The notes under the pieces were generated by a model that saw nothing but the letters and a program-made list of their open reading frames with translations, did no database searches and was not told where the DNA came from. Made by a program: the position numbers and the translations under genes. DNA of 51,721 nt. Origin: Cyanophora paradoxa CCMP329. Taxonomy: Eukaryota; Plantae; Glaucophyta. This document shows, piece after piece, positions 1-51,721 of this stretch (positions within the stretch are counted from its first letter, which is position 1; each line of letters begins with the position of its first letter). The stretch covers positions 1-51,721 of the forward strand of contig QPMI01000336.1 of the NCBI GenBank assembly GCA_004431415.1, read 5' to 3'.

Positions 1-1574
1 CTGTCGGCGGACGAATTCCACGGAACGGACGAGCGCACGTCCACCGACCGCTCCTGCGCAACATGTTCAGCACAGAGAGCACTTGTGAAGACCGCAGCAC
101 TCCGGCGGCAAGACTTACACGGCGGCTGGCCGATCGAACCTTGCGAGACCGCGGAAAAAGCCGCCCGGCGCTCAACGGGGATGCCTTCCACGTCTAGGAA
201 CTCTCTGAGAAGCACAAAGCGCATGAGCGCCCAGCAGCTCGCCGGAGACAGGCCATCAGACCTGGTCTGTCCAACTCCAGCTGTAATTCACGGCTTCCGC
301 GGCCTCCCTGCGCGAGAACAATGCACAACAGCAAGCTAGAGGCCCCTAGAAGCTGCTCAAGCGCGGGTTAGGTGCAGTTGAGCCGCTGTTTGAGGCTACT
401 GGCCGTTGGCGAGGGTCTGCGTATACCCCGGACCAGCTGAGTCTACCCTGGGCCCGGGGCTGCGAGCCGTGCCGTTAGCCTTTGCCGTACAGGCTACGGT
501 ACAGCTAGCCGACGACCGAATGTAGCAGCTGGGCAACAGCGCTTGCGTCAGCAGTCAATCGGGCGCACGCGGCGCGTGGCGGTCGCCCTGCAGCTGCAGG
601 TGCACGCTGAGATAGTCGCTGTTCGTGAGCCGCCGCTTCTGGTGGAAGCGCCTCGGAGTACTAGTCGCAACGTTCGCATTGAGAGCCCACGGTTCGCCGG
701 GCCGGGCGTGCGAGACTGCACTGACCACATACGCAGATTGCACACACTGCAGGAGTTTGCGCCACTGTCGCGCGTCGCTCGCTCGGCCACGCGCCTTCGA
801 ACCGACCCCACCACACAGATTCCACGACGCGCTGCCGTGCGTGCCGGTGCGCTTGCGCCCGTATCGCAGGATCTCGCTCTCTTCTTCATGGAAGTGCTGG
901 TGCGGTGCACAGACATACGACTGCCTCGTCCTGGACTCCGGACGCTCGATTTGATCCGAGTCTGTCACGGACCCCACCTGGAGAAACTCATGCTAGAGGA
1001 CTGCACAAGGCGCGCGCCGCTCTGCCTAGTGGCAGAATCTTGTAAACCGTTTGTAAATTGATTGTTTCGCTGTCTAGGATCGAGCCCAGGTCCTGCGCAT
1101 GCGCCACAGCACGGGCTCTTCACGGGCTCGATGTTAGAGCAAGCTGCCTGGTCGCATTCTCACTGAAATCACTGATTTAAATGAAAGGATAATGGATGTA
1201 CATCATGCTGTTCGATTTTCATCCTGTGCGAACGTGCGGCACGTTCAATCTCGATCATGATCACTGATCATGAGTCACAACATCACGAGTGCTAGTTGTA
1301 CTTTCGGCTTGTGGACTGAAACATGATAGTGCGGCACTATGTCGCCCACCGTGGGCCAGCACATCTCATATAATTATAAGATATTAGTCAATTAACTTAG
1401 TTATTAAAGCGTGAATCTCCTCTGGTGGCTTGCTCCGAGGCTCTAGGATCCGGACACGAACGGGGAAAGAGTGCATCTGATTCTGTTCTGCAGAGCCACA
1501 GTGCGCACTGTCGCGCAGCCATGAAGAAGTACATCAAAGCAACACATGCTGACGCGCTAACAAGCCTTGAAGCC

Positions 1575-2330
1575 GCAGAGCCCCCGCTCCGTGCCGCTAG
1601 CCCTGCCCCCGCCCGCCGCGCCCCCGCCCCGTGCGGCGAGCCCCGCCGCCGCCTGCCGCGCCCCCGCCCGTGCGGGCGGCTGCGGCGAGCCCCGCCGCCG
1701 CCTGCCGCGCCCCGCCCCGTGCGCCCCGTGCGGCGAGGCGCGCCGCTACCCGCCGCGCCTCCGCCCGCTCGGCAAGCCGCGCCGCCGCCCGCCGAGCCCC
1801 GCCCGTGCGGCGAGCCGCGCCGCCGCCCGCCGAGCCTCCGCTCCGTGCGGCGAGCTCCGCCGCGCCCGCCGCGCCCGCCCCGTGCGGGGAGCCCCGCCGC
1901 CACCCGCCGAGCCTCCGCCCCGTGCGGCGAGCTCCGCCGCCGCCGCCGCGCCCCGCCCCGTGCCGGGAGCCCGCCGCCACCCGCCGAGCCTCCGCCCCGT
2001 GCGGCGAGCCACGCCGCGGCCCGCTTCGCCACGTGCGGCGAGGCGCGCCGCACCCGCGCGCCTTCGCCCCGCTCAGCGAGCCACGCCGCGCCCGCCGAGC
2101 CCCCGCCCCGTGCGGCGAGCCGCGCTGCCGCCCGCCGCGCCCCGCCCCGTGCGGGAGCCCGCCGCGCCCGCCGAGCCCCGCCCGTGCGGCGAGCCGCGCC
2201 GCCGCCCGCCGCGCCTCCACCCAAGCGGAGAGCCCCGCCGCCGCCGCGTCTGCGCCCGCCCGGTGAGGCGCGCCGCCGCCACCGCGCCTCCGCCCGCCCG
2301 GCGAGGCGCGCCGCCGCCCTGGCGCGGACC
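1575..2330. repeat. Degenerate GC-rich minisatellite (core CCCGTGCGGCGAGCC...)
   Basis: The core cc(c)gtgcggcgagc recurs every ~40-45 bp with variable ccg/cgc filler. Overlapping ORFs are only Arg/Ala/Pro/Gly low complexity. Confidence 0.85.
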
Positions 2331-2336
2331 GCGGGT

Positions 2337-3260
2337 GGGGCTGCACGGGCGGGCTTGGCGTGAGCTGGCGGCGTCAGCGGCGTCGCGGCGTCGTGCCCTC
2401 GCGCCTGAGGCCCTCGGGGCGGCCCGGCGCGGGCTCCTGCGGCGGGGACGCGGCGGGCGGGCGCGGAGCGCGGGCGGGGCTGCACGGGCACGGGCAGGCT
2501 TGGCGTGAGCTGGCGGCGTCGGCGGCGTCGCGACGTCGTCCTTCGCGCCCGAGGCCCTCGGGGGCGGCCCGGCGCGGGCTCCTGCGGCGGGGCGCTCGGC
2601 GGGCGGGCGCGGAGCGCGGGCGGGGCTGCACGGGCGGGCTTGGCGTGAGCTGGCGGCGTCAGCGGCGTCGCGGCGTCGTGCCCTCGCGCCTGAGGCCCTC
2701 GGGGCGGCCCGGCGCGGGCTCCTGCGGCGGGGCGCTCGGCGGGCGGGCGCGGAGCGCGGGCGGGGCTGCACGGGCGGGCTTGGCGTGAGCTGGCGGCGTC
2801 AGCGGCGTCGCGGCGTCGTGCCCTCGCGCCTGAGGCCCTCGGGGGCGGCCCGGCGCGGGCTCCTGCGGCGGGGACGCGGCGGGCGGGCGCGGAGCGCGGG
2901 TGGGGCTGCACGGGCGGGCTTGGCGTGAGCTGGCGGCGTCAGCGGCGTCGCGGCGTCGTGCCTCGCGCCTGAGGCCCTCGGGGGCGGCCGGCGCGGGCTC
3001 CTGCGGCGGGGGACGCGGCGGGCGGGCGCGGAGCGCGGGCGGACTGCACGGGCACGTGCAGGCTTGGCGTGAGCTGGCGGCGTCGGCGGCGTCGCGACGT
3101 CGTCCCTTCGCGCCCGAGGCCCTCGGGGGCGGCCCGGCGCGGGCTCCTGCGGCGGGGCGCTCGGCGGGCGGGCGCGGAGCGCGGGCGGGGCTGCACGGGA
3201 ACGGGCGGGCTTGGCGTGAGCTGGCGGCGTCGGCGGGCGGCGGGCGGGCGCAGAACGCGG
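2337..3260. repeat. Tandem satellite, ~140-146 bp unit, ~6.5 copies
   Basis: The unit ggggctgcacgggc...ggcttggcgtgagctggcggcgtc...gaggccctcgggggcggcccggcgcgggctcctgcggcgggg starts near 2337, 2477, 2622, 2762, 2902, 3041 and 3187. Confidence 0.92.
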
Positions 3261-4590
3261 GCGCCCGCCCGCCCAGCGATCCCTACCAAGTGAGGGAGCA
3301 GCCGGCGAACTAGAGCGAACCAGGCTAACGCACCTCGCATCGATTGCAGAATCGTATCCAGGTCCGGAATAGCCTGGAATACAGCCGTAGTCCTCGTCCT
3401 CGTTGCTGCACAGGAACCTGCGCACCGTGAGCAATCGAACAGCAAGGTACGAGGGAGCTCACTTTCACTTCTTTAGCCGGCGCTTCAGTGTACCGGCGGA
3501 AGCAAGCGGCACGACAGTACTAGTGTACCCCAGCGGGCCGCAGGAGCGCAGAAATCGCGGGCTCTAGCGGCGCGAACGCGATCTATGCAGAGTACCTGAC
3601 GCTCGCGCTGCTTAGAGGCGCTGGCGCGGCCCGCCGGGACGCTGCCTGTGAGGCGCGCGGTCGGCACCCCTATCGGGAAGCCTGCCGCGCCCCACGCACG
3701 CAGCAAGGACGATAGAACAACCATAGCTAGCGTTCGGGAGCAATCGGGAAGCCGCCAGCGCTGGTCGACTCGTCGGCTGCATCCGAGCTCCGGGGCTGCG
3801 CCTGCGCTGCTAAACGTAGCTATGACCCTTAAGGATCTGCGCTAGCGCACTGGGCGGGCTCCCGGGGCGCCCCGCGCCCCGGCGCCCGGCGCCGCCAGCA
3901 GCAGCACGTTCTCTGTGGACAGCTCTCGACAGCGCCGCGGTCGATCGGGACAGCTTTGTGATCGCTATGTGAACAATCGCCACTATCGGGACACCAAAGA
4001 TGTCAAAACATCGGGAAATTGCGAACGAAGTGGGAACTTTGGTGTTCTCATCGATGATGGTTACAATTTTTGCCAGCAAGTCTTGGAGTTCTAAGCGTTC
4101 GGGAATGGGGGTGGAACCAGTAGTGATCGCAGACGCGGGCGCACGCGGGGTGCCGAATGAGCGGACAAGCGCCACGTCGTGCGCAGCACACGAACTATAG
4201 CTAGTCTGCTGTCCGGGTGCCGATCGCAACAAGAGCGCCGAGCGCCCCGCCCGGCCGGCGTGCTCGGCTGGCACACGCGGTTCTGCAATATAAGCTCGAT
4301 ATAAGCTCGATATAAGCGCAGCAAGAGAGTACGGTCTAGATCTGGCCGGCGGGGCGTGCTCGGCTGCGATCAGCTGCAGCGGCGCAGGCAGCAACGCGAG
4401 CAGTTTCTAGCCTAGTAGGAAGCGGAAATCTAGAGGAGACGTTGACAGGTAGAGAGAAGTGGTTCCATGCAGAACCGCGCAACGAAGAGCAAGGCGTACG
4501 CGACGCACTGCGAGGAAGCCGAAATCTAGAGGAGACAGCTAGGGAGAACTGGTTCCATGCAGAACCGCGCAAGGAATTCGAAGACCGGAG

Positions 4591-7500
4591 TTAGAGAGAA
4601 GTTAGTTTTCCCCTCGAAAACCACTTTTTCCCCTCGAAAACCACTTTTTCCCCTCGAATTCGACGCTCGAAAGTCGAGGGCTGACGAGAGACGACCGGGC
4701 TCGGCGGAAGGTCCGCGATTTCGTACTCAGTGACCGTCGGCGCGACCGACGCGACTGTCGCGCCGTTGACAATGACGTTGTAGCCCTGGAGGCGGCCGGC
4801 ACTGAAGGCCTTGCCCGTGGGCCGGTTCCACTTCAGGGTGGCGCTGCTCGCGGAGCTGGGCGCGGCGGAGAGCTGCAGGGCGGAGCTCGGGTCCGACGGG
4901 GCGCTCGCTGCCAGCTGGAACGAAGCTGTCTCGGCGGCGCCAGACGGGCCCATGGGTACGACCTTCAATAAAAAGAAATCAGCCTGGCAGCAGACGGGAT
5001 CTGGAAGATACGGAAAAAATATTTCAAAGACCTGGTACTTCGTAGTGGAGCCCGGAATAGCGGCCGGGACGAGGACGGTAGTCTGGGTCCCTGGAACCAC
5101 GGTGATGACCTGCGCGAAATAATATACCATGATAAGCCCATTTGATGAAAAGTCCATCATTCGACAATTCAAGATACGTAAGCGCAAATGTTGGATGTAC
5201 CTTGCCGTTCGCCATCACAGCATACGTGTTAGCGGGGCCGCGCGCGGGGTGGCTCCATGATAGCGCGCTGCTGCCGCCGCGTCCGCCAGCGCTAGTAGAA
5301 GTGAGGCGTAGATTCGAGGGAGCCTTTTCGTCAGGGGCCGCCCCGGAAGCACCCACAGCGGCCAGGCTCGCAGCCGACGGCACTGCGTACGGGTCTGTGC
5401 TGCTGGCGAACGCGCCTGCTGCAGGCGAGGTCGAGGTCGCCCGACCGGAGGGGCCGCTGCGCGGACCCGCTGCCGTGGCGTACAGGCCGTCCGAGCCCGA
5501 CGCTGCGCCTCCATACCCGGCGCCGCTCAGGGCAGCCGCTCCCACGCCAGCGTACGGGCCCGTCCCGAAGCCGGATCCGGAGCCGCTGCTGACTGGGTTC
5601 GAGGCCGGGCCGAGCGCGCCGTTGGCCGCGACCGGCGCAACCTGGTAGACGCTGCCGGGCTCGCCGCTCCTCGGCGAGACGTCGAAGGAGGTCTGGCTGG
5701 CCGGGACGGTGCCGAGGACCTTGCCGTCGCCGATCACCGCGTAGCTTGCGGGGCTGCCCGCGCGAGGGCGGCTCCACGAGAGGCGGCCCGACGAGCCGAA
5801 GAGGCCCGGCGAGGTCGTGAGCTGCAGGTTCGACGGCGCCATGTCCGCGGGGCTCGCGGGCCCGCGCCGGAGCCGGCCGGGTAGGAGGCCAGCGGCACGC
5901 TGTTGCTCGGGGCCCGCGGGGCTGCCCGACGACGAGAGCGGCACCACCGAGAAGTACGAGTTGGCCGCCGCGCTCGGGCTGAGGCCCTTGGGCGCAAACG
6001 TAGTGACGCCCGACGGCGAGGCCTTGACGGTCGCAACCTGGCGGCCGTCCTGCAGGACGCCGAAGCTGCCGCGCGAAATCGCGTCAGCGCCCGGACCACC
6101 GCGAAACGCGCGCGAATCGCGCGTCCCGCACCTCGCGACGTTGCCCAGGCCGCTCGGCGAGGTCCACGCGAGCAGCGCGCTCGGGCTGGAGCCCGAGCCC
6201 GCCGGCGTCGAGGTCAGCGCGATGCCGGAGCTCGGGTCGCTCGGGAGCGAGGCCGCGAGCGGCGACGAGACCGGGCCCGCGACGCCGTTGCTGTCGAACG
6301 GCACCACCTGCAGGGTCGAGGCGCCGCCGTTGGTCGGCAGGCCTGAGAGCGGGGCCGAGGTCTGGTTGCCCGCGACCGACGCCACGGGCTTGCCGTCCTG
6401 GAGGACAGTGTACGACGCGGGCGAGCCCGAGGCGGACGCTTCCACGAGAGGGTGGCGGAGCCGGAGCCGGAGCCGCTGCCGGTGAAGCTGCTGAGGCGAG
6501 GCTCGACGGGGCGAGCGGGCTGGGGGCGGGGGCGTCCACGCCGGAGCCGGCGATGCCCGCGCCGGGGCCGGAAGCGGGGCCGTACGGGCCGGCACCAGCG
6601 CCAACAAAGCCAGGCGCGCTAGCGCCGCTGTAGGCGGGCGCAGGGCCGAGCCGCTGGAGGCGGGGTTCGAGGCCGGGCCGAGCGCGCCGTTGGCCGCGAC
6701 CGGCGCAACCTGGTAGACGCTGCCGGGCTCGCCGCTCCTCGGCGAGACGTCGAAGGAGGTCTGGCTGGCCGGGACGGTGCCGAGGACCTTGCCGTCGCCG
6801 ATCACCGCGTAGCTTGCGGGGCTGCCCGCGCGAGGGCGGCTCCACGAGAGGCGGCCCGACGAGCCGAAGAGGCCCGGCGAGGTCGTGAGCTGCAGGTTCG
6901 ACGGCGCCATGTCCGCGGGGCTCGCGGGGCCCGCGCCGGAGCCGGCCGGGTAGGAGGCCAGCGGCACGCTGTTGCTCGGGGGCCCCGCGGGGCTGCCCGA
7001 CGACGAGAGCGGCACCACCGAGAAGTACGAGTTGGCCGCCGCGCTCGGGCTGAGGCCCTTGGGCGCAAACGTAGTGACGCCCGACGGCGAGGCCTTGACG
7101 GTCGCAACCTGGCGGCCGTCCTGCAGGACGCCGAAGCTGCCGCGCGAAATCGCGTCAGCGCCCCGGACCACCGCGAAACGCGCGCGAATCGCGCGTCCCG
7201 CACCTCGCGACGTTGCCCAGGCCGCTCGGCGAGGTCCACGCGAGCAGCGCGCTCGGGCTGGAGCCCGAGCCCGCCGGCGTCGAGGTCAGCGCGATGCCGG
7301 AGCTCGGGTCGCTCGGGAGCGAGGCCGCGAGCGGCGACGAGACCGGGCCCGCGACGCCGTTGCTGTCGAACGGCACCACCTGCAGGGTCGAGGCGCCGCC
7401 GTTGGTCGGCAGGCCTGAGAGCGGGGCCGAGGTCTGGTTGCCCGCGACCGACGCCACGGGCTTGCCGTCCTGGAGGACAGTGTACGACGCGGGCGAGCCC

Positions 7501-10500
7501 GAGGCCGGACGCTTCCACGAGAGGGTGGCGGAGCCGGAGCCGGAGCCGCTGCCGGTGAAGCTGCTGAGGGCGAGGCTCGACGGGGCGAGCGGGCTGGGGC
7601 GGGGGCGTCCACGCCGGAGCCGGCGATGCCCGCGCCGGGGCCGGAAGCGGGGCCGTACGGGCCGGCACCAGCGCCAACAAAGCCAGGCGCGCTAGCGCCG
7701 CTGTAGGCGGGCGCAGGGCCCGAGCCGCTGGAGGCGGGGTTCGAGGCCGGGCCGAGCGCGCCGTTGGCCGCGACCGGCGCAACCTGGTAGACGCTGCCGG
7801 GCTCGCCGCTCCTCGGCGAGACGTCGAAGGAGGTCTGGCTGGCCGGGACGGTGCCGAGGACCTTGCCGTCGCCGATCACCGCGTAGCTTGCGGGGCTGCC
7901 CGCGCGAGGGCGGCTCCACGAGAGGCGGCCCGACGAGCCGAAGAGGCCCGGCGAGGTCGTGAGCTGCAGGTTCGACGGCGCCATGTCCGCGGGGCTCGCG
8001 GGGCCCGCGCCGGAGCCGGCCGGGTAGGAGGCCAGCGGCACGCTGTTGCTCGGGGGCCCCGCGGGGCTGCCCGACGACGAGAGCGGCACCACCGAGAAGT
8101 ACGAGTTGGCCGCCGCGCTCGGGCTGAGGCCCTTGGGCGCAAACGTAGTGACGCCCGACGGCGAGGCCTTGACGGTCGCAACCTGGCGGCCGTCCTGCAG
8201 GACGCCGAAGCTGCCGCGCGAAATCGCGTCAGCGCCCCGGACCACCGCGAAACGCGCGCGAATCGCGCGTCCCGCACCTCGCGACGTTGCCAGGCCGCTC
8301 GGCGAGGTCCACGCGAGCAGCGCGCTCGGGCTGGAGCCCGAGCCCGCCGGCGTCGAGGTCAGCGCGATGCCGGAGCTCGGGTCGCTCGGGAGCGAGGCCG
8401 CGAGCGGCGACGAGACCGGGCCCGCGACGCCGTTGCTGTCGAACGGCACCACCTGCAGGGTCGAGGCGCCGCCGTTGGCCGGCAGGCCTGAGAGCGGGGC
8501 CGAGGTCTGGTTGCCCGCGACCGACGCCACGGGCTTGCCGTCCTGGAGGACAGTGTACGACGCGGGCGAGCCCGAGGCCGGACGCTGCCACGAGAGGGTG
8601 GCGGAGCCGGAGCCGGAGCCGCTGCCGGTGAAGCTGCTGAGGGCGAGGCTCGACGGGGCGAGCGGGCTGGGGGCGGGGGCGTCCACGCCGGAGCCGGCGA
8701 TGCCCGCGCCGGGGCTGGATGGACCGGAGGGCACAAAGCTGCCAGAGGAAAGGCCGGCAGGGGCGGGGGAACGCGAGGTCGCCCGACCGGAGGGGCCGCT
8801 GCGCGGACCCGCTGCCGTGGCGTACAGGCCGTCCGAGCCCGACGCTGCGCCGCCATACCCGGCGCCGCTCAGGGCAGCCGCTCCCACGCCAGCGTACGGG
8901 CCCGTCCCGAAGCTGGATCCGGAGCCGCTGCCGACTGGGTTCGAGGCCGGGCCGAGCGCGCCGTTGGCCGCGACCGGCGCAACCTGGTAGACGCTGCCGG
9001 GCTCGCCGCTCCTCGGCGAGACGTCGAAGGAGGTCTGGCTGGCCGGGACGGTGCCGAGGACCTTGCCGTCGCCGATCACCGCGTAGCTTGCGGGGCTGCC
9101 CGCGCGAGGGCGGCTCCACGAGAGGCGGCCCGACGAGCCGAAGAGGCCCGGCAAGGTCGTGAGCTGCAGGTTCGACGGCGCCATGTCCGCGGGGCTCGCG
9201 GGGCCCGCGCCGGAGCCGGCCGGGTAGGAGGCCAGCGGCACGCTGTTGCTCGGGGGCCCCGCGGGGCTGCCCGACGACGAGAGCGGCACCACCGAGAAGT
9301 ACGAGTTGGCCGCCGCGCTCGGGCTGAGGCCCTTGGGCGCAAACGTAGTGACGCCCGACGGCGAGGCCTTGACGGTCGCAACCTGGCGGCCGTCCTGCAG
9401 GACGCCGAAGCTGCCGCGCGAAATCGCGTCAGCGCCCCGGACCACCGCGAAACGCGCGCGAATCGCACGTCCCGCACCTCGCGACGTTGCCCAGGCCGCT
9501 CGGCGAGGTCCACGCGAGCAGCGCGCTCGGGCTGGAGCCCGAGCCCGCCGGCGTCGAGGTCAGCGCGATGCCGGAGCTCGGGTCGCTCGGGAGCGAGGCC
9601 GCGAGCGGCGACGAGACCGGGCCCGCGACGCCGTTGCTGTCGAACGGCACCACCTGCAGGGTCGAGGCGCCGCCGTTGGTCGGCAGGCCTGAGAGCGGGG
9701 CCGAGGTCTGGTTGCCCGCGACCGACGCCACGGGCTTGCCGTCCTGGAGGACAGTGTACGACGCGGGCGAGCCCGAGGCCGGACGCTTCCACGAGAGGGT
9801 GGCGGAGCCGGAGCCGGAGCCGCTGCCGGTGAAGCTGCTGAGGGCGAGGCTCGACGGGGCGAGCGGGCTGGGGGCGGGGGCGTCCACGCCGGAGCCGGCG
9901 ATGCCCGCGCCGGGGCCGGAAGTGGGGCCGTACGGGCCGGCACCAGCGCCAACAAAGCCAGGCGCGCTAGCGCCGCTGTAGGCGGGCGCAGGGCCCGAGC
10001 CGCTGGAGGCGGGGTTCGAGGCCGGGCCGAGCGCGCCGTTGGCCGCGACCGGCGCAACCTGGTAGACGCTGCCGGGCTCGCCGCTCCTCGGCGAGACGTC
10101 GAAGGAGGTCTGGCTGGCCGGGACGGTGCCGAGGACCTTGCCGTCGCCGATCACCGCGTAGCTTGCGGGGCTGCCCGCGCGAGGGCGGCTCCACGAGAGG
10201 CGGCCCGACGAGCCGAAGAGGCCCGGCGAGGTCGTGAGCTGCAGGTTCGACGGCGCCATGTCCGCGGGGCTCGCGGGGCCCGCGCCGGAGCCGGCCGGGT
10301 AGGAGGCCAGCGGCACGCTGTTGCTGGGGGGCCCCGCGGGCTGCCCGACGACGAGAGCGGCACCACCGAGAAGTACGAGTTGGCCGCCGCGCTCGGGCTG
10401 AGGCCCTTGGGCGCAAACGTAGTGACGCCCGACGGCGAAGCCTTGACGGTCGCAACCTGGCGGCCGTCCTGCAGGACGCCGAAGCTGCCGCGCGAAATCG

Positions 10501-13500
10501 CGTCAGCGCCCCGGACCACCGCGAAACGCGCGCGAATCGCGCGTCCCGCACCTCGCGACGTTGCCCAGGCCGCTCGGCGAGCTCCACGCGAGCAGCGCGC
10601 TCGGGCTGGAGCCCGAGCCCGCCGGCGTCGAGGTCAGCGCGATGCCGGAGCTCGGGTCGCTCGGGAGCGAGGCCGCGAGCGGCGACGAGACCGGGCCCGC
10701 GACGCCGTTGCTGTCGAACGGCACCACCTGCAGGGTCGAGGCGCCGCCGTTGGTCGGCAGGCCTGAGAGCGGGGCCGAGGTCTGGTTGCCCGCGACCGAC
10801 GCCACGGGCTTGCCGTCCTGGAGGACAGTGTACGACGCGGGCGAGCCCGAGGCCGGACGCTTCCACGAGAGGGTGGCGGAGCCGGAGCCGGAGCCGCTGC
10901 CGGTGAAGCTGCTGAGGGCGAGGCTCGACGGGGCGAGCGGGCTGGGGGCGGGGGCGTCCACGCCGGAGCCGGCGATGCCCGCGCCGGGGCTGGATGGACC
11001 GGAGGGCACAAAGCTGCCAGAGGAAAGGCCGGCAGGGGCGGGGGAAGGCGAGGTCGCCCGACCGGAGGGGCCGCTGCGCGGACCCGCTGCCGTGGCGTAC
11101 AGGCCGTCCGAGCCCGACGCTGCGCCGCCATACCCGGCGCCGCTCAGGGCAGCCGCTCCCACGCCAGCGTACGGGCCCGTCCCGAAGCTGGATCCGGAGC
11201 CGCTGCCGACTGGGTTCGAGGCCGGGCCGAGCGCGCCGTTGGCCGCGACCGGCGCAACCTGGTAGACGCTGCCGGGCTCGCCGCTCCTCGGCGAGACGTC
11301 GAAGGAGGTCTGGCTGGCCGGGACGGTGCCGAGGACCTTGCCGTCGCCGATCACCGCGTAGCTTGCGGGGCTGCCCGCGCGAGGGCGGCTCCACGAGAGG
11401 CGGCCCGACGAGCCGAAGAGGCCCGGCGAGGTCGTGAGCTGCAGGTTTGACGGCGCCATGTCCGCGGGGCTCGCGGGGCCCGCGCCGGAGCCGGCCGGGT
11501 AGGAGGCCAGCGGCACGCTGTTGCTCGGGGGCCCCGCGGGGCTGCCCGACGACGAGAGCGGCACCACCGAGAAGTACGAGTTGGCCGCCGCGCTCGGGCT
11601 GAGGCCCTTGGGCGCAAACGTAGTGACGCCCGACGGCGAGGCCTTGACGGTCGCAACCTGGCGGCCGTCCTGCAGGACGCCGAAGCTGCCGCGCGAAATC
11701 GCGTCAGCGCCCCGGACCACCGCGAAACGCGCGCGAATCGCGCGTCCCGCACCTCGCGACGTTGCCCAGGCCGCTCGGCGAGGTCCACGCGAGCAGCGCG
11801 CTCGGGCTGGAGCCCGAGCCCGCCGGCGTCGAGGTCAGCGCGATGCTGGAGCTCGGGTCGCTCGGGAGCGAGGCCGCGAGCGGCGACGAGGCCGGGCCCG
11901 CGACGCCGTTGCTGTCGAACGGCACCACCTGCAGGGTCGAGGCGCCGCCGTTGGTCGGCAGGCCTGAGAGCGGGGCCGAGGTCTGGTTGCCCGCGACCGA
12001 CGCCACGGGCTTGCCGTCCTGCAGGACAGTGTACGACGCGGGCGAGCCCGAGGCCGGACGCTTCCACGAGAGGGTGGCGGAGCCGGAGCCGGAACCGCTG
12101 CCGGTGAAGCTGCTGAGGCGAGGCTCGACGGGGCGAGCGGGCTGGGGGCGGGGCGTCCACGCCGGAGCCGGCGATGCCCGCGCCGGGCTGGATGGACCGG
12201 AGGGCACAAAGCTGCCAGAGGAAAGGCCGGCAGGGGCGGGGGAAGGCGAGGTCGCCCGACCGGAGGGGCCGCTGCGCGGACCCGCTGCCGTGGCGTACAG
12301 GCCGTCCGAGCCCGACGCTGCGCCGCCATACCCGGCGCCGCTCAGGGCAGCCGCTCCCACGCCAGCGTACGGGCCCGTCCCGAAGCCGGATCCGGAGCCG
12401 CTGCCGACTGGGTTCGATGCCGGGCCGAGCGCGCCGTTGGCCGCGACCGGCGCAACCTGGTAGACGCTGCCGGGCTCGCCGCTCCTCGGCGAGACGTCGA
12501 AGGAGGTCTGGCTGGCCGGGACGGTGCCGAGGACCTTGCCGTCGCCGATCACCGCGTAGCTTGCGGGGCTGCAAGCGCGAGGGCGGCTCCACGAGAGGCG
12601 GCCCGACGAGCCGAAGAGGCCCGGCGAGGTCGTGAGCTGCAGGTTCGACGGCGCCATGTCCGCGGGGCTCGCGGGGCCCGCGCCGGAGCCGGCCGGGTAG
12701 GAGGCCAGCGGCACGCTGTTGCTGGGGGGCCCCGCGGGGCTGCCCGACGACGAGAGCGGCACCACCGAGAAGTACGAGTTGGCCGCCGCGCTCGGGCTGA
12801 GGCCCTTGGGCGCAAACGTAGTGACGCCCGACGGCGAGGCCTTGACGGTCGCAACCTGGCGGCCGTCCTGCAGGACGCCGAAGCTGCCGCGCGAAATCGC
12901 GTCAGCGCCCCGGACCACCGCGAAACGCGCGCGAATCGCACGTCCCGCACCTCGCGACGTTGCCCAGGCCGCTCGGCGAGGTCCACGCGAGCAGCGCGCT
13001 CGGGCTGGAGCCCGAGCCCGCCGGCGTCGAGGTCAGCGCGATGCCGGAGCTCGGGTCGCTCGGGAGCGAGGCCGCGAGCGGCGACGAGACCGGGCCCGCG
13101 ACGCCGTTGCTGTCGAACGGCACCACCTGCAGGGTCGAGGCGCCGCCGTTGGTCGGCAGGCCTGAGAGCGGGGCCGAGGTCTGGTTGCCCGCGACCGACG
13201 CCACGGGCTTGCCGTCCTGGAGGACAGTGTACGACGCGGGCGAGCCCGAGGCCGGACGCTTCCACGAAAGGGTGGCGGAGCCGGAGCCGGAGCCGCTGCC
13301 GGTGAAGCTGCTGAGGGCGAGGTTCGACGGGGCGAGCGGGCTGGGGGCGGGGGCGTCCACGCCGGAGCCGGCGATGCCCGCGCCGGGGCCGGAAGCGGGG
13401 CCGTACGGGCCGGCACCAGCGCCAACAAAGCCAGGCGCGCTAGCGCCGCTGTAGGCGGGCGCAGGGCCCGAGCCGCTGGAGGCGGGTTCGAGCCGGGCCG

Positions 13501-16500
13501 AGCGCGCCGTTGGCCGCGACCGGCGCAACCTGGTAGACGCTGCCGGGCTCGCCGCTCCTCGGCGAGACGTCGAAGGAGGTCTGGCTGGCCGGGACGGTGC
13601 CGAGGACCTTGCCGTCGCCGATCACCGCGTAGCTTGCGGGGCTGCCCGCGCGAGGGCGGCTCCACGAGAGGCGGCCCGACGAGCCGAAGAGGCCCGGCGA
13701 GGTCGTGAGCTGCAGGTTCGACGGCGCCATGTCCGCGGGGCTCGCGGGGCCCGCGCCGGAGCCGGCCGGGTAGGAGGCCAGCGGCACGCTGTTGCTGGGG
13801 GGCCCCGCGGGGCTGCCCGACGACGAGAGCGGCACCACCGAGAAGTACGAGTTGGCCGCCGCGCTCGGGCTGAGGCCCTTGGGCGCAAACGTAGTGACGC
13901 CCGACGGCGAGGCCTTGACGGTCGCAACCTGGCGGCCGTCCTGCAGGACGCCGAAGCTGCCGCGCGAAATCGCGTCAGCGCCCCGGACCACCGCGAAACG
14001 CGCGCGAATCGCGCGTCCCGCACCTCGCGACGTTGCCCAGGCCGCTCGGCGAGCTCCACGCGAGCAGCGCGCTCGGGCTGGAGCCCGAGCCCGCCGGCGT
14101 CGAGGTCAGCGCGATGCCGGAGCTCGGGTCGCTCGGGAGCGAGGCCGCGAGCGGCGACGAGGCCGGGCCCGCGACGCCGTTGCTGTCGAACGGCACCACC
14201 TGCAGGGTCGAGGCGCCGCCGTTGGTCGGCAGGCCTGAGAGCGGGGCCGAGGTCTGGTTGCCCGCGACCGACGCCACGGGCTTGCCGTCCTGCAGGACAG
14301 TGTACGACGCGGGCGAGCCCGAGGCCGGACGCTTCCACGAGAGGGTGGCGGAGCCGGAGCCGGAACCGCTGCCGGTGAAGCTGCTGAGGGCGAGGCTCGA
14401 CGGGGCGAGCGGGCTGGGGGCGGGGGCGTCCACGCCGGAGCCGGCGATGCCCGCGCCGGGGCTGGATGGACCGGAGGGCACAAAGCTGCCAGAGGAAAGG
14501 CCGGCAGGGGCGGGGGAACGCGAGGTCGCCCGACCGGAGGGGCCGCTGCGCGGACCCGCTGCCGTGGCGTACAGGCCGTCCGAGCCCGACGCTGCGCCGC
14601 CATACCCGGCGCCGCTCAGGGCAGCCGCTCCCACGCCAGCGTACGGGCCCGTCCCGAAGCTGGATCCGGAGCCGCTGCCGACTGGGTTCGATGCCGGGCC
14701 GAGCGCGCCGTTGGCCGCGACCGGCGCAACCTGGTAGACGCTGCCGGGCTCGCCGCTCCTCGGCGAGACGTCGAAGGAGGTCTGGCTGGCCGGGACGGTG
14801 CCGAGGACCTTGCCGTCGCCGATCACCGCGTAGCTTGCGGGCTGCCCGCGCGAGGGCGGCTCCACGAGAGGCGGCCCGACGAGCCGAAGAGGCCCGGCGA
14901 GGTCGTGAGCTGCAGGTTCGACGGCGCCATGTCCGCGGGGCTCGCGGGGCCCGCGCCGGAGCCGGCCGGGTAGGAGGCCAGCGGCACGCTGTTGCTGGGG
15001 GGCCCCGCGGGGCTGCCCGACGACGAGAGCGGCACCACCGAGAAGTACGAGTTGGCCGCCGCGCTCGGGCTGAGGCCCTTGGGCGCAAACGTAGTGACGC
15101 CCGACGGCGAGGCCTTGACGGTCGCAACCTGGCGGCCGTCCTGCAGGACGCCGAAGCTGCCGCGCGAAATCGCGTCAGCGCCCCGGACCACCGCGAAACG
15201 CGCGCGAATCGCACGTCCCGCACCTCGCGACGTTGCCCAGGCCGCTCGGCGAGGTCCACGCGAGCAGCGCGCTCGGGCTGGAGCCCGAGCCCGCCGGCGT
15301 CGAGGTCAGCGCGATGCCGGAGCTCGGGTCGCTCGGGAGCGAGGCCGCGAGCGGCGACGAGACCGGGCCCGCGACGCCGTTGCTGTCGAACGGCACCACC
15401 TGCAGGGTCGAGGCGCCGCCGTTGGTCGGCAGGCCTGAGAGCGGGGCCGAGGTCTGGTTGCCCGCGACCGACGCCACGGGCTTGCCGTCCTGCAGGACAG
15501 TGTACGACGCGGGCGAGCCCGAGGCCGGACGCTTCCACGAAAGGGTGGCGGAGCCGGAGCCGGAGCCGCTGCCGGTGAAGCTGCTGAGGGCGAGGCTCGA
15601 CGGGGCGAGCGGGCTGGGGGCGGGGGCGTCCACGCCGGAGCCGGCGATGCCCGCGCCGGGGCCGGAAGCGGGGCCGTACGGGCCGGCACCAGCGCCAACA
15701 AAGCCAGGCGCGCTAGCGCCGCTGTAGGCGGGCGCAGGGCCCGAGCCGCTGGAGGCGGGGTTCGAGGCCGGGCCGAGCGCGCCGTTGGCCGCGACCGGCG
15801 CAACCTGGTAGACGCTGCCGGGCTCGCCGCTCCTCGGCGAGACGTCGAAGGAGGTCTGGCTGGCCGGGACGGTGCCGAGGACCTTGCCGTCGCCGATCAC
15901 CGCGTAGCTTGCGGGCTGCCCGCGCGAGGGCGGCTCCACGAGAGGCGGCCCGACGAGCCGAAGAGGCCCGGCGAGGTCGTGAGCTGCAGGTTCGACGGCG
16001 CCATGTCCGCGGGGCTCGCGGGGCCCGCGCCGGAGCCGGCCGGGTAGGAGGCCAGCGGCACGCTGTTGCTGGGGGGCCCCGCGGGGCTGCCCGACGACGA
16101 GAGCGGCACCACCGAGAAGTACGAGTTGGCCGCCGCGCTCGGGCTGAGGCCCTTGGGCGCAAACGTAGTGACGCCCGACGGCGAAGCCTTGACGGTCGCA
16201 ACCTGGCGGCCGTCCTGCAGGACGCCGAAGCTGCCGCGCGAAATCGCGTCAGCGCCCCGGACCACCGCGAAACGCGCGCGAATCGCGCGTCCCGCACCTC
16301 GCGACGTTGCCCAGGCCGCTCGGCGAGGTCCACGCGAGCAGCGCGCTCGGGCTGGAGCCCGAGCCCGCCGGCGTCGAGGTCAGCGCGATGCCGGAGCTCG
16401 GGTCGCTCGGGAGCGAGGCCGCGAGCGGCGACGAGGCCGGGCCCGCGACGCCGTTGCTGTCGAACGGCACCACCTGCAGGGTCGAGGCGCCGCCGTTGGT

Positions 16501-19500
16501 CGGCAGGCCTGAGAGCGGGGCCGAGGTCTGGTTGCCCGCGACCGACGCCACGGGCTTGCCGTCCTGCAGGACAGTGTACGACGCGGGCGAGCCCGAGGCC
16601 GGACGCTTCCACGAGAGGGTGGCGGAGCCGGAGCCGGAGCCGCTGCCGGTGAAGCTGCTGAGGGCGAGGCTCGACGGGGCGAGCGGGCTGGGGGCGGGGG
16701 CGTCCACGCCGGAGCCGGCGATGCCCGCGCCGGGGCTGGATGGACCGGAGGGCACAAAGCTGCCAGAGGAAAGGCCGGCAGGGGCGGGGGAAGGCGAGGT
16801 CGCCCGACCGGAGGGGCCGCTGCGCGGACCCGCTGCCGTGGCGTACAGGCCGTCCGAGCCCGACGCTGCGCCGCCATACCCGGCGCCGCTCAGGGCAGCC
16901 GCTCCCACGCCAGCGTACGGGCCCGTCCCGAAGCCGGATCCGGAGCCGCTGCCGACTGGGTTCGATGCCGGGCCGAGCGCGCCGTTGGCCGCGACCGGCG
17001 CAACCTGGTAGACGCTGCCGGGCTCGCCGCTCCTCGGCGAGACGTCGAAGGAGGTCTGGCTGGCCGGGACGGTGCCGAGGACCTTGCCGTCGCCGATCAC
17101 CGCGTAGCTTGCGGGGCTGCCCGCGCGAGGGCGGCTCCACGAGAGGCGGCCCGACGAGCCGAAGAGGCCCGGCGAGGTCGTGAGCTGCAGGTTCGACGGC
17201 GCCATGTCCGCGGGGCTCGCGGGGCCCGCGCCGGAGCCGGCCGGGTAGGAGGCCAGCGGCACGCTGTTGCTGGGGGGCCCGCGGGGCTGCCCGACGACGA
17301 GAGCGGCACCACCGAGAAGTACGAGTTGGCCGCCGCGCTCGGGCTGAGGCCCTTGGGCGCAAACGTAGTGACGCCCGACGGCGAAGCCTTGACGGTCGCA
17401 ACCTGGCGGCCGTCCTGCAGGACGCCGAAGCTGCCGCGCGAAATCGCGTCAGCGCCCCGGACCACCGCGAAACGCGCGCGAATCGCGCGTCCCGCACCTC
17501 GCGACGTTGCCCAGGCCGCTCGGCGAGGTCCACGCGAGCAGCGCGCTCGGGCTGGAGCCCGAGCCCGCCGGCGTCGAGGTCAGCGCGATGCCGGAGCTCG
17601 GGTCGCTCGGGAGCGAGGCCGCGAGCGGCGACGAGGCCGGGCCCGCGACGCCGTTGCTGTCGAACGGCACCACCTGCAGGGTCGAGGCGCCGCCGTTGGT
17701 CGGCAGGCCTGAGAGCGGGGCCGAGGTCTGGTTGCCCGCGACCGACGCCACGGGCTTGCCGTCCTGCAGGACAGTGTACGACGCGGGCGAGCCCGAGGCC
17801 GGACGCTTCCACGAGAGGGTGGCGGAGCCGGAGCCGGAGCCGCTGCCGGTGAAGCTGCTGAGAGCGAGGCTCGACGGGGCGAGCGGGCTGGGGGCGGGGG
17901 CGTCCACGCCGGAGCCGGCGATGCCTGCGCCGGGGCCGGAAGCGGGGCCGTACGGGCCGGCACCAGCGCCAACAAAGCCAGGCGCGCTAGCGCCGCTGTA
18001 GGCGGGCGCAGGGCCCGAGCTGCTGGAGGCGGGGTTCGATGCCGGGCCGAGCGCGCCGTTGGCCGCGACCGGCGCAACCTGGTAGACGCTGCCGGGCTCG
18101 CCGCTCCTCGGCGAGACGTCGAAGGAGGTCTGGCTGGCCGGGACGGTGCCGAGGACCTTGCCGTCGCCGATCACCGCGTAGCTTGCGGGGCTGCCCGCGC
18201 GAGGGCGGCTCCACGAGAGGCGGCCCGACGAGCCGAAGAAGCCCGGCGAGGTCGTGAGCTGCAGGTTCGACGGCGCCATGTCCGCGGGGCTCGCGGGGCC
18301 CGCGCCGGAGCCGGCCGGGTAGGAGGCCAGCGGCACGCTGTTGCTGGGGGGCCCCGCGGGGCTGCCCGACGACGAGAGCGGCACCACCGAGAAGTACGAG
18401 TTGGCCGCCGCGCTCGGGCTGAGGCCCTTGGGCGCAAACGTAGTGACGCCGACGGCGAGGCCTTGACGGTCGCAACCTGGCGGCCGTCCTGCAGGACGCC
18501 GAAGCTGCCGCGCGAAATCGCGTCAGCGCCCCGGGCCACCGCGAAACGCGCGCGAATCGCGCGTCCCGCACCTCGCGACGTTGCCCAGGCCGCTCGGCGA
18601 GGTCCACGAGAGCAGCGCGCTCGGGCTGGAGCCCGAGCCCGCCGGCGTCGAGGTCAGCGCGATGCCGGAGCTCGGGTCGCTCGGGAGCGAGGCCGCGAGC
18701 GGCGACGAGGCCGGGCCCGCGACGCCGTTGCTGTCGAACGGCACCACCTGCAGGGTCGAGGCGCCGCCGTTGGTCGGCAGGCCTGAGAGCGGGGCCGAGG
18801 TCTGGTTGCCCGCGACCGACGCCACGGGCTTGCCGTCCTGCAGGACAGTGTACGACGCGGGCGAGCCCGAGGCCGGACGCTTCCACGAGAGGGTGGCGGA
18901 GCCGGAGCCGGAGCCGCTGCCGGTGAAGCTGCTGAGAGCGAGGCTCGACGGGGCGAGCGGGCTGGGGGCGGGGGCGTCCACGCCGGAGCCGGCGATGCCT
19001 GCGCCGGGGCCGGAAGCGGGGCCGTACGGGCCGGCACCAGCGCCAACAAAGCCAGGCGCGCTAGCGCCGCTGTAGGCGGGCGCAGGGCCCGAGCTGCTGG
19101 AGGCGGGGTTCGATGCCGGGCCGAGCGCGCCGTTGGCCGCGACCGGCGCAACCTGGTAGACGCTGCCGGGCTCGCCGCTCCTCGGCGAGACGTCGAAGGA
19201 GGTCTGGCTGGCCGGGACGGTGCCGAGGACCTTGCCGTCGCCGATCACCGCGTAGCTTGCGGGGCTGCCCGCGCGAGGGCGGCTCCACGAGAGGCGGCCC
19301 GACGAGCCGAAGAAGCCCGGCGAGGTCGTGAGCTGCAGGTTCGACGGCGCCATGTCCGCGGGGCTCGCGGGGCCCGCGCCGGAGCCGGCCGGGTAGGAGG
19401 CCAGCGGCACGCTGTTGCTGGGGGGCCCCGCGGGGCTGCCCGACGACGAGAGCGGCACCACCGAGAAGTACGAGTTGGCCGCCGCGCTCGGGCTGAGGCC

Positions 19501-22500
19501 CTTGGGCGCAAACGTAGTGACGCCCGACGGCGAGGCCTTGACGGTCGCAACCTGGCGGCCGTCCTGCAGGACGCCGAAGCTGCCGCGCGAAATCGCGTCA
19601 GCGCCCCGGGCCACCGCGAAACGCGCGCGAATCGCGCGTCCCGCACCTCGCGACGTTGCCCAGGCCGCTCGGCGAGGTCCACGAGAGCAGCGCGCTCGGG
19701 CTGGAGCCCGAGCCCGCCGGCGTCGAGGTCAGCGCGATGCCGGAGCTCGGGTCGCTCGGGAGCGAGGCCGCGAGCGGCGACGAGACCGGGCCCGCGACGC
19801 CGTTGCTGTCGAACGGCACCACCTGCAGGGTCGAGGCGCCGCCGTTGGTCGGCAGGCCTGAGAGCGGGGCCGAGGTCTGGTTGCCCGCGACCGACGCCAC
19901 GGGCTTGCCGTCCTGGAGGACAGTGTACGACGCAGGCGAGCCCGAGGCCGGACGCTTCCACGAGAGGGTGGCGGAGCCGGAGCCGGAGCCGCTGCCGGTG
20001 AAGCTGCTGAGGGCGAGGCTCGACGGGGCGAGCGGGCTGGGGGCGGGGGCGTCCACGCCGGAGCCGGCGATGCCTGCGCCGGGGCCGGAAGCGGGGCCGT
20101 ACGGGCCGGCACCAGCGCCAACAAAGCCAGGCGCGCTAGCGCCGCTGTAGGCGGGCGCAGGGCCCGAGCTGCTGGAGGCGGGGTTCGATGCCGGGCCGAG
20201 CGCGCCGTTGGCCGCGACCGGCGCAACCTGGTAGACGCTGCCGGGCTCGCCGCTCCTCGGCGAGACGTCGAAGGAGGTCTGGCTGGCCGGGACGGTGCCG
20301 AGGACCTTGCCGTCGCCGATCACCGCGTAGCTTGCGGGGCTGCCCGCGCGAGGGCGGCTCCACGAGAGGCGGCCCGACGAGCCGAAGAGGCCCGGCGAGG
20401 TCGTGAGCTGCAGGTTCGACGGCGCCATGTCCGCGGGGCTCGCGGGGCCCGCGCCGGAGCCGGCCGGGTAGGAGGCCAGCGGCACGCTGTTGCTGGGGGG
20501 CCCCGCGGGGCTGCCCGACGACGAGAGCGGCACCACCGAGAAGTACGAGTTGGCCGCCGCGCTCGGGCTGAGGCCCTTGGGCGCAAACGTAGTGACGCCC
20601 GACGGCGAGGCCTTGACGGTCGCAACCTGGCGGCCGTCCTGCAGGACGCCGAAGCTGCCGCGCGAAATCGCGTCAGCGCCCCGGGCCACCGCGAAACGCG
20701 CGCGAATCGCGCGTCCCGCACCTCGCGACGTTGCCCAGGCCGCTCGGCGAGGTCCACGCGAGCAGCGCGCTCGGGCTGGAGCCCGAGCCCGCCGGCGTCG
20801 AGGTCAGCGCGATGCCGGAGCTCGGGTCGCTCGGGAGCGAGGCCGCGAGCGGCGACGAGACCGGGCCCGCGACGCCGTTGCTGTCGAACGGCACCACCTG
20901 CAGGGTCGAGGCGCCGCCGTTGGTCGGCAGGCCTGAGAGCGGGGCCGAGGTCTGGTTGCCCGCGACCGACGCCACGGGCTTGCCGTCCTGCAGGACAGTG
21001 TACGACGCAGGCGAGCCCGAGGCCGGACGCTTCCACGAGAGGGTGGCGGAGCCGGAGCCGGAGCCGCTGCCGGTGAAGCTGCTGAGGGCGAGGCTCGACG
21101 GGGCGAGCGGGCTGGGGGCGGGGGCGTCCACGCCGGAGCCGGCGATGCCCGCGCCGGGGCCGGAAGAGAGAGCGTACGGAGAAGTTGAATCGAACGGCGC
21201 GCCGTTGCCGGCGCCACTGTAAGGGCCAGGTGCCGGGCCTGCACTTGATACAGGACGGGTGGCAGGGCCGACGTTTCCGTAGCGATCGAGAGGCGCAACC
21301 TGGTAGACGCTGCCGGGCTCGCCGCTCCTCGGCGAGACGTCGAAGGAGGTCTGGCTGGCCGGGACGGTGCCGAGGACCTTGCCGTCGCCGATCACCGCGT
21401 AGCTTGCGGGGCTGCCCGCGCGAGGGCGGCTCCACGAGAGGCGGCCCGACGAGCCGAAGAGGCCCGGCGAGGTCGTGAGCTGCAGGTTCGACGGCGCCAT
21501 GTCCGCGGGGCTCGCGGGGCCCGCGCCGGAGCCGGCCGGGTAGGAGGTTAGGGGCACGCTGTTGCTAGACTGCCCAATGGGTACGCCGTTGGGGTTTAGA
21601 GCCACGATCGAGAAAAGAGATGCAGAGTGCGCGGCCGAGCTCGAGGGCAGGACGCCCTGGTTGAGGAGCCCGTTGACGCCGGACGGGGAGGGCTCTACAG
21701 AGGCCACCTTCACGCCATCCTTTAGGACAGCAAAGCTGCACGAAGAGGAACAATTGTAAATTAAAGGTGTATATATTCCCGGAGTCGACATCAGCGCATA
21801 TCGCGCACCTCGCGAGGTCGCCCGAGGTCGACGGAGTCGTCCACGACAAGATCGCACTGCGGCTCGCGATCGTCTCGGGGCCGGAAACAGTCGATGTCAA
21901 GACCATGCCTGTTCTCGGGTCGCTGGGAAGCGTGGCAGAAAGCGGAGCGGAGGCAGGCCCGACGACGCCGTTGCTGTCGAACGGGACCACCTGCAGGGAC
22001 GTTGCGCCACCAGAGTTCGGCAGGGCAGAGACCGGCAGCGACGTCTGATTTCCTGGAACGCTGGCGATGGGGAAGCCGCCCTTGAAAATGGTGTAGCTTG
22101 CGGGAACACCGACGTCTGGGTGGCTCCACGAGAGTGTGGCCGATCCGGGGCCGCTGCCGTTGAAACTGCTGAGGGCGAGATTGGAAGGAGCGAGGGGGTG
22201 GGGAGCCTGGGCTCTAATTCCAGAGCCGGCAATGCCCGCGCCGGGCGACAGCGGAGTGGCCGAGCTCGAGGCGCCGGACGGGTCGCTGCCGCTGACAACA
22301 GGTTGCGACGCTGGCCCAGAAGAGCCAAAGCGGTCGATGGGAAGAACCTGGTAGACGCTGCCGGGCTTGGGAGAGACCTCGTACGCCGTCTGGTTGGCGG
22401 GGACGGTGCCAACGACCCTCCCGTTCTCCGTCACGGCGTAGCTGGCAGGGTAGCCAGCTGCTGGCGGGTTCCACGAGAGGCGGCCCGACGAGCTGAAGAG

Positions 22501-25500
22501 GCCCGGCGAGCTCGTGAGCTGCACGCCGCTGGGCATCATGGCCGTCTGCGGCGCCGTGCCGGCGCCTGAGCTGAGAGGGTACGAGAGCAGGGGCACAGTG
22601 CCGCTGGCCGAGCCTATGATGTCGCCAGCAGGTGAAATTGGCGCGACGGTGAAGAGCGGCTCGCGATCGACGCTGGTGCCACTCGGCAGATTCTTGACGA
22701 TGAACGAGTTGATGCCGGAGGGAGACGGCTTGACGGTGCCGATCTGACGTCCGTCCTGCATAACGGCGTATCTGCAGAAAGAAGAAGCGTCAGACTGCGG
22801 TTCCAGAAATTGCTCTCCCTAGAAACTTCAGCAATCGCTCACCCTGGAGGGCCGCCTGCGCCGCTTCGGAGGTCTCCAGCAGGCGTGGTCCACGAGAGGA
22901 GCGCGCTCGGGTTGCTCGCGTTGCCGGTGGGCGTTGAGGTGAGGGCGATGCCAGTCGTGGGGTCGCGGGGAAGCGTTGCGGCCAGCGGCGATGAAGATGG
23001 GCCCGCATAGCCCTTCTCGTCGAAAGGAACGACCTGAAGCGTCGACGGGCTGCCATCGGTCGGCAAGTCGGAGACCTGAATCGAGTTTTGGCTGCCAGGC
23101 ACGAATCCGATGGGGCTCCCATTCTTGAGAACGGTATAGCTGCTCGGAGTGCCATTCTGAGGCGGGCGCCACGAAAGGATGGCGGAGCCGGAGCCGCTGC
23201 CGTTGAAGCTGCTGAGGGCGAGGCTCGACGGGGCGAGCGGGCTGGGGGCGGGGGCGTCCACGCCGGAGCCTGCAATGCCCGCGCCGGGGCCGGTGGCGGG
23301 GTGGTACGGGCCAGGAGCGCCCATCCCGGGATCATTCGACACGGGCAGCGACGGAGGGCCGACGTTGCCGAAGCGGTCGATGGGCAGGACCTGATAGACT
23401 CTGCCGCCACGCGGCGCATCGGCCGATGTTGCACTGCCAGAAACTGTACCGGAAATCTCCCCGTCGCTGACGATTGCGTACTTGGCCGGGTTCCCGCTGG
23501 AGGGAGGGTTCCACGAGAGCTTGCCGGGCGAGCCGAAGATGCTCATACCGGCGGCTCCGGTGAGCTGCAGGCCAGTTGGAGCCATCGATGGCTGGCTGGC
23601 GTTCGGGCCGGCGCCGGAGCCTACAGGGTACGCCGACAGAGGCGCCTTGTTGCTAATGGCGCCAATGACCTCGCCGCTGGGCGAGATGGGCGCCACCGAG
23701 AACAGGGTCTCCTCGCCAGGGACGAGCCCAGGGTTCCGAACGACGAAGGAATTCACAGCACCCCGTGTCGAGATCGGACTCGGGGGCTTGACCGTGCCAA
23801 TTTGCTGTCCATCCCTGAAAATTGCGTAGCCGCCAATACCAGCGCCGCCGGCTGCGCCAGTGGAGGGCGTTCTCCAGGCGAGATGGCCGCTCGAGCTCGG
23901 CCCGGGGCCCATCGGCTGGGATGTTAGTGCAATACCGTTGCTGGGATCGCTGGGAAGAGCCGCTGCAAGCGTGTGCGAAGGGGGGCCGGACACGCCATTG
24001 CCATCAAAAGGAACGAGCTGCAGCTTGGTGTACTCGCCGTTGGTGGGCAACCCAGACAGGGGGTACTCCGTGCGGTCGCCAGGGACGGTCCCGATGGGCT
24101 CTCCATCCTTGAAGATGGTGTAGCCCGCGGGCTGCCCTGCCAGTGGCGGCGTCCACGAAAGCATGCCGGAGCCAGAGCTCGAGCCCCTCCCGCCGTCGCT
24201 TGTCAGGCCGACGTTGGACAGGGCGAGGTTAGACGGGGCGAGCGGGCTCGGGGCGGGGGCATCCAGCCCCGAGCCCGGGAAGCCCGCGCCCGGTCCGGTC
24301 GGGCTGTACGGTGTCTTCCACAGGCCGCCGAGGTCCCGCGAGCCAGCTGCAACGCCCGTGGCCTCGGCGTTTCCGGCACCGGTGGCAGCGCCGGTGCCCG
24401 TGCGTGTGTACCAGTCGTACGGGGCGGTCTTCTTGTCACTTGGGGAAATGAAGGGCACGCGCAAGGTGCCCTTGACGATTGCAGCGGTGATGCCGACGAC
24501 GAGAAGGCCGGCGGCACCGATGCCAAACGCGAGCGGTAGAATGTGCGACATCTGCACCGGCATTTCTTTCTAAGATTTATTTGCAGCAGAGATGTGCGTG
24601 TGGATACCTGGTTGCTGTTGCCCTGGCCCGCCTCGCCGTCTTGTGGCGGAAGCCCGCCGGAGCTCGGAGCGAACGCAGGCTGGTTCGGCGTGAAGAAGTT
24701 CGGGATGATTTGGCCGAGGGTGAACTGCGCAAAATTGAGCATATTAAAAGAGAACTCAAGCGGTAGCTGGCGCTTCAAACTTGCCGTGGTCTGCGCGAAG
24801 GCAAAACGTTAACCGTCACATGCATCGATGTAAGCAAAAATGCACTTGAAAACTTCTCGCACCAGATGCGTGCAGAATCCACGAGCGTACCAAATTTGCT
24901 GTCCCTGCGCACGAATTTCGCTTTCTAGATCTGCACCTAGAGAAGTGCAAGAGAAGTGCATAATCTATTAATCTATTACGCACATTAATCTCGAGCTGGA
25001 AAAGATCTCCGGCGTTGGTCGCGGTGGGATCGGGATTCTTTGCATCGCCAAGCTGGAGATGGATATCGGTTCAGCAACAGCACGCATTGAATTTTGACCC
25101 TCTCACGTGTAAACCCCGCGCACCCACATGTTGATCTTCGGCTTCAGCTTCGTCTGACATGGCATCCAGCTATTCAAGGTCTCGTCCCAGTAAATGAGAT
25201 ACTGCTGCTCCGTGGGCATGGACACTTGCGTCACGGGATACGGGATCTCGATGATGATCGGCGTCGAGTCCGGGAGGCCCGAGATGCGGGAACCGAGCAC
25301 CTGAGCGAAGGGCATCAGTAGGCTGGCTGGATGTTTAATTCCTACTTGCATTGTGTTGGTGTCTACGTTATAGCCTACATATATGCTTTAAGAGTAAGCA
25401 CAGGGCACCGAAATGTCGACGAAGCCACCCGTGATCTTGACATCGCCCTTGACCGCTCCGCCTTCGGGCCCCCTCCACACGGCCGGCCACGGGGACCTCT

Positions 25501-28500
25501 CCATGTTCAGAACGGACACACCAAACCTGCCGCGGATTTGGCAACATGTCCGCTTCGATGCGGGCTCGGACGAACCCGTCCTGGGTTCCGTTATTAGGCA
25601 CGAAGTCACGGACTGCAAACGGGAGCTTGACGAGCGCAGGGTTTACGCCGAATCCGCCTGAGACGGTCGGAAAGTCGTAATAGCGCCTGTGTTCACGATC
25701 GGATCAAATTGCTAGACGACCGCGGCCGCGTACGGTGCATTTTGAATGAGAAGACTCAGCTATACATGCGCACCTTATGTCTGTGAAACAAACTGCACGT
25801 ATGCGAGGGAGCGTTCAATGTTAGCATCTACGGCTGCAGTGCAACGGCGCTAGCGGGATTCACAGCATACGCACTCTTCCCAGCAGTCTGTTGTTTCGGA
25901 CGTAGGATAACCAGGTCGTCAGCCGAGTGCACGTGTTTCAGGTTAATGATGAAGCACATATGCATGTTCATGGCTAATTCCCAGAAAATATCATTTCCGA
26001 TCATAAATATTTAGGCGGACATTATTAAGATTATTCCAGTGATAAGGCGTTATAACCGCAGAGAAACAAATGCATCAAGCACCACAGCGGCGGCTTCGGC
26101 GGATGTGTTTCTGATTCCGTCTTCGCACTTTCGGCAGCTGCGAAAATGAAAAGCGATTGAGTTTAGCGGCTGATCATGGATTCCAACTCTCGACGTGAAA
26201 CGTTTGACAGGATGAAAGCGCACTTGGCAAAGCGGCCTTGGGGCGCCTTGATCAGAGTGTTGAGCAGGTTTGCAAGCGGGCTGGCCGACGCCTCGGTTTG
26301 CCCGGTGAGGCCCGTGCCGGCGGTGCTGACCCAGTCCGGACTCGAGATGGCGGCGGACATCGCCACGAGGGCCTGCGTATTTGCACGTTGTTGGAGTGAG
26401 GCTGGGTAATAGATTGCTCCGAAGTAAAATGAGGTTTCATAACGAAATCGTACCTCTTTCAGATACACGCTGAGATCGAGGTTCACGAAATCGCAGGGGT
26501 CGAGTTGCGGCTTGCAGCTCGACAGTTGTATCATCATCGTCGAATTTAGGTACCTGGCTTCACAATCACATGCGACAAAATTAAAGGACACACATAAGGG
26601 TAAAGGTTCACTCGGAAGAGGAATCTGCTAAATTGTTGATGGCAGTAATGACGCCCTGGAGCTCCGGGTACGAGGCCACAATGTCTCCAGAGGCTTTGGC
26701 ACGGTTCCGGGAGCGATCTGCGGCAGTTGCAGCCGAGCACACATCGTTGATCAACGTTGCCAAGCACGGAGGCCGCCCTGCGCACCCGAAACTGAATATT
26801 AATCGAAATTCTGAGACTGTCACTGCATGCGCACGAACGGCCAAAACTAGTAATTATAATGCACCTTCGCCCTTAAAGTTCTTGCTCAGGGCGCTGATTG
26901 CATCGCTCTCCAAAATTGTCTTCTGCTGCTCGACAATGGCGCCCGAGTCGAACTGCTCCTTTATCCAAACCATGCGAATTTCGTAGGTCGAGCAGGCATC
27001 CGGCGGCTGGACGACCGTGATACTCAGCGGAACATCTGCTCGAAGTCGTGGATCAATTATATTATTAGCAATGCAAAAACGAGACTGTTATAAAAAAGTA
27101 CCCGAGCAGATACAGCCGTTGCTCGAGCAGATGGTCGCTGTAAGCGCATGCGTGCCGACGGGGAACAGATAGGAGGGAATCATGACGTTGCTCTCTTGGG
27201 GCTTGACCAGAACCTCAGACGTCTTGTCCAGCTAATTATATAAAAACTGAACATTAGAAAGATCCATACCACACAATTTTAATTATACGTGTGCTCACCT
27301 TGAGGGAATAGTTGAGTGGAAGCGCCCCGGAAGGCGGCTTCCAGTCGGAGCACGTGACTGTGAAGCGCGTCTCGAGGAATGTACCCTCCGTAGGCGACAC
27401 CGTGCACGTTCCGGGATCAACCAACGCCGACCGTCCGACAAGGCGTATGGTAGCCTGATCGGAGACCGCGGGAGGGGATGCGCCCGGACTGCCAGGATCG
27501 GGCGCCGTCGCAGAGCATCGCTGCACAGCACGGCCGCGACCGCGGGCGAGAGATCAATAGAGGTGAGAAAGACTCGCGACGAAAACCACGCACGATGACG
27601 TATTCTCTGTCTGCAAAAGATAGAAAGCGATCACGTGTTAAAGTTAGAGAGAGATCAGGCACGTCGTAAAGTCTCTTGAAGCAATGAAAATGTACAATTG
27701 CAATCATTAAGACTCACTGTACTCAAAGGCCGGGCGGGAGTCTGGAGTGAAGAACAGGGAGTCTTCGACTCTTGAAACTTGCCTGTAGTACCTGTATATA
27801 CGTGTCCGATCGCGAATGCGAGCCGTATGCACGCGTACGCATGAGCTTCCAAATCCAAACACACAAAATCAACACCGCACAGAAATGCGCACGGGGACCT
27901 GTCAAGATCCGCCAGGATGGACTCGCCGTTTGGCGCGGACCAGGTATGGACGGCGACTGTGGGGAATGCGTCATAGTTGAGAGCCGAAGAGGTGCAGCGA
28001 ATGACGATCTTTTGATTGATGCAGACGCTGTCGGCGGCCCCTGGAGGCGGCGAGACCTCCACCTTCGAAGTGTTTTATAATTAGTATTCAACCGATCGCG
28101 AACACGCGTACAATTGCTTTATTATAACCAGCTACACAGCTCGAGCTCCGCGTGAGCACCTGGACCTTGACCTGCAAGGCAGGGGTGGGATTTGTGGGAT
28201 TTGTGGGGCCTGTGGGATTTGTGGGATTTGTGGTATTTGTGGTGTTTGTGGTGTTTGTTGTGTTTGTTGTGTTTGTTGTGTTCGTTGTGTTCGTTGTGTT
28301 TGTTGTGTTTGTTGTGTTTGTGGGGTGTGTGGGGGGTGTGGTGGGTTTCGGGAGAACTTGCAAAGGGCAGTCTGTCACAAGGAAGTCCCTGCTGCTCTCG
28401 CGATAACCGCCTGAATTCGAAGTGGCAATTGTGAGAGACTAGTTCAACCAGTCGATCTTTATCTCACCAAAGCGGTTGAGTGCACGGAGGAGAACGCGGT

Positions 28501-31500
28501 GCACGCGATTCGGGATGCAGAGGAAATCTCTCCCGCCGAACGGCTCCTCGAGGGTTTTGATGTCGAAACTCGTTGCGTCGCGAGGGATTTTTCTGATCGT
28601 ATTCACTACGTTCTCGTGATCTACGGCTGCGTCAAGATCCTTGTATTCGGGTTTCAGCGGATCCGCCGTGGTCGCTAGGGGCTGCTGGCCCAAGTCTTGA
28701 AGCTGAGCGATGGCCCCCGCGACCGTCATGATAAGGGATTTTCCATTTTCCATTTAACGATAGTAGCAATCGTAAGCTCGAAACCGCACCCGAACGATAA
28801 GCATGTCATAGCCATACGGCGTGTGGTGGCCGTCGGTCGGATTCTCCCACTCGACAATGTAGTCGCTTCCGATGGGCTTCGGTTTCGGAGCTGCAGCACG
28901 AGTGCGCTTCACAATCATGCAAATGCCTGTATGTATTTGAGCCGTGGAGGGACAAACCTGTCCAGGCTTGGAAGTCCGTCCACTTTGTTGCGTTGTCTTT
29001 GGAGAAGACGTAGGCGAATTGCGCGCTAAGGCCGTCTCTGGAGATGATTTTCGCCGCGTGACGGTTTTTCCAGTCAAACCACAGCTCAATCATGCTGATG
29101 TCGTCGGCCTTGTCGCCCACAGCCTGCTTCGGCGGCTGATTGGGGGCAGTGATTGGATCCGCCATGACGTTCTTCCCAGGAACGCCACCAACAGGCCGAG
29201 GAGTACGACCTGTCCCCGCCCTCGCCAGTCCAAGGCTGTGCTCCTCACCCACAAGCCTGCGCAATGGCAATGAAGTAAGGGACAGAATTGTTCGGGCTAT
29301 CGCGACCCAAGCATTTATATATACATATACGCACGCAATGTAGCAACGATCTGCAAGACGCGACGAGATTAGGAGCCGTACGCGTTATCATGATATATAT
29401 ATATATAACATGACCCCACCGAGAATGAATCCGCCTGCACCGACGGCCGCGACGGTGTCTTTTGCAGTGGAGACGCTGGGATGCGGCGCCCCAGGTTGCC
29501 TCAAAATTTCATTTTTGGTTGCTGCGTGTTATCGTCCATATCGATCGAATCACAGGGTGAATTCAAATCAAGCTCACGTACCAAAGTATTCTGTGTCCGG
29601 GAAGTACCCGTTTAGTGTGCATCAGTTAAGCGTGCTATATCTAGATAGTAAGAGGGACATAAATCACACCTCCGTAGGTCGTGTTGCCATATCCAACATA
29701 ACCAGACGCATCCTCCATCCAGTTGCTCGCATCCCACCGCTGCCTGCGCAGAGGTGTCATGTGCATGCTAAGGCTTGCAATGGAGCAATGAAATCGAACA
29801 TGCCTTGAAGGGCCCCAGTGGATGTAATTCTTGCTGAGACGATCGATCCCTGCCGTGTCTAAAGTGGTGACATCCGCTGTGTCGAGCCCGGCAAGGGTTC
29901 CTGCACGGATCAAATGATAGTCGGCAGCTGCGACCGCGGGGCTCACGATCGAAGAATATTAACTACTGCCATACCGAGCTGCTGATCGTTGTCCGGATCT
30001 AGTCCTCGCAAATAATACTTAATTTGCTTCACTCCGTAGGTGAAGCCGGCCGAACGTCCCGGATTATTGAAACTGCAAACCACAGTACGTTCGGCAGCAA
30101 GCACAGATTGAATCGCGAGCCACGCGCAAACACGCACAGCAGAGTGACATCGACGTAGATCTGGAAGTACTCATTGGTCTCGTGGAAAAAGTAACTGTGA
30201 AATGCGTAAGGCGCAGACATTGGTAGTTGCAAGCTGCTTGTAAACCGCTCACGTTGTGGTGATGTTCAATTGACTTTGCTGTGCTTGGTGCACAATCGTG
30301 ATGCCGTCGGGCTCCGTGATGTTCTTTATTATTTTCCCCTTGAATGGTTCCACGAAGCCCAAGTCTTCCTGCAGGCGCCGACCATATGTGGGCAGTCATG
30401 ACTATACAATCGCGCTCGGAATTCCAAGCGCACCAATACTGTGCCATATCCGATGTTCTTGTACTGTTTTGCCCCAGCTCCGGTGTCAACTCCGATGCCC
30501 CAGCCTTCGACCTGAAAAACGATTAGGTAATTATATGTATAGAATTTAAACCCGCGAGACGAATTCTTATGTGGATGCATATATACGCACAGGCAAACCG
30601 GGAGTCTGAATTCGAAGGCAGGGAACGAAATGAACGTTAGAGAGAGCCGCTGGAATGATCATCGAAAACATAGTTCGAGACGTCGACACGTGCATGTACG
30701 CACCACATAGTCCTGATCATAACAAAACAAAATGAACGAACAGTGTCAGCACGCTGCAGAATAAAGGCTAGAGAAACAAACAGCAGAGAAAAATATAGCG
30801 CACTCCGCAGTACGGCATTTGCCTGAAAGAGTGCGCAAGCAATGGGTGAGAATAAAGCAGATTGCTTTCGGAGCGACATAGATTGCGAATATCGATCTAG
30901 GATAACGACAAGAATCTGCTTAGAATCTAAAGCGGTGTACCCTGCAGCTATTCAAAAAAAGTGGTCTAGATCTCACCGGCCGGTCTTGCATCCAGTTCCT
31001 TTCGTGCAATCGGCTTCAGCCGCGACGTAGTCATCGAATTCTGATCGGTACCGAGAATAAACAGAAGCTAGAATGAGTCCTCACAAACGAGAATAAAGCT
31101 AAAACCGCTTACGAGGCCACGTGTTCCACTGTTATAGAGAGATCGAGTCGGGAACGTAAACCGGGACCATCGTTATGGTCAGATCTAGAAGTCTTTCGAT
31201 TCGGCATGTGCGACAGACTGAGAGCTCACCCCGTCACGATCCGCGTCGACGAACAAGCCGAAGCCCTGGCGACGGTTCTGCGAGTACCCGATTGGGAGAT
31301 ACGGGCTGACGTATGGCGAGTACTGCGCGCTTCCGAACGAAGCCTCGGCTCCTTGGATCGCGACCATGATAGACTTGCCGAAGACGAAATAGTCGTATTG
31401 ATCATCCAGTTTCGTGTCCGTCCTGAAAGGAATGCTCGGATAGGTAGTGCGAATGACGGTACCGGCTTCTGAAGGCTTAATCGCTGCACAAGAGCATCAA

Positions 31501-34345
31501 CCAACGGAGAATTTCAGAGGTTGTACCGCACACATACCGAGATGTCCACGGATCTATTAATATACGAATTTGCATGGATTTGTGTGAAGAAAAAATAGCA
31601 AGGGGGAGAATCACGCATTACCTCGAATAGAGGCATGAACTGCTGGCGTTGATGCTCTGTGCAGTACCACCTGCATCGGGGCTGGCGATCGTACTGTGCT
31701 GGCAAAAGCTGGAATACTGCGCATGGAGCACGGACATGGGCGAAATCCAAGTCGTTGTTTTGGAGTTGTAGTCTTCCCAAAGGCCGAAGCGCGTGTTGGG
31801 TTCTTCGGCCTTAAATAAGCCAGCAGTCGCTTGGGTAGACGATACGTCCTGATCCGCGCGACGATTGTATTCGAGTTGCCTGCACATGCATGTCATGCAT
31901 ATGGCGGCCGAATCAAGAAAGGAAATGTTCCAATGACAACAATAATCACCCCATGATATGTCCAAGCCACCTTGATGGGGGAACAAGTCAGTGCGCATAA
32001 ATACTTATTTGCAAGCTAAAGCATCGAAGAAACAGCAGTTTAGGCCGAACCTTGGAAAAGAGTGGCCTCCCGCCTTGGGGTCGGGGAAAACGACGTTGGG
32101 GGCTTCGTTCGGATTCGGCGGATTCCAAGATTTTGTAGCGGTCGCGTAGATTTTCAGGTTGGCGGCGGATGGGTGGCGCTCGCTGCGCAATATTCAATCA
32201 ATTGCATTTCCGCCCCCGAAACACTTCGTATTTTGTCGACGAACGGACCCGAACCACTTGCTGACGGCATAGTCGTACTCTGCGATACAAATCAGGATAC
32301 GAAGCGTGCAGAGAACTTCGAAGCAGAACGCACCCTCCTGGCCAGGCGCAGGGACTTTGTTCCATTTGGGATCATAATATGTCGCAAGCTGCACATGAAA
32401 GCTCGTTAAGTACTAGCACAGTGTTTGATGCCGTAGGTTTTTCATGTCACCGAATCAAGAAACCCAACGCGCGTACCGAGAACAGCCCTATAAATATCCT
32501 CAATGGAAATCGTTCAGAAGAAACGCGTCAAGAAAAGCAGGTGAGCATGAGCGATCGAGAAAAAGCAAGAAGCAAATCATGATCACCGTCCGCGACATCT
32601 GTGCGCCGGATGCTGCCGGATCACGAATCAACGCCGGGCATGTACAATGCACAGGAAACAATATGCAATGTCTCACCGGAGGCAGTACTGAAGTCCGGAG
32701 GCATGGAGTCGGCGTGAGTGAAGCGTGCTCGTGATCATGATGTACATGGAAAGCGCGCACGGCATCATATATAGTAATCGGCTCGCTGCACTGAACATAA
32801 ACGTCAAGCGTTTTGGTTGTGGAATCTGTTCGAATTCGGCTTCGTGAGGATTCGAAAAAAAAAGTATATGTAGGAGTAGAACTCGTTGACCGCGAGTGGT
32901 GGCATCTACGGTCACAGACCCGCAGACACCAAAGAGTGGGAAATCTTTCGGCCGTTTCTGGAGGAGACGCCAGCATCCAATTCACGCATGCCACTTGAAA
33001 CGAACAAGCAAAACACCTGATATGCGCTGTTGACGTAGGTCGGGACTCTGTAAGCCGCTTCCAATTTCTCCGCGCTCTGGCAAGCGCCATCGGTAGCGCA
33101 AGGCCATCCATGTCCGCTCCGACCGCGATTCGATTTAACGACAGAGACCTGCAGAACGCGATTAGAAAAAGGTACTGAACGCGACAGCAGGATCCGAATA
33201 TCGATGATGCAAATTAAATGGCGGCATTGCAACGTCGGACCTCGAAAACCCAGTTTTTAGGGAGGGTGGTCGAGAATCCGTTAGCTGGGTCATATATCGT
33301 CGACGTGTCCGGGAAATAGAGTCTTCGGGAGCCGGAAGTTAAAAACGAACTCATGAACGCATTCGAAACCTTGAAGTACTTGAGGATCGCACGTAAAATA
33401 GGCGCTCGTCATGTTGTAGGGCGCGTTCGTGTACCGCATGCTGCACCGCGGAATTACAAGAGCCCGATGCTAAACCCCAGACGCTTTGAACTCACCAGTG
33501 GAAAAAGTCAGCTGTGGGGCGAATGCGAGCGTTGGGTTATCAGGATTCGTGTTGTTGGTCGCAGAGAGAATAAACATTATGATTAACTCACACGTCGGTC
33601 CGCGGGCCTCGACGATTTGAATATTAACGCCAGTTGTGCCGTCAATTCGATATGTCGAAGGAACTTCCGCTGTAATCCCGTCTTTGAAGCAATAGGTGTT
33701 GTAGCGATATTGGCCATCGATCTCCCAGTAATTGCCGATGCGACCTTGGTCTGCGACATATATGTGTCACTTGAGCACTTGGTCTCCATGCTCACACGGA
33801 CGATCGATATCATTGATCTTGGAAAAAGACGACGTACGCATGTAGAAAGAGCTTTCTTGCGGGCTTTTTGCTGCACTGGCGGGCTCGCCGCCATCGCTCG
33901 TGCCGTTGCCCTTGAAGTAGGTCGATACGATTGGCTGCATCCGTTGTCGTTGGTCGCGATCGCATCGATATCGCTGTCAGGTGGCAATATTAATAGAGCT
34001 CGAGATTACCTTGTCTCCTGGTAGCCCGTCCGAGAACCGAATGCCAGGGCGACCCTGGACACCACTGCGAGGCGGCGATGCGCCCCCCAATACACGAGTC
34101 AGTCTGAGTTAGCTAAACAGCGATCTCACCATCGACAACGCTAACGCGCGTGCGCATTGAGCGCATTAAAACACGCACACGGGGCCCATGTCTCCGCACT
34201 GCTTCGGGGTTGTACACGCCGCCGCCGAAACCGAGGCGACAACGAACGCTGACAGAACAAGTACCAGTGTCGCTAGAACGAACGAGGCCGCACTGCTTTG
34301 CTGGCCTGTGGTGGCGCGCCGGCCGAAGCCGCGCGCCGTCGCCAT
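4591..34345 (-). CDS. Giant multi-exon single-pass receptor: REJ + GAIN/GPS (polycystin-1/adhesion-receptor-like ectodomain), 1 TM, cytoplasmic array of ~53 FN3-like domains; 3' end uncertain
   Basis: Many junctions join in frame by manual GT/GC-AG splicing. Landmarks: ATG 34345 with a signal peptide; REJ motif DPGTCTVSPTEGTFLETRFTVTCSDWKPPSGALPLNY (~27300-27420); GPS motif YLIYWDETLNSWMPC...GFCTHL|TT|FTLG (25205-24715); TM 24542-24474; then FN3-like repeats. Introns checked for frame: 24791-24862, 24725-24784, 24552-24607, 22772-22842, 21736-21808 and the 67-nt repeat intron. Not every junction in 25600-34180 was resolved. Confidence 0.75.
4606..4658. repeat. 20-bp tandem repeat (ttttcccctcgaaaaccact), ~2.6 copies
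   Basis: Read directly from the sequence. It lies next to an imperfect direct duplication at 4425-4482 and 4521-4572. Confidence 0.9.
5430..21570 (-). repeat. Near-identical coding tandem array: 13 full units (short 1075 bp = 1008 exon + 67 intron; long 1201 bp) plus flanking partial units, each encoding 3 FN3-like domains
   Basis: 14 copies of the intron GTGCGGGACG...CTGAC...GGCAG, with low coordinates 20655, 19580, 18505, 17431, 16231, 15157, 13957, 12884, 11686, 10485, 9411, 8211, 7137 and 6066. The domains follow the pattern APSxL...LSW..P....Y.V..DG..V..V....TS.....L......QV.P....G..GP.S. Confidence 0.95.
24474..24542 (-). other. Single transmembrane helix
   Basis: ILPLAFGIGAAGLLVVGITAAIV (23 uncharged residues) followed by K, R and KK, so the positive-inside rule favours a cytoplasmic C-terminus. 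Confidence 0.8.
24715..25330 (-). other. GAIN/GPS autoproteolysis motif region
   Basis: ISGLPDSTPIIIEIP...YLIYWDETLNSWMPC...LFQLEIN|GQQIWYARGFCTHL|TT|FTLG gives the H-L-T-x-F consensus just before the TM helix. Confidence 0.8.
26860..28090 (-). other. REJ (receptor for egg jelly / polycystin-1) module
   Basis: GTCTVSPTEGTFLETRFTVTCSDW..S.ALPLNYSL matches the REJ hallmark G-x-C-x-V-x-P-x2-G-x3-T-x-F-x3-C-x2-W-x-D/P...PLxY. It is followed by YLFPVG..ALTATICSSNG and then a helical region, as in REJ-GAIN proteins. Boundaries are approximate. Confidence 0.8.
28186..28350 (-). repeat. Coding 9-bp microsatellite: (NTT)x~10 plus NPT repeats, mucin-like stalk rich in N-glycosylation sequons
   Basis: Plus-strand gttgtgttt/gtggtgttt repeats at 28230-28319. 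The minus frame reads PKPTTPPTHPT(NTT)n NPTNPTGPTNPTNPTP and is in frame with the preceding exon (RFG|GYRESSRDFLVTDCPLQ). Confidence 0.85.
28960..31475 (-). other. Ectodomain module resembling bacterial surface/adhesin proteins, split over many micro-exons
   Basis: Spliced translation: FVFGKSIMVAIQGAEASFG...LPIGYSQ...GFGLFVDADRDG|WNTWP...DYV|TPGLP|VEGWGIG...YYLRGLDPDNDQ...YFATKNEILRQPG...DDISMIELWFDW...SAQFAYVF. The family resemblance is from recall, not from a search. Confidence 0.5.
34181..34345 (-). CDS. First coding exon of the giant receptor, with signal peptide
   Basis: MATARGFGRRATTGQQSSAASFVLATLVLVLSAFVVASVSA|AACTTPKQCGDMGP: basic N-region, hydrophobic core, small-residue cleavage site (VSA), followed by a GT donor. 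Confidence 0.75.
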
Positions 34346-34610
34346 TATGCACGCGCGAGTGCAGATCGATATCCTCCGATCCTCCAACGACGAAGCCACA
34401 ACTTCTTCCTTCAGCCGGGCGCCTTCCTTCAGCCACGGTGGCCCAGTGGCGGCCTTGGCGATCGCACACCGGACTCGAGCCGAGTCCGCCGACTCCGAGC
34501 AATTCGACCCGGTACCGTACTACTGTAACCGTACTACCGTAGTACGGAGTCGACGTCGAGTCGAGCAATACTATGATGCTTACGACCAGTGGACTCGATA
34601 CGCACCCCTA

Positions 34611-34816
34611 CCGTGTAATACTTATTTACTGCGCCACAAATTACTGCGTTCCAAATTTTCTGCGCCGGTAGGCGCTTTACTGCGCTACCAAATTACTGCG
34701 TTCCATCGGCCTCGAAAATGCATTATTTGTTAGCAAAGGGGGTAATACTGCGCTACCAAATTACTGCGTTTGGTAGCGCAGTAGTTATGTCAGCGCGGTA
34801 ATTAAGTATTACACGG
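34611..34816. mobile_element. 206-bp MITE, Tc1/mariner(pogo)-type
   Basis: TIRs CCGTGTAATACTTAtTTACtGCGC vs CCGTGTAATACTTAaTTACcGCGC (24 bp, 2 mismatches). TA on both sides (34609-34610 and 34817-34818). Internal TACTGCG repeats and no ORF. Confidence 0.85.
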
Positions 34817-34849
34817 TAGGATAGTTCTGAGGCCCGAGGATCATCGGAT

Positions 34850-37800
34850 AGTTCTGAGTCAGGCCCTGAGGGGTCCCCCTAGCCTAAGTTTCTAGTAGGG
34901 CCCCGAGGCCCCCTACTAGGTGCCAGTACCGGCCCTCCCTTACTGTAGTCTAGATCTACATCTGTAGAGCTAGAAATATTTAGTATGCTGCACATTTATA
35001 GTACTCAAAGTTTTATGGCAATCGATGTCTAATAAACATTTCCCGCCTGCCGAAGCTGAGAATTCTTTATAATTAGGGGTATCGTAGCTCCGTCGACGTT
35101 TCTACCATTAATATTCCCTACGAACTTTCGGAAGGCTGACCTACTAAAACTGCACCAGCTGCTAATTATAAAAACTACCGTAGTACTAGTCAAGTAAGTG
35201 GCAGTACTAGTACTACGTTGTGCCGTATTAGTATTTTCCTGTGGTGCCGCCGTGCCACAGTGGCGGCGAGTCGCCGGCGACGGGCCGCCGACGCGTACGG
35301 CCCGCCGTACGCGTACGGTTCACTGAGTCACTAGTACCGTGGCCTGTGGTGAATAGGTTCATTACGGTTCTGGTTAACGTTCAACTTCTGGAGCGGTGTC
35401 CACTGTCCAATCGATATCCAGTATGATTCCACATCACTGCGCATGCATATGCGGGCCCATTTGCATTGCGGGGCCTTTCAAGTTTGCGGGCCCAGCTGCA
35501 GCCTGCTGGCGCCGGGCCGCCGGCACTGCGGCCCGGCACGGGCCGGCAGGCGGCCGCGCGGCCACCGCCGGGCCGGCGCCGGCGGCCACCGCCGGCCAGG
35601 CCCTGAGTCGGTCGCGACTCGCCGACTCGCGAATCGCGATTAATATTCGCGAATCGCGATCGATATATATATATCGCGAGTCACGACTCGCGAATCGCGA
35701 TCATCGGATCGGCCGCGGCCGCGGCCGCCGGGCGGCGCCGGCGCGGCGGCGCGCGCGAGCCGCGCCGCGGCGCGGGACCGTGACGCTACGTCACCGGGAC
35801 GTCGACAACACCATTTTTTTCGAAGTTCGTTCAGGAGGCTGGCAGGAGCCCTAGGCCTTGCTTCAAATCCCGAGCCCTCGAAATTTCTGATTGGCCGGCG
35901 CTGGTCTCGCGGAAAATGTATACTATGATAAGGATCGAAATATACGGAAATATCATAGTATATTAATTGTTTTAAAATCTGCGATCCTGGCTGGCACAGT
36001 GGCACTGAGTCTGCAGCTGGCACTGGTGCCACTGGCTAGCACTGGTTGCACTCAGTGACTGCACTGCGCGGCAGCTGGCGTCAGCCTGGCGACTCAGTGG
36101 CGAGTAGCCTAGTAGGCTAGTAGTAGCCTAGTAGTAGGGTTCAACGCGTACGGTAGTCACTTACCGTACTACTACGGTAGTACGCCGTAAGTCCGATCGC
36201 GAGTCCCTCAAAAGTTAAGAGTCAAAACCCGCTGTAGCCTGTAAGTGTAACTGTGTAAGTAACTTAGTACTATAAGTCGCAAGTCCGCCGTAAGTCCCGA
36301 GTCCGCGGCTGTCCGCCGGCCGCGGAAGTCGGCCAGAAATTAACTAGTAAAGCACAGAAAACCGTTGAGCACTTCTCAATCTAGATCTGCGAGTTTAACG
36401 CCGAGTTAGATTGTCTTCAAGCTTTAATTTTTCTGTGTGTTTGGGAAGAAATGGGGCTTGTTTAAGCAGTAAAAGTGCCATCCCAGGTAGACATCATGAC
36501 TCAGTGACCACCGGCCGCGGAGTCCCGTTCAGGCGTCTTCTCACCCCAAGGCTTCAAGGCTTTTTGCCGCTCGAGCTCGCAGGGGGTATCCCTAGGGGGA
36601 CTTACGACTTACTAAAAGTTATATTACGTCCGTAATTATAAGTCCCATCTCCGAGGCTCGGGGCACGTAAGTCGTACTACTACGGTACCGGTAACTCGGA
36701 CTTCACTTACGGACTTACGAACTTCGGAAGTCCGACGTCGACGTCGGACGGTCTCACTGTCTCACAGACTCACAGTCTCAGAGTCTAGATCATCGGATCT
36801 GTAAGTCGTAAGTGGCAATTGCAAATTTGCAACCCTACTAGGGCTAAGTACCGTAGTAGTACTCAGTTACTATATATAGCAGTATTATAGCTAGGGGCGC
36901 TGTTCGAACAAAATCGCCGCGTTCAGTGTTTGTTCGTTCAGAAGCCCCCGTGTTCATTGTTCAGTGAACGCTGTTCGAACAGCGAGCTCCTCGCTTCCCC
37001 CCCTATCCCGCCCCCGAGTCTGGGCCCGAGAGCTTCTCGCGCTTCGCGCGACATAAGGAAAAAGTCATAGAAGTTGCTGAAACTCATTAATCAGAGGGCG
37101 AATTACCTGTTTCTGACGGTTTCCGTGCCGAAACTTGCCCGAAAGTGGCCCGAAACCGGGGCCCGGGGACCCCCCTGCCGATGAAGTCGGTGTTCATGAA
37201 CAGCAGTTTCTTTGTTCACGTTCGTTCAGTTCAGTAAAATGGCTGTTCGTTCACGTTCATTCGAACAGTGTTCGTTCAAAGAGCGCCCCTAATTATAGCT
37301 AGGGCCGGGCTGCTAGGCTAGTTGCAACTTGCAAGCCTTGAAGTTACTAAGTTACTTTTTTAAACCGTTGAACCGTTGAACTTGCAACTTGCAAGCCTGC
37401 AACTAGCTATAGCCTATAGCCTATAGGCTATCATCAGTATAGCCTATAGGCTGCCAGGCTGCAAGTCACTGAGTCTGCCAACCGTTGAACCTCCCAGTGC
37501 TCCCACAGTCCCACTATAGCTAGTACCGGTACTGGCTCGAGCTCCCAGTGCCTCCCACAGCCTCCCAGCCTCGACCCGGCCGTCGGTCGGACCGACTCGG
37601 ACGGCCCTAGCCTCGAGTCCCTCCGACTCCCTCGACTCGACTCGGCGATCCGTGGCCGATCCGCCGGGCCGATGATCATCGGATCCGGATGATCATCGGA
37701 TCGCGAGTCCGTCCCAGACTCCCAGCTGCAGACTCAGTGCAGAGTCAGTGCAGAGTCACTGCAGACTCCCGGGTCCCAGCTGCCACTGCCTGCCAGGGCT

Positions 37801-38360
37801 GCAGCCTGGCAGGCTGCAGGCTGCAGGCTGCAGCCTGCAGGCTGCAGCTAGCTAGCGGCGTAGCGCTGGGCCGGCGCCCCGGCCGGGCCGCCGGCGGGGC
37901 CGCCCGGGCCGCGGGCCAGCCTGGCAGGCCGCGGGCGCCGGGCGCCGCCGGCTCCCGGCCCGGGCCCCGGAGTCCGCCGGGCCAGAGTCCGGAGTCCGAC
38001 GGTCCGGACTCCCGGAGTCCGTATACGTAGAGTACTCCGTACTCCGGAATCCGGCCCGGCCCGCCGCCCGGGCCGGCCGCCGGGCGGGCCCGGGGCCTGC
38101 GCGCCGCGGCGGCTGCGCCGCCGCGGCGCGCGCCCGCCGGCGGATCCGGATCCGCGCGATCCGCCGCGGGCCGGCGGTCAGCGCCGAGCGCGAGTCAGCC
38201 GCTGAGCGGCCGCAGCTAGCGCTGGCCATCGGCCGCCACGGCTCGCCAGTGGCACCACTCCGCAGTGAGTCCGCACCAGTGCCACGGTGGGCCCGTCACT
38301 GAGTCAGCGCCGACTCAGCGGCCGCGCCGCGGCGCCGGCGGCGGCCACTGGTCCGGTAAT
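34850..38360. other. Non-coding intergenic region dense in short palindromes and local direct/inverted micro-duplications
   Basis: Examples: tcgcgaatcgcgattaatattcgcgaatcgcgatcgatatatatatatcgcga (~35626), tagcctatagcctataggcta (~37409), ccgatgatcatcggatccggatgatcatcgg (~37669). GACTC/GAGTC, ACTAGT and AGTACT words are frequent. Confidence 0.7.
36892..37291. mobile_element. 400-bp non-autonomous hAT-type element (MITE)
   Basis: Imperfect TIRs TAGGGGCGCTgTTcGAACaAA vs TAGGGGCGCTcTTtGAACgAA. Perfect 8-bp TSD ATTATAGC at 36884-36891 and 37292-37299. Dense subterminal GTTC(A/G) motifs. An 8-bp TSD with TAGGG ends is typical of hAT. Confidence 0.88.
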
Positions 38361-39064
38361 AACTTATAGTCACTGAAAAAAAAGAGTATTAACAGGATTA
38401 ATGTTCAAATTAAAAGAATCCATATGCATACTTCGATTAAATCCAAACATTTTTGTTTTTGGTGAATTACCGGCCACAGTCTCTAGACACCAGCACTGCG
38501 GGGGCTGCCCAGGGGGTAAATCCAAACATGAAAGTTCGGAGTTAGGAAATTTAACGGGCGCCGGCCGGAGTCGATCACAAACTTTGAAAGTTTGCAAGGT
38601 ACCTCTATATATTATAGTATATACCTGGGCGCCGGCCCGGCGGGCCCGCGCCGGCGGCCCGGGCGGCCCGGCCCGCGGCCGCACGCGCGCACTGCGGCAG
38701 ATCATCGGATTTCGAGCCTGAATTATCGGCGAATCGCCCGGCGCCGCCGCGCCGCGCCCCGCGGCCCGCCTGCAACTGCCGGCGCCCGAGTCTGAGTCAT
38801 TCATGCCGCTCCACCCGCTTTCTCGCCCGGCCGGGCCCACGTACCGCCCCGCCTGCTGCGCATGCTTCCGAAGTTCAGCTTCGTCTACTCCAGGTTCTCC
38901 CCGCCGCTGCTGCTGCGCACCTGACCCGGCCGCCCCCGCTGGGCCCGCCCCCGCATGCATGCGCACGCACGGCCGCTGTCACGGGCGAGCCGCTCCTAGC
39001 TCCCGTGTCCCCTCCCGCCGCCGCCCTCGCCTGCCCGTCAGCCCGGTGCGCATGCCGCCGCCCG

Positions 39065-39420
39065 CGGCCGCCTCGCCACCCCACCGGTACCCGCCATGCA
39101 TATGGCCAGCCTCGAGCTCGCCACCCCACCGGTACCGGTACCCGCCCGCCTCGAGCTCGCCACCCCACCCGCCCGCCTCGCGATCGATACCCCGCCCGCC
39201 TCGCCCGGCCGCCTTTCTCGCCTCCCTGCGCCCCCTCCCCCCTCCCCTCCCCCCCCCTCCCCCCCCCCTCCCCTCCCCGCCTGGTACCGACCCCCGCTTG
39301 GTCCGCGTCGCCACCCCACCCGTCCGCGGCGGACGGGTGGGGTGGCGACGCTGCCAGGCTACCCGCCTTGCCACCCCGCCTGCCAGGCTACCCGCCTTGC
39401 CACCCCTGCCGGCGCCTTGC
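39065..39420. repeat. C-rich local repeats downstream of DLEC1
   Basis: Recurrent gccaccccacc / cctcgagctcgccaccccacc, two copies of gccaggctacccgccttgccacccc, and a poly-C tract at ~39231-39278. Confidence 0.6.
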
Positions 39421-39895
39421 CTCTCAGCCCCCTCCCTCCCCTCGCTCTCCCTCCCCCAAGTACCCTGCAATGAGTACAAGTACCCCGCCCCTTGCACCTC
39501 CGCGCGCGGCTCGCACTTGCCGCACCTGCGCAGGGCCGGGCGCGGTCTGCTAGTATTCGCCAGTATATTTATAGTCGAAATATAATATATAAACGCTGCA
39601 TCTGGCGGATAAACGTACGTTATTCGAGCCAGAGATCGAGCTCATGTTTGGTGAGGTGGGAGCCCCGGATCCCGAGTCCGGAGATCGAAATCGAGTGCTC
39701 AAGCAAGTTCGGAGCTTACTAAGTTACCACGTTGAGACTGTCCATCCACGATTCAAGCGTGGGAGCACAGGGGTCGGGCTACAGCTATCGATGTCCGACG
39801 GTCTGGCGGTGGATCCGGAGAGGCGAGAGGGATCTAGAGGGGCGGGGGGCGGAGGGGCCCCGGGGAGGGCGCGCGGGGCGGGGCTCAGCGGCGGG

Positions 39896-42800
39896 CTACT
39901 CGAGGGCGACGGCGAGGGGCTCGGTGAGCATCGCCTCCTCGTGGTGCGTGCCGGAGCCCTTGCAGAGGAGCGTGCACCCGCGCCCGCCCTCCACCGCCAC
40001 CCGGAAGAGCGAGCGGTAGTTCGCGTCCAGCGAGCCCCGGAAGCGCACGCCGAGGCGCAGCGTCTGCGGCTGGCCCTGGCCCCGCCCGGGCACCGTCCCC
40101 GCGCTCGCCGAGAACTCGAAGGCGCCCGGGTCGTCCCGCGTCGCCGTGCCCCCGCCCGCCGCCCCGTACCCGTGGAAGATCACCGCCGCCGAGCGCGCGT
40201 CGCCCCCGCCGCGCGCGTGGGCGGCGCGCTTGCGGGCGGAGGGCGGGCCGGAGTCGGGGCGGGGGCGTAGACGGCGGCGTCGGGGTTGGCGGGGTCGACG
40301 TGGACGAGGCGCCAGCGGGCGTCGACTTGCGTGGGGTTCGTGAGGAGCACCTCGAGGGGCCGCGCGTTGTCGACGTGGACGGGCCCGAAGCGGAGGACGT
40401 CGGGGGCGGCGCGGAGCTCGGGGCGGGGGAGGCGGCCGGCGAGGGGCAGGCGCTGGCGGGCGCCGTTGGCGAAGGCGAGGAGGAGGTCGCCCTCGAAGAG
40501 CGCGTCCTCCGCGTCCGCCACCCCGAACGCCCCCGCCGGCGGCGCGAACTGGCCCCGCGCGTTCAGGCCGGGAGGGGCGCTCGGAGGCGGCGGGGCGCAC
40601 GGCGATGGTGAGGTCGATGGTCTCGCGCGGCCCGATCGTGAACGCCCGCGGCGACTCCCCGCCCCGCGTCCCCTGCCCCGCAAATCAGGCAGGGGCAGGG
40701 GCGGGGGACAAGGAGGGGGCGGCGCACGGGGGAGGAGGCGCGGGCGAGGGAGGCGCCTGAGCCGGCGGCGCGGGGCGGGGCGGAGGGCGGGCCGGCGGCG
40801 AGGCGGAAGTGGTCGGGGAGGTGGAGGGTGAAGGAGAGGGCGGCGGCGGTCTCGTTGGTGAGGGGCAGCGTGCGCGTGGGGGCCGCGTGCGCCGGCGGCG
40901 GGCTGCTCGCCGGCCACACGAAGGCGAGGCGGTCCTTGCCGCCCGTCGCGAGCGCGGCGAGCACCGTCGTCGCCCGCAGGTCGAGCAGCACCGGCGGCAT
41001 CGCCGGCGGCTCGGGGGGCGGCACGAGGCTCGCCGCCTCGCCGGGGCCCGCGGGGAGGGGCCGCCAGCCCTTGGCGAGCGCCTGGTGGTACCCCGCCACC
41101 GCCTCCGTCTCGTCCCCGCCGGCAGCGGCCCATGCAGGCCGCCCCCGCCGCCCTCCCCCGCGGGGCCGGCCCCGGGGCCAGCCTCGGGGCCGGCGGCGCC
41201 CTCCCCCGCCTCGGCCTGGAGGCTGTGGTGGGAGTCGCCGGCGGCGGAGCTCCAGCGGGGCTTGCTGGCGGGGCGGAGCTCGGCGCGGCCGACGAGGTGG
41301 CGGAGGTGCGCGCCGCCCTCGCCCGACTCGAAGCGGACGGTGAAGGTCGCCGCCCCGCGCGCCGGCACCAGCGCCGCCCGCGGCTCCACCGCGAAGGGCT
41401 CCTTGGAGGCGACCTCGCGGTGGGGCCGGACGTGGAGGCGGAAGGGGCCCTCGGGCCCGGGCGCGTCGTCGAGGAGGAAGACGTCGATCTCGGGCGGGGC
41501 CTCCGCGCGGTGCTCGAAGCAGAGCCAGCGCAGCGCCATGTTGAAGGGGCCCTCGTTGAGCACCTTGAAGGTCTTCTCGACGGGCCCGCTCCCCGCCGGG
41601 AAGCTCCCGAAGGAGAGCGAGGGGGGCTCCCGCGCGGCGGCCTCCCCGCGGGGGAGGTGGACGCCGGTGGTGTGGGGGTGGACGGAGAGGGGCGAGCCGC
41701 GGACGGCGACGCGGACGGGGAGGAAGGCGGGGGCGAGGCCCTCGACTTCGCAGCGCAGGCGGTCCGCGTAGGCGCCGCACATGTCCGCGAAGCAAGTGAC
41801 CTCGACCTCGACGGCGGCGTGCGGCTCCAGGCGGCCCTCCGCGGGGATCACCTCGAAGGCGACGCCGCGGCCGCCCCGCAGGACCTCGCGCCGCACGGCC
41901 GCCTCGTTCCGGCCCTGGATGAGCTCGCGCCCCGTCTGGCTGTAGAAGCGGTCGGTGTACTCGTGCGCGTCGCTGAGGATGGGCCGCCTCCGCTGCGAGG
42001 TCGTCGCCCCCGAGGCCGCCGACTTGCGCCCCAGGCTGCCCCCCGTCTTCTGGCTCGTCATCGACGCCGCCATCGACGCCTGCGCGCCCCGAGCGTCGGC
42101 GGCGTCGGCGGCGGGGGCGGGGGCGGGGGCGGGGCGGTGGGCGGGGCGCACGCGGCCGGCGCTGTTGGGGCGCGTGGCGCCGGGGTGGCCGTGCGGGTGC
42201 GGGGCCGGCGGGTGCGGGGGCTTGGCGCTGGCGGCGGCGGCGTGGCGGGGGCGCCCCTCGTGCTCGTCCTCGTCCTCCTCGGGGTTGGCGCGGAGGAGGG
42301 CGGAGCGGGAGTTGAGGAGGGAGAGGCGCGAGGTCGTCGTCGCGTCCCCCGCGCTCTTGAAGCGCTCCATGAAGAGCCTGCCCGCCCCGCCCCGCCTCGG
42401 CCCGGGCGCCGCGGGACGGGGCGGGAAGGGAGGCTGCGCACTTGAAGCCGGCGGCGATGCCGCTCGTGTTGCGGATCTGCAGCCGGAGCGTGCGCTGCGC
42501 CGCGCCGCCTCAGCCGAGGCCAAGCGGGCGGGGGCGGTGGCGGGGGGCGGGGCCCCGGACCTTGCCGAAGACGGGCATCTCGTCGCCAAAGTCCAGCACC
42601 GGCACCCCGCCCTGCGCGCGCCCCGGCCCTCGGCCCCCGCCCCGCGCCCCGCCCGCGCCGGGCCGCGCGCCGCGCCGCGCACCCGTCGGAGGCGTCGCCG
42701 GGGGTCGGGGAGGCGCGGCTGCTCCCCGCGGGCTCGGGGCTCGGCGCGAAGGCCACCGCCGCCCGGGCCCCGCCTCCCCGCCCTCCTCAGCCCCGACCCC

Positions 42801-45800
42801 CTCGCCGGCCGCCGGCGCGTCGCCCGGCGCCGCCTCCGCTGCTGCTGCCGGCTCCGCGGCGGCCTCGGCGGGTCCCGGAGCGACCGCCGCCGCCTCCGCG
42901 GGGGTCGGGGTCGCCGGCGGCGGCGGCGTGGCGGGAACGGGCGCGGGCGGCGCGGGGGAGGGGCGTCGGGGGCGGGCGGGGCGGGCGAGGGGTCCCCGCG
43001 GCGGGGTGGGAGGGGCCGGGAGGGGGCGGCGGGCGGGCGGGGGCCGGGGCGGCGGCGGGGGCGGGCTCGGGTTCCGGGAGGCGCGGGAGGGTGGCGGGGT
43101 GACGCGGGGCTGGGGAGGGGCTCGTCGGCCATCCAGGGGGCAGGGGAGCGGCGGGGGCGGGCGGGCGAAGGCCTCGAGGGCCCGAGGAGCTCGTACTCGA
43201 CGGCCAGGCCGGCGACGTCGGCCGCGAGGGCGAACCCCAGCGGCGCCTGCGTCCCCGCCACGGCGAGGGCGCGCAGCAGCTCGAGGCGCCCCGCGCGCAG
43301 CGGGAAGAGCGTGTACTCAACCTCCACCTCCCCGTGCGGCGGCAGCAGGCCCCGGTCCGGCGCGAAGCTCACCCGCGCCGCTGCCGGCCCCCACCGTCGG
43401 CACGGGGGCGGGGGCGGGGGGCGGGGGCGGGGCGGGGCGGGGGCGCACGGGGCCCGTCGGGGTCGCCGGGGTCGGCGTCGGGGTCCGGGGCGTCGGCGGG
43501 GTCGGGCACCCACTCGAATACGGTGGCGAAGGGCGAGAGGTTCCGCACAGTCAGGCGCCCGCTCACGGGGACCCCGCGAAGACCCCCTCCAGCACCGCCC
43601 GCGGCGGCGTCACGCACGCCTGCGCCCCGTACCCCGCCCGCTCGGCACGGGCGCCGGGGCCGGGGCCGGGGCGGGGGCGGGGCGGGGCGGACCTTGGGGC
43701 GCGGGGGTCGGCGCTGACGGCGCAGTAGAGCGTGGGCCCCCCGCGCACGTAGATCTCGAAGACGGCGCGCAGCGGCTCGGCGCGGTGCGGCTGCACCGTC
43801 ACGCTGACCGTCGCGGAGCGGCCGGGGAGCAGCGAGCCGCCGACGGGGGCGATGAGGAAGGGCCAGTCGGGGTCCTCGCGCGTGTCGCACTCGGCGAGCA
43901 GCTGCCGCCGGCTCGACGCCCCGAAGGTCGTCGACCGCGCCGTCGCCGCCCCCGACTTCCCGCCCTTGGACGCCCCGAGGCCCGTCCCCTGGCCCCCGCC
44001 CCGGCTCGCCCCGAGGCTCGCCCCGAGGCTCGCCTGCAGGGCGCTGGACCCCTCGGCGGTGGCGCCGAAGCCGGCCGGCGGGGGCGCGCCGGGGCGGATG
44101 AGGCGCCACTCGCAGGGGGCCCCGGAGGGGTTGCGGAGGGTGAGGGCCCCGCGCGCCTCCGTGCCGACCTCGAGGACGCCGAAGTCGAGGGCCGGCTCGG
44201 CCAGCTCCAGCTCGGGCCCCGCCGCCCGCCCCTCCACCGGCACCGAGAGCACGGGGCCGTGCTCGATCGCCGCGTGCACGCGCCCCCGCAGCGGCCCCGG
44301 CCGCGTGGCGGCGAGGGTGAGGGCGACGGCGACGGAGGCGCCGGGGGGATGGAGCCGGCGCGCGGCTCGAAGGCGACGTCGAAGTCCTGGACGGGGTCCC
44401 ACGGCATGCGCCCCCGGCGCCCTCCGTCGCGGGGGCGGCGGCGGGGCCGGCGGCGTCGGCCGCCTCGGCGAGCATACGCCGCCGCGTCTTCGGGTCGGGC
44501 GGCTGCCAGCCGGGCGGCGGCGGCAGCCGCATCTCGAAGCGCGCCGCCGAGGGCCCCGGTTGGTGAGGGTCAGGGTGCGGGTGACGGGCCGGCCGACGGC
44601 GAGGGTGCCGGCGAGGGGCAGCAGCGGCGGCTCCACGCCGACGTCCGACCCCAGGGCGCTCCCTCGAGCCGCACCGCGATGGGCGGGATCTCGGGGGCGC
44701 CGCGGGGCGCCCCGAGCCCCGCCGCGGGCTGCGGGCGCCGCTGGCGGCGGAGGGGCGGCGGGAGGGGGCGGCGGCGGTGTCGGGGGGCTCGACGCGGAGG
44801 AGGCCGTGGGCGGCGTAGAAGCGGACGGCGGCGGGGCGGAAGGTGAGCGTGAACTCCGCGGCACCCTCCGCGGGGAGCTCCCCCGAGGCGGGGCTCACGG
44901 TGAAGCCCTCGACGGCCACCTCCGACAGGCCCTCGGAGCCGGCGGGGGCCTCCGGGGCGGGCCGGCCGGCGGTGGAGGCGAGGAGGGCGAGCTCGGGAGA
45001 GGCAGCCTCGCCCAGCGCCCACGCGAAGGGCAGCGGCAGCGGCGTGTCGTTCTGCACCACGATCTGCGCGCCCGCCCCGGGCCGCCTTAACAACGGCGGG
45101 GCGGGGCGGGGCAGCGCGGCGCAGCGCGGGGCGGGGCGGGGCGGGGCGGACGGTCTTGGAGAGGGAGTCGCCGGGCCCGAGGGCGCCGAAGCGGAGGACG
45201 CCGTGGGGCCCGCCAGCGTCCCCGCCGCCTCGGCCGGCACGGCCGCACCCGCCACCGAGAGCACCCGCACCGAGGGGGCGACCCCGCTGCCCGAGACGAC
45301 AAAGTCGCGCGTGGTGCCGTTCTCGTAGCGGAGGCGGAAGCGGCGGGAGGCGGGCCCCGGGGCGCGCGGGGCGTAGCGGAAGGCGACGGCGGCCTCGTCG
45401 CCGGTGGCGAGGCGGAAGGCGGGCGGGTCGACGCGGAAGGGGGCGGCGGCCTCGGGCGTCGCGGGCACGAACTCGCCGGCGCCGTCCTCGGCCTCGACGA
45501 GGAGCTCGAAGCCCGAGGGCCCGCCGGCGTTGCGCAGCTCGAGGGCCGCCTCGGAGGCCAGCCCGACGATCGCGTAGCCGCAGTCCAGCGCGTCGGGCAC
45601 GGCGGAGAGGCGCGGCGGGGGCCGGCGGCCGCGGAGGGGCACGGCGAGGCGGGCGAGCTCCGAGGCCACCCCGAAGGCGTCGTCCGCATCCTCCAGCGAC
45701 GCCGGCCGGAAGCGCACCGAGAGCAGCACGCTCATCCCCGGCGCCACCGTCCCGTCCCCGCCGGGGGCCGCCCCGGGCAGGCGCTTGATGGCGACGGAGA

Positions 45801-47286
45801 AGAGCGGGGAGGCCGGCTGGGTGACGCGGACGCGGCGGGAGAGGCGCGTGACGTTCACGAGCTCGACGGTCTGCTCGTAGACGCGCCCGGGGAGGTAGTC
45901 CGTGAACTCGACGGCCGCCGGGCGCACCTGGAAGGGCGCCGCCCCGCCCACCAGGCTCGTCCCCAGCGAGCCCGTCCCCTCCTGCACCCCGTCCGGCTCG
46001 TACCGCTGCCCCCGCCCCGCTCAGAGCCGCCGCGGGCTAAGCTGCGCGGGGCGGGGCGGGGCGGGGCGGACGGGGTTCTTGACGTAGGCGCCGCGCTGCT
46101 GGAGGCGCAGGAGGAGGCGCCGCTCGAGCTCGCGCTGCTCCGCCGTCATCGACGCCGTCCGCTTCTGCGCCCGCCCCGCCCCGCCCCGCCTCGCACCCCG
46201 CCCCGCCGGCCCCGCCGTCCGAAAAGAGGGATGGCGGGGCGCACGGAGTCTGCGTGGGCGGCGGCGGGGGCGGCCTCGTCGTCGCCGCTGGCGTCGCCGG
46301 CGATGTGCCGCTCGACGGTCCGCTCGAGCTCGTCCTCGGCAAGGGCCCCCTCGAGCCGAAACGAGCCGGCCCCGCCCCGCGCTGCCGCCAGCCCCGTCAC
46401 CCCCGCCCGGCGGAGGGCGGGGCGGGGCGGGGCGGGGCGGGGCGGACTGCGGGTGGCGGGGGGCGCCTTGGAGCGGATGGAGGAGAGGTAGCTCTTCGTC
46501 GTCTTGAAGTACCTGCCCGCCCCCGCCCCGTCACCCCGGCCCCGGGCGCGGGCGGGCGCGGGGCGCACCCGGGCTCCTTGTCGTCGGAGATGACGGTGGA
46601 GGGCGGGAGGGTCGTCTTGCGCAGCACCAGCCGCTCGTTCTCCCGCATCAGCGCCTCGGGGTCGATCAGGCCGCTCCCCTCCAGCACCCCCGCGTCCAGC
46701 CGCAGCAGCGACGCCCCGCCCGGCGCCCCCGTCAGCCGGTGCGCCGACGAGTACTCCGCGTCCATCGCCTTCAGCCGCTCCCGCTCCGCAACCTCCGCCG
46801 CCGTGAACTGCTCCACCTGCCGCCCCGCCTCAGCCCGCCGCCCCGCCGCCCCCCGCCCGCCGCACGAACCAGGTGCGCCTCCGCCGCCGCGGCGCCCTGC
46901 AGGCGCTGCTCCAGCGCCTGCTTGATCTGGGCGATCCGCTCATCGTAAACGGGGAGCCGCGCTGGCTTCGCTTCCTCCTGCTGCTGCTGTTGCTGCTGCT
47001 CCTTCTGCAGGCGCTCTGCCTCGGCCGCCGCAGCGGCTGCTGCCGCCTGCTCGGCCTGTATCCGCTCGGCTTCTGCCGCCGCAGCTGACGCGGTCTTGCC
47101 CTTCGCAACCGCGGCCGAGGGCTTGACCGGGAGCGGGGGCGGCGCGACCGGCTCGGGTTCTGGCGGAGGCGGCGGCTCCCGCTCCTTGGACTCCGGTTCT
47201 TCTTCCTCGAGCTTTGGTCTGGGATATAGTGCCGGGAAAGAGCTCTCCAGGACGTGCGCTATGGACCCGACGGCCTGCCGCACCAT
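39896..47286 (-). CDS. DLEC1: DLEC1 / CFAP81 (FAP81) ciliary central-apparatus protein with ASH (Ig-like) domains, multi-exon
   Basis: Family motifs appear in order: SIAHVLESSFPALY; YVKNP|RY; VEFTDYLPGRVYEQTVELVNVTRLSRRVRV...GTVAPGMS...RFRP.SL...PLRGRRPPPRL...LDCGY; GRGVAFEVIPAEGRLEPH...VTCFADMCGAYADRLRCEVEGL.P...PVRV.VRGSPL; C-terminal GSGTHHEE. Introns are GT-AG and GC-rich; a few indels break the frame. Start codon is tentative. Confidence 0.9.
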
Positions 47287-47575
47287 TCTGCCACCCCTCC
47301 ACGCCGCAGCGACAGCTGCGGCTTTATCACGATCTTAAGTATGCTGGAGAGGTGCTGGCTTGGCCGCTGAGGCGGTTCTGCAGCCTTCCTGCCGGGCTGC
47401 GCTATTTCAGACTGTACCGGTCGGGAGTCGAACCCGCGTTTTTTGCGCCCCGCCGCTTTCGCCCAGATTCAAGCACTCCAGGCTCCATCACGCTCACGGC
47501 ACGCAGCACAGCAATTGACCACCGCAGCTCGCGTTTCGGCTCGTTTCAGCGCGGTTGGCGGTCGGCGGGGGGAGA
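47287..47575. promoter_or_regulatory. Putative bidirectional promoter between head-to-head genes
   Basis: Only 289 bp separate the divergent ATGs at 47286 (minus) and 47576 (plus). No specific motif was identified. Confidence 0.45.
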
Positions 47576-49383
47576 ATGGCGAAGCCGCGAAAGTCGGGCG
47601 GCGGCGTGCACAGCGCAGGCGCGTCATCTAGCTTACCGCCGCCGTCTCCAGCGAAGAGCGATGGCGCGCCCCGGTCGACGCCGCCGCCGCTCTTCTCGAG
47701 CAAGCCGCAGCGGGAACACCCACACGCCAGCATGAAGCACATGCAGACGCTCCTGTTCTTGATCGCTCTCCTGGCCGTCGATCGGGGGCCCCTCTACGTG
47801 TACACGAACGAGCCGCTGCTCAACTCTTGGCTCTACTTCCTCGGTCCGCCGCCGCGAGGCGGCCGGCGCCCAGGCCGCTAGCTAAGCGCTCGCCCTCGGC
47901 GCGCTCGCGCAGGGAACATCCAGTTCGACATCTTCCTGCAGAACCGGGGTGAGGGGCGCTCTGAGCGCGGCGAGGCGCGCCCTGAATGGGCCTTTGGCAG
48001 AGAACCCGTCGCCGATGGAGTTCAACGCGCTGCGGGCGGCTGCGAGGACGCTGCGGTTCCGAGCGGACTCGCCGCATGGGGCGGCGGACGAGCGATGGTT
48101 TGCGTCGATCAAGGTGCGGGGCCCCGCGCCGCGCCGCGGGCCCAGCCGGGCGCGGCGCCGAGCGGGGCGGGCGGGGCGGGCAGCTGGCGGAGATCCACGA
48201 GCGGTTCCTGGTGGACGAGCGGCTGGCGGTGCTGTACTACCTGCTCTCCACGGAGCTCGCCCCGGAGCGCCCCGAGGCCTGGTTCTTCCTCGGCCAGCAC
48301 TTCCGCCTCCAGAACCGCTACGAGGAGGCCTACCCCTTCCTCCGCCGCGCCTCCTCCCTGCCCACCCCGGACCAGCCGTTCTTCCAGTGGGACCTGCTCT
48401 ACGCCTGCCTCGTGCACGTCGACCTCGCGCGCGTCGCCGTCGGCATGGCCAACCTCTCCCTCCACGAGTGGCGCGCCGTCAAGGCCGGCCTCGCCAAGGC
48501 CCGCCCCGCCCCCGCCCCGCCCCCGCCCCGCCCCCGCAGCGCGGCAGAGCACAGCGGCGCGTCAGCGGCGGCGGCGGCTGACGGGGGCGCGCAGGCGCGG
48601 CCGCGGTGCCCGGACGGGTTCCGCCCCGAGGTCGACGGCCTCGCACGCTTCGCCGACGAGCGCATCGCCGCCGTCCGCCCCCGCCCCCGCTCCCCGCCCC
48701 GCGCCCGTGCCCCTGCCGCCGGCCGACTCCCGTGCAGCTGGTGGCGGAGACGAAGGCGCCGCCCTCCGACTTCCGCCCCACCGTCCAGGGCTTCCTCGAG
48801 GCCCGCCCGCCCTGGCCCGCCCCGCCCCGCCCCGGCGGGCCCGCTGACGGGGTCGGCTGGGGTGCAGCTGCTGGAGGGGCGGGCGGGGGAGCTCAAGCGG
48901 GTCCTCTCGGGGCAGATCGTGGACCGCCGCGGCTCCGGCGGCTCCTCCCGCTACGTCCTCGTCGACCACTGGACGCCCCTCGCCGCCCACCTCGGCCCGC
49001 CCCGCCCCTCCCGCCCAGCCCGCCCGCCTGCCCGCCTGCCCCGCCTGACGCCGCGCAGAGGCCTGGCGCGCCCTGCACGCGCAGGGCAGCACCGACTGCG
49101 CCCACTTCCGCCCGGTGCGGGCCCGCCCGGGGCGGCTCGGGGCTGGCGCCGGCGCTGACCGCCCCCTCAGGTGGCGGCGGAGTACCTCTCCTTCGTCAGC
49201 GCGTACGAGTCCGAGCTCGCCCGGTCCGCTGCCCCGCCCCCCGCCGCCCCGCCGCCCCGCCGCCCCGCCGCCCCGCCGCCCCGCCCTTCCTGAGGGGCCG
49301 GCCCGGGCAGGCTGGTGCCGGACCGGGAGCTCTACTCCGCCTGGCACTCCTTCAACACCCAGTTCAACAAGCTCTGCTCCTGA
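47576..49383 (+). CDS. TPR-like repeat protein with N-terminal hydrophobic segment, ~10 exons
   Basis: Spliced: MAKPRKS...TLLFLIALLAVDRG...LAVLYYLLSTELAPERPEAWFFLGQHFRLQNRYEEAYPFLRRASSLPTPDQPFFQWDLLY...HL|EAWRALH...ELYSAWHSFNTQFNKLCS*, with TGA at 49381-49383. The TPR signature P-x3-EAW-x2-LG-x5-N-x-YEEA is present. Confidence 0.8.
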
Positions 49384-49599
49384 ACGGGTCTCGAAGTCCA
49401 ACGGTTGCTTAGCGGGCCCCGTCCGCACCCCCACCCCCGTCCCCCCTCCCTCACCGGCCTTCCCGTACCCCGCATTCGAACATCGCCCCTTGCCGTCCCC
49501 CCCACACGAGCTGCCATGGGGTTCGGGCCGCGGCGTGCACGAGCTCGCGTTTATTGGGGAGGGCGGAGGGGCGCGGGGGGCCGGAAGGGCTCAGCCGCC

Positions 49600-51721
49600 T
49601 CACGGCTGCTCGACGAAGTTGTAGACGCCGCCGGTGTCGGCGTTGGCGGCGGGGCCCGACGGCCACATCCAGATCAGCGTCCCCCGCCGCTCGTTGATCA
49701 CCTGCCCCGCGCGCCGGCGTCGGGGAAAGGGCGCCCCCGCCGGGCGCGTGCCGGGGCCGGGGCCGGGGCGGGGCCGCGGGGCACCTTGAGGACGCTCTCG
49801 CGGGAGGCGCAGTCGCGGATGTTGAGGAGGAAGTGCTCGAACCGCGGGCCCGCTCCGGGGCGCCCCGCCGCCAGCACCGACGAGATCACCACGCACGCCG
49901 CGTTCGGCGACGGGAACGCCTTCGACGAGAGCCGCAGCAGGTACGTCCCCACCTGCCCCCCGCCCCGTCATCGGCCGGGGATCCGGGGCCGGCGGGCGGG
50001 GCGGGGCGGGGCGTGGCGGACGGGGCAGGGGGCGAGGAGGGCCTCGACGTGGTCGCGGGCCTTGAGGGCGTTGGAGAGGAAGGAGACCTCGCCCCCCGCG
50101 ATCCGCGCCCGGTCCGTCCACAGCTCCCCCGCCTGCCCCGCCCCCTCGGCACCCCGGCGGGGGGAGCGGACGGGCGGGGGCGGGCAGGGGCGGGGCGGAC
50201 GGCGCGGCGGAAGCGGCCGGCGAAGAAGAGCCAGCGCCATAGGCAGTAGAAGTGGCCGTTCCCCAGCGCGTCCGAGTCCCCGCACCCCGCTGCCCCGCCC
50301 CCGCCTCAGGCCCGGGGCGGGGGCGGGGCGGGGGCGGGGCGGGGCGGGGGCGGTGGCGGGCGGACCGCGGTCGCGGAGGAAGGCGGTGGCGTGGGCGTCG
50401 AGGGCCATGCCGGCCGCCGCCAGGTCCAGCTCCCGCTCCGCGAGGGCCACCGCCCGCTGGAAGGGCACGACGCACTCCATCCGCGCCGCCTCCCCCTCCG
50501 CCTCGCTCTCGCTCCCGTCCCCCGCCACGCTCCCCTCCGCCGCCTGCCCCCCCGCCCCGCTCCGCCCCTCGGCGCGGGCCAAACTGGCCGGTCGGGAGCG
50601 GGGGCGGGGGCGGGGCGGACGAGGGCGTCCCACTCGCGCTCGAAGGAGTCGAGGAAGGCGTGCACCAGCGCCAGCATCTCCCCGTACGCCTGCCCCGCCC
50701 CGCCCCGCCCGTCAGCCCCGGAGCCCAGTTTGTGGGAGGCGCCTCGGGAGGGCACGGCCGCGCCTCGATCCGCACGTTCCCCGCCGCCGACCCCACCCGC
50801 CGCAGCTCCTCCCCTGCCGCCCGCCTCGCCCCTCGCCCCGCGCGCCGGGGGCGGGGGCGGCGGGGCGGGCGCACCGACGGCGGCCCACCACTCGGGGTGC
50901 GGACGGCCGGCACCACGTGGCTCATGCTCCACTGCCGCGTGACGACCTGCGGCCGCGCCGGTCGCCCCCGGCTTGGAAGGTGCAGGGCGGGGCGGGGCGC
51001 GGGGGCGGGCGGGCCTCGTCGATGATGCGGTCGACCTCGTCGCTCCGGATGCTGTTCACGGTGAGGATGTTGTACAGGTTCGACGCGAACTGCGCCCCCC
51101 GCGCTCGCCCGCCGCCCCCGCGCCCGCCCGCACCCCGCCGCCCCGGCACCGCGCACCCGCACGGGGCTCCCAGGCGGTGGCGCCGAAGGGCCGGCCCCGG
51201 CCGCGGCGGCCGCGGGCGGCGCGGCGGCGGGGTTGGGGGCGGAGGGCATGGAGGGGGCGCTGCCGAGCTCCAGGCCGATGTTGTCTGCGGGGCGGCTCGC
51301 GGGCGGCCGGGGATGCGGGGCGGGGCGGGGCGGGGCGGAGCGGGCCGACGAGGATGTCCTCGAAGCCGAAGTGAATGTCACCCCAGTCCACGTCCAGGGC
51401 GGGGCCCGCCAGCAGCCCCGCCCCCGCCACTCCCGCCTCCGCCCCGGGCCCGGGCCCCGACCCCGCCGCCTCCACCCGGGCCCTCTTCTGCGGCGGCTCC
51501 CCCTCTGCGCCCCGCGTCACCTCTGCCCCCGCGGCAGGGCGGGCGGGCGGGCGGGCGCGCCGAAGGAGAGCGGGGAGAAGGCAGAGGAGGGGGTGGGCGG
51601 GGAGGGGGCGCTGCCCGGCATCCCGTCGAACTTGAGCAGGCCGAGGGCGGCGGGATCCGAGAGGGGCGCCCCCGGCGCGCTCCCCGCCACGGGCATGGGC
51701 GGTCCGGCGGCGGCAGCGGGC
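49600..51721 (-). CDS. 3' part of an SH2-domain-containing protein (5' end outside the window)
   Basis: Spliced C-terminus: LWTDRARIAGGEVSFLSNALKARDHVEALLAPCP|VGTYLLRLSSKAFPSPNAACVVISSV...FEHFLLNIRDC...VLK|VINERRGTLIWMWP...EQP*. This matches the SH2 alphaA-betaB (LL..P.GT[FY]LLRxS), betaC and betaD (xH[FY]) pattern. Confidence 0.7.

What the first reader, a model, noticed from the sequence alone, without database searches (positions are those of the whole stretch)
4591..34345. Candidate new receptor architecture: polycystin-like REJ-GAIN/GPS ectodomain, one TM, and a titin-like cytoplasmic tail of ~53 FN3-like domains
Seen in sequence: signal peptide, REJ motif, GPS motif and TM, then an in-frame spliced tail of about 6000 aa with no further hydrophobic segment. 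The manual count is 18+17+17 FN3-like domains of three types plus one partial. Established: in polycystin-1 family proteins the GPS and TM1 are followed by a PLAT domain and 10 more TM helices; adhesion GPCRs have 7TM; cytoplasmic FN3 on a receptor is rare (integrin beta4 has four). Inference: a self-cleaving adhesion or mechanosensory receptor whose output is a ~200-nm elastic tether or scaffold rather than a channel or G-protein module. I do not recognise this architecture from described families.
Basis: partly seen in the sequence, partly recalled or inferred. Interest (0 to 1): 0.92.

Follow-up and report, generated by a model that had tools for sequence, protein, structure and literature searches.

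The report
Giant one-pass receptor, inner FN3 tail
The alga Cyanophora paradoxa has a gene for a very large protein that crosses a membrane once, with an outer part resembling the human kidney protein polycystin-1 and an inner chain of 53 bead-like domains; no such design was found in the papers searched, but this copy has lost its normal end and no RNA for it was found.

Summary
The gene is real. It lies on the minus strand (34345→4591) in Cyanophora paradoxa, and the model is about 7,950 aa. It has a signal peptide, a REJ hit (E 1e-9), a GPS-like HL|TT-F motif, one TM and 53 FN3 domains (AF2 pLDDT 84; Z 12).

Two corrections. The tail is not in frame as assembled: 18 single-base deletions in G/C runs, probably PacBio errors, bring a stop at aa 3719. 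The 3' end is cut at about 4689 by a high-copy element, removing about 150 aa that three paralogs keep (one more FN3 and a CxxC hydrophobic cap).

Public models of paralogs join GPS, TM and FN3 and have Leu where this gene has ATG 24551, so a separate tail gene is unlikely. GAIN/GPS rests on motif only: Pfam and fold searches were blank. A cytoplasmic tail is inferred from hydropathy and charge, not tested. The two RNA-labelled runs laid on the 3' part show no transcript.

Best reading: a self-cleaving anchor with an elastic cytoplasmic tether and no signalling domain. Single-TM REJ-GPS proteins are known (sea-urchin REJ1/8/9); the giant inner FN3 tail was not found in the papers searched. The scan noted paralogs on other contigs before (s1-511101, s1-509581).

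The parts
34179..34345 (-). Exon 1: ATG, basic n-region, hydrophobic h-region and likely signal-peptidase site near aa 41
   Evidence: no SignalP available
28468..34064 (-). About 37 small exons (model) for a ~950-aa head of unknown family; micro-exon boundaries uncertain
   Evidence: self-trained HMM; Pfam and Atlas blank on single exons
28191..28343 (-). 9-nt tandem repeat coding a (T-N-T)n / P-T linker, a run of N-glycosylation sequons
27102..28062 (-). REJ-like region; Pfam REJ hit on exon 27299-27520
   Evidence: E 1.2e-9, profile 314-351 of 452
26083..27035 (-). Helical-looking region in the place of GAIN subdomain A
   Evidence: inference from position and sequence pattern; no Pfam hit
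24608..25686 (-). GAIN-B/GPS-like region: exon 25300-25124 (W..W..C), 24904-24863 (C-x-HL), 6-nt exon 24790-24785 (TT) followed by a GC-AG intron, exon 24724-24608
   Evidence: conserved and joined to TM in paralog models P0011 and P0097; no Pfam GPS hit
24552..24607 (-). 56-nt GT-AG intron between the GPS region and the TM exon; same junction in paralogs, which have Leu instead of Met after it
24474..24542 (-). Single transmembrane helix, aa 1711-1733; 0 K/R in the 15 residues before, 4 K/R in the 15 after
20722..24245 (-). First, diverged FN3 triplets (types A-B-C) on exons 24551-22843, 22771-21809 and 21735-20722
   Evidence: Pfam fn3 E 2.4e-11; AF2 and fold searches; dN/dS 0.29-0.45
5201..20721 (-). 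Homogenised array: 14 near-identical 66-67-nt introns; exons of 1008 or 1134 nt, short type about 99% identical; 18 single-base deletions in G/C runs
4690..5109 (-). Terminal exons 5109-5032 and 4962-4690: end of FN3 52 and incomplete FN3 53
   Evidence: exact match in two DNA runs
4400..4689 (.). High-copy element abutting the gene (summed contig depth about 16,000 against 31-77); 32 codons read through into it to the stop at 4591-4593; left end not mapped

Best explanation
One gene of a Cyanophora-specific family encodes a type I membrane protein of about 780 kDa. Shown in sequence: signal peptide, unknown head, glycosylated linker, REJ, GPS-like motif, one TM, and 53 FN3 domains arranged as A-B-C triplets on 34-90-aa Gly/Ser/Pro/Ala linkers. 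Inferred: (1) the ectodomain faces the outside or an alveolar lumen and the ~590-kDa tail lies in the cytosol; (2) the GAIN-like domain cleaves itself at HL|T in the ER and the halves stay non-covalently joined, as in polycystin-1; (3) with no channel, 7TM, kinase or TIR domain found, the output is mechanical. The head holds an outer ligand, the tail is an extensible tether to a second membrane or the cortical skeleton (epiplast, microtubules), and the cleaved GAIN acts as a load-limited release point. In intact paralogs a conserved C-terminal CxxC hydrophobic cap is the likely distal anchor (acylation or metal/disulfide dimerisation). This copy has lost that cap to a repeat insertion and may be a weakened or condition-specific member.
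For: No gap above 195 nt in the modelled gene from 34345 to 21736, and canonical splice sites. Paralog models P0011/P0092 and P0097 join GPS, TM and FN3 and have Leu at the Met position. Only two strong hydrophobic peaks, and positive-inside charge bias. HL|T lies 44 aa before the TM. FN3 fold: pLDDT 84, Foldseek E 5e-8, VIA Z 12.2 at 1.6 A. Purifying selection: dN/dS 0.29-0.45; synonymous excess among recent copies (16 of 34, p=0.016) with no nonsense change. The same FN3 type occurs in P0030, a CBM20-like plus coiled-coil protein with no evident signal peptide. The same TM-FN3 cassette sits behind an IPT/TIG ectodomain in P0014. Conserved cap in P0010, P0013 and P0099. Cyanophora has alveoli, sutures and an epiplast (PMC6212826).
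Against: No transcript: four RNA-labelled runs hold next to none of the words of 24400-34345, and two of them gave nothing but 18-23-nt chance pieces on 4400-10390. GAIN/GPS is unconfirmed by profile or structure. Topology is untested; tail sequon content is neutral (9 against 9.3 expected). The middle ectodomain model has 14 exons of 20 nt or less and could hide breaks. The 3' end is truncated. The tether role has no direct evidence.
Confidence: 0.55

Rival explanations
1. This locus is a silent or decaying paralog of the family. The architecture is real in the family, but this copy no longer makes a working protein.
For: Real truncation of about 150 conserved aa by a high-copy element, bridged by contigs in 2012 and 2024 DNA runs. 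18 frameshifting deletions in the assembly. No RNA contigs.
Against: All deletions shorten G/C runs, none are insertions, and all lie in the ~99%-identical units where short-read polishing cannot place reads; the assembly is PacBio RSII/Quiver (PMC6704402). Contigs of both DNA runs put back the two G missing near 5907-5912, although these contigs pool several copies. No nonsense change among 34 variants, and a synonymous excess. Contigs drop rare sequence, so absence of RNA is weak evidence.
Confidence: 0.2
2. The FN3 array is extracellular or luminal and builds a surface filament such as a flagellar hair, as proposed for other giant FN3 genes of this genome.
For: Long FN3 arrays on membrane proteins are usually outside (established knowledge). 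Cyanophora has two kinds of mastigonemes (PMC6704402). Scan notes describe FN3-stalk genes here (s1-509139, s1-511086; not checked). Pro/Ser-rich linkers could be O-glycosylated.
Against: It needs a further TM or an inverted protein. Only two strong hydrophobic peaks exist; a weak third at aa 782 (1.64) contains Asp and Arg and depends on an uncertain micro-exon. Basic residues follow the TM. REJ, GPS and the sequon run lie before it.
Confidence: 0.1
3. Two genes: a secreted REJ-GAIN protein and a separate signal-anchored FN3 protein starting at ATG 24551.
For: Public models P0001, P0005, P0091 and P0096 start at the equivalent Met.
Against: Only 56 nt with canonical GT-AG ends separate the open exon 24724-24608 from the ATG. 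P0011 and P0097 have Leu there and run through. Even if it started there, the charge pattern still points the tail inward.
Confidence: 0.07
4. A signalling scaffold or recognition receptor rather than a load-bearing tether: shedding of the ectodomain changes what the many FN3 surfaces bind, in a fast-evolving multigene family used in one life stage, such as mating or defence.
For: Family spread over at least 14 contigs with exchangeable ectodomains. REJ-GPS proteins are gamete-linked in sea urchin and Ectocarpus (PMC1934368, PMC4700764). The top Foldseek hit is the cytoplasmic FN3 triplet of the scaffold RIM-BP. Not seen in the RNA-labelled runs checked.
Against: Fourteen near-identical units add length, not binding variety. 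No catalytic or adaptor domain was found. The RIM-BP match is only fold-level (TM 0.25).
Confidence: 0.08

Closest known systems
Sea-urchin SpREJ1, 8 and 9 (single-TM members of the PKD1/REJ family; PMC1934368)
   Same: Signal peptide, REJ, GPS just before one TM
   Different: No giant cytoplasmic FN3 array is reported for them; here no C-type lectin, PKD repeats or PLAT were detected
Polycystin-1 (PKD1) and PKDREJ; Ectocarpus Esi0130_0068 (PMC4810088, PMC4700764)
   Same: REJ-GAIN order, HL|T tripeptide, a single Cys pair in the GPS region
   Different: They have 11 TM with PLAT and a TRP-like part, or 6-7 TM; here one TM followed by 53 FN3
Adhesion GPCRs (PMC12716839)
   Same: GPS-like motif at the base of a large ectodomain
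   Different: No 7TM; the strand after the cleavage site is followed by a ~35-aa polar linker, so a tethered-agonist mechanism has no evident target
Integrin beta4
   Same: Single-pass receptor with cytoplasmic FN3 domains that link to the cytoskeleton; structural match Z 11.2 to its FN3 pair
   Different: Four FN3 against 53; unrelated ectodomain; an obligate heterodimer
Titin/twitchin and RIM-binding protein
   Same: Intracellular FN3 super-repeats; Z 12.2 to a titin FN3 and top Foldseek rank for the RIM-BP triplet
   Different: Not membrane-spanning; here beads on long low-complexity linkers, with no Ig or kinase domain detected

Membership tests
PKD1/REJ family | REJ domain | tested here: met
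   Pfam PF02010 above cutoff (37.7 against 25 bits) on one exon, 38 of 452 profile positions only; full extent not testable because the joined model was not searched
PKD1/REJ family | GPS motif with HL|T/S shortly before TM1 | tested here: inconclusive
   Motif present and conserved in P0011, P0092 and P0097; no Pfam GPS hit; Atlas feature hit to a GPS cluster at 0.82 is a lead only
PKD1/REJ family | GAIN fold | tested here: inconclusive
   Single-sequence AF2 of a paralog fragment: pLDDT 40, all-beta; no meaningful fold match
PKD1/REJ family | Autoproteolysis at the GPS | not testable with these tools
   needs protein work
Polycystin-1 proper (11-TM) | PLAT domain after TM1 and ten further TM helices | tested here: not met
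   No hydrophobic peak of 1.5 or more in 6,219 aa after the TM; Pfam finds only FN3-type matches above cutoff
Adhesion GPCR | 7TM domain after GAIN | tested here: not met
FN3 superfamily | Seven-stranded FN3 beta-sandwich | tested here: met
   Pfam fn3 E 2.4e-11; AF2 pLDDT 84; Foldseek prob 1.0; VIA Z 12.2, rmsd 1.6 A over about 82 residues
Type I membrane protein with cytoplasmic FN3 (integrin-beta4-like layout) | N-out, C-in topology | tested here: inconclusive
   Hydropathy and positive-inside bias agree; sequon test neutral; no topology predictor or experiment available
Titin-like rod | Continuous tandem domains with short linkers | tested here: not met
   16 measured linkers of 34-90 aa, 949 aa in total; the triplet model does not superpose on straight FN3 arrays (TM at most 0.36)
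Functional expressed gene | Spliced transcript | tested here: inconclusive
   Nothing in four RNA-labelled runs by words or in two by laying contigs; contigs drop rare sequence

The most novel reading that the evidence does not exclude
Cyanophora uses a GAIN autoproteolytic junction purely as a mechanical fuse on a membrane-spanning elastic tether, 0.2-0.5 micrometres long. The cytosolic FN3 chain ends in a CxxC cap fixed to a second membrane or the epiplast, and the TM-FN3 cassette is swapped between different ectodomains. This would be a receptor class with structural rather than chemical output, and a model for GAIN function before its fusion to 7TM or channel domains.
Probability: 0.3. Interest if true: 0.85.

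Novelty: new variant of a known kind. Interest (0 to 1): 0.62.

Why it matters
GAIN domains predate their fusion to 7TM receptors (PMC12716839), and what cleavage does without a tethered-agonist target is open. A REJ-GPS protein whose only detected inner part is a ~590-kDa FN3 chain would allow a direct test of the force-release role. It also offers candidates for the links between plasma membrane, alveoli and epiplast in glaucophytes. In practice, the public annotation cuts this family into fragments. The value of this particular copy is lowered by its truncation and the missing expression data.

Tried and rejected
Rfam on the window: nothing. Pfam GPS on the window exon and on paralog P0011: nothing. 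Homolog search with the P0011 GAIN region: only itself. PDB profile searches with the GAIN alignment and the REJ exon: nothing. A single-sequence AF2 of the GAIN fragment was too poor to use, and its fold matches were discarded. Atlas on a head exon: scores under 0.8. Metagenome scan with the REJ exon: no relative; the scan with the GAIN alignment could not run. No contig on record for P0011. L001, fetched through a 36-aa cluster member, looks like an unrelated animal contig and was not studied or searched further. The missing C-terminal FN3 and cap were not found in window 1-4700. The sequon test of topology was uninformative for the tail. A non-coding satellite was rejected: introns diverge while exons are conserved, and dN/dS is below 0.5.

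Full report
Source. All strong protein matches are EukProt EP00741 Cyanophora paradoxa models from at least 14 contigs. The weaker matches that were looked up are FN3 proteins from other sources at about 30-37% identity. Twenty public runs of one organism (2012, 2019, 2024; labelled or guessed as DNA) hold all sampled words of 24400-34345. The 2019 assembly is PacBio RSII, Canu and Quiver with majority-rule Illumina correction (PMC6704402); that this window comes from it is my inference. The organism name was first suggested by scan notes and then confirmed here.

Gene model. A self-trained exon-intron model on the minus strand from ATG 34345 gives 59 small exons for about 1,707 aa before the TM exon. 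Introns are 49-195 nt (median 73), T-richer and GC-poorer than exons, with GTGCG/GTGAG donors and mostly GCAG acceptors; exon GC by codon position is 0.55/0.48/0.68. No gap is long enough for an intergenic region. Fourteen exons are 20 nt or shorter, so details of the head are uncertain. With N put at each missing base, the whole model is 7,952 aa with one terminal stop. The joined protein was used only in local scripts; remote searches went exon by exon.

Ectodomain. The N-terminus has a basic stretch, a hydrophobic core (KD19 2.55) and a small-residue cleavage region. A head of about 950 aa matches nothing exon by exon. A 9-nt repeat encodes a run of N-T-T sequons. Pfam REJ hits exon 27299-27520 (E 1.2e-9). 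A helical-looking stretch follows, then a beta-rich stretch ending in W..W..C…C-x-HL|TT-F, 44 aa before the TM. This fits the GAIN/GPS layout of polycystin-1, which is cleaved at HL|T and has one GPS disulfide (PMC4810088). Pfam GPS, a PDB profile search and fold searches on a poor model did not confirm it. GAIN is therefore a motif-and-position inference.

One gene, not two. The public models P0011/P0092 and P0097, from two other contigs, carry the same GPS motif, TM and FN3 array in one protein. They have Leu where this gene has Met 24551, at the same junction. They also read HL-TT-F, which supports use of the 6-nt exon and the GC-AG intron. Other public models start at that Met (P0001, P0005, P0091, P0096), which I read as annotation splits. 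These are predicted models, not transcripts.

Topology. Only aa 19-37 and 1715-1733 reach strong hydrophobicity. A weak peak at 782 contains charged residues. The TM has 0 K/R before and 4 after. With REJ, GPS and sequons on the N-side, the tail should be cytosolic. Sequons in the tail are at chance level, which decides nothing. A related FN3 type occurs in P0030, a CBM20-like (E 3e-4, below cutoff) plus coiled-coil protein without an evident signal peptide, so the domain is plausible in the cytosol.

Tail. There are 53 Trp motifs in A-B-C order. AF2 on the first triplet with a 100-row alignment gives pLDDT 84 and pTM 0.82 with three beta-sandwiches. Foldseek finds FN3 arrays (best E 4.8e-8, RIM-BP), and VIA gives Z 12.2 at 1.6 A to titin and fibronectin FN3. 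The triplet does not superpose on straight arrays (TM at most 0.36). Triplets are joined by 34-90-aa Gly/Ser/Pro/Ala linkers totalling about 950 aa. The tail is a string of beads: about 190 nm if the domains alone were laid end to end at roughly 3.5 nm each (my figure), and up to about 0.5 micrometres when stretched. Diverged units show dN/dS 0.29-0.45. The short-type recent exons are about 99% identical; across the recent exons 16 of 34 variant sites are synonymous against 28% expected (p=0.016), and none is nonsense.

First correction: frame. Ten of 13 array exons and the following exon lack 1-3 bases, 18 in all; as assembled the first stop is at aa 3719. All are compatible with shortened G or C runs, none is an insertion, and none falls in the diverged units. 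Contigs from two DNA runs restore the two G missing near 5907-5912, the only indel listed; they pool several copies, so this is support, not proof. In run X7 the contig over the repeated intron has 12 times single-copy depth, close to the 14 copies assembled. In X1 it has only about 2 times, perhaps from GC bias. The tool warns that such depths are not copy numbers.

Second correction: the end. FN3 53 stops after its E strand at about 4689 and reads 32 codons into DNA with summed depth near 16,000, against 31-77 for the unique flank. Contigs of both runs match 4656-5461 exactly, so the junction is real. Three paralogs (P0010, P0013, P0099) align through this point and continue 146-159 aa: the rest of that domain, one more FN3, and a conserved hydrophobic end with C-x-x-C followed by an AAML motif. 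This piece is absent from window 1-4700. The end is hydrophobic rather than strongly amphipathic (moment 0.17-0.25).

Expression. Four RNA-labelled runs hold next to none of the 5' words. Two of them gave only chance 18-23-nt pieces on the array and 3' end, even though many copies should pool there. The gene is not detected in those runs, which does not show it is silent.

Mechanism. Shown: the anatomy, the FN3 fold, selection on the units, and the family. Inferred: ER cleavage with the halves staying associated; an outer head holding a ligand; a cytosolic elastic chain fixed by its cap to a second membrane or skeleton; release at the GAIN junction under load. Cyanophora is wall-less, with alveoli, sutures, epiplast plates and microtubules under the membrane (PMC6212826), which gives such a tether a plausible place. 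P0014 has a related TM and the same FN3 type behind IPT/TIG repeats, so the inner cassette looks modular. I give this reading 0.55, a decayed copy 0.2, an extracellular array 0.1, a signalling scaffold 0.08 and two genes 0.07.

Novelty. Single-TM REJ-GPS proteins are known (PMC1934368); REJ-GPS proteins occur in brown algae (PMC4700764); GAIN occurs outside holozoan GPCRs (PMC12716839); cytoplasmic FN3 occurs in integrin beta4. The searches found no paper on the combination or on FN3 proteins of Cyanophora; the library lacks most subscription journals. It fails the tests for polycystin-1 proper and for adhesion GPCRs, and is best filed as a new variant of REJ-GAIN receptors. The scan reported the same design on other contigs; those notes are not independent support.

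Noticed in passing
window 39700-46000, minus strand: A GC-rich gene with DLEC1/CFAP65/HYDIN-type Ig domains (Pfam Ig_Dlec1_1, E 2.6e-11), a likely ciliary central-apparatus protein; it appears frameshifted in the assembly.
   Followed up: partly
window 47986-49155, plus strand: ORF with weak TPR matches (E about 1e-3).
   Followed up: no
window 1573-3236: Two GC-rich tandem arrays (39-nt x 19 and 140-nt x 6.4) that partly complement each other; possibly the interior of the high-copy element that cuts the gene.
   Followed up: no
window 4400-4689: End of an element with 200-500 times single-copy summed depth and a 20-nt tandem repeat at 4606-4658; type not identified.
   Followed up: partly
window 24725-24790: The 6-nt TT exon and the 60-nt in-frame GC-AG intron: skipping the exon would remove the nucleophile, and retaining the intron would insert 20 aa after it. 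Paralog models use the HL-TT-F form.
   Followed up: partly
P0010, P0013, P0099 C-termini: Conserved CxxC hydrophobic cap ending these FN3 arrays; candidate acylation or dimerisation site.
   Followed up: partly
P0014 (tig00000396_g24884): About 3,200 aa of IPT/TIG-like repeats joined by a related TM to the same FN3 type: ectodomain swapping in the family.
   Followed up: partly
P0030 (tig00000882_g5262): CBM20-like domain, several FN3 of this type and a coiled coil, with no evident signal peptide; a possible cytosolic starch-associated protein.
   Followed up: partly
window 5201-20721: Short (1008-nt) and long (1134-nt) exons alternate irregularly while even the introns are identical, pointing to very recent expansion or homogenisation; contigs with 8-10 differences at 30-70 times depth show close arrays elsewhere.
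   Followed up: partly

Follow-up and report, generated by a model that had tools for sequence, protein, structure and literature searches.

A probable 6-nt exon supplying the predicted nucleophile of a GPS-like site in a REJ/FN3 gene of Cyanophora paradoxa

We analyzed a GPS-like motif in a 51,721-nt stretch of the Cyanophora paradoxa genome (source contig tig00001406; the whole stretch is hereafter the window) and conclude, with a probability of roughly 0.7, that the hexamer ACCACG at positions 24790-24785 of the minus strand is a real exon of 6 nt, most likely a constitutive one, in a gene of the REJ / GAIN-GPS-like / FN3 type. The splice sites flanking it are, as we infer, put to use and are probably paired across each intron, because the introns here are short (56-108 nt). 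A 72-nt GT-AG intron upstream and a 60-nt GC-AG intron downstream would be removed independently, leaving Thr-Thr between ...CTHL and FTLGQ... and so restoring the family's conserved CTHL/TTFT site (slashes mark the scissile bond or an exon border). That an exon junction coincides with the predicted scissile bond most plausibly reflects an inherited peculiarity of gene structure in this family and not a regulatory device. The micro-exon is thus a well-supported curiosity of gene structure and not evidence for a new regulatory mechanism.

The gene lies on the minus strand and comprises a REJ domain, a GAIN/GPS-like region, a single transmembrane (TM) helix and then a long FN3 array. Its product is most likely a giant polycystin-like, single-pass protein of the REJ / GAIN-GPS-like / FN3 type, encoded by an intron-dense gene. 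The public annotation of this gene is fragmented, with models at the locus that end short of the micro-exon and none that covers its site. In the direction of transcription, the features are as follows.

27302 to 27421, minus strand: core of the REJ match, inside an exon ending at 27299 (donor GTGAGC at 27298)
25409 to 25504, minus strand: GAIN-B-like exon, at least this part, MERSPWPAVWRGPEGG...FVDIS; first exon of public model P0002 (donor GTGCCC at 25408)
25124 to 25300, minus strand: GAIN-B-like exon of 59 aa, VLGSRISG...YLIYWDETLNSWMPCQTKLKPKINMW, followed by donor GTGCGC at 25123
24984 to 25052, minus strand: loop exon of 23 aa, read by hand, LGDAKNPDPTATNAGDLFQLEIN (acceptor CTCCAG, donor GTGCGT)
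24863 to 24904, minus strand: exon of 14 aa, GQQIWYARGFCTHL, ending on the His-Leu of the GPS-like triad (acceptor GTGCGCAG at 24905)
24791 to 24862, minus strand: 72-nt GT-AG intron (donor GTGCGA, acceptor TTCGCGCAG, ...CGCGCAG) with one in-frame stop
24785 to 24790, minus strand: candidate 6-nt micro-exon ACCACG, Thr-Thr, the predicted nucleophile P1′ plus P2′
24725 to 24784, minus strand: 60-nt GC-AG intron, in frame and stop-free (donor ACG/GCAAGT, acceptor TTTTGCGCAG, ...TGCGCAG)
24608 to 24724, minus strand: exon of 39 aa, FTLGQIIPNFFTPNQ...GNSNQ, predicted last beta-strand and stalk (donor GTATCC at 24607)
24552 to 24607, minus strand: 56-nt GT-AG intron between stalk exon and TM exon, read by hand, phase 0 on both sides
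24470 to 24551, minus strand: start of the TM exon, MSHILPLAFGIGAAGLLVVGITAAIVK, with one predicted TM helix
5027 to 24300, minus strand: FN3 array, in DNA of 72-76% GC with long near-identical repeats

The REJ domain is assigned by Pfam profile PF02010, which matches residues 45-84 of the minus-strand translation of 27257-27553 with 38.7 bits against a curated cut-off of 25 (E 6.4e-10); the paralog P0004 gives a REJ match of 78.2 bits (E 6.5e-22). Model P0002 (eukprot tig00001406_g8591.t1) matches the window at 100% identity, and at the 59-aa exon the public model runs past the donor at 25123 into a stop codon. That exon aligns with residues 32-78 of the paralog P0003 and residues 845-894 of P0004, and the loop exon aligns weakly with P0004 residues 902-916 (LGDPDDP..GDIFQ). 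The TM exon is supported by the paralog model P0001 and aligns with the membrane helix in both P0003 and P0004; its open reading frame extends to 22842, into FN3 domains (fn3 E 2.5e-11). The whole array probably belongs to the same gene, as P0003 and P0004 each join GPS, TM and FN3 parts in one predicted protein.

Every splice letter and coordinate that the first-pass annotation had read between 24874 and 24724 was confirmed on the minus strand. The upstream exon ends in TGC ACG CAT CTG (CTHL; 24874-24863), and TTC ACC CTC starts at 24724, where the downstream exon reads FTLGQ.... Twelve introns of this neighborhood, read by hand, measure 56-108 nt, with GCGCAG ends in 4 of the 12, and the mean intron in the C. 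paradoxa genome is 86 bp (PMC6704402). Both the 72-nt and the 60-nt intron fall within this local size range and acceptor style, while an undivided intron of 138 nt (24862-24725) would exceed all the other introns read in this region. The hexamer itself is flanked as a conserved coding micro-exon should be, by AG upstream and GC downstream with acceptors of the GCGCAG type; the GCAAGT donor at 24784 is preceded by CG and is the sole GC donor among the 12 introns. When we enumerated all internal exons of the form AG/exon/GY within the 138-nt gap, ACCACG alone yielded HL-[S/T]-x-F, and the remaining in-frame options (FE, FEAP or FEAPAT) lay behind a poor acceptor; inclusion of the 6-nt exon is indeed, as had been proposed, the only splicing that gives H-L/T-x-F. 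With both introns required to be at least 40 nt, a splice-flanked hexamer coding exactly for TT arose in 0.07% of sequences shuffled by mononucleotide; with dinucleotide shuffling the figure was 0.10%. An [S/T]-x hexamer arose in 4-5% of shuffles and any stop-free hexamer in 24-35%.

The same two residues recur in the paralog models. P0003 and P0006 (both on tig00021532) and P0004 (tig00000131) read RGRCTHLTTFT[V/T]G, with TM helix and FN3 array following as they do here, and CTHLTTFT does not vary among paralogs whose surrounding sequence is just 46-53% identical. The paralog loci are g22184 and g22185 on tig00021532, g7474 on tig00000131 and g18345 on tig00021108. Exon 24904-24863 covers P0003 residues 96-105 (..CTHL) and P0004 residues 921-930, and exon 24724-24608 covers P0003 residues 108-148, beginning at F108; an exon-by-exon placement of the window on P0003 thus has a sole gap at residues 106-107, TT, exactly the product of the hexamer. 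TT stands at the same position in P0003, P0004 and P0006, all of which read CTHL-TT-FT, and FT follows it directly, without an extra 20 aa. As the first-pass annotation had noted, one exon border would lie precisely at the predicted site of cleavage. The models are BRAKER1/AUGUSTUS predictions and not mRNAs, so that the paralog TT is known from predicted proteins alone; the genome's authors state that C. paradoxa gene models need curation (PMC6704402). Relatives of the protein were found in Cyanophora only: an exhaustive phmmer search with P0002 had no hits other than P0003, P0004 and a repeat protein (P0005) that is unrelated, a word search using the GAIN region of P0004 returned nothing beyond P0004 and P0003, and a metagenome scan for further relatives came back blank. 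One further member of P0003's cluster, P0007, was rejected as a paralog: it is an unrelated 36-aa fragment, and its contig (L001), with thyroglobulin-, spondin- and TIL-type genes, is an animal-like metagenome contig unrelated to the alga.

The public RNA runs searched gave no support for the exon. The only sequencing runs containing the stretch were four DNA-type runs from 2012, and 17 putative RNA runs held a fraction of just 0.00-0.02 of its words. Contigs from four putative RNA runs (X12, X5, X8 and X11), which can show presence and not absence, included no spliced contig and no splice joint at the micro-exon, and no read or cDNA in these runs linked the hexamer to both of its neighbors. 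A single piece was recovered, from X12.

24679 to 24845, strand unassigned: 167-nt contig of putative RNA run X12, colinear with the genome

It runs through the micro-exon and the whole 60-nt intron and extends 55 nt into the 72-nt intron; because it also enters the latter, it is simply unspliced pre-mRNA or DNA. The gene seems unexpressed in the RNA runs searched. We also considered the contig as a small structured or otherwise known RNA and rejected this, as Rfam returned only a miRNA row elsewhere (E 0.58) and the fold had a z of 0.35; the RNA across the site shows no significant structure.

These data bear on how the 138 nt between the two flanking exons are spliced. Were the hexamer unused and the gap a single intron, the protein would read CTHL-FTLG without a nucleophile, as in a non-cleavable or degenerating paralog. 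In favor of this reading, the gap begins with GT and ends with AG, and its outer donor, GTGCGA, is strong, while the inner donor is of the GC type, unique among the local introns, and preceded by CG; the locus also appears silent, and the public annotation has no model here. Yet a hexamer coding exactly for TT, flanked by AG and GC and placed behind an acceptor of the GCGCAG type, would have to be there by chance (about 0.1%), together with the longest intron of this gene part, while the paralog models retain TT, and we regard it as unlikely. Removal of only the 72-nt intron, with the 60 nt coding, would give HL/TTASLKRQLPLEFSFNMLNFAQFTLG (+20 aa). The segment keeps the frame, contains no stop and is spanned without a break by the lone X12 contig, but that contig also enters the 72-nt intron by 55 nt and hence is not this isoform; the paralogs lack a 20-aa insert, which would moreover swap the hydrophobic T-x-F strand for a charged segment. 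Among the readings considered, this is the one to which we give least credence.

The first-pass annotation had gone further, proposing a possible switch that would, depending on conditions, include, skip or retain the micro-exon region and so yield receptors that can or cannot be cleaved. Its need for a micro-exon to complete a GPS-type site is supported; the switch is not. All three forms are in frame, and skipping would lose the Thr nucleophile; in animal adhesion GPCRs, low-abundance alternative splicing of the GPS-coding part occurs and can matter functionally (PMC6667449). However, frame-keeping on skipping is automatic for any 6-nt exon, and short introns that are in frame and stop-free, like the 60-nt one, are common by chance (about 1 in 8 at this length by our estimate), a second such intron, of 81 nt (26453-26373), being present in the same gene. 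Retention, moreover, offers no clean off state: the isoform keeps its Thr nucleophile (HL/TTASLK...). No inclusion, skipping or retention isoform appeared in the RNA runs searched, let alone two or more in condition-dependent ratios, no form but the TT one occurs in the paralog models, and no significant RNA structure covers the site. We therefore consider regulated splicing here quite improbable. Its family-wide extension, in which a whole family of giant REJ/GPS/FN3 proteins of one glaucophyte would keep the nucleophile on a regulated 6-nt exon and splicing decides self-cleavage, is if anything harder to credit; if true, such an exon would represent an ancient, non-animal, splice-level control of GAIN autoproteolysis.

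A separate question is whether the domain is a GAIN/GPS at all, or whether CTHL/TTF is a chance look-alike, in which case the micro-exon, even if real, would be unrelated to autoproteolysis. Neither Pfam GPS (PF01825) nor GAIN (PF16489) scored above cut-off on single exons, on P0004:1-1000 or on P0003:1-260; the exons of the window were searched singly, with the public paralog models standing in for the spliced protein. On P0004:880-945 the GPS profile gave a sub-threshold 12.7 bits against a cut-off of 22.5 (E 0.19), an alignment restricted to the core RCTHLTTFT (positions 35-43 of the 45 in the profile), so that the cleavage core falls exactly on the motif. The H-x-[S/T] triad and the hydrophobic T-x-F strand are present in the paralog models (CTHLTTFT) ahead of a TM helix that lies 17-65 residues further on, and about 45 residues downstream at this locus; in the window, the triad exists only with the 6-nt exon spliced in. 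The cysteines depart from the usual pattern (C..W..GC ... C-x-C-x-HL): there is one Cys pair position (SWMPC ... FCTHL here, SWEPC or SWETC ... RCTHL in the paralogs), with Gly in place of the first Cys of C-x-C, and Pro-Cys or Thr-Cys in place of Gly-Cys. Two disulfides and a Gly-Cys backbone contact to the His contribute to cleavage competence, and the H-x-S/T triad by itself is not sufficient for cleavage (PMC13062082). A GAIN fold consists of a helical subdomain A and a beta sandwich B of 13 strands, in which the strand after the cleavage site is buried. Structure models, built from only four sequences, were poor: AF2 returned helices followed by strands for the paralog region (pLDDT 34), and a model of the beta half alone (pLDDT 53, pTM 0.50) failed to place the TTFT segment. 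With these poor-confidence models, Foldseek found no match at E≤0.001 and VIA-align gave a generic sandwich as its best hit (Z 5.4), with the GAIN structures 6v55, 8vy2 and 8ikj at Z 3.0-3.3; a PDB sequence search found no match. Against a look-alike stand the invariance of the motif in the diverged paralogs and the order REJ, helical region, beta region with W..W..C upstream of the site, C-x-H-L-T-x-F and TM within about 45 residues, which is that of polycystin-1 and suREJ; Atlas feature matches to GPS/GAIN clusters at 0.76-0.85 are a lead only. On this evidence we judge a look-alike improbable, although GAIN membership would follow from context, and self-cleavage between Leu and Thr is predicted from the motif.

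Among the closest known parallels is the polycystin-1/sea-urchin REJ family, which likewise has REJ (PF02010) upstream of C-x-H-L/T-x-F next to the first TM helix and shares the one conserved Cys pair position (W..PC ... FCTHL). Unlike those proteins, the Cyanophora protein has 1 TM helix and not 11, carries no PLAT and no channel part, bears a huge FN3 array after the helix, and has a domain that falls below the Pfam GPS/GAIN cut-off and lacks both the first C-x-C cysteine and the glycine of Gly-Cys. As in the animal adhesion GPCRs, GPS and membrane part lie on separate exons. Splicing in those receptors is documented to give variants with a changed or missing GPS (for example of GPR114/ADGRG5 and Gpr126; Knierim et al. 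2019, PMC6667449), so the idea of a switch has precedent there. These animal variants were seen in RNA, whereas the Cyanophora micro-exon is known from genome sequence alone. A GPR114 paper (PMC10622838) is silent on the splice variant, and in none of the adhesion GPCR literature that we examined does the nucleophile stand by itself on a 6-nt exon that borders exactly on the scissile bond.

Correct annotation of this gene family depends on the micro-exon if that exon is real, and GPS-type sites with a conserved HL/T triad would reach a glaucophyte. It would also amount to a natural experiment, as proteins with and without the two residues differ exactly by the predicted nucleophile. Exons of 6 nt are often missed by gene predictors and RNA aligners. 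Conserved coding micro-exons are found in intron-rich eukaryotic genes, where they are very short, a multiple of 3 in length, flanked by short introns and code for conserved residues. The present candidate differs from those in its glaucophyte host, its predicted catalytic residue and its GC-AG downstream intron. This 60-nt intron sits in an unusually AT-rich part of the gene (about 45-57% GC).

The hexamer ACCACG, which lies on the minus strand between an exon ending in CTHL and one beginning with FTLGQ, is best read as a real and constitutive micro-exon encoding Thr-Thr, a reading to which we assign a probability of about two-thirds (0.68). That the hexamer is a coding exon is slightly more probable still, because its fit to a Thr-Thr in a paralog, its rarity in shuffled sequence, and the sizes and acceptors of its two introns support it jointly. 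The letters and coordinates reported for this site in the first-pass annotation match the minus strand exactly:

Letters read at the micro-exon and its flanks
to 24863, minus strand: exon end ...GGA TTC TGC ACG CAT CTG (G F C T H L)
24862-24791, minus strand: 72-nt intron GTGCGA...TTCGCGCAG
24790-24785, minus strand: hexamer ACCACG (Thr-Thr)
24784-24725, minus strand: 60-nt intron GCAAGT...TTTTGCGCAG
from 24724, minus strand: exon start TTC ACC CTC GGC CAA... (F T L G Q)

The same annotation held that only this splicing yields H-L|T-x-F, and the hexamer is indeed unique in giving HL-[S/T]-x-F among all AG|exon|GY internal exons of the 138-nt gap (24862-24725); the other in-frame options encode FE, FEAP, and FEAPAT and have a poor acceptor. 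When the gap was shuffled with its outer splice sites kept, and with AG before the hexamer, GT or GC after it, and at least 40 nt in both subintrons, a TT-encoding hexamer arose by chance at a frequency of 0.07% with mononucleotide shuffling and 0.10% with dinucleotide shuffling. The 12 introns that we read by hand in this neighborhood span 56 to 108 nt (median, ∼71), the genome-wide mean being 86 bp (PMC6704402), and GCGCAG, the 3′ end of 4 of the 12, also closes both candidate introns.

An exhaustive phmmer search of 1.84 billion representatives returned only two true relatives of P0002, the public model for this locus, both of them public C. paradoxa models (EP00741_Cyanophora_paradoxa): P0003 (tig00021532_g22184.t1; 53% identity), which has a tandem twin, P0006, and P0004 (tig00000131_g7474.t1; 46% identity). 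The predicted cleavage-site region is unbroken in all three paralog models, reading ...YYARGRCTHLTTFTVGEI... in P0003 and P0006 and ...WYLRGRCTHLTTFTTGTLI... in P0004, and is followed by a transmembrane (TM) helix, AFILP[L/I]AFGIGGVALLL, and then by FN3 domains. Aligned singly to P0003, exon 24904-24863 covers residues 96 to 105 and ends in CTHL, exon 24724-24608 covers residues 108 to 148 and begins with FT, and the TM exon covers residues 172 to 198. Throughout, the window exons served as separate queries, and the public paralog models stood in for the joined spliced product. Residues 106 and 107, left uncovered by the window exons, are Thr-Thr, identical to the translation of ACCACG, the paralog residues being known from predicted protein models rather than cDNAs. 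Exactly at the position of the window's 56-nt intron, P0003 carries a 23-residue insert (residues 149 to 171; VRVRRRPPLSDAPVFEPGPGAAQ) that, judged from its protein letters, looks like a GT...CAG intron retained in frame by the gene predictor, since its first residue is V (GTN) and its last is Q (CAG); there are thus signs that P0003 is in part an ab initio prediction. Two further candidates were rejected: P0007, a 36-amino-acid member of the 90% cluster of P0003, is an unrelated, misclustered fragment, and the 190-kb contig carrying it (ENA ERZ21742408 ctg5755l), tried as a source of paralog DNA, is animal-like given its thyroglobulin-, spondin-, TIL-, and PAE-type genes and is unrelated to the Cyanophora gene.

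At the locus itself, P0002 (EukProt tig00001406_g8591.t1; 97 amino acids) is 100% identical to two window exons by word search, which, together with the accessions of the paralogs, identifies the window as contig tig00001406 of the Cyanophora paradoxa v2 assembly. P0002 is a fragment (25106-25504) that passes over a strong donor, GTGCGC at 25123, and runs on to a stop, so that no public model crosses the GPS region here. The public annotation was produced by BRAKER1/AUGUSTUS with RNA-seq guidance and, according to its authors, needs manual curation (PMC6704402). It splits the gene family into pieces, P0002 being a two-exon fragment and the paralog model P0001 (tig00021108_g18345.t1) beginning at the TM helix (compare window 24551 downward). 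We read a model by hand from the REJ domain downward:

Pfam domains and hand-read gene model, in order
27302-27421, minus strand: REJ domain (Pfam, E 6.4e-10)
within long ORF 24569-22842, minus strand: fn3 (Pfam)
1, minus strand: REJ exons and helix-rich region
2, minus strand: exons MERSPW...FVDIS and VLGSRISG...YLIYWDETLNSWMPCQTKLKPKINMW
3, minus strand: loop exon, 23 amino acids
4, minus strand: GQQIWYARGFCTHL, then [TT], then FTLGQIIPNFFTPNQ...GNSNQ
5, minus strand: 56-nt intron
6, minus strand: MSHILPLAFGIGAAGLLVVGITAAIVK, one TM helix
7, minus strand: FN3 repeats, ∼19 kb, 72 to 76% GC

The stretch was found only in four 2012 runs, which are DNA, because it is present there with its introns, whereas 17 putative RNA runs contain 0.00 to 0.02 of its words. 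The junction reads proposed as a check yielded no joint for inclusion, skipping, or retention in four of the putative RNA runs. In X12, a run taken as RNA by guess, a single 167-nt contig (24679-24845; depth, 4.9) lies over the micro-exon region, with zero cover in the other 5 kb mapped. The contig is colinear with the genome, taking in the hexamer, the whole 60-nt intron, and 55 nt of the 72-nt one. It stems from RNA that was not spliced or from carried-over DNA and is evidence for none of the three isoforms. Neither a known RNA family at this contig or site nor significant RNA structure across the site (z 0.35) was found.

Four rival readings, some of which could hold together, share the remaining probability. 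Were the gap a single 138-nt intron, it would exceed every local intron. This reading, in which the hexamer goes unused, is favored by the inner donor, ACG|GCAAGT, whose GC follows CG and which is the sole GC donor among the 12 local introns. In its intronic part, GCAAGT is the classical strong form of a GC donor. Retention of the 60-nt intron would keep the frame with zero stops (the 72-nt intron has one in-frame stop), but the three paralog models read through the site unbroken. A regulated switch between cleavable and noncleavable receptor isoforms, as the first-pass annotation envisaged, found nothing in its support: skipping and retention do both keep the frame, as stated there, but there is no sign of a switch, and a 6-nt skip is in frame by arithmetic. 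The retention product would moreover keep the nucleophile, because it still reads HL|TT.... By our own estimate, an in-frame, stop-free 60-nt intron has a chance of ∼1 in 8 (one-third for length times ∼0.38 for 20 codons without a stop), and an 81-nt intron of the same gene (26453-26373) is likewise in frame and stop-free. The concept has an animal precedent (PMC6667449), and a switch here, if true, would add another case without establishing a new principle.

A last rival, that the motif is not a true GPS, draws on the Pfam GPS score (12.7 bits; E 0.19), by which GPS is not formally reached, on the lack of any PDB sequence match, and on unspecific fold searches (best Z 5.4 for a generic sandwich; Gpr126, CELSR1, and CD97 entries at Z 3.0 to 3.3). 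Against it stand the REJ-to-TM context and the C-x-H-L-T-x-F motif, invariant in paralogs about half identical around it. From this context, the site is probably a GPS in a GAIN domain: REJ lies upstream (78 bits in P0004), followed by a helical region, a beta-rich region with W..W..C, the motif, and the TM helix. The cleavage core of the Pfam GPS profile (positions 35 to 43 of 45) aligned to RCTHLTTFT; an Atlas feature search placed GPS/GAIN clusters at 0.76 to 0.85, under the level that counts, and AF2, with four sequences only, gave a pLDDT of 34 over the full region and of 53 when the beta half was modeled alone, the post-HL strand being unplaced. Where adhesion GPCRs have Gly-Cys, the Cyanophora family has Pro-Cys or Thr-Cys, and it lacks the first Cys of C-x-C. 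The H-x-S/T triad is by itself insufficient for cleavage, and neighboring contacts matter (Pohl et al., PMC13062082), so self-cleavage of the Cyanophora protein at CTHL|TT is a prediction from sequence.

Window 5027-34000 (minus strand) is apparently one gene of two compositions: the REJ/GAIN part with its introns has 49 to 57% GC (∼24000-34000), and the FN3 array after the TM helix has 72 to 76% (∼6000-22000), close to the genome-wide average of 67.6% or higher (PMC6704402). Within 6000-20800 (minus strand), the array consists of long near-identical repeats in which an ORF ends every ∼1,075 nt with identical peptide ends (e.g., ...SALLAWTSPSGLG), each unit having ∼71-nt introns (AG|GTGCGG...GCGGCAG); the array may have been amplified recently, or its copies may have been collapsed or expanded in the assembly. 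Seventeen tandem copies of a 9-nt unit, TTTGTGGTG, lie upstream of the REJ exons (28191-28343), and the three minus-strand frames of this repeat (TNTTNT..., HKHNKH..., and QTQQTQ...) are all stop-free. The outer regions, 1573-3236 and 38000-51700, have 78 to 83% GC and numerous short tandem repeats, and a 140/425-nt repeat at 2321-3236 has 91% matches.
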